Shown: positions 1-64,000 of the stretch, piece after piece
Position numbering within the stretch: position 1 is the first letter of the stretch
How the letters are laid out: each line of letters starts with the position of its first letter
Source: Mobula hypostoma
Taxonomy: Eukaryota
Assembly: GCF_963921235.1 (NCBI RefSeq)
Contig: NC_086124.1
Location: 27,652,001 to 27,716,000 of the forward strand
Reading direction: 5' to 3'
DNA: 64,000 nt
Notes under the pieces: generated by a model
What the model was told of the DNA's origin: nothing
The model's database searches: none
What the model saw: the letters and a program-made list of their open reading frames with translations, nothing else
Translations under genes and position numbers: made by a program

Positions 1-99
1 AAAAAAAATTACGCAAACAGCAGAAAATGAATGAATAACACACAGAATATTTAATCTCAAGAGCCCTTGAAACAGCCTAGGAATGTTCAGATTTCAGAT

Positions 100-1065
100 G
101 ATCACAAAACAAAGGAGCAGAAGTAGGCCATTTGGCCCATCAAGTCTCTTCTGCCACCCCACTATGAGCTAAACTATTTTCCCATCTAGTTCCAATTTCC
201 GGCTTTTTCCCCATATCCTTTGATACCCTGACTAATTTGATACCTATCAATCTCCTCCTTAAACACCCTCAATGATTGGGCCTCCACAGCTGTATGTGGC
301 AACGAATTCAATAAATCCACGACCCTCTGGCTAAAAAAAATTCTCCTCATCTCTGTTTTAAATGGGTACCCTCTAATTCTAAGACTATGGCCTCTTGTCC
401 TAGACTCACTCACCAAGGGAAACAGCCTTTCCACATCTACTCTGTCCAACCCTTTCAACATTCGAAATGTTTCTATGAGATCCCCTCTCTTTCTTCTATA
501 CTCTAATGTATACAGTCCAAGAGCCGACAAACGTTCCTCATATGTTAGACCCTGCGTTCCAGGAATCATCCTCGTAAATATTCTCTGAACTCTCTCTGAC
601 ATCAGTACATCCCTTCTAAGATAGAGGGCCCAAAACTGCACACAGTATTCCAAATGAGGTCTCACCAGTGCCCCATAGAGCCTCATCAACACCTCCTTAC
701 TCTTATACACTATTCCTCTTGAAATGAATGCCAACATAGCATTCGCTTTCTTTACTGCTGATCCAACCTGGTGGTTAACCTTGAGGGTATCCTACACGAG
801 GACCCCCAAGTTCCTTTGCACTTCCGAGTTTTGAATTTCCTCCCCATCTAAATAATAATCCGCCCGATTATTTCTTCTTCCAAAATGTACAACCGTACAT
901 TTCTCAACATTGTATCTCATCTGCCATTTCTTTGCCCACTCTCCTAAACTGACCAAGTCTCTCTGCAACTTTTCCGTTTCTTCAACACTTCCTGTTCCTC
1001 CACCTATCTTGGTGTCATCCGCAAATTTAGCCACAAAACCATTTAATCCATAATCTAAATCATTT
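100..1065 (-). mobile_element. CR1 LINE, 5'-truncated (RT C-terminal part and 3' tail)
   Basis: ORFs 792-1133 and 186-737 contain FADDTKIGG, YGALVRPHLEYCVQFW and RTRGHSLRI, typical of CR1 ORF2; split by a frameshift. Confidence 0.9.
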
Positions 1066-1379
1066 GTCTCAGCGTTGTATTGTTCGCTGACTGCAGGCCG
1101 CTGAGCCAGTCTGGCCTGATTAAAATCGCGCAAAGCAGCGATTAAAAAAGGGACTAACCAGAAACGTATATAACATGAAGTTCAGAGTCCTCTAAAACCG
1201 AGTCCAATCCATAAACCATGCTGATCAAACCTTGCCTGAGAACCCAGAACCCTTCCTTCAGCAGTGACGAGTGAGATGGAGAGGGAAAACATGGGCAGAG
1301 GGCACTGAACACCCGCTCCCTCTACTCGTGTCCTCTTTCATTTCAATCTTGCTTGACGCTTTAATTAGCAGGTTGGTAG

Positions 1380-2200
1380 AGAATTGGAACCGACCGTGGC
1401 TCCGCGCTCTGCCACCAGGCCACGTGCACCATTCCCAACCGCGCCGAATTTCCTCGGAGGTAGCAAAAGCACCAGATCGCTCAGTCGGCCCAAAAACACA
1501 TTCATCAAAATGTAAATGGTTGCCTCCCATCGCACGCCGATTTCCAGTGGAAGCATTTTTAAAAGAAGAAGTAGCTTCGTGAACTTTCTGCAGGACGTCG
1601 CTGGTAGTGGTGTGGTCGCTGATGCCATCTTGCCCAAACTGCTGAGACTGCAAAGTGGCCCAGGAGCCGCAGCCAGTTCCGCGTCAAAGTGCCTGGATCA
1701 AAGCGGTACACACTGCAAAAAAAGAGGGAGCACAAACACCTGGAACATGAATGACATCAAGCCACAGAGACCCCTAAAACGAGCCCACAGCCACCAGCCG
1801 TCGAGGCGGTTGAACCTTGCAGCGTAGTACCCAAGGCTCCTGCGAGAAGGAGACCGGTCAAATGCGGGCAGACGGCGCGAAACACCCATTCGTTTCCTGC
1901 TCTCGTCCTCGTCGATTTTCAGCTGCGAGCGGCGCGGAGTCGCGGGACCGGCCACGGGTCGGCATTCCACCATCGGGGATCGCTGGGCGCCCTTGCACAC
2001 TCTGCTGTCAACCTCGCCGAGCCCCCCAGGAGATCGCAAGAGCGCCAGACCGTTTAGGCCGTCCTTGATGTGGAAATTGCAGGCTGCAATCGGTCACAGT
2101 TCGGGAGAAGAAGTATATTTAAAAGAAGAGCATTCAGCAGTTCCGTGAGCAGCCTGCAAGATGTCGCCGTAGGTCACTGGCGCCATCTGGCGATACCTGG
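1380..2200. other. CpG-rich segment of unclear origin (promoter-like region or TE 5' region)
   Basis: Visibly high CpG density relative to the flanks; no recognisable protein in any frame. Confidence 0.3.
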
Positions 2201-2214
2201 TTACCTGTGACAAT

Positions 2215-2688
2215 AATAAGACCATCAGACGGAGGAACAGAATTAAACCATTCAGCCCATCAGTCCTGCTCAGTCCTTCCATCATGGCTGATTTACTAAC
2301 CCTCTCAGCCCCATTCTCCCGTCTCTCCCTGACACCCTATCCACCTCTGTTTTAAACTTACCTGATGACTTGGCCCCCACAGCCGTCTGTGGCAATGAAT
2401 TCACAGGTCACCACCCTCTGGCTAAAGAAATTCCTCCTCATCTCTATTCTAAAGGATATCCTTGTATGTTGAGGCTGCGTCCTCTGGTCCTAGATTCCGC
2501 CACTATAGGAAACATCCTCTCCACATCTACTCTGTCTAGGACTTTCAATATTCATTAGGTTTCAATGAGATCCACCCTCATTCTTCTAAACTCCAGCGAG
2601 TACAGACTAGAGCTATAAAATGCTCCTCATACATTAACCCTGTCATTCCTGGGATCATTCTCATGAACTTCCAGTGGACCTTTTATAG
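2215..2688 (-). mobile_element. CR1 3' fragment
   Basis: Sequence paralogous to the 3' end of the CR1 at 100-500 (ctctggctaaagaaattcctcctcatctct). Confidence 0.75.
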
Positions 2689-2767
2689 CAGGGGTTCCCA
2701 ACCTGGGGCCACAGACCCCTTGGTAAATGGTAAGGCTCCGTGGCATAAGAAAGGTTGGGAACCCCTG
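2689..2767. mobile_element. 79-bp hAT/Charlie-type MITE
   Basis: Perfect 15-bp terminal inverted repeats CAGGGGTTCCCAACC...GGTTGGGAACCCCTG; the putative 8-bp TSD is degenerate. Confidence 0.6.
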
Positions 2768-3384
2768 TTCAAGAGTCATAAAACAATACAAATTGGGTAC
2801 AGGCCCTTCTGCCCAACCAGTTGATGCTAACCATGGTGCCCACCCAACTAGTCCCAATTTCCTACATTTGGACCATGGCACACCAAGCCCCACTCCTCCA
2901 TGTACTCGTCCAAGTGCAACTGAAATGATACACTGTACCTTCCTCAACTACCTTCTGGCGGCTCGTTCCACACACTCACCGCCTCCTGTTGAAAATGGTA
3001 CAAACTCCCCCCTTATGAAATCTAAGCCCTCTTGGTTTTGGACTCCGCTGTCCTGGGTAACGGGTGGAAGGGTGGAGATACATCTCTACCAAAGGAGATG
3101 TTCGGAGCTTCTTCCCTCCACTAGCCTTGGGCCAAGGTGTAGCCCCTGCCTGGCCCACGTCAAGCTGTGGGAGAGATGGTGGACGGTCGTATGATGAGCC
3201 AGTGCAGGTCACAAGTCCTGGTTATGAGACCACTGACGATCTCTGAAGAGTATCGATAATGGCTGGAGTTACCCGTCTTGGAAAGACAGTACCCAGAGGA
3301 AGGCCACTTGTACAGAAAAGTTTGCCGAGAAAAATCATGGTCATGGAAAGACCATAATTCATTAAAGTTCCCCACCACCCAGGA

Positions 3385-3620
3385 CACGCCTTTTTCTCAT
3401 TATTACTGTCAGGAAGGAGGCACAGAATCCTGCAGGCACACATTCAATGATTCAGGAACAGCTTTTGCTCCTCTGCCATCTACTTTCCAAATGGATATTG
3501 AACCCAGGAAACCTACCTCACTACTTTTTATTTCTTTTTTTTTGCACTACGTATTTTAAATTAACTATTTAAAGACATATATATCCTTACTGCAATTCAG
3601 GTTTTTTTCCCCTATATTTA
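3385..3620 (+). mobile_element. Rex1/Babar-like LINE 3' tail, interrupted by the Gypsy element and resuming at about 7165-7250
   Basis: Decayed HPGHALFSLLPSGRR-type coding remnant followed by the AT-rich tail seen in other copies in this window. Confidence 0.6.
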
Positions 3621-4332
3621 TGTAGCCCCCTGGCCAGCATCAGGGTCGCTCGGCTTGCTGTCGTCTAGGGAAACAGCCCTCGGCCCTGCCAAACTGGGTA
3701 ATCAGTTTGTGTGGACGCTGTGTGATGTACCCCACCCCGCCCAAATAACAGACAATACACCAGATACGATTAAATGAAGTGCAGTTTATAGATATTACTG
3801 GAACTATATAATTAATAGTGAATAAAATATAAAAGGAAAATAAAAGGTGCCACACTTATCAAAGTTCAATCTCTTCGTGCACAAACAGTTGGAGCTCAGG
3901 ACCCTCCTTCTTCACCCTGCGATCCCCTCGGACCACCTCGATCTGCCGCCTGGGACCAACCACGGTGGTCCCAGATGCTCCACATGAGTCCGTCTCCGTC
4001 TCCTCTCCTCGCCGAACACCCTGGACCTCAGACTCCTGCTCGGGGTCCGACCCCGTTAGCGGACTCACAGCACCTGGTCCATCCTCTGTCTCTCTCTCCT
4101 GCCTTCTGCCAAAAAACCCATGCATTACAATATCTTACAGACACACAGAAAGCATAACAACTATCCCAATTGGTTCGTAACACCTTCTTCTCAGTAACAT
4201 AATCCAAATAAACTGCTAGCGGGAGGACTTTCTCAGCAGTTAACATAACAAAGAAGCAATTTCAATTATAACATAACAAAGAAGCCATTTTAATTAGACT
4301 ATGCAGTAACATAAAAGAAGAAACCTCTTGCA
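3621..4332 (-). repeat. 3' LTR (about 712 bp)
   Basis: On the minus strand it begins TG directly after the polypurine tract GGTGGGGGGAGAG and ends GGGGGCTACA. The same terminus (GGGGCTACA) precedes the PBS at 7146-7154. Confidence 0.75.
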
Positions 4333-4829
4333 CTCTCCCCCCACCAAATAAAGTCATATCCTCATGACTTCTAAATAACTCGCCAACCAGTCCTGCAGAC
4401 ACAAAAACCCATCCAGATACACACAGTGACATTGCTCCCCAAACAGTGGACCTTCTGCCCGTCCACAGGCGCTACATAGGCCAACCTACCTGGGAGCTCC
4501 CTAATCCTCCAAGACCTCCGTACCCCCTCACCTAAACCCTAAAGGCTTGGGCACTACTGAGGATACCTCGGGTCTGCTTGCCAACTCCTCTCTCACTCAT
4601 GCCTCCACTACAACTAGGAGCCCCCTGTCCTGTGTCCGGGGCCCCGCTTCTTTTTCTTCCTGGTCCTGCTGTAACCCAGACTGCCCACTGCTAGCCCTCC
4701 CCCGCCCACACCTGACTAAGTGGAAGAAGGGCCAACAGTCTCTTCCTCAATCATGGGGAAGTTAGCGAAAGGCAGCACGTACCACATGTCCAGCACATCA
4801 TCCTTCGAATCCGTATTCTTCCTCATTCC

Positions 4830-5751
4830 CTCGCTCGGTAACTGCTGTTTGAGTTTCTTCACACTGAAACATTTAGCCGGGGCTACCCCTTCAGCCTCCT
4901 GCAGTCGAGACGTCAGCTTCTTCGGGGACTCCTCCAACTCTCACCACAGCCTCCGCAGTTCTGGCTCAGGGTTCTTGGCCATCTCCATCTGGGACGTAGT
5001 TACCCCACCAGCTTCTTCCACCCTGACCTGAAAAGCAGCAGTTAAAGGATGGTCAGCCTCCGGTTGTTTCTTCCTGATGACGTCTTCCAGGTCAACTTTC
5101 AGTTTTTCCACTTCACCTAACTGTCATCTTCAGGTTCCTTTCAAGTGTCCGCCTCCCTTTTCCGAGATCTGTCCTCCATTTCTTCACCTCCTCGGGCGTG
5201 TAGTCAAACTCCCTTCCCTGGGCTCTCGGTTTTCTGTTGGCCTTAGTCAGAACACTTCCTTGATCTTCCCCAACTTGTAAGTCTTCCAATCTTTTCTGGA
5301 TCGACGCCTTGAGTTTCTGCTGATCCCTTTGAAGGTGGGTCATTGTTTCGTCTCGCTGGATTAATTCATCAGTACATGACCGCAGTGTCGGCTCGGAATT
5401 CCGTTTCTCTGTCTCCACTTTGACGAGCGTGAATTCCAAGTCTGCAATGGTCATCTCGCAAGAGCGGCACTCAGTCTCCGGCCTGCATTTCTGAGCGCTC
5501 AGTTCAGCGATGCAAATCCCCTCTCTCCCCTGTGTCTCATTCAGATTGACAACCTGGATTTCCATCCCCCGGTCCACAACCGTCTGTTCCAACACCAGGA
5601 AGTTCAACTGGTATGTCAGATCATTTATCTCACATTGCACCAAACTCCTCCGGCAAAAAACTCCTCCACATTTGACACTTCGCTTCGGTCGCCCGGGCTC
5701 AGCCACTCGCCTTGCCTCATAGTCCCCCCAGGCGAATCCAAGCTCTAGGCG
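4830..5751 (-). other. Captured sarcomeric myosin heavy-chain rod (S2/LMM) fragments inside the Gypsy element
   Basis: AELSAQKCRPETEC..IADLEFTLVKVETEK..LTKANRK..EEVKKWRTDLGKGRRTLERNLK, RVEEAGGVTTSQMEM and [31 protein letters not shown] are collinear with MYH motifs [71 protein letters not shown] and EEAKKKLAQRLQEAE..AKCSSLEKTKHRLQNE. Confidence 0.85.
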
Positions 5752-5970
5752 GTCATCCACATACGCCAAAACTCCACACACCTTCATTTCCCCCATGGTC
5801 TTCCTCATGCCCCGCGGGAAGGATGCAGGGGCTCCGGATATGCCTTTGGGCATCTTTTCGGATCAGAAGAATCCTAGGGAACTAGTAACGGCCATCTTCT
5901 CCTCATCAGCCGCACTCCTCAGGATCTGGCAACATCTACTCCTCAGATCCAGCACATTAAACCATGTCGC
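5752..5970 (-). mobile_element. Gypsy reverse transcriptase fragment (degenerate, ending at YVDD)
   Basis: [26 protein letters not shown] / MPKGISGAPASF..VLAYVDD corresponds to Gypsy RT WFSVLDLRSGYYQI..FERMPQG..APATFQR..YLDD. Confidence 0.85.
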
Positions 5971-6299
5971 ATAATCAGCACACACGCTGCCTACGTCTTC
6001 CATGGTGCCAGGGTCCAGTTGCTGTGACCTCTCTCTCACTGAGGTGTCTTCATTGGTCAACTCCCCTCCCTTGTGGTAGTTCGGAGCATCTACTAAGAGG
6101 ATCTCACCCTCAGCTACTTCCCCCAGGCCGTACCATAGCTGGGTCTCGTTTAAATTCGGTACTGGCTCAAGGCTGCTACACACGTCCTCAGAAGCAACTG
6201 GACATGCTGGGTGCCCAGACAATGCCCCCATGAACTCCAGGGTCACTAACCAATCATCGTCTTCTGAATAATTCTGGCATTGGTACCCAAAATCTCCGG

Positions 6300-6480
6300 T
6301 GCCCTTGCAGTTGTCACGGGTAAATGCTTCAGACATCGGTTGTAAAATGAACTGTAGAACAACTTGACCTGCGCCCCGGGGTCGAGGATAGCTTTAGCAT
6401 CGCTTCCCTCTATCTGTAATGACACCCTGGGGCGTGGTCCCTCTAAGCCTTCAGGAATAGGGTCTTTTCCTTTCGGAAGT
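6300..6480 (-). mobile_element. Gypsy aspartic protease remnant
   Basis: [36 protein letters not shown]; the catalytic D(T/S)G motif reads DPG. Confidence 0.8.
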
Positions 6481-6659
6481 TCATCGGTACATTGCTGGGA
6501 ACGTGCTCCCCCAAACACCCCAAGCCGTTCCCCCACTGGGCCTCCACTAAGTTTCCCGACACCTCTCTGATCAGCTGAACAACTGGAGGAGGGGCTGATC
6601 CCCTGAAATGATCCCCCTGGCACTACAAGCAATTTACCTGCCCCCCTGGCCAGAGAAGA

Positions 6660-6991
6660 CACACTGAAAACTTTCCCCCCTCTTTCAAACTGATAGCTGT
6701 CACTACGGTGTAATTGAACCTGACAGCTCTAACACTGTCACCAGCCCGCTTACTTAAACTTTCAACCAAACCCTGTCGCTCTCCCTCAACCGAGCACTGC
6801 CACTTATCTAACAACTGAGAGATCTGCTTCGTCCACGTCTCCCATGCCTCCGCCCCTCTTGGGGTGGACACTATCCCAAACGCCAGGCGGAGCCTGCCGG
6901 AGCTAGAACATTTATTCGCACACACTACCTCCAAATCAGACCACTCTTTCCTCTCTCTCTCAACAGCATGGACAGCCCCGAGTTCCACCAC
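6660..6991 (-). mobile_element. PNMA/Ma-like gag capsid fragment
   Basis: LRLAFGIVSTPRGAEAWETWTKQISQLLDKWQCSVEGERQGLVESL matches the PNMA-type gag core; the N-terminus appears shortened. Confidence 0.8.
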
Positions 6992-7125
6992 CGACTCATC
7001 AACACTAGTCTGAACTCAAACAAAGACCTCACCCACCATGCATGCAGCAATAACCAGCAAATAACCCACAGAGACACACATTACTGATTTAAACAGGGCA
7101 ACCACACAGCATACCACTAGATCCA

Positions 7126-7142
7126 ATCCCGGATGAGCCCCA
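7126..7142 (-). promoter_or_regulatory. Primer-binding site, tRNA-Pro-like
   Basis: TGGGGCTCATCCGGGAT versus the tRNA-Pro PBS TGGGGGCTCGTCCGGGAT; lies 3 nt after the LTR end (..TACA). Confidence 0.75.
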
Positions 7143-7260
7143 AAATGTAGCCCCATGATATAGTTATTTATCGTGGATTTCATTGTACTGTTGCCGTTAA
7201 GTGAACAAATTTCATGACATATGCTGGTGATGTTAAGCTTGATCCTGATGATTGCCTTGA

Positions 7261-7989
7261 GGCTGATTTATACTTACGCGTCAAGTGTACGCTGTAGCCG
7301 TGAACCCTACGCTGAACCTAACGCCATAGCCTGACGCGCACCTCTCCCAAAATGTAACTACGCGTTGCGGCGTCGCAGACCGCGACAACTGTGATTGGTC
7401 CACTTGGTAGCATCGCATTTCCTCCTACGTTGCAATAGCTTCCCATCGGGCGACTGAAGGGCAGGGAAGGAACTCTGACTGCAATGCTTTCCATAAGCTT
7501 TACAGACCTCCGAAATTATGGAGGACCCTGTGCTTGACGCCAGTTTGTAGCTAGCTGCTACAGCCTGCTGACTTCCACCTGAAGCTAAAACTGGAATGGT
7601 GATTGCCAGTCTCTGAGTATACTGTGCGTACACTGATGCAAAATAAATGGTTGGAGGCGATGAACCAAATCGTCAAATCTACCTGCCGACATCCGAAAAT
7701 ATTTGAAATGCATTTCCTTGTCCATGTCTCTCAGTGGCCAGACAAGCACAGAAAATTCACCCTCCTTCAGTTCCAGTCACCATTGTTTGGAGTTTGAATT
7801 TCTTCGTGTTGAGTTTCAACACGAAGAGACTCAACACAGTGGCATAGAAACCCCACCGTCAACTGGGATTTTGGCGGTGAATTGCAGAGCGACACAGACA
7901 CACCAACGAACAAGAATAAATGCTCACAACGGCGTAGCCCACTTGCGTAGGCTGCGGCGTAAACTAGTACACACAAATATTAATCAGAC
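7261..7989 (-). mobile_element. Non-autonomous PIF/Harbinger element with transposase fragment
   Basis: Degenerate TIRs GGCTGATTTATACTT..; internal [14 protein letters not shown] and [28 protein letters not shown] are Harbinger transposase-like; near-identical copy at 62068-62810. Confidence 0.8.
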
Positions 7990-9039
7990 TTAAGTCATAC
8001 AAGACAGCACATAATGAACAGACCCTGGGGAAAAGACGGTTGCAATCTGTGTTATTTTACTGTATGCCTCTCACCATGTTAAACATTTCTATGATGTCGC
8101 TCCTCATTCTCCTACATTCCAAGTAATAAAGTCTTACACCAGGCCAATCCCTCCCTATAACTGTAGCCCTGGGAACATCCTTGCAAATCTTCTCTGCACT
8201 CTTTTTATTAACCGAGTCTTTTTGATAATACTTACTTAAGCCCTTCACCCCTACTGATTTTCCAGCTGCTGTATGCTATGTCTATCTCACTGCCCTTTCT
8301 AACTCTTTTGTCCCTTTGCGGTGGCTAACCAAACAAGTAAGTAAGATGGTTACTTGACTTCACAAACTACCCCATAATGGTCTTGCATTTCATTTCAAGG
8401 GTCACAGCCCGAAACTTTTTTCCATCGCTGCTGCCTGGCCTGCTATGCTCCTCCAGCATTTTCTGTGTGATCATTGGATTTCCAGCATCTGCACATTTTC
8501 TCTTGTCTGCATTTCATTATTTACCTGCACTGCGCTCTTTTGGAAACTGTTACACTTTATTCTGCATTGTAATTGTTTTACCTTGTTCCCCCACAATGGA
8601 TCATGTAATGTCAGGTCAGGTGATTTTTCAATCCGCAGGTTCTTTTGGGAATTCAAGAATGAGTTGAGATCTTAGTGCTTTATGATCATTTATTGAAAGT
8701 TTGAACAAAGAAACAGGTACAGAGCACATGAAACTGAAGGAGAAAACCTTAGGAAAAGACAAAGACAAGATGGTGATTTTTGCAGAAAGAGAAACTTTTA
8801 TACCTAGCAGAGGCAAATTCCCAAGATAAGCAAAGGCACACAGGTATAGCATGTTTAACACTTAGCCAATGAAAAATGAAAGGTGATAAACCGTGATGTA
8901 GCTGTGCCACCAGTAGGTGGAGTCTAGCACCATATATTGTGAAAAATATAAGTTATATTTTAACGAAACAACAAATACATTCTTCCTAAGAACTTATTAA
9001 TACAACTGATATCTTATTAAATAAATCCTACTTCTCGTG

Positions 9040-12000
9040 CTCTCCCCGCAGCCCCGTGTCAGTCCCCAAACTAATCCCACTACCCCACTCTCTCCCCACA
9101 GCCCTGTGTCACCCCAAACTAATCCCACTACCTCCACTCTATCCCCACAGCCCTGTGTCACCCCAAACTAGCCCCAATACCCCACTCTCTCCCCACAGCC
9201 CTGTGTCAGTCCCCAAACTAATCCCACTGTCCCACTCTCTCTCCACAGCCCTGTGTCAGTCCCCAAACTAATCCCACTGCCCCACTCTCTCCCCACAGCC
9301 CTGTGTCACCCCAAACTAATCCCACTACCTCCACTCTCTCCCCACAGCCCTGTGTCACCCCAAACTAGCCCCAATACCCCACTCTCTCCCCACAGCCCTG
9401 TGTCACCCCAAACTAATCCCACTACCTCCACTCTCTCCCCACAGCCCTGTGTTGCCCCAAACTAATCCCACTGTCCCACTCTCTCTCCACAGCCCTGTGT
9501 CAGTCCCCAAACTAATCCCACTGTCCCACTCTCTCTCCACAGCCCTGTGTCAGTCCTCAAACTAATCCCACTGTCCCACTCTCTCTCCACAGCCCTGTGT
9601 CAGTCCCCAAACTAATCCCACTGTCCCACTCTCTCTCCACAGCCCTGTGTCAGTCCCCAAACTAATCCCACTGTCCCACTCTCTCTCCACAGCCCTGTGT
9701 CAGTCCCCAAACTAATCCCACTGTCCCACTCTCTCCCCACAGCCCTGTGTCAGTCCCCAAACTAATCCCACTGTCCCACTCTCTCCCCACAGCCCTGTGT
9801 CAGTCCCCAAACTAATCCCACTGTCCCACTCTCTCCCCACAGCCCTGTGTCACCCCAAACTAATCCCACTACCTCCACTCTCTCCCCACAGCCCTGTGTC
9901 ACCCCAAACTAGCCCCAATACCCCACTCTCTCCCCACAGCCCTGTGTCACCCCAAACTAATCCCACTACCTCCACTCTCTCCCCACAGCCCTGTGTTGCC
10001 CCAAACTAATCCCACTGTCCCACTCTCTCTCCACAGCCCTGTGTCAGTCCCCAAACTAATCCCACTGTCCCACTCTCTCTCCACAGCCCTGTGTCAGTCC
10101 TCAAACTAATCCCACTGTCCCACTCTCTCTCCACAGCCCTGTGTCAGTCCCCAAACTAATCCCACTGTCCCACTCTCTCTCCACAGCCCTGTGTCAGTCC
10201 CCAAACTAATCCCACTGTCCCACTCTCTCCCCACAGCCCTGTGTCAGTCCCCAAACTAATCCCACTGTCCCACTCTCTCCCCACAGCCCTGTGTCACCCC
10301 AAACTAATCCCACTGTCCCACTCTCTCCCCACAGCCCTGTGTCAGTCCCCAAACTAATCCCACTGTCCCACTCTCTCTCCACAGCCCTGTGTCAGTCCCC
10401 AAACTAATCCCACTGTCCCACTCTCTCTCCACAGCCCTGTGTCAGTCCCCAAACTAATCCCACTGTCCCACTCTCTCCCCACAGCCCTGTGTCAGTCCCC
10501 AAACTAATCCCACTGTCCCACTCTCTCCCCACAGCCCTGTGTCAGTCCCCAAACTAATCCCACTGTCCCACTCTCTCCCCACAGCCCTGTGTCAGTCCCC
10601 AAACTAATCCCACTGTCCCACTCTCTCTCCACAGCCCTGTGTCAGTCCCCAAACTAATCCCACTGTCCCACTCTCTCCCCACAGCCCTGTGTCAGTCCCC
10701 AAACTAATCCCACTGTCCCACTCTCTCTCCACAGCCCTGTGTCAGTCCCCAAACTAATCCCACTGTCCCACTCTCTCCCCACAGCCCTGTGTCAGTCCCC
10801 AAACTAATCCCACTGTCCCACTCTCTCCCCACAGCCCTGTGTCAGTCCCCAAACTAATCCCACTGCCCCACTCTCTCCCCACAGCCCTGTGTCAGTCCCC
10901 AAACTAATCCCACTGTCCCACTCTCTCTCCACAGCCCTGTGTCAGTCCCCAAACTAATCCCACTGTCCCACTCTCTCCCCACAGCCCTGTGTCAGTCCCC
11001 AAACTAATCCCACTGTCCCACTCTCTCTCCACAGCCCTGTGTCACCCCAAACTAATCCCACTGTCCCACTCTCTCTCCACAGCCCTGTGTCAGTCCCCAA
11101 ACTAATCCCACTGTCCCACTCTCTCTCCACAGCCCTGTGTCAGTCCCCAAACTAATCCCACTGTCCCACTCTCTCTCCACAGCCCTGTGTCAGTCCCCAA
11201 ACTAATCCCACTGTCCCACTCTCTCCCCACAGCCCTGTGTCAGTCCCCAAACTAATCCCACTGTCCCACTCTCTCCCCACAGCCCTGTGTCAGTCCCCAA
11301 ACTAATCCCACTGTCCCACTCTCTCCCCACAGCCCTGTGTCAGTCCCCAAACTAATCCCACTGTCCCACTCTCTCTCCACAGCCCTGTGTCAGTCCCCAA
11401 ACTAATCCCACTGTCCCACTCTCTCCCCACAGCCCTGTGTCAGTCCCCAAACTAATCCCACTGTCCCACTCTCTCCCCACAGCCCTGTGTCAGTCCCCAA
11501 ACTAATCCCACTGTCCCACTCTCTCTCCACAGCCCTGTGTCAGTCCCCAAACTAATCCCACTGTCCCACTCTCTCCCCACAGCCCTGTGTCAGTCCCCAA
11601 ACTAATCCCACTGTCCCACTCTCTCTCCACAGCCCTGTGTCAGTCCCCAAACTAATCCCACTGTCCCACTCTCTCCCCACAGCCCTGTGTCAGTCCCCAA
11701 ACTAATCCCACTGTCCCACTCTCTCCTCCACAGCCCTGTGTCAGTCCCCAAACTAATCCCACTGTCCCACTCTCTCTCCACAGCCCTGTGTCAGTCCCCA
11801 AACTAATCCCACTGTCCCACTCTCTCCCCACAGCCCTGTGTCAGTCCCCAAACTAATCCCACTGTCCCACTCTCTCCCCACAGCCCTGTGTCACCCCAAA
11901 CTAATCCCACTGTCCCACTCTCTCCCCACAGCCCTGTGTCAGTCCCCAAACTAATCCCACTGTCCCACTCTCTCCCCACAGCCCTGTGTCAGTCCCCAAA

Positions 12001-15000
12001 CTAATCCCACTGTCCCACTCTCTCCCCACAGCCCTGTGTCAGTCCCCAAACTAATCCCACTGTCCCACTCTCTCCCCACAGCCCTGTGTCACCCCAAACT
12101 AATCCCACTGTCCCACTCTCTCCCCACAGCCCTGTGTCACCCCAAACTAATCCCACTGTCCCACTCTCTCCCCACAGCCCTGTGTCAGTCCCCAAACTAA
12201 TCCCACTGTCCCACTCTCTCCCCACAGCCCTGTGTCAGTCCCCAAACTAATCCCACTGTCCCACTCTCTCCCCACAGCCCTGTGTCAGTCCCCAAACTAA
12301 TCCCACTGTCCCACTCTCTCCCCACAGCCCTGTGTCACCCCAAACTAATCCCACTACCTCCACTCTCTCCCCACAGCCCTGTGTCACCCCAAACTAATCC
12401 CACTGTCCCACTCTCTCTCCACAGCCCTGTGTCAGTCCCCAAACTAATCCCACTGTCCCACTCTCTCCCCACAGCCCTGTGTCAGTCCCCAAACTAATCC
12501 CACTGTCCCACTCTCTCCCCACAGCCCTGTGTCAGTCCCCAAACTAATCCCACTGTCCCACTCTCTCTCCACAGCCCTGTGTCAGTCCCCAAACTAATCC
12601 CACTGTCCCACTCTCTCTCCACAGCCCTGTGTCAGTCCCCAAACTAATCCCACTGTCCCACTCTCTCCCCACAGCCCTGTGTCAGTCCCCAAACTAATCC
12701 CACTGTCCCACTCTCTCCCCACAGCCCTGTGTCAGTCCCCAAACTAATCCCACTGTCCCACTCTCTCTCCACAGCCCTGTGTCAGTCCCCAAACTAATCC
12801 CACTGTCCCACTCTCTCCCCACAGCCCTGTGTCAGTCCCCAAACTAATCCCACTGTCCCACTCTCTCTCCACAGCCCTGTGTCAGTCCCCAAACTAATCC
12901 CACTGTCCCACTCTCTCTCCACAGCCCTGTGTCAGTCCCCAAACTAATCCCACTGTCCCACTCTCTCCCCACAGCCCTGTGTCAGTCCCCAAACTAATCC
13001 CACTGTCCCACTCTCTCTCCACAGCCCTGTGTCAGTCCCCAAACTAATCCCACTGTCCCACTCTCTCCCCACAGCCCTGTGTCAGTCCCCAAACTAATCC
13101 CACTGTCCCACTCTCTCTCCACAGCCCTGTGTCAGTCCCCAAACTAATCCCACTGTCCCACTCTCTCCCCACAGCCCTGTGTCAGTCCCCAAACTAATCC
13201 CACTGTCCCACTCTCTCTCCACAGCCCTGTGTCAGTCCCCAAACTAATCCCACTGTCCCACTCTCTCCCCACAGCCCTGTGTCAGTCCCCAAACTAATCC
13301 CACTGTCCCACTCTCTCCCCACAGCCCTGTGTCAGTCCCCAAACTAATCCCACTGTCCCACTCTCTCCCCACAGCCCTGTGTCAGTCCCCAAACTAATCC
13401 CACTGTCCCACTCTCTCCCCACAGCCCTGTGTCAGTCCCCAAACTAATCCCACTGTCCCACTCTCTCTCCACAGCCCTGTGTCAGTCCCCAAACTAATCC
13501 CACTGTCCCACTCTCTCCCCACAGCCCTGTGTCAGTCCCCAAACTAATCCCACTGTCCCACTCTCTCCCCACAGCCCTGTGTCAGTCCCCAAACTAATCC
13601 CACTGTCCCACTCTCTCTCCACAGCCCTGTGTCAGTCCCCAAACTAATCCCACTGTCCCACTCTCTCTCCACAGCCCTGTGTCAGTCCCCAAACTAATCC
13701 CACTGTCCCACTCTCTCCCCACAGCCCTGTGTCAGTCCCCAAACTAATCCCACTGTCCCACTCTCTCCCCACAGCCCTGTGTCAGTCCCCAAACTAATCC
13801 CACTGTCCCACTCTCTCCCCACAGCCCTGTGTCAGTCCCCAAACTAATCCCACTGTCCCACTCTCTCCCCACAGCCCTGTGTCAGTCCCCAAACTAATCC
13901 CACTGTCCCACTCTCTCCCCACAGCCCTGTGTCAGTCCCCAAACTAATCCCACTGTCCCACTCTCTCCCCACAGCCCTGTGTCAGTCCCCAAACTAATCC
14001 CACTGTCCCACTCTCTCCCCACAGCCCTGTGTCAGTCCCCAAACTAATCCCACTGTCCCACTCTCTCCCCACAGCCCTGTGTCAGTCCCCAAACTAATCC
14101 CACTGTCCCACTCTCTCCCCACAGCCCTGTGTCAGTCCCCAAACTAATCCCACTGTCCCACTCTCTCCCCACAGCCCTGTGTCAGTCCCCAAACTAATCC
14201 CACTGTCCCACTCTCTCCCCACAGCCCTGTGTCAGTCCCCAAACTAATCCCACTGTCCCACTCTCTCCCCACAGCCCTGTGTCAGTCCCCAAACTAATCC
14301 CACTGTCCCACTCTCTCCCCACAGCCCTGTGTCAGTCCCCAAACTAATCCCACTGTCCCACTCTCTCTCCACAGCCCTGTGTCAGTCCCCAAACTAATCC
14401 CACTGTCCCACTCTCTCTCCACAGCCCTGTGTCAGTCCCCAAACTAATCCCACTGTCCCACTCTCTCCCCACAGCCCTGTGTCAGTCCCCAAACTAATCC
14501 CACTGTCCCACTCTCTCCCCACAGCCCTGTGTCAGTCCCCAAACTAATCCCACTGTCCCACTCTCTCCCCACAGCCCTGTGTCAGTCCCCAAACTAATCC
14601 CACTGTCCCACTCTCTCCCCACAGCCCTGTGTCAGTCCCCAAACTAATCCCACTGTCCCACTCTCTCCCCACAGCCCTGTGTCAGTCCCCAAACTAATCC
14701 CACTGTCCCACTCTCTCCCCACAGCCCTGTGTCAGTCCCCAAACTAATCCCACTGTCCCACTCTCTCCCCACAGCCCTGTGTCAGTCCCCAAACTAATCC
14801 CACTGTCCCACTCTCTCCCCACAGCCCTGTGTCAGTCCCCAAACTAATCCCACTGTCCCACTCTCTCCCCACAGCCCTGTGTCAGTCCCCAAACTAATCC
14901 CACTGTCCCACTCTCTCCCCACAGCCCTGTGTCAGTCCCCAAACTAATCCCACTGTCCCACTCTCTCCCCACAGCCCTGTGTCAGTCCCCAAACTAATCC

Positions 15001-18000
15001 CACTGTCCCACTCTCTCTCCACAGCCCTGTGTCACCCAAACTAATCACTGTCCACAGCCCCCCAAACTAATCCCACTGTCCCACTCTCTCTCCACAGCCC
15101 TGTGTCAGTCCCCAAACTAATCCCACTGTCCCACTCTCTCCCCACAGCCCTGTGTCAGTCCCCAAACTAATCCCACTGTCCCACTCTCTCTCCACAGCCC
15201 TGTGTCAGTCCCCAAACTAATCCCACTGTCCCACTCTCTCCCCACAGCCCTGTGTCAGTCCCCAAACTAATCCCACTGTCCCACTCTCTCTCCACAGCCC
15301 TGTGTCAGTCCCCAAACTAATCCCACTGTCCCACTCTCTCTCCACAGCCCTGTGTCAGTCCCCAAACTAATCCCACTGTCCCACTCTCTCTCCACAGCCC
15401 TGTGTCAGTCCCCAAACTAATCCCACTGTCCCACTCTCTCCCCACAGCCCTGTGTCAGTCCCCAAACTAATCCCACTGTCCCACTCTCTCTCCACAGCCC
15501 TGTGTCAGTCCCCAAACTAATCCCACTGTCCCACTCTCTCCCCACAGCCCTGTGTCAGTCCCCAAACTAATCCCACTGTCCCACTCTCTCTCCACAGCCC
15601 TGTGTCAGTCCCCAAACTAATCCCACTGTCCCACTCTCTCCCCACAGCCCTGTGTCAGTCCCCAAACTAATCCCACTGTCCCACTCTCTCCCACAGCCCT
15701 GTGTCAGTCCCCAAACTAATCCCACTGTCCCACTCTCTCTCCACAGCCCTGTGTCAGTCCCCAAACTAATCCCACTGTCCCACTCTCTCCCCACAGCCCT
15801 GTGTCAGTCCCCAAACTAATCCCACTGTCCCACTCTCTCTCCACAGCCCTGTGTGTCAGTCCCCAAACTAATCCCACTGTCCCACTCTCTCTCCACAGCC
15901 CTGTGTCAGTCCCCAAACTAATCCCACTGTCCCACTCTCTCCCCACAGCCCTGTGTCAGTCCCCAAACTAATCCCACTGTCCCACTCTCTCCCCACAGCC
16001 CTGTGTCAGTCCCCAAACTAATCCCACTGTCCCACTCTCTCTCCACAGCCCTGTGTCAGTCCCCAAACTAATCCCACTGTCCCACTCTCTCCCCACAGCC
16101 CTGTGTCAGTCCCCAAACTAATCCCACTGTCCCACTCTCTCTCCACAGCCCTGTGTCAGTCCCCAAACTAATCCCACTGTCCCACTCTCTCCCCACAGCC
16201 CTGTGTCAGTCCCCAAACTAATCCCACTGTCCCACTCTCTCCCCACAGCCCTGTGTCAGTCCCCAAACTAATCCCACTGTCCCACTCTCTCCCCACAGCC
16301 CTGTGTCAGTCCCCAAACTAATCCCACTGTCCCACTCTCTCTCCACAGCCCTGTGTCAGTCCCCAAACTAATCCCACTGTCCCACTCTCTCTCCACAGCC
16401 CTGTGTCAGTCCCCAAACTAATCCCACTGTCCCACTCTCTCCCCACAGCCCTGTGTCAGTCCCCAAACTAATCCCACTGTCCCACTCTCTCCCCACAGCC
16501 CTGTGTCAGTCCCCAAACTAATCCCACTGTCCCACTCTCTCCCCACAGCCCTGTGTCAGTCCCCAAACTAATCCCACTGTCCCACTCTCTCTCCACAGCC
16601 CTGTGTCAGTCCCCAAACTAATCCCACTGTCCCACTCTCTCCCCACAGCCCTGTGTCAGTCCCCAAACTAATCCCACTGTCCCACTCTCTCTCCACAGCC
16701 CTGTGTCAGTCCCCAAACTAATCCCACTGTCCCACTCTCTCTCCACAGCCCTGTGTCAGTCCCCAAACTAATCCCACTGTCCCACTCTCTCTCCACAGCC
16801 CTGTGTCAGTCCCCAAACTAATCCCACTGTCCCACTCTCTCCCCACAGCCCTGTGTCAGTCCCCAAACTAATCCCACTGTCCCACTCTCTCCCCACAGCC
16901 CTGTGTCAGTCCCCAAACTAATCCCACTGTCCCACTCTCTCTCCACAGCCCTGTGTCAGTCCCCAAACTAATCTCACTGTCCCACTCTCTCCCCACAGCC
17001 CTGTGTCAGTCCCCAAACTAATCCCACTGTCCCACTCTCTCTCCACAGCCCTGTGTCAGTCCCCAAACTAATCCCACTGTCCCACTCTCTCTCCACAGCC
17101 CTGTGTCAGTCCCCAAACTAATCCCACTGTCCCACTCTCTCCCCACAGCCCTGTGTCAGTCCCCAAACTAATCCCACTGTCCCACTCTCTCTCCACAGCC
17201 CTGTGTCAGTCCCCAAACTAATCCCACTGTCCCACTCTCTCTCCACAGCCCTGTGTCAGTCCCCAAACTAATCCCACTGTCCCACTCTCTCCCACAGCCC
17301 TGTGTCAGTCCCCAAACTAATCCCACTGTCCCACTCTCTCTCCACAGCCCTGTGTCAGTCCCCAAACTAATCCCACTGTCCCACTCTCTCCCCACAGCCC
17401 TGTGTCAGTCCCCAAACTAATCCCACTGTCCCACTCTCTCCCCACAGCCCTGTGTCAGTCCCCAAACTAATCCCACTGTCCCACTCTCTCTCCACAGCCC
17501 TGTGTCAGTCCCCAAACTAATCCCACTGTCCCACTCTCTCCCCACAGCCCTGTGTCAGTCCCCAAACTAATCCCACTGTCCCACTCTCTCCCCACAGCCC
17601 TGTGTCAGTCCCCAAACTAATCCCACTGTCCCACTCTCTCCCCACAGCCCTGTGTCAGTCCCCAAACTAATCCCACTGTCCCACTCTCTCTCCACAGCCC
17701 TGTGTCAGTCCCCAAACTAATCCCACTGTCCCACTCTCTCCCCACAGCCCTGTGTCAGTCCCCAAACTAATCCCACTGTCCCACTCTCTCTCCACAGCCC
17801 TGTGTCAGTCCCCAAACTAATCCCACTGTCCCACTCTCTCCCCACAGCCCTGTGTCAGTCCCCAAACTAATCCCACTGTCCCACTCTCTCTCCACAGCCC
17901 TGTGTCAGTCCCCAAACTAATCCCACTGTCCCACTCTCTCCCCACAGCCCTGTGTCAGTCCCCAAACTAATCCCACTGTCCCACTCTCTCCCCACAGCCC

Positions 18001-21000
18001 TGTGTCAGTCCCCAAACTAATCCCACTGTCCCACTCTCTCCCCACAGCCCTGTGTCAGTCCCCAAACTAATCCCACTGTCCCACTCTCTCCCCACAGCCC
18101 TGTGTCAGTCCCCAAACTAATCCCACTGTCCCACTCTCTCCCCACAGCCCTGTGTCAGTCCCCAAACTAATCCCACTGTCCCACTCTCTCTCCACAGCCC
18201 TGTGTCAGTCCCCAAACTAATCCCACTGTCCCACTCTCTCTCCACAGCCCTGTGTCAGTCCCCAAACTAATCCCACTGTCCCACTCTCTCTCCACAGCCC
18301 TGTGTCAGTCCCCAAACTAATCCCACTGTCCCACTCTCTCTCCACAGCCCTGTGTCAGTCCCCAAACTAATCCCACTGTCCCACTCTCTCCCCACAGCCC
18401 TGTGTCAGTCCCCAAACTAATCCCACTGTCCCACTCTCTCCCCACAGCCCTGTGTCAGTCCCCAAACTAATCCCACTGTCCCACTCTCTCCCCACAGCCC
18501 TGTGTCAGTCCCCAAACTAATCCCACTGTCCCACTCTCTCCCCACAGCCCTGTGTCACCCAAACTAATCCCACTGTCCCACTCTCTCCCCACAGCCCTGT
18601 GTCAGTCCCCAAACTATCCCATCCCACTGTCCCACTCTCTCCCCACAGCCCTGTGTCAGTCCCCAAACTAATCCCACTGTCCCACTCTCTCCCCACAGCC
18701 CTGTGTCAGTCCCCAAACTAATCCCACTGTCCCACTCTCTCCCCACAGCCCTGTGTCAGTCCCCAAACTAATCCCACTGTCCCACTCTCTCCCCACAGCC
18801 CTGTGTCAGTCCCCAAACTAATCCCACTGTCCCACTCTCTCCCCACAGCCCTGTGTCAGTCCCCAAACTAATCCCACTGTCCCACTCTCTCTCCACAGCC
18901 CTGTGTCAGTCCCCAAACTAATCCCACTGTCCCACTCTCTCCCCACAGCCCTGTGTCAGTCCCCAAACTAATCCCACTGTCCCACTCTCTCCCCACAGCC
19001 CTGTGTCAGCCCCAAACTAATCCCACTGTCCCACTCTCTCCCCACAGCCCTGTGTCAGTCCCCAAACTAATCCCACTGTCCCACTCTCTCCCCACAGCCC
19101 TGTGTCAGTCCCCAAACTAATCCCACTGTCCCACTCTCTCTCCACAGCCCTGTGTCAGTCCCCAAACTAATCCCACTGTCCCACTCTCTCCCCACAGCCC
19201 TGTGTCAGTCCCCAAACTAATCCCACTGTCCCACTCTCTCTCCACAGCCCTGTGTCAGTCCCCAAACTAATCCCACTGTCCCACTCTCTCCCCACAGCCC
19301 TGTGTCAGTCCCCAAACTAATCCCACTGTCCCACTCTCTCTCCACAGCCCTGTGTCAGTCCCCAAACTAATCCCACTGTCCCACTCTCTCTCCACAGCCC
19401 TGTGTCAGTCCCCAAACTAATCCCACTGTCCCACTCTCTCTCCACAGCCCTGTGTCAGTCCCCAAACTAATCCCACTGTCCCACTCTCTCCCCACAGCCC
19501 TGTGTCAGTCCCCAAACTAATCCCACTGTCCCACTCTCTCTCCACAGCCCTGTGTCAGTCCCCAAACTAATCCCACTGTCCCACTCTCTCCCCACAGCCC
19601 TGTGTCAGTCCCCAAACTAATCCCACTGTCCCACTCTCTCTCCACAGCCCTGTGTCAGTCCCCAAACTAATCCCACTGTCCCACTCTCTCCCCACAGCCC
19701 TGTGTCAGTCCCCAAACTAATCCCACTGTCCCACTCTCTCTCCACAGCCCTGTGTCAGTCCCCAAACTAATCCCACTGTCCCACTCTCTCTCCACAGCCC
19801 TGTGTCAGTCCCCAAACTAATCCCACTGTCCCACTCTCTCTCCACAGCCCTGTGTCAGTCCCCAAACTAATCCCACTGTCCCACTCTCTCCCCACAGCCC
19901 TGTGTTGTCCCCAAACTAATCCCACTGTCCCACTCTCTCCCCACAGCCCTGTGTCAGTCCCCAAACTAATCCCACTGTCCCACTCTCTCTCCACAGCCCT
20001 GTGTCAGTCCCCAAACTAATCCCACTGTCCCACTCTCTCTCCACAGCCCTGTGTCAGTCCCCAAACTAATCCCACTGTCCCACTCTCTCCCCACAGCCCT
20101 GTGTCAGTCCCCAAACTAATCCCACTGTCCCCTCTCTCTCCACAGCCCTGTGTCAGTCCCCAAACTAATCCCACTGTCCCACTCTCTCCCCACAGCCCTG
20201 TGTCAGTCCCCAAACTAATCCCACTGTCCCACTCTCTCCCCACAGCCCTGTGTCAGTCCCCAAACTAATCCCACTGTCCCACTCTCTCTCCACAGCCCTG
20301 TGTCAGTCCCCAAACTAATCCCACTGTCCCACTCTCTCTCCACAGCCCTGTGTCAGTCCCCAAACTAATCCCACTGTCCCACTCTCTCCCCACAGCCCTG
20401 TGTCAGTCCCCAAACTAATCCCACTGTCCCACTCTCTCTCCACAGCCCTGTGTCAGTCCCCAAACTAATCCCACTGTCCCACTCTCTCCCCACAGCCCTG
20501 TGTCAGTCCCCAAACTAATCCCACTGTCCCACTCTCTCCCCACAGCCCTGTGTCAGTCCCCAAACTAATCCCACTGTCCCACTCTCTCCCCACAGCCCTG
20601 TGTCAGTCCCCAAACTAATCCCACTGTCCCACTCTCTCCCCACAGCCCTGTGTCAGTCCCCAAACTAATCCCACTGTCCCACTCTCTCTCCACAGCCCTG
20701 TGTCAGTCCCCAAACTAATCCCACTGTCCCACTCTCTCCCCACAGCCCTGTGTCAGTCCCCAAACTAATCCCACTGTCCCACTCTCTCTCCACAGCCCTG
20801 TGTCACCCCAAACTAATCCCACTGTCCCACTCTCTCTCCACAGCCCTGTGTCAGTCCCCAAACTAATCCCACTGTCCCACTCTCTCCCCACAGCCCTGTG
20901 TCAGTCCCCAAACTAATCCCACTGTCCCACTCTCTCCCCACAGCCCTGTGTCAGTCCCCAAACTAATCCCACTGTCCCACTCTCTCCCCACAGCCCTGTG

Positions 21001-24000
21001 TCAGTCCCCAAACTAATCCCACTGTCCCACTCTCTCTCCACAGCCCTGTGTCAGTCCCCAAACTAATCCCACTGTCCCACTCTCTCCCCACAGCCCTGTG
21101 TCAGTCCCCAAACTAATCCCACTGTCCCACTCTCTCTCCACAGCCCTGTGTCAGTCCCCAAACTAATCCCACTGTCCCACTCTCTCCCCACAGCCCTGTG
21201 TCAGTCCCCAAACTAATCCCACTGTCCCACTCTCTCTCCACAGCCCTGTGTCAGTCCCCAAACTAATCCCACTGTCCCACTCTCTCCCCACAGCCCTGTG
21301 TCAGTCCCCAAACTAATCCCACTGTCCCACTCTCTCTCCACAGCCCTGTGTCAGTCCCCAAACTAATCCCACTGTCCCACTCTCTCCCCACAGCCCTGTG
21401 TCAGTCCCCAAACTAATCCCACTGTCCCACTCTCTCCCCACAGCCCTGTGTCAGTCCCCAAACTAATCCCACTGTCCCACTCTCTCTCCACAGCCCTGTG
21501 TCAGTCCCCAAACTAATCCCACTGTCCCACTCTCTCTCCACAGCCCTGTGTCAGTCCCCAAACTAATCCCACTGTCCCACTCTCTCTCCACAGCCCTGTG
21601 TCAGTCCCCAAACTAATCCCACTGTCCCACTCTCTCTCACAGCCCTCCACAGCCCTGTGTCAGTCCCCAAACTAATCCCACTGTCCCACTCTCTCTCCAC
21701 AGCCCTGTGTCAGTCCCCAAACTAATCCCACTGTCCCACTCTCTCCACAGCCCTGTGTCAGTCCCCAAACTAATCCCACTCCCACTCTCTCTCCACAGCC
21801 CTGTGTCAGTCCCCAAACTAATCCCACTGTCCCACTCTCTCCCCACAGCCCTGTGTCAGTCCCCAAACTCCCACTGTCCCACTCTCTCCCCACAGCCCTG
21901 TGTCAGTCCCCAAACTAATCCCACTCCCACTCTCTCCCCACAGCCCTGTGTCAGTCCCCAAACTAATCCCACTGTCCCACTCTCTCTCCACAGCCCTGTG
22001 TCAGTCCCCAAACTAATCCCACTGTCCCACTCTCTCCCCACAGCCCTGTGTCAGTCCCCAAACTAATCCCACTGTCCCACTCTCTCTCCACAGCCCTGTG
22101 TCACCCCAAACTAATCCCACTGTCCCACTCTCTCTCCACAGCCCTGTGTCAGTCCCCAAACTAATCCCACTGTCCCACTCTCTCTCCACAGCCCTGTGTC
22201 AGTCCCCAAACTAATCCCACTGTCCCACTCTCTCTCCACAGCCCTGTGTCAGTCCCCAAACTAATCCCACTGTCCCACTCTCTCCCCACAGCCCTGTGTC
22301 AGTCCCCAAACTAATCCCACTGTCCCACTCTCTCTCCACAGCCCTGTGTCAGTCCCCAAACTAATCCCACTGTCCCACTCTCTCCCCACAGCCCTGTGTC
22401 AGTCCCCAAACTAATCCCACTGTCCCACTCTCTCCCCACAGCCCTGTGTCAGTCCCCAAACTAATCCCACTGTCCCACTCTCTCCCCACAGCCCTGTGTC
22501 AGTCCCCAAACTAATCCCACTGTCCCACTCTCTCCCCACAGCCCTGTGTCAGTCCCCAAACTAATCCCACTGCCCCACTCTCTCCCCACAGCCCTGTGTC
22601 AGTCCCCAAACTAATCCCACTGTCCCACTCTCTCCCCACAGCCCTGTGTCAGTCCCCAAACTAATCCCACTGTCCCACTCTCTCCCCACAGCCCTGTGTC
22701 AGTCCCCAAACTAATCCCACTGTCCCACTCTCTCCCCACAGCCCTGTGTCAGTCCCCAAACTAATCCCACTGTCCCACTCTCTCCCCACAGCCCTGTGTC
22801 AGTCCCCAAACTAATCCCACTGTCCCACTCTCTCTCCACAGCCCTGTGTCAGTCCCCAAACTAATCCCACTGTCCCACTCTCTCCCCACAGCCCTGTGTC
22901 AGTCCCCAAACTAATCCCACTGTCCCACTCTCTCTCCACAGCCCTGTGTCATCCCCAAACTAATCCCACTGTCCCACTCTCTCCCCACAGCCCTGTGTCA
23001 GTCCCCAAACTAATCCCACTGTCCCACTCTCTCCCCACAGCCCTGTGTCAGTCCCCAAACTAATCCCACTGTCCCACTCTCTCCCCACAGCCCTGTGTCA
23101 GTCCCCAAACTAATCCCACTGTCCCACTCTCTCCCCACAGCCCTGTGTCAGTCCCCAAACTAATCCCACTGTCCCACTCTCTCCCCACAGCCCTGTGTCA
23201 GTCCCCAAACTAATCCCACTGTCCCACTCTCTCCCCACAGCCCTGTGTCAGTCCCCAAACTAATCCCACTGTCCCACTCTCTCTCCACAGCCCTGTGTCA
23301 GTCCCCAAACTAATCCCACTGTCCCACTCTCTCTCCACAGCCCTGTGTCAGTCCCCAAACTAATCCCACTGTCCCACTCTCTCTCCCACACAGCCCTGTG
23401 TCAGTCCCCAAACTAATCCCACTGTCCCACTCTCTCTCCACAGCCCTGTGTCAGTCCCCAAACTAATCCCACTGTCCCACTCTCTCTCCACAGCCCTGTG
23501 TCAGTCCCCAAACTAATCCCACTGTCCCACTCTCTCTCCACAGCCCTGTGTCAGTCCCCAAACTAATCCCACTGTCCCACTCTCTCTCCACAGCCCTGTG
23601 TCAGTCCCCAAACTAATCCCACTGTCCCACTCTCTCTCCACAGCCCTGTGTCAGTCCCCAAACTAATCCCACTGTCCCACTCTCTCCCCACAGCCCTGTG
23701 TCAGTCCCCAAACTAATCCCACTGTCCCACTCTCTCCCACAGCCCTGTGTCAGTCCCCAAACTAATCCCACTGTCCCACTCTCCACAGCCCTGTGTCAGT
23801 CCCCAAACTAATCCCACTGTCCCACTCTCTCCCCACAGCCCTGTGTCAGTCCCCAAACTAATCCCACTGTCCCACTCTCTCCCCACAGCCCTGTGTCAGT
23901 CCCCAAACTAATCCCACTGTCCCACTCTCTCCCCACAGCCCTGTGTCAGTCCCCAAACTAATCCCACTGTCCCACTCTCTCCCACAGCCCTGTGTCAGTC

Positions 24001-27000
24001 CCCAAACTAATCCCACTGTCCCACTCTCTCTCCACAGCCCTGTGTCAGTCCCCAAACTAATCCCACTGTCCCACTCTCTCCCCACAGCCCTGTGTCAGTC
24101 CCCAAACTAATCCCACTGTCCCACTCTCTCTCCACAGCCCTGTGTCAGTCCCCAAACTAATCCCACTGTCCCACTCTCTCTCCACAGCCCTGTGTCAGTC
24201 CCCAAACTAATCCCACTGTCCCACTCCTCTCTCCCCACAGCCCTGTGTCAGTCCCCAAACTAATCCCACTGTCCCACTCTCTCTCCACAGCCCTGTGTGT
24301 CACTGTCCCCAAACTAATCCCACTGTCCCACTCTCTCCCCACAGCCCTGTGTCAGTCCCCAAACTAATCCCACTGTCCCACTCTCTCCCCACAGCCCTGT
24401 GTCAGTCCCCAAACTAATCCCACTGTCCCACTCTCTCTCCACAGCCCTGTGTCAGTCCCCAAACTAATCCCACTGTCCCACTCTCTCTCCACAGCCCTGT
24501 GTCAGTCCCCAAACTAATCCCACTGTCCCACTCTCTCTCCACAGCCCTGTGTCAGTCCCCAAACTAATCCCACTGTCCCACTCTCTCTCCACAGCCCTGT
24601 GTCAGTCCCCAAACTAATCCCACTGTCCCACTCTCTCCCCACAGCCCTGTGTCAGTCCCCAAACTAATCCCACTGTCCCACTCTCTCTCCACAGCCCTGT
24701 GTCAGTCCCCAAACTAATCCCACTGTCCCACTCTCTCTCCACAGCCCTGTGTCAGTCCCCAAACTAATCCCACTGTCCCACTCTCTCCCCACAGCCCTGT
24801 GTCAGTCCCCAAACTAATCCCACTGTCCCACTCTCTCTCCACAGCCCTGTGTCAGTCCCCAAACTAATCCCACTGTCCCACTCTCTCTCCACAGCCCTGT
24901 GTCAGTCCCCAAACTAATCCCACTGTCCCACTCTCTCTCCACAGCCCTGTGTCAGTCCCCAAACTAATCCCACTGTCCCACTCTCTCCCCACAGCCCTGT
25001 GTCAGTCCCCAAACTAATCCCACTGTCCCACTCTCTCTCCACAGCCCTGTGTCAGTCCCCAAACTAATCCCACTGTCCCACTCTCTCCCCACAGCCCTGT
25101 GTCAGTCCCCAAACTAATCCCACTGTCCCACTCTCTCTCCACAGCCCTGTGTCAGTCCCCAAACTAATCCCACTGTCCCACTCTCTCTCCACAGCCCTGT
25201 GTCAGTCCCCAAACTAATCCCACTGTCCCACTCTCTCTCCACAGCCCTGTGTCAGTCCCCAAACTAATCCCACTGTCCCACTCTCTCCCACAGCCCTGTG
25301 TCAGTCCCCAAACTAATCCCACTGTCCCACTCTCTCTCCACAGCCCTGTGTCAGTCCCCAAACTAATCCCACTGTCCCACTCTCTCCCCACAGCCCTGTG
25401 TCAGTCCCCAAACTAATCCCACTGTCCCACTCTCTCTCCACAGCCCTGTGTCAGTCCCCAAACTAATCCCACTGTCCCACTCTCTCTCCACAGCCCTGTG
25501 TCAGTCCCCAAACTAATCCCACTGTCCCACTCTCTCCCACAGCCCTGTGTCAGTCCCAACTAATCCCACTGTCCCACTCTCTCTCCACAGCCCTGTGTCA
25601 GTCCCCAAACTAATCCCACTGTCCCACTCTCTCTCCACAGCCCTGTGTCAGTCCCCAAACTAATCCCACTGTCCCACTCTCTCCCACAGCCCTGTGTCAG
25701 TCCCCAAACTAATCCCACTGTCCCACTCTCTCCCCACAGCCCTGTGTCAGTCCCCAAACTAATCCCACTGTCCCACTCTCTCCCCACAGCCCTGTGTCAG
25801 TCCCCAAACTAATCCCACTGTCCCACTCTCTCTCCACAGCCCTGTGTCAGTCCCCAAACTAATCCCACTGTCCCACTCTCCACAGCCCTGTGTCAGTCCC
25901 CAAACTAATCCCACTGTCCCACTCTCTCCCCACAGCCCTGTGTCAGTCCCCAAACTAATCCCACTGTCCCACTCTCTCCCCACAGCCCTGTGTCAGTCCC
26001 CAAACTAATCCCACTGTCCCACTCTCTCTCCACAGCCCTGTGTCAGTCCCCAAACTAATCCCACTGTCCCACTCTCTCTCCACAGCCCTGTGTCAGTCCC
26101 CAAACTAATCCCACTGTCCCACTCTCTCTCCACAGCCCTGTCAGTCCCCAAACTAACCACTGTCCCACTGCCACTCTCTCTCCACAGCCCTGTGTCAGTC
26201 CCCAAACTAATCTCACTGTCCCACTCTCTCTCCACAGCCCTGTGTCAGTCCCCAAACTAATCCCACTGTCCCACTCTCTCCCCACAGCCCTGTGTCAGTC
26301 CCCAAACTAATCCCACTGTCCCACTCTCTCTCCACAGCCCTGTGTCAGTCCCCAAACTAATCCCACTGTCCCACTCTCTCTCCACAGCCCTGTGTCAGTC
26401 CCCAAACTAATCCCACTGTCCCACTCTCTCCCCACAGCCCTGTGTCAGTCCCCAAACTAATCCCACTGTCCCACTCTCTCTCCACAGCCCTGTGTCAGTC
26501 CCCAAACTAATCCCACTGTCCCACTCTCTCCCCACAGCCCTGTGTCAGTCCCCAAACTAATCCCACTGCCCCACTCTCTCTCTCCACAGCCCTGTGTCAG
26601 TCCCCAAACTAATCCCACTGTCCCACTCTCTCTCCACAGCCCTGTGTCAGTCCCCAAACTAATCCCACTGCCCACTCTCCACAGCCCTTGTGTCCCAAAC
26701 TAATCCCACTCTCTCTCCCACAGCCCTGTGTCAGTCCCCAAACTAATCCCACTGTCCCACTCTCTCCCCACAGCCCTGTGTCAGTCCCCAAACTAATCCC
26801 ACTGTCCCACTCTCTCCCCACAGCCCTGTGTCAGTCCCCAAACTAATCCCACTGTCCCACTCTCTCCCCACAGCCCTGTGTCAGTCCCCAAACTAATCCC
26901 ACTGTCCCACTCTCTCCCCACAGCCCTGTGTCAGTCCCCAAACTAATCCCACTGTCCCACTCTCTCCCCACAGCCCTGTGTCAGTCCCCAAACTAATCCC

Positions 27001-30000
27001 ACTGTCCCACTCTCTCTCCACAGCCCTGTGTCAGTCCCCAAACTAATCCCACTGTCCCACTGTCCACTCTCTCCCCACAGCCCTGTGTCAGTCCCCAAAC
27101 TAATCCCACTGTCCCACTCTCTCCCCACAGCCCTGTGTCAGTCCCCAAACTAATCCCACTGTCCCACTCTCTCCCCACAGCCCTGTGTCAGTCCCCAAAC
27201 TAATCCCACTGTCCCACTCTCTCTCCACAGCCCTGTGTCAGTCCCCAAACTAATCCCACTGTCCCACTCTCTCTCCACAGCCCTGTGTCAGTCCCCAAAC
27301 TAATCCCACTGTCCCACTCTCTCTCCACAGCCCTGTGTCAGTCCCCAAACTAATCCCACTGTCCCACTCTCTCTCCACAGCCCTGTGTCAGTCCCCAAAC
27401 TAATCCCACTGTCCCACTCTCTCTCCACAGCCCTGTGTCAGTCCCCAAACTAATCCCACTGTCCCACTCTCTCCCCACAGCCCTGTGTCAGTCCCCAAAC
27501 TAATCCCACTGTCCCACTCTCTCTCCACAGCCCTGTGTCAGTCCCCAAACTAATCCCACTGTCCCACTCTCTCCCCACAGCCCTGTGTCAGTCCCCAAAC
27601 TAATCCCACTGTCCCACTCTCTCTCCACAGCCCTGTGTCAGTCCCCAAACTAATCCCACTGTCCCACTCTCTCCCCACAGCCCTGTGTCAGTCCCCAAAC
27701 TAATCCCACTGTCCCACTCTCTCCCCACAGCCCTGTGTCAGTCCCCAAACTAATCCCACTGTCCCACTCTCTCCCCACAGCCCTGTGTCAGTCCCCAAAC
27801 TAATCCCACTGTCCCACTCTCTCCCCACAGCCCTGTGTCAGTCCCCAAACTAATCCCACTGTCCCACTCTCTCTCCACAGCCCTGTGTCAGTCCCCAAAC
27901 TAATCCCACTGTCCCACTCTCTCCCACAGCCCTGTGTCAGTCCCCAAACTAATCCCACTGTCCCACTCTCTCCCCACAGCCCTGTGTCAGTCCCCAAACT
28001 AATCCCACTGTCCCACTCTCTCTCCACAGCCCTGTGTCAGTCCCCAAACTAATCCCACTGTCCCACTCTCTCTCCACAGCCCTGTGTCAGTCCCCAAACT
28101 AATCCCACTGTCCCACTCTCTCCCCACAGCCCTGTGTCAGTCCCCAAACTAATCCCACTGTCCCACTCTCTCTCCACAGCCCTGTGTCAGTCCCCAAACT
28201 AATCCCACTGTCCCACTCTCTCCCCACAGCCCTGTGTCAGTCCCCAAACTAATCCCACTGTCCCACTCTCTCCCCACAGCCCTGTGTCAGTCCCCAAACT
28301 AATCCCACTGTCCCACTCTCTCTCCACAGCCCTGTGTCAGTCCCCAAACTAATCCCACTGTCCCACTCTCTCCCCACAGCCCTGTGTCAGTCCCCAAACT
28401 AATCCCACTGTCCCACTCTCTCTCCACAGCCCTGTGTCAGTCCCCAAACTAATCCCACTGTCCCACTCTCTCTCCACAGCCCTGTGTCAGTCCCCAAACT
28501 AATCCCACTGTCCCACTCTCTCCCCACAGCCCTGTGTCAGTCCCCAAACTAATCCCACTGTCCCACTCTCTCCCCACAGCCCTGTGTCAGTCCCCAAACT
28601 AATCCCACTGTCCCACTCTCTCCCCACAGCCCTGTGTCAGTCCCCAAACTAATCCCACTGTCCCACTCTCTCTCCACAGCCCTGTGTCAGTCCCCAAACT
28701 AATCCCACTGTCCCACTCTCTCTCCACAGCCCTGTGTCAGTCCCCAAACTAATCCCACTGTCCCACTCTCTCCCCACAGCCCTGTGTCAGTCCCCAAACT
28801 AATCCCACTGTCCCACTCTCTCTCCACAGCCCTGTGTCAGTCCCCAAACTAATCCCACTGTCCCACTCTCTCCCCACAGCCCTGTGTCAGTCCCCAAACT
28901 AATCCCACTGTCCCACTCTCTCTCCACAGCCCTGTGTCAGTCCCCAAACTAATCCCACTGTCCCACTCTCTCCCCACAGCCCTGTGTCAGTCCCCAAACT
29001 AATCCCACTGTCCCACTCTCTCCCACAGCCCTGTGTCAGTCCCCAAACTAATCCCACTGTCCCACTCTCTCTCCACAGCCCTGTGTCAGTCCCCAAACTA
29101 ATCCCACTGTCCCACTCTCTCTCCACAGCCCTGTGTCAGTCCCCAAACTAATCCCACTGTCCCACTCTCTCTCCACAGCCCTGTGTCAGTCCCCAAACTA
29201 ATCCCACTGTCCCACTCTCTCTCCACAGCCCTGTGTCAGTCCCCAAACTAATCCCACTGTCCCACTCTCTCCCCACAGCCCTGTGTCAGTCCCCAAACTA
29301 ATCCCACTGTCCCACTCTCTCTCCACAGCCCTGTGTCAGTCCCCAAACTAATCCCACTGTCCCACTCTCTCTCCACAGCCCTGTGTCAGTCCCCAAACTA
29401 ATCCCACTGTCCCACTCTCTCCCCACAGCCCTGTGTCAGTCCCCAAACTAATCCCACTGTCCCACTCTCTCTCCACAGCCCTGTGTCAGTCCCCAAACTA
29501 ATCCCACTGTCCCACTCTCTCCCCACAGCCCTGTGTCAGTCCCCAAACTAATCCCACTGTCCCACTCTCTCCCCACAGCCCTGTGTCAGTCCCCAAACTA
29601 ATCCCACTGTCCCACTCTCTCTCCACAGCCCTGTGTCAGTCCCCAAACTAATCCCACTGTCCCACTCTCTCCCACAGCCCTGTGTCAGTCCCCAAACTAA
29701 TCCCACTGTCCCACTCTCTCCCCACAGCCCTGTGTCAGTCCCCAAACTAATCCCACTGTCCCACTCTCTCCCCACAGCCCTGTGTCAGTCCCCAAACTAA
29801 TCCCACTGTCCCACTCTCTCTCCACAGCCCTGTGTCAGTCCCCAAACTAATCCCACTGTCCCACTCTCTCCCCACAGCCCTGTGTCAGTCCCCAAACTAA
29901 TCCCACTGTCCCACTCTCTCTCCACAGCCCTGTGTCATCCCCAAACTAATCCCACTGTCCCACTCTCTCTCCACAGCCCTGTGTCAGTCCCCAAACTAAT

Positions 30001-30889
30001 CCCACTGTCCCACTCTCTCCCCACAGCCCTGTGTCAGTCCCCAAACTAATCCCACTGTCCCACTCTCTCCCCACAGCCCTGTGTCAGTCCCCAAACTAAT
30101 CCCACTGTCCCACTCTCTCCCCACAGCCCTGTGTCAGTCCCCAAACTAATCCCACTGTCCCACTCTCTCTCCACAGCCCTGTGTCAGTCCCCAAACTAAT
30201 CCCACTGTCCCACTCTCTCTCCACAGCCCTGTGTCAGTCCCCAAACTAATCCCACTGTCCCACTCTCTCTCCACAGCCCTGTGTCAGTCCCCAAACTAAT
30301 CCCACTGTCCCACTCTCTCTCCACAGCCCTGTGTCAGTCCCCAAACTAATCCCACTGTCCACTCTCTCCCCACAGCCCTGTGTCAGTCCCCAAACTAATC
30401 CCACTGTCCCACTCTCTCTCCACAGCCCTGTGTCAGTCCCCAAACTAATCCCACTGTCCCACTCTCTCTCCACAGCCCTGTGTCAGTCCCCAAACTAATC
30501 CCACTGTCCCACTCTCTCCCCACAGCCCTGTGTCAGTCCCCAAACTAATCCCACTGTCCCACTCTCTCTCCACAGCCCTGTGTCAGTCCCCAAACTAATC
30601 CCACTGTCCCACTCTCTCTCCACAGCCCTGTGTCAGTCCCCAAACTAATCCCACTGTCCCACTCTCTCTCCACAGCCCTGTGTCAATCCCCAAACTAATC
30701 CCACTGTCCCACTCTCTCCCCACAGCCCTGTGTCAGTCCCCAAACTAATCCCACTGTCCCACTCTCTCTCCACAGCCCTGTGTCAGTCCCCAAACTAATC
30801 CCACTGTCCCACTCTCTCCCCACAGCCCTGTGTCAGTCCCCAAACTAATCCCACTGTCCCACTCTCTCCCCACAGCCCTGTGTCAGTCC
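9040..30889. repeat. 50-bp tandem minisatellite/satellite array, about 21.8 kb (roughly 435-440 units)
   Basis: Unit ACAGCCCTGTGTCAGTCCCCAAACTAATCCCACTGTCCCACTCTCTC(C/T)CC is read directly; very homogeneous, C-rich on the + strand, no CpG in the unit. Confidence 0.98.
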
Positions 30890-31269
30890 AAGAATGTGCT
30901 TTTGGTGCCAACGTTGCATGCTCAGAACTTATTAACCCTAACCGGTACTTCTTTAGAGTGTGGAGGAAACCACAGCATCCTGCAGAAACCCACGTAGACA
31001 AGGGGAGAAATTAGACGGTGGCAGGAATTGAATTGTGATGGTGACCACTGGATCATAGAACACTACAGCACAGTACAGGCCCGGCGGCCCGTGATGTTGT
31101 GCCAAACTTTAACCTACTCTAAGATCAATCTTAACCCTTCCATTTTTTTTTCTATCACCCATGTGCCACTCTGAGTTTCTTATATGCCCCTAATGTACCT
31201 GCCTCTACCACCAACAAGGCAGAGTGTCCTACGCACTCTCCATTCCCTGTGTAAAGAACTTACCTCTGA

Positions 31270-31775
31270 CATCTCCCATTATAGGAAAGATGTCAACAAA
31301 ATAGAGAGAGTACAGAGAAGATTTACTAGAATGTTACCCGGGTTTCATCACCTAAGTTACAGAGAAAGGTTGAACATGTTGGGTCTTTACTCTTTGGAGT
31401 GTAGAAGGTTGAGGGGGGACTTGATAGAGGTATTTAAAATTATGAGGGGGATAGATAGAGTTGACGTGGATAGGCTTTTTCCATTGAGAGTAGGGGAGAT
31501 TCAAACAAGAGGACATGAGAGTTAAAGGGCAAAAGTTTAGGGGGAACTTCTTTACTCAGAGAGTGGTAGCTGTGTGGAACGAGCTTCCAGCAGAAGTGGT
31601 TGAGGCAGGTTTGATGTTGCCATTTAAAGTTAAATTGGACAGCTATATGGACAGGAAAGGAATGGAGGGTTATGGGCTGAGTGCAGGTCGGTGGGACTAG
31701 GTGAGAGTAAGCGTTCGCACGGACTAGAAGGGCCGAGATGGCCTGTTTCTGTGCTGTAATTGTTATATGGTTATA
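31270..31775 (+). mobile_element. CR1 3' fragment
   Basis: YRKDVNKIERVQRRFTRMLPG..QTRGH; nearly identical to the 3' end of the copy at 51121-52535. Confidence 0.9.
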
Positions 31776-32199
31776 TATCATATTTTTCTCCAATTACCTT
31801 AATTGACCTCTTGTATTAATCACTTCCAGCCCTGAAAAAAGTCTCACTCTCTTGATCTTGTACACCTCTGTCAAGTCACTTCCCATTCTGCTTTGCTCCA
31901 AAGAGAAAAGCCCTAACTCACTCAGCCTATCCTCAGAAGACCTGTGCTCTAATCCAGACAACGTCCTGGACAGCTCCCACATTATACCAGCGTTTTATGG
32001 AGCTGCAACAATCCCTTGCGGTTCTTGAACCCAATTGAATCATCTGCGTACGTGTTTGGAATGTGGCAGGAAGCTGGAGTTCCTGGGGGGGTCCTGCACG
32101 GTCATGGGGGGGGGGTAGTGGTGCGGGGTGGTGGGGGACTGATAGCCAGTGGTGGGAATTGAACCTCAATCGCCATCATTGGATCAATGTATCACCGTA

Positions 32200-32640
32200 T
32201 TCCTACTCACGGTGCCTTGACTGACAGAGAGCTGCGTTCCGAACACCTTTTTAGCCACACTGCGAGCGCTGCCACAAGAAAGCAGCATCCATCATCAAGG
32301 ACCCCCCACCACCCAGGTCAAGCTCTCATCTTGCTGCTACCATTGGGAAGGAGGTACAGGAGCCTCATGTCCCACTGCACTCGCTTCAGGAACAGATATT
32401 ACCCCTCAACCATCAGGCTCCCAAAGCAACGTGGATAACCTCACTCACCTCACTTCTACTGTCTAGGAAACCTCAACTCAAGTTCTCAGGATTATTTATT
32501 TACTTTTTTTTTGTATTTGCACAGTTTGCCTTTTGTACTTTGGTAGTTTGTCAGCCTTTGTGTGGTGTTTTTCATCAATTCTATTGTATTTCTTTGTTCA
32601 CAAGAAAATGAGTTTCCGGTAGGATATACAAATTTTTAAT
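32200..32640 (+). mobile_element. Rex1/Babar-like LINE 3' fragment
   Basis: HHPGQALILLLPLGRRYRSL..RFRNRYYPSTIRL. Confidence 0.65.
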
Positions 32641-33289
32641 AATAAATTTACTTTGAACTTTGAACTCTGTTGACCTGCCACACCACTGTCGATGAGCACC
32701 ACTTGTCCTCCGAGGTCCCTCTGCCCCCTGGGGCATTGCTGCAAAATGGAGCCACATCTGGATCACATCCTGATTTAGGATGGCTCCGTTTTGAGACTTG
32801 TGCCTTCCTTGTGGACTTCATCTGTTTATTTAGTTTGTTGGTTTTATTTAGATATACAGCATTGGACAGGTCCTTCCAGCCCCACGGGCCATGCTGGCCA
32901 GCAAACTAACCACTTCAACACTTGTTGCTTCTTGTCCGGTTGTTAAGTCGAGTCCGTCAATTCGTGACCTCATGGACCACGGGGTCCACAGGGTTTTCAT
33001 GGCAAGATACGGAAGTTGATCGCCAGGTCTTTCTTCCGCACAGATACTGCTGATGCCCAGGTTGGGACCTGGCTGGGTTTGAACTCAGGACCATCTGCCT
33101 TGAAGTCCAGTGCTGATGCCACAGCACCACCAGCCGGCCCATTTTAACACTAGCCTAACACAATTTACAATTCTGATGCCCCAAGCTATAACCGTGCTGT
33201 GCTAACCACTACACTACCATGGAAATCATGACTTGAGAGGCTAAAGTTTAGGTCATTGTTCCATTTGTTTAAGAAATTACAATATCTAT

Positions 33290-33665
33290 GTCAATTATAC
33301 GGGTGTCGGGGTGGAGATACCAAAGGAGGTTTAAGGTGCTCCTTCCCTCCACTAGTCTGCAGGTCACCCTTGGGCAAGGTGTAGCACCTGCTTAGCCCCA
33401 CCGATCAGGGTCACGTGAGGCCATGGGAGTAGGTGGTGGATAGTTGTATGAGCAGCTGGTGTATATCACAAATCCTGGTTATGCGACCACTGATGCCAGG
33501 CAGACAATCTCTGAAAAGTATTGGTAACGGCTGGGGGTCACCCGTCTTGTAAAGACTCTGCCCAGAAGAAGGCAATGGCAAACCACTTCTGTAGAAAAAT
33601 TTGCCAAGAACAATCATGGTCGTGGATAGACCGAGATCGCCCACCTTACATGACATGGCACATAA
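33290..33665. mobile_element. Dispersed SINE-like repeat (related copy in opposite orientation at about 3030-3370)
   Basis: Shared ccttgggcaaggtgtagc..cacaaatcctggttatg..gcaatggcaaaccacttctgtagaaaaatttgcc; family not assigned. Confidence 0.5.
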
Positions 33666-35319
33666 TGAACACACAATGATATAAGATGACAAGTTTATGC
33701 TCGGAAAGCTTTCATCCATTTACTTTTATTGATCTAATAAACTAATAGAAGTCATGGATCAATGTAGCACAGAAAAAGGCCCTTCAGCCCAACACCTCTG
33801 CACCAACCATGGTGACCACTAAATTAGTCCCACTTGTCTGTATTTGGTACGTGTCCCACAGAACCCTTCCTACCCATGCACTGAACCAGCTCTGTTTAAG
33901 GGACCCCCATCGCTCACAAAGAGACTGGTCCAAGAGTAGGAACATCAGCCTCACATTATTAGCCAACAGCTGTCATGGGTCAGTCAAAGAAAATTGTCTC
34001 AGTATCTTAACGAGGCACATTAATTAGTTTGGACAGAAACCAGAGTGTTCAGGAATTGGAGAGAGTGAATGGTAATCAGAACTTTTAGGGTTAAAGAGCT
34101 CCATTATTAACTCCCATTCTTCATAAGTTTTATTTAACTGTGTTAAACATCTAAACTCCTGATCAATATTTATAGGCAAACACAAATGGTCTAATTCTAA
34201 CAAGGTATGGCTCGAAATGGACCAGCAGCTTTCTCAGAAAAGACGTAATTTCACAGTGCAACGTTAGTGACTGATCACAATTGCAACAGGAAAGAACATC
34301 TCCGAATGTCGCAGAGGAACAATGAGGAAAAAAAACTTCCATTTAAATCAAATTAAAACAGGAAATCATTGGGGCTTTTATGAAAATAAAACTTGTTCAA
34401 CATTCCCAAGTTGTTGGAGTCCAGCTTTGCATTCTGTGAAGGAAGAGTGAGTGAGATTAAATACCGAGATTACCCTGATATAAAAAAACATGAAACATTT
34501 CACAAAGTTTTCAGTGGAAGTGATGCCAAATAAGAAATCTCCGGTGAAGGTGTCAATTAAAAGGTCACTGTCAAGGGAGGAGCTTTGTCTGAATTTCCTA
34601 GGAGATTCTGTTGTTTATCACAATACCGTGAGGTAGTTAATGAGTGACTCGATGAACAGGTTTGGTTTCAAGCTGATTTTCCATCTAAAAAATGGAAAGT
34701 CCCATCCTCATTCCAACGATCTGACTCACATTCCACCTGGCTGGACCACACTGGAAAAGTCTTGTCTCCATTCCAGCCATTTACTCCATATTTCAGAGTC
34801 CAGTTCCATCAGTCTAGATCAATTTTATTGGCTTCATCCACATTTCTTTCAATCGGTCTAGTCTACATACAGTCAGTTTGATCCAAATTCCATCAATCTA
34901 GTCCATATTCTGTAAGTCCGCATCCTAACAGTCTGGCCCACATAACATTGTAAGACATAGGAGAAAGATTATGTTATTCAGACCATCAAGTCTGCTCCAC
35001 CATTCCATCATGGCTGATTTATTATCCCTCTCAACTCCATTCTCCTGACTTCTCCACATAATCTTTTATGCCCTAATCAAGAACCCATCAACCTCCATTT
35101 TAAATATACCCCATAACCTGGCATCCACAACCGTCTGTGGCAATGAATTCCACAGACTTATTACCATCTGGCTAAAGAAATTTCTCCTCACCTCTGCTCA
35201 AAAGGGACATCCTTGTATTTGGAGGCTGTGTCCTCTGGTCCTGGACACCCCTACTATATGAAGCATTTGCTCCATGTTCACTCTAGGCCTTTCAATATTC
35301 AACATTCCATCAGACTGGT

Positions 35320-35650
35320 CTACGTTCCATCAATCAGTCTAGTCTACATTCCATCAGTCTAGACTACATATCATCAACCAAGTCCACATACCATCAGTCT
35401 GGCCTACATTCTATCGGTCTATGTTCCATCAGTCCAATCCATTTTCCATCAGTCAAGTCCACGTTCCAGTAGTCAAGTCCATGTTCCAGTAGTCAAGTCC
35501 ACCTTTCATCAGTCCAGTCCAAATACCATTCATCCAGTCCTCATTCCAAAACTCTAGTGAACACCTATCAGTCTGGTCCACATCCCATTAGACTAGTCTA
35601 CATTCCATCAGCCCATGTTCCATTGCATCAGTCCACCATCATCAATCCAA
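35320..35650. repeat. Degenerate short-period tandem repeat (ccatcagtctagtccaca-like)
   Basis: Recurrent ccatcagtc/agtccac motifs; more copies near 34790-34930. Confidence 0.5.
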
Positions 35651-35719
35651 CCTAGTTCACATTGTTCAGAAACCACAGCTTTACAAGTCAGATGTCCCTT
35701 TTTTTTTAAACCAACCATG

Positions 35720-36397
35720 TCACATCAGTAACATTTCACCTGTGAGGCTGTTGGGGTCATATACTGTGTTTGGTGCTCTCAGTGTAGCCTCTTGTATATT
35801 GGTGAGACCCAACGTAGATTGGGAGACTGTTTTGCCGAGCATCTACGCTCCATCTGCCAGAATAAGCAGGATCTCCCAGTGGCCACCCATTTTAATTCCA
35901 CTTCCCATTCCCAATATGTCCATCCATGGCCTCCTCCACTGTCGGGATAAGGCCACACTTAGGTTGGAGGAACACCACCTTATATTCTGTTTGGGTAGCC
36001 TCCAACCTGATGGCATGAACATTGATTTCTCAAACTTCCAGTAATACCTTCCCCCTCCACTTCACCATTTCCCATCCCTTGTCCCCCTCTCATATTATCT
36101 CCTGCCCGTCCATCGCCTCCCTCTGGTGCTCCTCCCCTGCCCCTTTCTTCTTTCTTCCATTGCCTTCTCTCCCTTTCACCAATCAACTTCCTCGCTCTGT
36201 TTCATCCATCGCCCCCCCCCTCCAAGTTTCAACTAGTGCCTGGCGTTTCTCTCTTGCCTACCCCACATTTCAAATCTACTCCTCAGCTTTTTCTCTCGTC
36301 CTGCCGAAGGGTTTCAGTCTGAAATGACGACTGTACTTTTTTTCCACAGATGCTGCCTGGCCTGCTGAGTTCCTCCAGCATTTTGTGTGTGTTGCTC
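35720..36397 (+). mobile_element. Penelope-like element 3' part (GIY-YIG endonuclease remnant)
   Basis: LYIGET-type remnant and HGLLHCRDKATLRLEEHHLIFCLGSLQPDGMNIDFSNF, followed by the family tail. Confidence 0.8.
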
Positions 36398-36499
36398 ACA
36401 CCAGTGATGTTGCTCTGGGACTTTCCAGACCTGAGAGTGAATTGATTGTGGTGATTTACTTCATGGAAAAGTTCCCAAGCCGACATTTACTGACACCTA

Positions 36500-37340
36500 C
36501 ACCTAATGGCCACTTCATTGATTACACCTGTACCCTGATCAATAAAGCAAATATCTAACCAGTCAATCACGTGCAGCAACTCAATGCATGAAAGCACGCA
36601 GACATGGTGAGGAGGTGAAGTTGTTGTTCAGACCAAACATCAGAATGGGGGAAGAAATGTGATTAAGGCGATTTTGACCGTGGAATGATTGTTGATGCCA
36701 GATGGGGTGGTATGAGTATCTCAGGAACTGCTGATCTCCTAGGATTTTCATGCACAACAGTCTCTGGAGCAGGAGTTACTAACCTTTTTATGCCATGGAC
36801 AAATATCATCTGCCAAAGGGTCCGAACACCCCAAGATGTGAGACTTACACACACCATATACCGGAGGAACTCAGCGGGTCAGTCAGTATCTGTGGAAATG
36901 AATGAGCACTTGCTGTTTTGGCCCAAGTCCCTTCTTCAGGACAGGAAAGGAAGGGGGGGAAGAAGGCAGAGAAAAAGGTGTGGGGGGAGGGGAAGGAGAA
37001 TCGCTAGAAGGTGATAACTGAAGCCAGGTGGGTGGGAAAGCTAAAGTGTCGGAGAGGAAGGAATCTCTAAAGTTTACAGGGATTGATGCGAAAATCAAAA
37101 ATACACTCAGAGATCAGCAGTCCTGTGGGTGAAAACACCTTGTTAGTGAGAGGGGTCAGAGGAGAATGGCCAGACTGATTCAAGCCGACAGTAACTCAAA
37201 TAACCACACATTACAACAGTGGTATACAGAAGAGCATCTCTGAATGTACAACACATTGAACCTTGAAGTGAATGGGCTACAGCAGCAGAAGATCACACTG
37301 GGTTCCGCTCCTGTACCTAATAAAATGGCCACTGAGCATA
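36500..37340 (+). mobile_element. Tc1-like non-autonomous DNA transposon with an internal Penelope-tail insertion
   Basis: Degenerate TIRs (..tggccactt..att / aataaaatggccactgag) and Tc1 N-terminal remnant; a related piece lies at 58740-58945. Confidence 0.55.
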
Positions 37341-37754
37341 TGTCCTGTCCTTTCACTACTGAAAAATTCGAGGGACATCTTTATTTAGTACAACCACCAG
37401 GGCAGAATATAATAGACAGAATATTTTTACCTTATGTGGAAGATTTAGTCAATCCATCAGCTGAAACAAAGAACATAAGATCGAAGTTAATCAAAGAGCC
37501 CCGGAATGTGAATTATTGGATCAGCTGGCAAAATATGAAAAAAAAAGCTTAATTTGGATAAGTCCGAGGTGTGGCATCTTGGAAAGTCTAATCAATGCAG
37601 GACTTTCACAGTGAACGAGTGTTGCAGATCGGAGGGAACTGGAAATTCAAGTACGTGGTTCCCTGAAAGTGGCATCGCAGGTAGACAGGACGGTGAAGAA
37701 TGGTTTTGGTACAGTGGCCAGGAATCCGAATCAGAATCTGGTCTTGTCGGTACT

Positions 37755-37904
37755 GAACCAACCGCTGCCGCTGGGCTATAAACGTGCAGGAGCAATGTGT
37801 GGTTAAGTGCCTTGCTCAAGGACACAACACACTGCCTCGGCTGAGGCTCGAACTCGCGACCTTCAGGTCACTAGTCCAACACCTTATCCACTTGGCCACG
37901 CGCC
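37755..37904 (-). mobile_element. tRNA-derived SINE fragment
   Basis: Same tRNA-like head as 38913-39220. Confidence 0.65.
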
Positions 37905-38279
37905 TCGGACATACTGTATGTTGTGAAATTTATTGCTTTGCAGCAGCAATAGTGTAATGCATAAAAACATAAATTACAATGATATAAATATATGTAAAAT
38001 ATTAAATTAAGTAAGTAGTGCAAAAACTACTGAGGTGGCATTCATGGGCTGGTTCATTGTCCATTCCGGAATCTGATGACGGAGAGGAGGAAGCTGTTCC
38101 TACAATGTTGAGTGTGAGCCTTCATGCTCCTGTACCTCCTCCCTGATGGTAACGATAAGAGGAGGGTGTGTTTTGAGTGATGGGTGTAAGTAATAATGGA
38201 TGCTGCCTTTTTGAGGCATTGCCTTTGTAAGACCCGAATCAGAATCAGGTTTATTATCACCGGCATATGTCGTGAAATT

Positions 38280-38900
38280 TGTTAACTTAGCAGCAGCAGT
38301 TCAATGCAATACATGATAATATAGACAAAAAACGACTAAGTCAATTACAGTAAGTAACACTAAATAGTTAAATTAAAAATAGTCCAAAACAGAAATAATA
38401 AAAGTGAGGTAGTGTTCATGGGTCAATGTCCATTTAGGAATGGGATGGCAGAGGGGAAGAAGCTGTTCCTGAATCGCTGAGTGTGTGCCTTCAGGCTCCT
38501 GTACCTCCTCCCTGATGGTAGCAATGAGAAGAGGGCATGTTCTGGGTGGTGGGGTCTTTAATGATGGGTGCCACCTTTCTGAGGCACCACTCCTTGAAGA
38601 CGTCTTGGATACTACGGAGGCTAGTACCCATGATGGAGCTGATTAATTTTACAACTTCCTGGAGCTTCTTTCGATCCTGTGCAGTAGCCCCCCTCCCTCC
38701 ATACCAGACGGTGATGTAGCCTGTCAGAATGCTCTCCATGGTACATCTGTGCAAGTTTTTGAGTGACTTAGGTGACAAACGAAATCTCTTCAAACTTCTG
38801 ATGAAATATAGCCCCTGACTTGACTTCTTATTAGCTGCATCAATATGTTGGGACCAGGTTAGATCCTCAGAGATAGTGTCACCCAGGAACTTGAAATTTA
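38280..38900 (-). mobile_element. Rex1/Babar-like LINE 3' fragment
   Basis: FKFLGDTISEDLTWSQH..LYFIRSLKRF..CTMESILTGYITVWYG..QDRKKLQ. Confidence 0.8.
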
Positions 38901-38912
38901 TATATATATATA

Positions 38913-39220
38913 TAGGCATCCCTTAGTCTTGCGAGACCATGGATCTGCGCCTGGAAAGTCTTCACTCTCCAGGGCGCAGGCCTGGGCAAGGTTGTATGGA
39001 AGACCAGCAGTTGCCCATGCTGCAAGTCTCCCCTCTCCATGACACCGATGTTGTCCAAGGGAAGGGCATTAGGACCCATACAGCTTGGCACCAGTGTCGT
39101 TGCAGAGCAATGTGTGATTAAGTGCCTTGCTCAAGGACACAACATGCTGCCTCGACTGGGGCTCGAACTCACGACCTTCAGGTCGCTAGTCCGATGCCTT
39201 AACCACTTGGCCACGTGCCC
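38913..39220 (-). mobile_element. tRNA-derived SINE with (TA)n tail
   Basis: Head GGGCACGTGGCCAAGTGGTTAAGGC..GAGTTCGAGCCCC contains A- and B-box-like motifs; inserted at the edge of a Rex1 fragment. Confidence 0.75.
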
Positions 39221-39821
39221 ACTTGAAATTAATAGTTTAATTATATTAGTGAAAAAATAGAAATAAAAAAAATTCAAGTTGAGTTGTCATTCAACCATAC
39301 ATGAATCCATGAATACAGCCAAACAAAACAGCTTCTTCCCCTCTGCCATCCAATTTCTGAACAGACATTGAATCCATGAACTTTTTTTATTTGTATTTAT
39401 TCACTAATATAATTAAACTGTTATATATTTACTGTAATTGACATTTTTTCTATTATTATGTATTGCGCTATACTGTTGCCGCAAAGACAAGAAACCTCAC
39501 AACACATCCTGGAGATATTAAACCTGATTCTGACTCTGATTCATTCTGATTCCCTGACCATGTGGGTTTCCTCCGGGTGCTCCGGTTTCCTCCCACATTC
39601 CTAAGATGTACGATTAGGGTTAATGAGTTGTGGGCATGCAATAGGACCAAAAAACACATGAGCAGAATTAGGCCATTCAGCCCATAGAGTCTGCTTCGCC
39701 TTTCCATCATGCCTTCTCGCCATATCCTTTGATGCCCTGAACAATCAGGAAACTATCAACTTCGGCTTTAAATACACCCCCGGACTTGGCCTTCACGCAG
39801 TCTGTGGCAGAGCATTCCACG

Positions 39822-39874
39822 GAATATTACTGCATAATACAAGATGTCCGTTCTTGTTTTATGCAGTAATATTC
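39822..39874. repeat. Hairpin, 23-bp stem (1 mismatch) with 7-nt loop
   Basis: gaatattactgcataatacaaga-tgtccgt-tcttgttttatgcagtaatattc. Confidence 0.85.
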
Positions 39875-40037
39875 ACTGAAATGTGCCTTTGTATCGATAC
39901 GAATCAGCGAAGGTTGTGTTGGGGCAGCCCACAAGTCGCCACCCTCTGGCTACGTCGGCCTTTGAAGTGTGGTGACTTGTGGGCTGCCCCTACACAACCT
40001 TCGCTGATTTGTATTGATACAAAGACACATTTCAGTG
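39874..40037. repeat. Foldback, 69-bp arms with 26-nt spacer
   Basis: 39874-39942 is the reverse complement of 39969-40037 with about 5 mismatches. Confidence 0.9.
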
Positions 40038-40423
40038 TATGTTTCGATATTTCGATGTATATATGACGAGTGAAACTAATTTTCTATCAATCTTTTTGTA
40101 CTAGGAACTATTATCACAACAGGGTAGACACTGTCCTTAAGCCTGGTATCTTCTCCCCAGTGGGAGAGGGGAGAAGAGAGAATGTCCGGTGTGGGTGGGG
40201 TCTTTGATTATACTGGCTTCTCTACTGAGGCAGTGGGAAGCGTAGGCAGAGTCCGCGGAGGGGAGGCCTGTCTCCGTGATGTGCTGAGCTGTGTCCGTGA
40301 CTCTTTGCACTTCTCTGTGGTCACGGACAGAGCGGTGTTAAACTGAGCCGTGACACACCCGGATAGGATGCTTTCAGTGGCGCGAGGACAGGGACGGTTG
40401 TGGCACAGGTGGCAGACGGTGGT

Positions 40424-40539
40424 TTAAAGCACACTGGTACCTGAGCTGGCACTGGAACTGGAGACGCCAGAGTCACTGGACCGCACGCTCGCACTGCACG
40501 TGTTCAACCGGCACAGCCCGGCCTGGTTATTGACCTTTG
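40424..40539 (-). CDS. WB: MHC W-category beta chain, cytoplasmic (probably terminal) exon: AKVNNQAGLCRLNTCSASVRSSDSGVSSSSASSGTSVL*
   Basis: Strong acceptor tctctctctctgtctctgcag; phase 1 matches the TM exon; Ser-rich tail; TAA at 40424-40426. A weak GTACCA donor at 40440 could extend the gene. Confidence 0.7.
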
Positions 40540-40779
40540 CTGCAGAGACAGAGAGAGAGAGAACGGACATCTTGTATTATGCAGTAATATTCAGCATACT
40601 ATCCACAAGCTCCAAACTTCAGTCAAAACTTTAAGACATACCTGATATAAGCAACTATGAGTACCCTCACTTAAGAGAGAATAAACTGTATCAACTTACA
40701 TTTCAGAAACTAATTTACTTTCCCTGTTTCAGCTCCCCCCCACCCCCATGTTCCCATTTTCCATTCATACGGCCATCAT

Positions 40780-41200
40780 ACATAGGAGCAGAATTAAGCC
40801 ATTTGGCCCATCGAATCTGCTCCACCATTCCATCATGGCTGATTCAATATCCCTCCCAACCCTTCTCCCCTAACTTTGTCACCCTTACTAATCAAGGACC
40901 TATCAACCCCTGCTTTAAATATACCCTCCACAGCCCTCTGTTAGAATGAGCTCCACAGATTCATTGCCCTCTGGCTAAAGAAATTCCTCCTCATCTCTGT
41001 CCTAAAGGGGTGACCTTCTGTTCTGAAGCTGTGCCCTCTGGTCTGGGACTCCCCTGCTGTAGGAAACATCCTCTCCACATCCACTCTATCTGGGCCTTTC
41101 AATGTTTGATAGGTTTCAATGAGATCTGACCCCCTCCATTCTTCTAATTTCCATTTAGTGCAGCCATAAACCACTCCTCATACATTAACCCTTTCATTCC
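40780..41200 (-). mobile_element. CR1 3' fragment
   Basis: DLIETYQTLKGPDRVDVERMFP..QTRGHSFR. Confidence 0.8.
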
Positions 41201-42009
41201 CAGCAATATTTACCCACCTCCCTATCACGTTCCAGCTTCTGCAGGTTTCTCCTACCTGCTCCTAGCTCCAACTGCCCATCAGACACTCCTCGTCTGGATC
41301 CACCCATCACCTCACAGCCTCTGTTACTGTTCTCTCTCTCCCCTCCACCATCCGCCCATTCTCCCTCCTTCCTTGAATCCACCCATCGCCCCACTTTTCT
41401 TCCACCTCTTTATACTGGTTATCTCCCATATAAAGAGTGCCAATGAAGTGTCTCGACTCTGAAGCATTGACTGCCCATTCCCCTCCCCCACCCACAGATG
41501 CTGTCTGACCCAGTGAGTTCCTCCAGCATCGAGCACTGTAACAGATTCCAGTGTCTCTGGTCTTTTAGAGTCTGAACTTTCTCACCTGTTGGTTGAATGT
41601 CTAGCCTTTTGACCCCTGTGTGAGAAACAGAGAGGTTACAATATCTGACATTAGCTCTGAAACAGTACAGGTCCTTTGGCCCATGATGTTTTATTCGAAT
41701 ATCACAGCAGAGTACAGGCCCCTCAGCCCACAATGTTCTGCTAACCTTTTAACCCATTCCATGATTGATCTAACCCTTCCCTCCCACAGAACCTGCATTT
41801 TTCTATCATTCATCTGCTTATCCGTATCTGTATCTGCCTCTACCATTATACTTTACTCTTTATTGTCGCCAAACAATTGATACTAGAACGTACAATCTTC
41901 ACAGCGATATTTGATTCTGCGCTTCCCGCTCCCTGGATTACAAATATTAAATATTAAAAATAAAAATTAGTAGATATTAAAAATTTAAATTATAAGTCAT
42001 AAATAGAAA

Positions 42010-42560
42010 ATAGAAAACTGGAAAGTAAGGTAGTGCAAAAAAACTGAGAGGCAGGTCCGGATATTTGGAGGGTACGGCCCAGATCCGGGTCAGGATCCAT
42101 TCAGCAGTCTTATCACAGTTGGAAAGAAGCTGTTCCCAAATCTGGCCGTACGAGTCTTCAACTCCCGAGCCTTCTCCCAGAGGGAAGAGGAACGAAAAGT
42201 GTGTTGGCTGGGTGGGTGGTGTCCTTGATTATCCCGGCAGCACTGCTCCAACAGCGTGCGGTGTAAAGTGAGTCCAAGGACGGAAGATTGGTTTGTGTGA
42301 TGTGCTGCGCCGTGTTCACGATCTTCTGCAGCTTCTTTCGGTCTTGGACAGGACAACTTCCATACCAGGTTGTGATGCACCCTAGAAGAAAGCTTTCTAC
42401 AGTGCATCTATAAAACTTAGTGAGGGTTTTAGGGGACAAGCCAAATTTCTTTAGTTTTCTCAGGAAGTAAAGGCACTGGTGGGCCTTCTTGGCAGTGAAC
42501 CCTGCTTGGTTGGACCAAGTTAAGTCATTTGTGATATTGACCCCGAGGAACTTAAGGATT
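42010..42560 (-). mobile_element. Rex1/Babar-like LINE 3' fragment
   Basis: KFLGVNITNDLTWSNQ..LYFLRKLKKFGLSPKTLTKFYRCTVES..QDRKKLQKIVNTAQ. Confidence 0.85.
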
Positions 42561-43139
42561 TTGACCTTACATGTACTGACCGCTCTTCTGTGTGTAAAAA
42601 CCTGCTTATACCATCCTCCAATCACCTTAAAATCACGCCCTCTCCTAATTAACCATTTCTGTCCTGGGAGAAAGTCTCTGGCTGTCCACTTGTGCCTCTT
42701 GCTCACCTCTGTCAGGTCACGTCTCATCCTCCCTCGCTCCAGAGAGAAAAGTCCCAGCTCGCTCAGCCTATCCCCGTGAGAAGTGCTCTGTAATCCCGTC
42801 AGCATCCTGGTAAATCTCCTCTACACCCTCTCTCTAAAGCTTCCACATCCTTCCTATAATGAGGTGACCAGAGCTGAACACAACACTCAACGTGTGATCT
42901 AACCAGGGTTTTATAGAGTTTACAGAAGCAACCATAGAATAGTTGGCATAACGTAATCCTATCTGCCTCTACGTGGCCCATATCCCTCCAGTCCCAGCTT
43001 GTTCATGCACCAAATACTATTTAAACACTATAGTGTCTGCTTCTACCACCTCCCCTCAAGGCACCCACAGCCCTGAGTGCAAAGAAAAAATATATTACAT
43101 GAGAACGTAGAAGAAGAACGAGGCCATTCAGCCCATCGA

Positions 43140-43550
43140 GTCGGCCTTTTCTCCTTGAAGCGACGGAGGATGGGAGCTGACCTGATAGAGGTGTATAAGA
43201 TGATGAGAGGCATTGATTGTGTGGGTAGCCAGAGGCTTTTTCCCAGGGCCGAAATGGCTAACACAAGGGGGCAGAGTTTTAAGGTGCTTGGAGGTAGGTA
43301 CAGAGGGGATGTCTGGGGTATATTTTCACACAGAGAGTGGTGGGTGTGTGGAATGCACTGCTGGTGGTGGTGGTGGAAGTGGATACAATATGGTCTTTTA
43401 AGAGCCTCTTAGATAGGTACATGGAGCTTAGAAAAATAGAGGGCTATGCGCTAGGAAATTCTAAGTGGTTTCTAGAGTAGGTTACATGGTCAGCACAACA
43501 TTGTGGGCCGAAGGGCCTGTAATGTGCTGTAGATTTCTATGTTCTATGAG
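43140..43550 (+). mobile_element. CR1 3' fragment
   Basis: GLFSLKRRRMGADLIEVYKMMRGID..NTRGQSFKV. Confidence 0.75.
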
Positions 43551-44349
43551 TCTGCGGTGACATTCCATCATGGCTGATTCATTACCCCTCTCAACCCCAT
43601 TCCCCTGCCTGATTTTTTACACCTCTACAATGTCAGCCCTCGGTCTCCTGCACTCCGAGTTGTAAGTCCCAGCCTGTCCGACCTCTCCCGGTAACACAGT
43701 CCCTCAAGTCCTGCCAACATTTTTGTAGATGTTTTATGCACTCGTTCCAATTAAATCACCTCTTTCCAATAGCAGGGTGCCCAAAACTGAGCATGATAAC
43801 TCCAGGGTTAAGATGGTGCTGGTGAATGTCAGCGACTTCTGGCCGGTGGCTGATGAGACAAGGGAAACAACTAAACACTTGCGTTAATCGCTCTTTTCCT
43901 GGTAAAAGCGATCATCACAAACAATAGGCCTGCAGCTTCCCTTTGGACTTGGAGGCAATTCAGCGTGGCAAAAGCGAGACAAGCTGAGGAGGGTCTATCG
44001 ATGTAAGCTCTGGGCCGAATGGGAAAGGTCGGGCACAGGCCAAATGGAGGCAGCGGGTTCCGGGCCCCAGACCGTATCGATGTGACCGAAGATGATATTT
44101 GGACGATGACTTAGGCGCTGAGCCAGACTGAAAAGATTTGCATGTCAGGGCCGGTTTGGTTCAATAGACAAACTCCTGGTGGGCTTCATAGAACACAGAG
44201 CAGAGAAAGCCTACAGCACAATACAGGCCCTTCAGCCCACAAAGCTCTGCTGAACATGTCCTTACCTTAGAAATTACCTAGGGTTACCCATAGCCCTCTA
44301 TTTCTCTGAGCGCCATGTACCTGTCCAGGAGTCTCTTAAAAAGCAGATG

Positions 44350-45540
44350 AGTTTAGAGTGTGCATCAGCACTTGGAGCTATGATGTTGTGGCCATTACAG
44401 AGACTTCGATGGTTCAGGGACAGGAATGGCTACTTCAAGTGCCAAGCTTTAGATGTTTCAGAAAGGATAGGGAGGGAGGCAAAAGAAGTAAGGGGCGTGA
44501 CATTGTTGATCACGGACAGTGTCACAGCTACAGAAAAGTAGGAAGTCATGGAGGGGTTGTCTACGGAGTCTCTGTGGGTGGAAGTTAGGAATAGGAAGGG
44601 GTCAATAACTCTACTGGGTGTTTTTTACAGGGACATCAAAGAGCAGATAGGGAGACAGATTCTGCAAAGGTGTAATAATAACAGGGTTGTTTTGGTAGGA
44701 GATTTTAATTTCCCCAATATTGATTGGCATCTCCCTAGAGTGAGGGGTTTAGATGGGGTGGAGTTTGTTAGGTGTGTTCAGGAAAGTTTCTTGACATACT
44801 ATGTAGATAAACCTGCAAGAAGAGAAGCTGTACTTGATCTGGTATTGGGAAATGAAACTGGTCAGGTGTCAGATCTCTCAGTGGGAGAGCATTTTGGAGA
44901 TAGTGATCACAATTCTATCTCCTTTACCATAGCATTGGCAATGGACAGGAACAGACAAGTTAGGAAAGTGTTTAATTGGAGTAAGGGGAAATATGAGGCT
45001 ATCAGGCAGGAATTTGGAAGCAAAAATTAGTAACAGATATTCTCAGGAGAAGAAATGTGGCAAATGTTCAGGGAATATTTGCGTGGAGTTCTGCATAGGT
45101 ACGTTCCAATGAGACAGGGAAAGGATAGTAGGGTACAGGAACTATGGTGTACAAAGGCTGTTATAAATCTAGTCAAGAAGAAGCTTACGAAACGTTTAAA
45201 AAACTAGGTAATGATAGAGATCTAGAAGATTATAAGGCTAGCAGGAAGGAGCTTAAGAATGAAAATAGGAGAGCCAGAAGGGGCCAGGAGAAGACCTTGG
45301 CAGAGAGGATTAAGGAAAACCCCAAGGCATTCTACAAGTATGTGAAGAGCAAGAGGATAAGACGTGAGAGAATAGGACCAATCAAGTGTGACAGTAGAAA
45401 TGTGTGTGTGGAACCAAGGAGATAGCAGAGGTACATAATGAATATGTTGCTTCAGTATTCAATATAGAAAAGGAACTTGGTGATTGTAGGAATGACTTAC
45501 AGTGGACTGAAAAGCTTGAGCATGTAGATATTAAGAAAGA
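44350..45540 (+). mobile_element. CR1 ORF2 endonuclease fragment
   Basis: YDVVAITET, LVGDFNFPNIDW, AVLDLVL, GDSDHNSI are APE-endonuclease motifs. Confidence 0.85.
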
Positions 45541-45639
45541 CGATGTGCTGTACAGTGGATGCAATAAAAGAATTACTTTTTAATCGGGGCGACGATCAAG
45601 ATTTTAAAGGCAGAGATTTGTGGCGGATTCTCTGAGTTG

Positions 45640-48600
45640 AGGAGTGACCAATCAGCAAGAGGGATTCATTAGAAAGGGCCAATAGGAATAATTGAAGTGC
45701 AAGTGGAGCGGCCATTGTTTGGAGTGTGCCAGTCTTTAGAGTGGCTAAGAGATCAGGCATGGGTGAGGTAAAATTGTCTTGTAAGTTACTCTCCCTCTGT
45801 TCTTGTTTGTTCATTCCTCATCTGTTAGTGCATAGTACAGTGAGAATGGCTCCAGGGGCAGTGGTCTGTGCTGTGTGTGGGATGTGGGAAGTCTGGGAGA
45901 CCTCCGGTCTCCTAGATACACACATCTGCACCAGGGAAAATGAGCTGCAGCTCCTGAGAGATCATGTTAAGGAACTGGAGCTGCAGCTCGATAACCTTCG
46001 ACTCATATGGGAGAACAAGGAGGTTGTAGACAGGAGCCACAGGGAGGTAGTCACCCCGAGACTGCATGAGACGGGTAACTGGGTGACTGTCAGGAGAAAG
46101 AAGGGAAATTCACAGCCAGTGCAGAGTACACCTGTGGCCATTCTCCGCAATAATAATATATAATTTTAGATACTGTTGAGGGGGATGACCTTACGGGGAA
46201 GCCACAGTGACTGGGTCTCTGGCTCGGAGTCTGGTGTTGTGGCTCAGTAGAGTAGAAAGGTGAAGAGGACGACAGTGGTGATAGGAGATTCCTTAGTCAG
46301 AGGAACAGAGACAAGGTTCTGTGGCCATGATAGACACCCAGATGGTACGTTGCCTTCCCGGTGCCAGGAATAACTCGGATCGGGTCCATGCCACTCTCAA
46401 GGGTGAGGGTGAGCAGCCTGAAGTCCTGGTACATATTGGCACCAATGACCCCGGTCCAGCAGGTGAGGAGGTCCTGAAGAGAGATTTTAGGGAGTTATAT
46501 AGAAAGCTAAAAAACATGACCTCTGGATTGCTGTCTGTGCCACGCACCAGTGGGGGATCAGCTACTCTGGATTGGTTGTTGTGCAATGAACTGGAATTGA
46601 TTAGAGAGCTTAAGGTAAAGGAACCCTGAGGGGAAAGTGATCTTAATATGACTGAACTCACCCTGAAATTTGAGAGGGAGAAGCTAGGATGACATAACCA
46701 TGGCTAACAAGGGCAGTCAGAGCCAACATAAAAGCCAAAGAGAGGGCATATAATGGAGCAAAACTTAGAGGTTTGGGAAGCATTTTAAAACCAACAGAAG
46801 GCAACTAAAAAATCATTAAGGTAAAGATAGAATACAACATTAAGCTAGCCAATAATATTAAAGAAGATACCAAAGTTTCTTCAGATACATAAAGTGTAAA
46901 AAAGAGGTGAGTAGATATTGGACTGCTGGAAAACAATGCTGGAGGGGTAGTAATGGGGGACGAAGAAATAACAGGTGAACTGAATAGGTATTTTCCCTCA
47001 GTCTTCACTGTGAAGACACTAGCAGAATGGTGTAAGTTCCTGGTGTCAGGGGTCATGAAGCAACGTGAAGTTACCATTACTAGAGAGAAGGTTCTTGGGA
47101 AACTGAAAGATCTGAAGATAGATAAGTCACCTGGACCAGATGGTGTACACCCCAGGGTTCTGAAAGAGGTAGTTGAAGAGATTGTGGAGGCATGAGTAAT
47201 GGTCTTTCAAGAATCACTAGATTCTAGAACGGTTCTGGAAGACTGAAAAATTGCAAATGTCTCTCCAGTCTTCAACGGGGAGAGAGCAGAAGAAAGAAAA
47301 TTGTCGGACAGTAAGCCTGACTCAATAGTTGGGAAACGTGGGAGTCGATTGTTAAGGACGTGGTTTCAGGGTAATTGGAGGCACATGATACAACAGGCCA
47401 TAGTCAGCATGGTTTCCTCAGGGGAAAATCTTGCCTGACAAATCTGTTGGAATTCTTTGAAGAAGTAACAAGCAGGATAGACAAAGGAGAATCTGTTGAT
47501 GTTGTGTACTTGGGTTTTCAGAAGGCCTTTGACAAGGTGCCACACGTGAGGCTGCTTGGTAAGCTACGAGCTCATGGTATTACAGGAAAGATTCTCGCAT
47601 GGATAAAGCAGTGGCTGATTGGCAGGAGGCAAAGACTGGGAATAAAGGGAGGCTTTTCTGGTTGGCTGCCGGTGACGACTGGTGTTCCACGGGGTCTGTG
47701 TTGGGACCGATTCTTCTTACATTATATATTAATGGTTTGGATGATGGATTTGATAGCTTTGTCGCAAAATTGCAGACGATTCACAGATAGGTGGAGTGGC
47801 AGATAGTTTTGCAGAAATAGAGAGGCTACAGAAGTACTTAGACAGATTAGGAGAATGGACAAAGAAGTGGCAGGTGGAATACAGTGTCGGGAAGTGTTTG
47901 GTCATATACTTTGGTAGGAGAAGTGAAAGGGTTGACTCTTTTCTAAACAGAGAGAAAATACAAAAATCTGAGGCACAAGGGGACTTGGGAGTCCTTGTGC
48001 AGGATTCTCTGAAGCTCAATTTGCAGGTTGAGTCTGTGGTGAGGAAGGCAACTGCAATATTAGAATTAATTTCAGGAGGACTAGAATATAAAAGCAAGGA
48101 TGTAATATTGAGACTTTATAAGACACTGGCAAGGCTTCACTTTCAGTATTGCGAGCAGCTTGGTACCCGTTATCTTAGAAAGGATGTGCTGAAATTGGAG
48201 AAGGTTCAAAGGGGGTTCACGAAAATGATTCCAGAAATAAACATCTTATCATATGGAGAGTGTGTGATGGTATTCGGCCTGTATTCACTGAAATTCAGCA
48301 TAATGAGGGGTGACATCATTGAAACTTATCAAATGGTGAAAGGCTTTGATAGAGTGGATGTGGAGAGAATGAGTCCTATGGTGGGAGAGTCTAAGAGCAG
48401 AGGGCATAACCTCAGAATAGAGGGGCATCCTTTTAGGACATTGATGAGGAGGAATTTCTTTAGCCAGTGGGTGGTGAATTGGTAAAATTTGTTGCCACAG
48501 GCAGCTGTGGAGGCCAAGTCTTTATGTATATTTAAGGCAAAGGTTGAAAGTTTCTTGATTGGTCAGGGCATGAAGGGATACGGGGAGAAGGCAGGAGATT

Positions 48601-48680
48601 GAGACTGAGAGGGAAAATGGATCAGCCATGAGGAAATGGCAGGGCAGACTCAACGGGTCAAATGGCCTAATTGTTTTAGT
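45640..48680 (+). mobile_element. Degenerate CR1 retaining ORF1 (zinc finger/zipper plus SGNH esterase) and RT, with most of the endonuclease deleted
   Basis: ORF1 VCAVCGMWE..ELQLLRDHVKELELQLD and CLPGAR..VLVHIGTND; ORF2 KSPGPDGVHPRVLKE, QHGFLRGKSCLTNLLEFFE, FQKAFDKVPH; many stops and frameshifts. Confidence 0.85.
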
Positions 48681-49169
48681 GGTTTTATGGCCAACGAATC
48701 GCAGAAGCGTTGCTGAATTCGAACTGTACCATCGGCTTCAGAGGACGATGGAGACAGGCATTTATCAATGGTCTATGCCCAAGTGAGTATGTAAGGTGAG
48801 TGAGTAAGTGTGTCCAAGGTGACAGGGAGAAAGTAGGAAAATGGGGTTGATGGGGGCATTAAATCAACCATGATGGGGTGATGGAGCAGGCTCGATGGGC
48901 TGAATGGCCTAAACCTGCTCCTTGGTCTTATTCTCACTGAGCAAAAACAGCCTCGTCCCTTCCTTCAGATTTTGGAACCCAACCTTGTTATTCTATTTTT
49001 TGTGCTACTTAGTTATTTTGGACATTTATAGTAATTTTTTTTATGTCTTTACCCCGACCTTCACGTCACAGAGGTCAGTGATGATAAATCTGATTCTGAG
49101 AATAGTGCAGAGACGGTTTCCCAGCTTAATCCACATTGATGAAGCTCTGTAAGCCTCTCAGCCACTTAC

Positions 49170-49283
49170 CCTTTGACGTGCAGCAGTACAAGATTCCAGT
49201 CACCACCATTGCGCACAGCCCGAGTATCCCCAGGACAGCTCCAACAATGATCAAAGCTTCATTCTCAACCAGTGCGTTGTGTT
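49170..49283 (-). CDS. WB: MHC W-category beta chain, connecting peptide/TM exon: EHNALVENEALIIVGAVLGILGLCAMVVTGILYCCTSK
   Basis: Acceptor ttttctcctcag, donor GTAAGT, 114 nt, phase 1-1; hydrophobic Gly-patterned helix resembling class II TM segments. Confidence 0.85.
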
Positions 49284-49629
49284 CTGAGGAGAAAACGTTG
49301 GAGGTTCTGTCGTTGTGTTAAGTCATGTTTCATATCATATCATTAAGTTCAAAGTTAGTTTATTATCAGAGTACATACGCATATGTCACCCTATGCAACC
49401 CTGAGGTTCATTTTCCTGTGGGCATACTCAGCAAATCTATGGAGTAGTAACTAGAACGGGATCAATGAACGATCACCTTGACTACAGAAGACAACAAACT
49501 GTGCCACTGTGCTGTGTAATAAATAAATAGCATCAAATAACCAGAAACTGAGATAAAGAGTCCTTAAAGAGAGATCATTGGTTGTAGGAGCATCTTAATG
49601 GATGGACAAGTGAGTGTAGTCAAGAGCCT

Positions 49630-50400
49630 CACACATCAAAGTTGCTGGTGAACGCAGCAGGCCAGGCAGCATCTCTAGGAAGAGGCGCAGTCGACGTTTC
49701 AGGCCGAGACCCTTCGTCAGGACTAACTGAAGGAAGAGTGAGTCGGGGATTTGAAAGCTGGAGGGGGAGGGGGAGATCCAAAATGATAGGAGAAGACAGG
49801 AGGGGGAGGGATAGAGCCGAGAGCTGGACAGGTGATAGGCAAAAGGGGATACGAGAGGATCATGGGACAGGAGGTCCGGGAAGAAAGACAAGGGGGAGGG
49901 GACCCAGAGGATGGGCAAGAGGTATATTCAGAGGGACAGAGGGAGAAAAAGGAGAGTGAGAGAAAGAATGTGTGCATAAAAATGAGTAACAGATGGGCTA
50001 CGAGGGGGAGGTGGGGCCTTAGTGGAAGTTAGAGAAGTCGATGTTCATGCCATCAGGTTGGAGGCTACCCAGACGGAATATAAGGTGTTGTTCCTCCAAC
50101 CTGAGTGTGGCTTCATCTTTACAGTAGAGGAGGCCGTGGATGGACATGTCAGAATGGGAATGGGATGTGGAATTAAAATGTGTGGCCACTGGGAGATCCT
50201 GCTTTCTCTGGCGGACAGAGCGTAGATGTTCAGCAAAGCAGTCTCCCAGTCTGCGTCGGGTCTCGCCAATATATAAAAGGCCACATCGGGAGCACCGGAC
50301 ACAGTATATCACCCCAGTCGACTCACAGGTGAAGTGTTGCCTCACCTGGAAGGACTGTTTGGGGCCCTGAATGATGGTAAGGGAGGAAGTGTAAGGGCAT
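49630..50400 (-). mobile_element. Penelope-like element 3' part with GIY-YIG endonuclease
   Basis: GVIYCVRCSRCGLLYIGETRRRLGDCFAEHLRSV (ORF 50019-50345). Confidence 0.9.
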
Positions 50401-51120
50401 GTGTAGCACTTGTTCCGCTTACACGGATAAGTGCCAGGAAGGAGATCAGTGGGGAGGGATGGGGGGGACGAATGGACAAGGGAGTTGTGTAGGGAGCGAT
50501 CTCTGCGGAATGCAGAGAGAGGTGGGGGAGGGAAAGATGTGCTTAGTGGTAGGATCCCGTAGTCAAGAGCCTGATGGTTGAGGGGTGGTAACTGATTCTG
50601 AACCTGGTGGTGTGAGTCCCGAGGCTCCTGTACCTTCTACCTGATGGCAGCAGCGAGAGAAGTGCATGGCCTGGTTGGTGGGGATCTCTGACAAAGGACG
50701 CTGCGTTCCTACAATGTTGTTTCATGTAGATGTGCTCAATGGCCGGGAGGGCTTCACCTGTGACGTACTGGCCCAAATCTACTACCTTTTGTAGGATTTT
50801 CCATTCAAAAGGCATTGGTGTTTCCATACCAGGTGGTAATGCAGCCAGACAATGCACGTCTAGAAAAGTTTGTCAAAGTTTCAGTGTCAGGTCAAATCTC
50901 CAGTGATTTCTAAGGAAGTAGGGACAAGTCTACTTCCTCAAGAGGTGACTTGTTGTGAGCAGCTCCCATGGGAATCATCAAATATTCCCATTGTTCAGGA
51001 CCACAACTGCTGAAATCCATGGTCACGGCCATGGGTACTTCAGTAAATAACACATTTCACAACGTATCCCAATGATATTGAGTGGAAGTGGCACATTGCT
51101 CATGTGGTTCCATTATTTAA

Positions 51121-52535
51121 AAGGATTCCAAGCGTAAACCTAGCAATTATTAGCCTGTGAGTTTGACGTCAGTGGTGGGTAAATTGATGGAAAGTATTCT
51201 TAAAGATGGTATATATAATTATCTGGATAGACAGGGTCTGATCAGGAACAGTCAACATGGATTTGTCCGTGGAAGATCATGTTTGACAAATCTTATTGAA
51301 TTTTTTGATGAGGTTACTAGGAAAGTTGACAGGGGTAAAGCGGTGGATGTTGTCCATATGGACTTCAGTAAAGCCTTTGACAAGGTTCCACACGGAAGGT
51401 TAGTTAGGAAGGTTCAATCATTAGGCATTAATATCGAAGTAGTAAAATGGATTCAGCAGTGGCTGGGTGGGAGATGCCAGAGAGTAGTGGTGGATAACTG
51501 TTTGTCAGATTGGAGGCCGGTGACTAGTGGTGTGCCTCAGGGATCTGTACTGGGTCCAATGTTGTTTGTCATATATATTAATGATCTGGATGATGGGGTG
51601 GTAAATTGGATTAGTAAGTTTGCAGATGATACTAAGATAAGTGGCGTTGTGGATAATGAAGTAGGTTTTCAAAGCTTGCAGGGAGATTTAGGCCAGTTAG
51701 AAGAGTGGGCTGAAAGATGGTAGATGGAGTTTAATGCGGAAAAATGTGAGGTGATACATTTTGGTAGGACTAATCAAAATAGGACATACATGGTAAATGG
51801 TAGAGCATTGAAGAATGCTGTAGAACAGATACAGCAAGTAATAATGGTGCATAGTTCCCTGAAGGTGGAATTTCATGTGTATAAGGTGCTGAAGAAAGCT
51901 TTTGGTATGCTGGCCTTTATTAATCAGAACATTGAATATAGGAGTTGGGATGTAATGTTGAAATTGTATAAGGCATTGGTAAGGCCAAATTTGGAGTATT
52001 GTGTACAGTTCTGGTCAACGAATTATAGGAAAGATGTCAATAAAATTGAGAGAGTACAGAGGAGATTTACTAAAATGTTGCCTGGGTTTCATCTCCTAAG
52101 TTACAGAGAAAGGTTGAACAAGTTAGGTCTTTATTCTTTGGAGCGTAGAAGGTTGAGGGGGGGCTTGATAGAGGTGTTTAAAATTATGAGGGGGATTGAT
52201 AGAGTTGACGTGGATAGGCTTTTTCCATTGAGAATGGGGGAGATTCAAACAAGAGGACATGAGTTGAGAGTTAAAGGGCAAAAGTTTAGGGGTAAGATGA
52301 GGGGGAACTTCTTTACTCAGAGAGTGGTAGCTGTGTGGAACGAGCTTCCAGCAGAAGTGGTAGAGGCAGGTTCGATGTTGTCATTTAAAATTAAATTGGA
52401 TAGATATATGGACAGGAAAGGAATGGAGGGTTATGGGCCGAGTGCAGGTCGGTGGGACTAGGTGAGAGTAAGAGTTCGGCACAGACTAGAAGGGCCGAGA
52501 TGGCCTGTTTCCGTGCTGTAATTGTTATATGTTTA
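51121..52535 (+). mobile_element. CR1 LINE RT region, relatively young, one in-frame stop
   Basis: ORFs 51157-51723 and 51724-52461 are in the same frame, separated by TAG: QHGFVRGRSCLTNLIEFF, GVPQGSVLGP, FADDTKI. Confidence 0.92.
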
Positions 52536-53413
52536 TATTAAACCTGATTCTGTTTTGTCAAGGCATGTTCAATGTACGAGGAGCATTTGATGGGTCTGGG
52601 CCTGTACTCACTGGAGTTTAGAAGAATGAAGAAGGATCCTATAAAATATTGAAAGTCCTACACTGGACATGGAGAGGATGTTTCCTATATAAGGGGAGTC
52701 CAGGACCAGAGAGCACAGTCTTAGAATAGAAAGATGTCCATTTAAAACAGAGACGAGAAGGAATTTCTTTAGCTAGAGGGTGGTGAATCTGTGGAATTTG
52801 TTGAGTTCTGTTCATTTGGGCTACGTAATTATTTAGTACGCACGTGCACTCTCCCAGTTACGTGCGTGCACGCGGGAGGAGGAAGAGGAACTGTGGGATG
52901 TAAAGGTGACGGCCCTCGGGTATTGAACGGGGACATTCAAAGTAAAGTTGTTTAAACAAAAGGGAAATGTGTCTTTGTTGTTTGGGCGTTATCAGTGGTA
53001 GTGGAGGACGGTTACGATCTATCGACCTCTGGGCTATGGGCCCTGCGCACTACTGAGTATGTTTGAAGCAGAGATCGATAGGTTCTTGATTAGAAAGAAC
53101 ATCAAAGGTTACGGGGAGAAGTCGGGAGACTGGGGTTGACAGAGACAGTAAATCTGTCACAATGGAATCCCAGAGTAGACTTGATGAGTCAAATGGCCCA
53201 ATTCTGCTCTTAGCGTTATGGTTTTATGGTATCTAAGCTGTCTGACTTGATTCTCACAATTGACAGCAGAGAGGATGAGAGAGATCTTGAGCAGTTGGGA
53301 CTTGCTTCTGGACAGAAACGGGCCACGATGGATTCTGTGTCAAGTTGACATCAGTGAGAATACGGTGGTGTTGACGGGGTCAGGCATCATTTCTCCAACT
53401 TGCCCGTTCTTAC

Positions 53414-53684
53414 CTAGAGGTATCACGAGCTTCCCACTGACGGCCTCGTGTTCCATCTGACAGACGTACCCCTGGCTGTCTCCATCCAGGGGACGGACAC
53501 TCCTAACTTGAAAGGCTCCATTGCTTTGAGGGACAACGTTGGTCGTGTCTGATCCATTGTCAGCAACTTCCCCGTTTCTGACCCAGTGCACTTTAATGTC
53601 CCGGGGGAAGAAGTTCTTGGCCGTGCACACCAGATACATTTCGCCTCGTTTCTTCTTGTGTGAAGGCTCTGGTATGGGTAGGAG
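53414..53684 (-). CDS. WB: MHC W-category beta chain, beta2 Ig-C1 exon (frame problem at the 5' end)
   Basis: YLVCTAKNFFPRDIKVHWVRNG..VVPQSNGAFQVRS..YVCQMEH has C1-set Cys/Trp/Cys; P and G occupy the class I alpha3 P235/G239 positions; donor GTAAGA. Length 271 nt from the strongest acceptor is not divisible by 3; an alternative acceptor at 53668 gives 255 nt in frame. Confidence 0.85.
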
Positions 53685-53754
53685 CTGTGAAGGAATTAAA
53701 GAACAGAGTATGGGTTCAAAGTAGCTTTGCTCTCTTGTGACTGACAGTATGGAT

Positions 53755-54830
53755 AGAACTTCACTCTGTGTCTGACCCCGCGGGTGTGTGATAGGACAGT
53801 GTGCACGGAGTTTCATTCTGTGTCTGACCCCGGCAGTGTGCGATGGGACAGTGTAGATGGAGTTTCACTCGGTGTCTGACCCCAGGAGTGTGTGATGGGA
53901 CGTTGTCGAGGGAGCTTCACTCTGATTCTGACCCCAGGAGTGTGTGATGGGACGGTGTGGAGGGAGCTTCACTCTGTGTCTGACCCTGGGAGTGTGTGAT
54001 GGGACGTTGTCGAGGGAGTTTCACTCTGATTCTGACCCCAGGAGTGTGTGATGGGACGGTGTGGAGGGAGTTTCACTCTGTGTCTGACCCCGGGAGTGTG
54101 TGATGGGACGGTGTGGAGGGAGTTTCACTCTGTGTCTGACCCCAGGAGTGTGTGATGGGATGGTGTGGAGGAAGCTTCACTCTGTGCCTGACCCCGGGAG
54201 TGTGTGATGGGACGTTTTGGAGGGAGCTTCACTGTGTCTGACCTCGGGAGTGTGTGATAGGACAGTGTGGAGGGAGATTCACTCTGTGTCTGACCCCGGG
54301 AGTGTGCGATGGGACAGTGTGGAGGGAGTTTCACTCTGTGTCTGACCCCGAGAGTGTGTGATGGGACAGTGTGGAGGGAGCTTCACTCTGTGTCTGACCC
54401 CGGGAGTGTGTGATGGGACAGTGTGGAGGGAGCTTCACTCTGTGTCTGACCCCAGGAGTGTGTGATGGGATGGTGTGGAGAGAGTTTCACTCTGTGTCTG
54501 ACCCCGGGAGTGTGTGATGGGACGTTTTGGAGGGAGCTTCACTCTGTGTCTGACCCCGGGAGTGTGTGATGGGACAGTGTTGAGGGAGATTCACTCTGTG
54601 TCTGACCCCAGGAGTGTGTGATGGGACGGTGTGGAGGGAGCTTCACTCCGGCAGTGTGTGATGGGACGGTGTGGAGGGAGTTTCACTCTGTGTCTGACCT
54701 CAGGAGTGTGTGATGGGATGGTGTGGAGGGAGCTTCACTCTGTGTCTGACCCCGGGAGTGTGTGATGGGACGGTGTGGAGGGAGCTTCACTGCATGTTTG
54801 ACCCCGGGACTCTGTCTCTGACCCTGAAGC
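53755..54830. repeat. 52-bp minisatellite, about 21 copies, in WB intron 2
   Basis: Unit GGGAGTGTGTGATGGGAC(G/A)GTGTGGAGGGAG(C/T)TTCACTCTGTGTCTGACCCC; 52-nt period confirmed (53891 vs 53943). Confidence 0.95.
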
Positions 54831-55014
54831 GTGTTTGATGAGAGTTGTCTCTGTGGCGGTAGAGGTGGCCATGGACTAACATGTCAAAATTGGAATGGGG
54901 ATTGGAATTAAAATGGTTGGTCACCGGGAAATCGTTCTTGTTGCAGATGGAGCGAAGGCGCCCCGCCTCACTTCCCATCCCTCTCCCTATCCGAGTTAAC
55001 AGAAAGGTCCTGAC

Positions 55015-55284
55015 CTTTCCTTTCCCATGTGGCATTGGTCGAGATGGCCAGGCGCTTGATCCTGTCACAGAGGCTCGTGATCCGTTCTGGGACGGACTCC
55101 ACAAAAAGGCTGTTGGCATTTCGCTCATCCACCACTCTTTGGGCAAAGCGACGGGTGGTCACAAACGTCTTGTTGTCTGGGTCGTAGTAAACGATGGTCT
55201 CGCCGTCGTAGCCATCCACCCAGGTCACAACGGTCTTGTGATCATGTTGAGCGCACTGACAGTACTGGTGAAGGATGTGTACAC
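55015..55284 (-). CDS. WB: MHC W-category beta chain, beta1 (class I alpha2-like) exon
   Basis: GVHILHQYCQC..DGYDGETIVYYDPDNKTF..AQRVVDERN..SLCDRIK..WERK; 270 nt, phase 1-1; the Cys pair is 62 residues apart, similar to class I C101-C164. Confidence 0.88.
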
Positions 55285-55319
55285 CTAGAACCAAACCAAA
55301 CAGAACAGACAAGAATTGA

Positions 55320-56700
55320 TGTGGCGAAGATGTTCCTGCATTGGAGAAGGTCTAGGGGAGGTTCACAAGAATGATCCTGGGAATGAAAGGGCTAACGTAT
55401 GAGGAACTGGGAATACAAATCCATAATTCCTTGAAAGTGGAGGCACAGGTAGGTAGGGTCATAAAGAGAGCTTTTATCACATTAGCCTTCATAAAGTATT
55501 GAGCACAGGAGTTGGGATGTTATGTTGACATTGTATAAAACATTGGTCAGGCCAAATTTGGAGCATTGTGCGCAATTCTGGTCACCTACCTATAGGAAAG
55601 GTATCAATAACTTTGAAAAGGTGCAGAGAAGAATTACAGAGATGTTGCCAGGATTTGAGTTATAGGGAAAGGTTATAGGCAGGAGACTGGAGAGAGTTTT
55701 AATAGAGTTACACAAAATTATGAGGGGTACAGATAGGATGAATGTAAGCAGGTTTTTTTTCACACTGAGGTTGGGTGAGACTAGAGCCAGAGGTCATAGG
55801 TTAAGAATGAAAGGTGAAATATTTAAGGGGAACATCAGGGGGAGCTTCTTCACTCAGAGGGTGGTGCTAATGTGAAATGGGCTTGGAGTTAGGATCCAGG
55901 TGCAGGTCACTGGAACTAGGTTGAATAGTAGTTTGGCACAGAATAGATGGGTCAAAGGGTCTATTTATGTGCTACAGTGAATCTAGGGGCATTTGATGGC
56001 TTTGGGCACGTGCTCACTGGAGTTTCGAAGAATATGGAGGGGATCTCGTTGAAAGCTATTGAATATTGAATTAGATAGAATGGATGTGGAGAGGATGTTT
56101 ACAACAGTGGGAGATCCTAGGACCAGAGGGCACAGCCTCAAAATAGAAGGACAGAGACGAGGAGGAAGTTCTTTATCCAGAGGGTGGTATATCTGTGGAA
56201 CTCACTGCTACAGCCCGCAGCGGAGGCCAAGTCATTGGGTACATTTAAAGTGGAGGTTGATAGGTCCATGATCAGAGGTTATGGGGAGAAGGCAGGAAGA
56301 TGGGGTTGAGATAATTAATAAATCAGCTATGATCGAATGGGAGATCAGATGGGACAAATGGCCTAGCTCTTCTCCTGTATCTTCTGGTTTCCATCAGTAG
56401 GAGAGTCTTGCACCGGCGGGGAGATCCTCAGAGTCAAGGGGCAATGAGGAATTTACAACTGAGACGATGAGGAATTTCTTCAGGCAGGGTGTGGTAAATC
56501 TGTGGAATTCGTGGCCAAGGGGGACCGTGGAGGCCAAGTCATTGGGTGCATTCAAGGCAGGGACTGACGGGTTCTTGATGGGTCGTGTGGGTTGAGAGTC
56601 ACGGAGAGAAGAGTGGAGGATGGGGTTGATAAAAGGAATCAGCACTGATCGAACGGTGGAGCTCATCTGGTCTGATTCTGCCCTCTTATCATATGGTTAA
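55320..56700 (+). mobile_element. Several nested or tandem CR1 3' fragments in WB intron 1
   Basis: Repeated RTRGHSL/CR1-tail remnants. Confidence 0.7.
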
Positions 56701-57009
56701 CTTGCTGTCCTGTCTCCCTCGCTCATGGGGTCTGACAGCACATGTGCTTAGTTACGTTTCAAGTAATATGGGGGGAGGGCAAAGCACCCCCGCAGCGAAG
56801 GTGAGATAAAAAGAAATAAAAGCCTCTCGGCAAGAGACCAAAACTCTCGCAATTGGATTAGTCTGGAGTCAGTGTGAGGTCATTCATGTCGGAATTTGGA
56901 AGAACCGGGGGCTTCATAAATACGCGAAGTTGGAAATGGTGGACAATTAAATGATTTCAGAGAGTCAGCCATTCCTGTTTGGTCAGAACGGAGGAAGGGA
57001 CGTCATCCT

Positions 57010-57640
57010 GTAAAATACCCCTCCCACAACGTGGCGCTCCCTCGCCATCGCCCCTCCCACAACGTGGCGCTCCGTCGCCATCGCCCCCCCACACCAAGGT
57101 GCTTCCTCGCCATCGCCCCCCCCACACCATGGTGCTTCCTCACCATCGCCCCCCCACAACGTGGCGCTCCCTCACCATCGCCCCTCCCACAACGTGGCGC
57201 TCCCTCGGCATCGCCCCTCCCACACCAAGGTGCTTCCTCACCATCGCCCCCCCCACAACATGGCGCTCCCTCGCCATCGCCCCTCCCACACCATGGTACT
57301 TCCTCGCCATCGCTCCCCCCCCACACCATGGTGCTTCCTCACAATCGCCCCTCCCACAACGTGGCGCTCCCTCGCCATCGCCCTCCCACACCATGGTACT
57401 TCCTCGCCATCGCCCCCCCACACCATGGTACTTCCTCGCCATCGCCCCCCAACACCATGGTGCTTCCTCACCATCGCCCCTCCCACAGTGCGGTTCTCCC
57501 TCGTCGTTGCTCCTCCCACAAGCACCTGTGCTCCTTTCTCATTACCCTCCCCCAGAATACAGCTCCCTCCCATTGTGTGGCGCTCCCTCCTCACCGCCCC
57601 GCCTAGTGCGTGGCGCTCCCTCCTCACCGCCCCTCCTATA
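57010..57640. repeat. About 33-bp CpG-rich minisatellite with two interleaved unit types
   Basis: Units ccctcgccatcgcccctcccacaacgtggcgct and tcctcgccatcgccccccccacaccatggtgct. Confidence 0.9.
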
Positions 57641-57897
57641 GTGAGGTACTCCCTACGCACTCCTGTACCACCCAGCCGTGCAATCACTGTTTAGTCCCGA
57701 GCTCTGACGGGTTCTCCTCGGAGATTTAGTGCACGGACCCTCAGGACCTCCCGGCGTGGAAGCAGAGCTCCCTCTGTCCATTTTCTGTGTTGACCACCGA
57801 CCCAACGCAAACGCAATCGCAATCGCCTCCATCCTCCCTGCAGCCGACCACGTCTAGACCGCAGGCCCTCAAGTCCACACGTTGAGAGGCAACTTAC

Positions 57898-57982
57898 CAC
57901 TCTGGGTGGCCCCCACCACATCCAGGACGGACACCACTGCCCCGAGGAAGGCCAGGAAGGAGGGCCTGCACAGAGCTCTCAT
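57898..57982 (-). CDS. WB: MHC W-category beta chain, leader exon: MRALCRPSFLAFLGAVVSVLDVVGATQS
   Basis: ATG, hydrophobic signal peptide, 85 nt (phase 1), donor GTAAGT; splices in frame to the beta1 exon. Confidence 0.82.
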
Positions 57983-59268
57983 CCTTCAGGAGATAAGTCT
58001 GAACTGAGCAGTGCAGGCGAGACCGGAGCGATCCACCTGAATCCACCCTCTGGGGCGTTCGGGAGGACGGTCCGTCTACTTGTGATGGAGGGGGCGGGTT
58101 TCAGAACCCGAATCAGAATCAGGTTTATTATCGCCGGCCTGTGCGGTGAAATGTGTTAACTTTGCGGCAGCAGTACAATGCAATACATGACAAAAATAGA
58201 AAAAAAACTGAATTACAGTAAGTTTATATATGTATATTAAATAGTTAAATCAAAATAAGTGTGACAAAGGCAGAAATGTAAAAAAGTAGTGAGGTAGCGT
58301 TCAATGCCCATTCGGAAATCTGTTGGCGGAGGGGAGGAAGCTGTTCCTGAATCGCTGAGTGTGTGCCTTCGGGCTCCTGACGGTAGCAATGTGAAGAGGG
58401 CAGGTCCTGGGTGGTGGATGCCGCCCGCCTGAGGCGCTGCTCCTTGCAGATGTCCGGGATGCCGGGGAGGCTGGGACCCATGATGGAGTTGGCTAATTTC
58501 ACCACCCTCTGCAGCCTGCTTCGATCCCGCGCGGAAGACCCCCACCCCACCAAACCAGACGGAGTGCTCTCCACTGTACGTCTGCAGAAGTACAGATGGA
58601 AGAGGTGCTCCAGTCCAGCGGGGGCTGGTTTGAGGACTCCCGGGTGACTCGGGAGTTGACGAAGGACTGCGGTACGAGCGGTGCGAAAAAGCGAAAAATA
58701 AAATCCAGTCAGCGGCCGTCCTCTGGACGAAAACGCCACGTTAGTGAGAGAGGTCGGAGGAGAATGGCCAGGCTGTTTTAAACTGACAGGAAGGTGACGC
58801 TAACTCGAATAACCACACATTACAACAGTGGCGGGCAGGACAGCATCTCTGAACACAGAAAGCACATTGAAGCTTGAAGTGGACGGGCTACGGCAGCAGC
58901 AGACCACACCGGGTGCCACTCCTGTACCTGATAAAGTGGCCACTGTGACAATAAACCTGATTCTGGTTCAGGACTTGAATCATGCCCCCGTCACGCCGAG
59001 GACACCCAGATTGAAAGTTTCCCCTCGGCGTTCTGTCGAGCTTCCCATTTCCCGTCGAACTGGTTTCTCCCGCCGAACCTGATGCTGCCAGGTACCCGTC
59101 ACCGAGGCCCAATGAGCGCAGATGGTGAACTCCCTCCGGGATGACGGGGCGGGCTTTTGTTGCAGTCCGCAACCTCCAAAGACGAAGCGGCACTCGTCTC
59201 CACGACGCCCCCCTCTCCCCCGTTCCCAAATTTCAGTGCTTCCAGAAAGAGAGGAGTTATCCACCGAA
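57983..59268. promoter_or_regulatory. Head-to-head intergenic region, candidate shared promoter
   Basis: GC boxes at 58091-58098 and 59146-59153, IRF-E-like AAAAGCGAAA at 58687-58696, CCAAT at 59109-59113, TGACG at 59142-59146; CpG-rich; interrupted by Rex1 (about 58105-58590) and Tc1 (about 58740-58945) fragments. Confidence 0.5.
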
Positions 59269-59329
59269 ATGGGGCTCGTCAGCTTCTTAATGGCTCTGTT
59301 ATCTCTTACAGCAACAGGAGCGGAGATTG
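59269..59329 (+). CDS. WA: MHC W-category alpha chain, leader exon: MGLVSFLMALLSLTATGAEI
   Basis: ATG, signal-peptide-like sequence, 61 nt (phase 1), donor GTAAGC. Confidence 0.8.
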
Positions 59330-59559
59330 GTAAGCACTTTGTCCGGGAGTGTTGGTGGGGCGGTGGCCCTTGTGACCTCTTGGCGTTGTGGGTGGGGATT
59401 TGGTCATAAGAGGTTAAGATACGGGAGGATAATCCAGCCATTCGACTCCATCATTCGGATATAGATACACACATCTGTAACCCCCGGGGAAAGGTTTCAC
59501 TGCCAACGTCATGTCCTTTCTGTTGAAGCAGTGTTTGGGTTACGTTGAGAGATAACGGG

Positions 59560-61026
59560 TGCTTTGGAATGCAGACATCCCACCTCTCCCGGAATTTCCG
59601 GGAGTCTCCCGTAAATTAATAGTGGCTCCCTGATGCCTGCAAATTATGTACAATATCACGGACATCAATTTTTTTTTAAGAGCGAGCGAGAGAGAACGAG
59701 AGAGCAAGCAAGCGAGAGCGCGCGCGCGCGAGAGCGCGCCATGGCAGAATGTTCCAAAGAAAGGAAATATAAAACGTACGTCACGCTAGACTACACTAAA
59801 GTGTACCCCTGCCTAATAGGGGTCAAAAATAATGACAGTGTTGCTCGCTGCGCTGTTTGCAACAGTGACTTTTCTATTGCCCATGGTGGGTTAAGACTGT
59901 AAAAGACGTGTTGAGGTGAGTTTAACAGGTGTCATTCGTTCATTAGCGTAGCTAACCTTATTTAAACTAGCTGGCCAGCTACTAAGGAGCTACTCTATTG
60001 CAGACATCCCACCTCCCCTGGAAGTTCTGGGAGTCTCCCGCAAATTGATGGTGCTACCTCCCTGAAATGAGTTTTTGCAGGGTGGGATGTCTGGGAATGT
60101 GAGCTGGGTCTTTTGGGTGGGAGAGGAAGATCGGAGATGCTGCAGAGAACCGGTCGTAGGATACGACCTGGTGGGGAGATCGTGAGCAGGGCGACAAGAC
60201 CGACTGAGCATTGGTAAATTGTGCTCTAACTCGGGTCCCCAACCTATTTTGCACTGCGGACCGGTCGACCGGAGGGGGGGGCGGGTGTTCAAGTGGGGTT
60301 AAACTCACCTCAACATGTCTTTCACAGTTAGGGTTGCCAACTTTCTCACTCCCAAATAAGGGACAAAAGTAGCAGTCAAATCCTGACGAAGGGTCCCGGC
60401 CCGAACGTCGACTGTACCTCTTCCTATAGATGCTGTCTGCCCTGCTGAATTCCACCAGCATTTTGTGTGTGTTGACGGGACACTTGTGTTTACCCCGAGA
60501 AAGACCACCATGACCATGAAGCCTTGCGCGGGCACCTGTGTGCGCATGTGTGATATGGCCGATTTTTTTTTCCACAGATCGGTTTTGACTTACATTATTT
60601 CTACTTTATATAGGCTGTGTATTTATCATATCATTCCTGCTTTTACTATATGTTAGTGTTATTTATTTTTGGTTTTATGTGTTATTTGGTATGATTTGGT
60701 AGGTTATTTTTTGGGTCTGGGAATGCTCAAAAATTTTTCCCATATAAATTAATAGTAATTGCTTCTTCGCTTTACGCCATTTCGGCACGAAAGGTTTCAT
60801 AGGAACGCTCTACCTTAGTGGGGGAAATATGAGACAAGGGCGGTCCTGTATGGGAGAAACCAATTTAGCCCAATATACGGGATATCCCGGCAAATACGGG
60901 ACAGCTGGCAACCCTATGTTCAAGTTTAACGGTGCGTGACGGAATGAGGAAAGGTGCAGCTGACTCATATCTTTCCCTCGCAGCCCGGTAGCACATGCTT
61001 TGTGGCCCGGTGGTTGGGGACCACTG
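59560..61026. mobile_element. Nested hAT-type remnants and MITEs in WA intron 1
   Basis: BED-finger-like fragment ARCAVCNSDFSIAHGG; TIR pair TAGGGTTGCCA (60329)/TGGCAACCCTA (60916) nested inside GGTCCCCAACC/GGTTGGGGACC termini; a Penelope tail sits within. Confidence 0.6.
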
Positions 61027-61439
61027 CACTGGTGCACTTAATTATAATGGGCCCTTTCTGATTTTTTTTTTACTAACGCTTTAGTTAAGATTCATAAATA
61101 TAATTCCTTTAATTGTATGCAGTGTGCTGTCTGTTGCTTTGTGGGACGGAGTTGTAACAGGGTTGCAAATTACACAGCATCCACACAAACCGGGGTTTGG
61201 GTAGGTCACGGGTTTGGTGGGACCGGAGTGTACATTCCCGAGACTTACGTAACCAAGAAAACCAGCGAGGTTTTGTTATTTATTTACTTACCCATTGATT
61301 TAGATACAGCGTAGAACAGACCCAGCAACCCCCAATTTAACCCTTGCCTAATCTGTGCGTAGCATTGCGCATAACGCTTCACAGCACCAGCAAACCGGTT
61401 TCAATCACCGACAAGTGCCTGCAAGGACATAATAGGAAC

Positions 61440-62000
61440 AGAAGTAGGTCATCAGACCCGTCAAGCCTTCTCCGCCATTCAATAAGATCATGGCTGATCT
61501 GGCCATGGATTCATCTGCACCCACCTGATTTTTCCCCAGAACCCTTAATTACCCTACTGTGCAAAAATTTATCCAACCTTGTCTTAAATATATTTACTGA
61601 GGTAGCCTCCACTGCTTCATTGGGCAGAGAATTCCATAGATTCACCATCCTCTGGGAAAAGCAGTTTCTCCTCATCTCTGCCCTAAATCTGCTCCCCCAA
61701 ATCTTGAGGCTATGTCCCCTAGTTCTAGTCTTTCCTGCCTCTACCTTACCTATCCCTTTCATAACCTTATATCTTCTTTCATTCTTCTGAATTCTAGCGA
61801 GTCCAGTCCCAGGTGACTCAATCTCTCCTCATAGTCTAACCCCGTCATCTCTGGAATCATCCTGGTGAACCTCCTCTGCACCGCCTCCAAAGCCAGTCTA
61901 TCCTTCCTCAAGTATGGAGACCAGAACTGCACGCAGTACTCCAGGTGTGGCCTCGCCAGTACCCTGTACAGTTGCAGCATAACCTCCCTGCTCTTAAATT
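61440..62000 (-). mobile_element. CR1 3' fragment
   Basis: LYRVLARPHLEYCVQFWSPYLRKD; RTRGHSLKI. Confidence 0.85.
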
Positions 62001-62067
62001 CAAAGAAGTGTGTATGTTCTCCCCGTGACCGTGTGGGTTTTCTCCGAAACATTCCTAAAACATACTA

Positions 62068-62810
62068 GGCTGATTTATATTTGTGCGTACCAGCTTACGC
62101 CGTAGCCTACGCAAATGGGCTGCGCCGTTGTGAGCATTTATACTTGTGTGTTGGTGTGTCTGTGTCGCTCTGCAATTCACCGCCAAAACGCCTATTGGCG
62201 GTGGGGTTTCTATGCCACTGTGTTGAGTTTCTTCGTGTTGAAACTCAACACGAAGAAATTCAAACTTCAAACAATGGCGACCGAAACTGAAGGAGGGTGA
62301 ATTTTCTGTGCTTGTCTGGCCACTGAGAGACATGGACGAGGAAATGCATTTCAAATATTTTCGGATGTCGGCAGGTAGATTTGACGATTTGGTTCATCGT
62401 CTCCAACCATTTATTTTGCATCAGTGTACGCACAGTATACTCAGAGACTGGCAATCACCATTCCAGTTTTAGCTTCAGGTGAAAGTCAACAGGCTGTAGC
62501 AGCTAGCTACAAACTGGCGTCAAGCACAGGGTCCTCCATAATTTCGGAGATCTGTAAAGCTTTATGGAAAGCATTACAGCCAGAGTTCCTTCCCTGCCCT
62601 TTAGTCGCCTAATGGGAAGTTATTGCAACGTAGGAGGAAATGCGATGCTACCAAGTGGACCAATCACAGTTGTTGAGGTTTGAGTCACCGCGACGCTTCG
62701 TTACATTTTGGGAGAGGTGCGCGTTAGGCTACAGCGTAGGGTTCGGCGTAGAGTATAGCATAGGTACGTCGCTACGTCGTACCTACGGTGTACATTTGAT
62801 GCACAAGTAT
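62068..62810 (+). mobile_element. Non-autonomous PIF/Harbinger element (paralog of 7261-7989)
   Basis: Starts GGCTGATTTATATTTGTGCG; same transposase fragments; right TIR truncated. Confidence 0.8.
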
Positions 62811-63059
62811 CTCAAGGTTTATACTTGTTGGGGCTTAGTGAGTTGTGGGCACACTATGTTGGCGATACTGGTGGGCTGCCCCCTGACTATCCTCGGACCG
62901 TGTTGATCATTGACGCGTTTCACCATATGTTTGGACGTTATGTGATGAATTGAACTAATCTTTAATTTGTTATGCTTGATCTGTACTGCTGCCACAAAAT
63001 AAACACGTCTCACGATGTATCATTTGTGGCCGCACTGGGAGGTTAGGTTGCAAACGTTA

Positions 63060-63363
63060 TGTCACCAGACGCGGTGACATCATCAGTGCACAACTGAGTG
63101 CTGTTTCTGCGGCGTGTTCGCTTTGCACTGGGTCCCGGCCAGTCGGATAGCTGAGATCCCCGGTTACCGATGGTTGTGAGCGCAGGTTCCTCGGGTGTCT
63201 ATGGCTCGGCCCCTCGGCCGCGATCCCGCAAACGTTCAATATGGTTGTTAATAGAGTCTTCGACTGGTGGCGAGACATTTGTGACCAACCCTCCAGGCTC
63301 GGCGCCAACAATCAGCCAACCCGAGCCACCAATCTTCTTTCAATTTCCTTAATACCCGTGACA
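63060..63363. mobile_element. Candidate solo LTR
   Basis: Inverted termini TGTCAC...GTGACA about 300 bp apart; no clear TSD. Confidence 0.3.
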
Positions 63364-63825
63364 ACAAACCTGAATCTGGTTCTGAAACTTGTCCCTCCAG
63401 GAGGGGGTGATGTCTCCAGCCTGGTTTGCGTGTGACTGCGAACCCCCCAAAAACGAGGGGTTCAAAATTCCGATTCGGATTAATTTATTAATAAATGTAT
63501 ATGCATATTTAACACGGGTACTGTATATCGAAATGCGTTAACAGGCGACGCACCCTGAGGGTGTGCTGGGGGCAGCCTGCGGGTGTCGCCGTACATTGCG
63601 ACGCCAACATCGCGTGCCCACGATGTTCAGCAGGTCTGGAGAAGATGGAGGCCTTCTTTGGACTTGCAGGTACCAGGCCACCAACTTCCCTAATGGAGAC
63701 ACAGATCCAAGGCTTCCGGCGTGGGAGGGGGGTCTCGACTTCTGGACTTCAACGTGATGGGCCAGAGGGCCTGACAACGCTGTGATGTTCTTTCCCAAGT
63801 AACATTCTGGGTGTTCTGTCTGCAG

Positions 63826-64000
63826 AGTTCGGGCCCATGGCTGAGCACCTGTTCTACAGCCGGGATTCCTCGGACTCGGAGACGACGCTGGATGTCCTCA
63901 GCGTCAATTCCGTTCCCTTTCTCGCCTACCATTACGAGGCGCAGACCTTCGTTATCAACGGGCGGGAGACGGACGGGAGAGCCGAGTTGGGTGAGGCAGA
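63826..64000 (+). CDS. WA: MHC W-category alpha chain, alpha1 exon (partial, runs off the window): EFGPMAEHLFYSRDSSDSETTLDVLSVNSVPFLAYHYEAQTFVINGRETDGRAELGEA
   Basis: Acceptor gttctgtctgcag, phase 1 matches the leader, open to the window end; VNSVPFLAY aligns with the MHC alpha1 VDD..F..(F/Y) strands. Confidence 0.7.

Follow-up and report, generated by a model that had tools for sequence, protein, structure and literature searches.

How should a pair of MHC genes be classified when they lie head-to-head, follow the class II plan and carry residues typical of class I? This question is raised by a stretch of 64,000 nucleotides from the myliobatiform ray Mobula hypostoma (in its full length, the window), in which a first-pass annotation had read a WA/WB locus of the W-category, the third MHC group, described in 2021 by Okamura et al. 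(PMC8713811). That reading stands. Based on matches to published WB_Nds5L and WA_DS5-like rows and on a place in a WB clade with a cluster containing WB_01, we hold with high confidence that the locus is a W-category MHC gene pair, composed of a WA_DS5-like gene on the plus strand and a WB_Nds5L-type gene on the minus strand. Taken as a whole, the locus is very likely best explained as a divergent W-category pair whose WB copy carries a one-base insertion.

The exons of the minus-strand WB gene were placed by tblastn with relatives from Hypanus sabinus and Mobula birostris, and their ends were set by splice motifs (Table 1). All of its introns are GT-AG, and the six exons follow the class II beta order without an alpha1 exon. 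The map agrees with the earlier description of the gene as a leader, a single distal domain, an Ig-C1 domain, a transmembrane (TM) segment and a tail. It also bears out the claim that intron 1 contains no alpha1 exon: a tblastn search with 210 MHC-family proteins, full class I chains included, found no other MHC-like exons in the window, and the models of the relatives splice the leader to a single distal domain. The beta1 domain has two cysteines spaced 64 residues apart, the YDG motif and an NAT glycosylation site. The position 40424, formerly taken as the end of the gene, proved to be a read-through stop; the conserved last exon lies at 37460-37432, beyond the range then considered, and its C-terminal ..DGLTKSST tail is common to all full-length relatives of the window WB. 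A mini-exon of about 10 residues, which in the paralogues and in skates follows the TM exon and precedes the tail exon with AK.NNQ, was not found in the window by tblastn or motif scan; a direct join of exon 4 to exon 5 preserves the frame.

Table 1. Mapped features of the WB and WA genes, the interval between them and the intronic minisatellites (positions in the window)
Feature	Position	Strand	Basis or remarks
WB exon 6: C-terminal ..DGLTKSST + stop	37432-37460	-	motif scan and tttcag acceptor
WB exon 5: cytoplasmic tail (AKVNNQAGLCRLNTC.., Ser-rich)	40441-40539	-	tblastn with P0001 and splice sites
WB exon 4: connecting peptide + TM (..ALIIVGAVLGILGL..TGILY..)	49170-49283	-	tblastn with P0002 residues 209-248
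WB exon 3: beta2 Ig-C1 domain, 271 nt	53414-53684	-	Pfam C1-set E 6e-15
52-bp minisatellite, WB intron 2	53759-54809		Tandem Repeats Finder
WB exon 2: beta1 membrane-distal domain, 270 nt, phase 1-1	55015-55284	-	tblastn with Hypanus P0002 residues 29-119
33-bp minisatellite, WB intron 1	57018-57654		Tandem Repeats Finder
WB exon 1: ATG + signal peptide (MRALCRPSFLAFLG...)	57898-57982	-	phase-1 donor GTAAGT; tblastn with P0002 residues 1-29, 79% identity
Interval between WB and WA start codons	57983-59268		coordinates; partly repeat-like ORF
WA exon 1: ATG + signal peptide (MGLVSFLMALLSLTATGAEI)	59269-59329	+	phase-1 donor GTAAGC
WA exon 2: first 58 codons of alpha1 (..LDVLSVNSVPFLAYHYE..)	63826-64000	+	acceptor ctgcag; truncated by window end

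On the opposite strand, WB is paired head-to-head with a WA_DS5-like gene. Its ATG at 59269 and its alpha1-like exon from 63826 confirm that a plus-strand gene with a leader and such an exon begins 1.29 kb away; the distance from ATG to ATG is 1,287 bases, and the interval between the start codons is presumed to act as a shared (bidirectional) promoter region. The partial alpha1 domain matches the little skate WA_DS5-like row of Dataset S1 at about 22 of 35 aligned positions, and it is 63-66% identical to the alpha1 exon of the skate genomic WA_DS5-like gene. A WA alpha2 domain is recognized as a beta2-microglobulin-like Ig domain with W61, F/L37, L55, F/Y57 and Y8. The window ends before this exon, and in the skate orthologue (L001) the WA alpha2 exon contains LQFLVNG and ERDWTF.

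The repeats reported earlier for WB intron 1 are in part where they were placed. The 33-bp minisatellite is in this intron, which also carries LINE tail fragments; the 52-bp minisatellite belongs to intron 2 instead. A Harbinger-type transposase remnant at 62280-62600 was a guess without Pfam support and is not retained.

The residues of WB that distinguish between MHC classes point away from class II beta. The Ig domain of the window gene has P57 and G61 in the stretch VVPQSNGAFQ and no W61, compared with LLSDGDWTYQ in the class II beta protein P0085 and ILPNEDGTFQ in class I. The P..G pair of the class I alpha3 type is thus kept and the class II beta tryptophan is missing, with VVPQSNGAF in place of GDWT, as the first-pass annotation had stated. 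Its description of the distal domain as class I alpha2-like holds only in part. When beta1 was checked for the class I-type interface set A32, G35, D37 and Q6, G35 was present, as was the YDG motif; positions 32, 37 and 6 are G, T (not D) and H (not Q), respectively, and all four positions are identical in the published WB_Nds5L rows. The Pfam family MHC_II_beta gave no match to the window beta1.

Membership in the W-category is argued by alignment and by phylogeny. The window beta1, beta2 and TM segments align motif-by-motif with the WB_Nds5L rows of Datasets S1-S3 (PMC8713811), those compared being from great white, bullhead and catshark. In the maximum-likelihood tree that the earlier annotation had called for, the window WB and the Hypanus protein P0002 are sisters (100/98). 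Both fall within an elasmobranch clade (100/100), which is nested in a WB clade of 22 rows (99/97) that includes lungfish and teleost WB. The lungfish cluster of this clade contains BBO93987.1, deposited as WB_01. The window gene is absent from the class II beta clade (100/97) and from the class I clade (97/94), each of which stands apart. A position inside either of these lineages was to have counted against the W-category reading; since the minus gene lies outside both, none of the grounds named beforehand for abandoning it was seen within the window.

Could the gene nevertheless lie outside the W-category, as a class I gene from which the alpha1 exon has been lost or as a diverged, non-classical member of class II beta? 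Annotation leans that way, in that the relatives have automatic names of the class II beta-like, class I-like, ZAG-like or FcRn-like kind. No protein of the window gene itself was present in a collection of 5.8 billion proteins, and with its relatives scattered among these names the earlier expectation of an unannotated or mislabelled locus was a fair one. Structure can also be cited in favor of this alternative, although the fold does not discriminate: the AlphaFold model of beta1 and beta2 of the Hypanus orthologue (pLDDT 89) fits class I alpha2-alpha3 and class II beta equally. Searches of beta1 against PDB chains, by single sequence and by profile, gave only weak matches that lean toward class I alpha2 and are not decisive (ULBP6/RAET1L, E 0.002-0.003; class I alpha2, 0.04-0.2; class II beta, 0.13-1). 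The beta2 profile search was dominated by multi-domain immunoglobulin heavy chains and does not tell class I and class II apart, and the distant sequence matches of the window WB are mostly class I chains. Against this alternative stand the clustering of the gene with deposited WB sequences, the well-supported class II beta and class I clades that each exclude it, the absence of a tryptophan (W61) that is invariant in class II, and a WA_DS5-like neighbor in the same pairing as published. It is therefore regarded as extremely unlikely, and the locus is treated below as a W-category pair.

The WB copy in the window departs from its relatives in exon 3, which has one surplus base, located in CAAG at 53658-53655; other copies are one base shorter at 53656/53657. 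An Ig exon of 271 nt cannot keep the phase 1-1 frame. When it is read from the canonical acceptor, as in the relatives, a stop is reached at 53595-53593 (codon 149). This stop precedes the last exon junction by a long way, so that the message would be degraded or only the leader and beta1 would be made. The open Ig frame that had been described for this gene can be obtained only with a non-canonical acceptor. In public DNA contigs from the same organism, the extra base is present at all depth in one run (X1) and in about 38/62 of the depth in another (X2). One DNA contig with this insertion shows 7 mismatches to the window over 227 positions and may represent another haplotype or another copy. 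By contrast, the extra base is missing from the transcript of a paralogue (X16), which is spliced at 53685 and reads through, and a spliced transcript of a related species (X32) is likewise without it and has an open frame. Since the extra base occurs in public DNA and is missing from the expressed paralogue and the related transcript, WB is probably disabled, and we judge, with moderate confidence, that the window carries a WB pseudogene or null allele. The other WB exons and splice sites are all intact and an in-frame AG lies downstream of the canonical one; the gene is therefore perhaps only recently or partly disabled.

Two other explanations would leave WB working. One is that splicing uses the AG 16 bases downstream, so that exon 3 starts at 53668 and a chain of 283 residues (..WERK EPSHKKKRGEMYLVC..) is made. 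This AG is preceded by a pyrimidine-rich stretch and yields an in-phase exon of 255 nt, the remainder of WB is open with intact splice sites, and, as expected under constraint, only 5 of the 12 differences between exon 3 and the related species' transcript alter the protein, the other 7 being silent. However, the canonical AG persists upstream; the paralogue's transcript is spliced there, as are the annotated relatives without exception, their beta2 domains always starting with AP(T/I).., and the alternative form would have a first beta2 strand about 5 residues shorter, with most of strand A lost. No transcripts backing the acceptor at 53668 were found, nor was any RNA contig of the exact window WB copy. 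On balance, a functional WB is unlikely, though it is a good deal easier to accept than the other explanation, an assembly or sequencing error in an intact gene. The extra base does lie within a short A/G-rich run (ACACAAGAAGAAA), and close copies could confuse assembly; the recurrence of the base in independent contigs of public DNA runs from the same organism, where it accounts for the full depth of one run and the larger part of the other, makes such an error very improbable. A disabled WB copy within a W-category pair thus remains the preferred reading.

By analogy with published work on the family, the products of WA and WB would pair as alpha and beta chains in the manner of class II and be displayed at the cell surface as a heterodimer, with class I-type residues at its domain interfaces, and the product of the pair may be a non-classical MHC molecule of low polymorphism. 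Comparison of the window WB with a paralogous WB gives identities of 92% for the Ig domain, 82% for the TM segment and 38% for the outer domain. This mosaic, in which the copies are alike in Ig and TM and unlike in the outer domain, hints at selection on the ligand-facing surface. A more speculative and rather improbable extension is that, with WB knocked out beside an intact WA_DS5-like gene, WA now pairs with the paralogous WB. If true, the dimer-forming exons would stay similar among W-category copies, through a process such as gene conversion, as the ligand-facing domain diversifies, and chain pairing would be combinatorial in a non-classical MHC group.

The kind of gene, the subgroup, the pairing and the head-to-head orientation were already published in 2021, and the locus leaves the picture of the W-category unchanged. 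What is new is a fully mapped WB_Nds5L-type gene of a ray together with the start of its WA partner. Well-mapped loci are useful for the study of the W-category, and this one illustrates how its members are scattered across class I, class II, ZAG and FcRn names in public annotation.

Among known systems, the closest published parallel is that of sharks, for which the head-to-head WA_DS5L/WB_Nds5L pair has been reported; the batoid sequences of the same study come from little skate only and are in part incomplete or assembled from fragments, and formation of the WA/WB heterodimer and its arrival at the surface were demonstrated only for tiger salamander chains (PMC8713811). The great white shark pair (contig QUOW01001706, PMC8713811) has the same subgroups, head-to-head layout and class II-type exon order as the window. 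Shark WB_Nds5L and the window share the beta1 signature H.xH..C.C..D..K....W.DGYDG.TI.YYD, a beta2 start of APT..RAF with a four-residue gap, and a TM segment of ALIIVGAVLGILG..TGILY; the window beta1 is about 50% identical to that of great white shark. In contrast to the shark pair, the introns in the window are swollen with LINEs and minisatellites and the beta2 exon is frameshifted.

Batoid relatives are closer. The nearest annotated relative of the window WB is a Hypanus sabinus XP protein named 'zinc-alpha-2-glycoprotein-like' (P0002), with identities of 87-88% in beta1, 89% in beta2 and 90-92% in the connecting peptide and TM. Unlike the window gene, it has a frame that is open through beta2, and its modelled tail corresponds to LINE sequence in antisense, not to the conserved tail exons. 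The skates Leucoraja erinacea (P0179, locus L001) and Amblyraja radiata (P0005, locus L002) have the same divergent WA_DS5-like/WB pair with similar leaders. Their ATG-to-ATG distances are 2.1 kb and 7.3 kb, respectively, and in both loci the WA leader MGLRGLL.ALLSLAAAVAEIG occupies a position equivalent to that of the window WA leader. Skate WB is 55-58% identical to the window in beta1 and beta2, and the annotated proteins of the two skate genes are intact.

Class II beta chains (elasmobranch, coelacanth and gar; HLA-DR/DQ beta) share the chain architecture and fold with the window WB, with TM-scores of 0.65-0.76, but they have W61 and lack P57 in the Ig domain, the opposite of what is seen in the window. 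Class I genes contain an alpha1 exon within the same gene, and their product has beta2-microglobulin as its partner. What class I alpha2-alpha3 and the window WB have in common are Ig residues of the P57/G61 type, the YDG motif and the disulphide of the distal domain.

Two divergent genes occupy 37.4-64 kb of the window: a minus-strand WB (beta chain) gene and a plus-strand WA (alpha chain) gene of the W-category MHC, whose start codons lie 1,287 bases apart. The queries that placed WB exons 1-5 by tblastn were the two closest relatives in the databases, a Hypanus sabinus protein named 'zinc-alpha-2-glycoprotein-like' (P0002, 272 aa) and a Mobula birostris relative (P0001). Exon 6 came from a motif scan, and exon limits were set by splice motifs. 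All five WB introns are GT-AG, and the exon phases are all 1-1, as is usual in this superfamily. The lower limit first drawn for this gene, 40424, is a stop reached when the exon 5 donor is read through; the last exon lies 3 kb beyond, so that the gene spans about 20.5 kb instead of 17.5 kb. A conserved tail exon of the DGLTKSST type closes every full-length relative. A mini-exon of about 10 residues, present between the TM and tail exons of paralogues and skates, was not found in window 40540-49169.

Features of the WB and WA genes in the window
Feature	Position	Strand	Description
WA exon 1	ATG 59269; donor after 59329	+	20-codon signal peptide; phase-1 donor
WA exon 2	acceptor at 63826 (ctgcag)	+	alpha1-like; runs past window end
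WB exon 1	57982-57898	-	ATG and signal peptide
Minisatellite	57018-57654		33 bp; WB intron 1
WB exon 2	55284-55015	-	270 nt; distal domain
Minisatellite	53759-54809		52-bp unit; WB intron 2
WB exon 3	53684-53414	-	271 nt; Ig-C1 domain; Pfam C1-set E 6e-15
WB exon 4	49283-49170	-	connecting peptide and TM
WB exon 5	40539-40441	-	Ser-rich tail
WB exon 6	37460-37432	-	..DGLTKSST then stop; motif scan

The first-pass annotation saw no alpha1 exon in intron 1 of the minus-strand gene. This holds for the whole 64 kb, in which tblastn with 210 MHC-family proteins, complete class I heavy chains among them, matched only the WB exons and LINE-derived sequence, and no further MHC-like exon. LINE tail fragments are present in intron 1, and LINE reverse transcriptase and endonuclease ORFs in introns 3 and 4. 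Within residues 245-272 of P0002, the last 25 or so match the antisense strand of a LINE copy in intron 4 (46389-46480, minus) instead of any conserved tail exon; the public RefSeq model of Hypanus sabinus probably ends in a repeat-derived exon. Elsewhere, at 10200-27200, many arrays encode a proline-rich unit (..VSPQTNPTVPLSPHSPVS..); in tblastn they produced weak, spurious hits to the Ig domain, and the region resembles a large field of minisatellite or repeat sequence.

The defining features of the W-category include class I-type interface residues and a beta2-microglobulin-like alpha2 domain (Okamura et al. 2021, PMC8713811). Its WA and WB genes are paired, with a head-to-head layout in sharks, teleosts and coelacanth; WA_DS5L/WB_Nds5L is among the three shark pairs that the supplement lists (PMC8713811). 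The window gene fits the WB_Nds5L rows of that supplement in beta1 (..HILHQYCQCAQHDHK..WVDGYDGETIVYYDPDNK; Dataset S1) and in beta2, with its APT..RAF start and four-residue gap (Dataset S2), and its TM fits Dataset S3. The Ig domain has the expected class I-type P57 and G61 and lacks the class II W61. In the distal domain, the class I-type interface residues are retained only in part: G35 is there, whereas T stands at position 37 and H at position 6, as in all published Nds5L rows.

In a maximum-likelihood tree of beta1+beta2 (55 rows), to which elasmobranch, coelacanth and gar class II beta chains were added, the window gene groups with P0002 (100/98), nested in a 16-row elasmobranch clade (100/100) and with it in a 22-row clade holding lungfish and teleost sequences (99/97). 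Separate clades hold class II beta (12 rows, 100/97) and class I (18 rows, 97/94), so the phylogeny proposed as a check places the gene outside both. The lungfish row's cluster includes BBO93987.1, a deposit titled 'class II beta chain, WB_01 precursor', and thereby ties the 22-row clade to the published family. Standing apart in the tree is a three-row shark/ray clade that matches the published WB_DS1-like row. With the Hypanus orthologue as query, a full HMMER scan of 1.84 billion representatives returned 1,045 relatives; among the listed best matches with complete beta1+beta2, class I-type chains that align over alpha2-alpha3 are the majority, in agreement with the class I-like nature of WB. 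Profile searches of the PDB with beta1 show a weak leaning towards alpha2 domains of the class I family. The AlphaFold model of Hypanus beta1+beta2 (pLDDT 89.4) combines an Ig domain with four strands and a long helix, and lies as close to class II beta chains as to class I alpha2-alpha3.

The plus-strand gene is as first described: it starts 1.29 kb from its partner, with a leader and then an alpha1-like exon. The part of its alpha1 inside the window (..LDVLSVNSVPFLAYHYE..) agrees with the 'little skate DS5 like' row of the same supplement (PMC8713811). Two skate loci, of Leucoraja erinacea and Amblyraja radiata, both carry a WA_DS5-like gene upstream of WB on the opposite strand, at ATG-to-ATG distances of 2.1 kb and 7.3 kb. 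The skate leader reads MGLRGLL.ALLSLAAAVAEIG, skate alpha1 is 63-66% identical to that of the window, and the Leucoraja alpha2 exon bears LQFLVNG and ERDWTF. The motif fit, the tree and the skate pairing together support the WA/WB reading of the locus.

The WB copy in the window carries a frameshift in exon 3. From the canonical acceptor used in all relatives (cacag/CT, APTHTRAF..), the frame meets TAA at 53595-53593 (codon 149), and the Ig domain is open in another frame (KKKRGEMYLVC..); at 271 nt, the exon cannot join two phase-1 boundaries. The extra base lies within CAAG at 53658-53655. Logan contigs of four public runs were aligned to window 53300-53757. DNA contigs of one organism (A) hold the base, at all depth in run X1 and at about 38/62 in X2, while other copies in its DNA have one base fewer at 53656. 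Two spliced RNA contigs also lack it. One (X16, 2,290 nt, 93% identity over exon 3) is joined at 53685, on its upstream side, to ..RSSNITLENM and on its downstream side to EHNAL.., junctions that assign it to the paralogue for which Mobula hypostoma P0004 stands. The other (X32), from a second organism (B), is spliced to exon 4. With the extra base removed, both read APTHTRA.TQKKRGQMYLVC.. in a single frame. Since DNA contigs contain the base and other copies and transcripts do not, it is real DNA, specific to this copy or lineage, and not an assembly slip; a sequencing error is highly improbable. All X1 and X2 DNA contigs differ from the window at 53698, 53699, 53707 and 53426, and are thus not simply the assembled haplotype.

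The WB copy is rather likely a pseudogene or null allele. Its stop falls well before the last exon junction, and from what is established of that pathway, nonsense-mediated decay of the message is expected. Rescue by an alternative acceptor is unlikely: a candidate AG 16 bases downstream (ataccag/AG, exon start 53668) would restore the frame and yield a predicted chain of 283 residues in which the first Ig strand is shortened. In organism B (X8/X30-X32), a spliced open-frame transcript 95.5% identical to exon 3 has the window type's diagnostic residues; the type is thus expressed and intact in a relative.

By homology, WA and WB chains would form a class II-style heterodimer, with platform-to-Ig contacts that may follow the class I pattern. 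For salamander chains only, WA and WB were shown to need each other for glycan maturation and surface expression (PMC8713811). W-category subgroups are also reported to lack the complete sets of peptide-anchoring residues, and the high polymorphism, that mark classical MHC (PMC8713811). The pair is therefore most likely a non-classical surface molecule, possibly ligand-binding, a role probably lost for the WB of the window.

Myliobatiform rays have two WB_Nds5L-like types. In beta1, the window is 88% identical to P0002 but only 38-40% to the second type (P0003, P0004, P0006), whereas Ig and TM are 82-92% identical within a lineage (with P0004, beta2 92%, CP/TM 82%). As a sequence pattern, a mosaic of this kind suggests homogenisation confined to particular exons or rapid divergence of the domain that faces the ligand. 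The WA_DS5L/WB_Nds5L subgroup, its pairing and its orientation have been described before, and the window is a ray member of it; two published catshark Nds5L copies show a contrast similar to that of the ray types, with 36% identity in beta1 and 66% in beta2 (PMC8713811).
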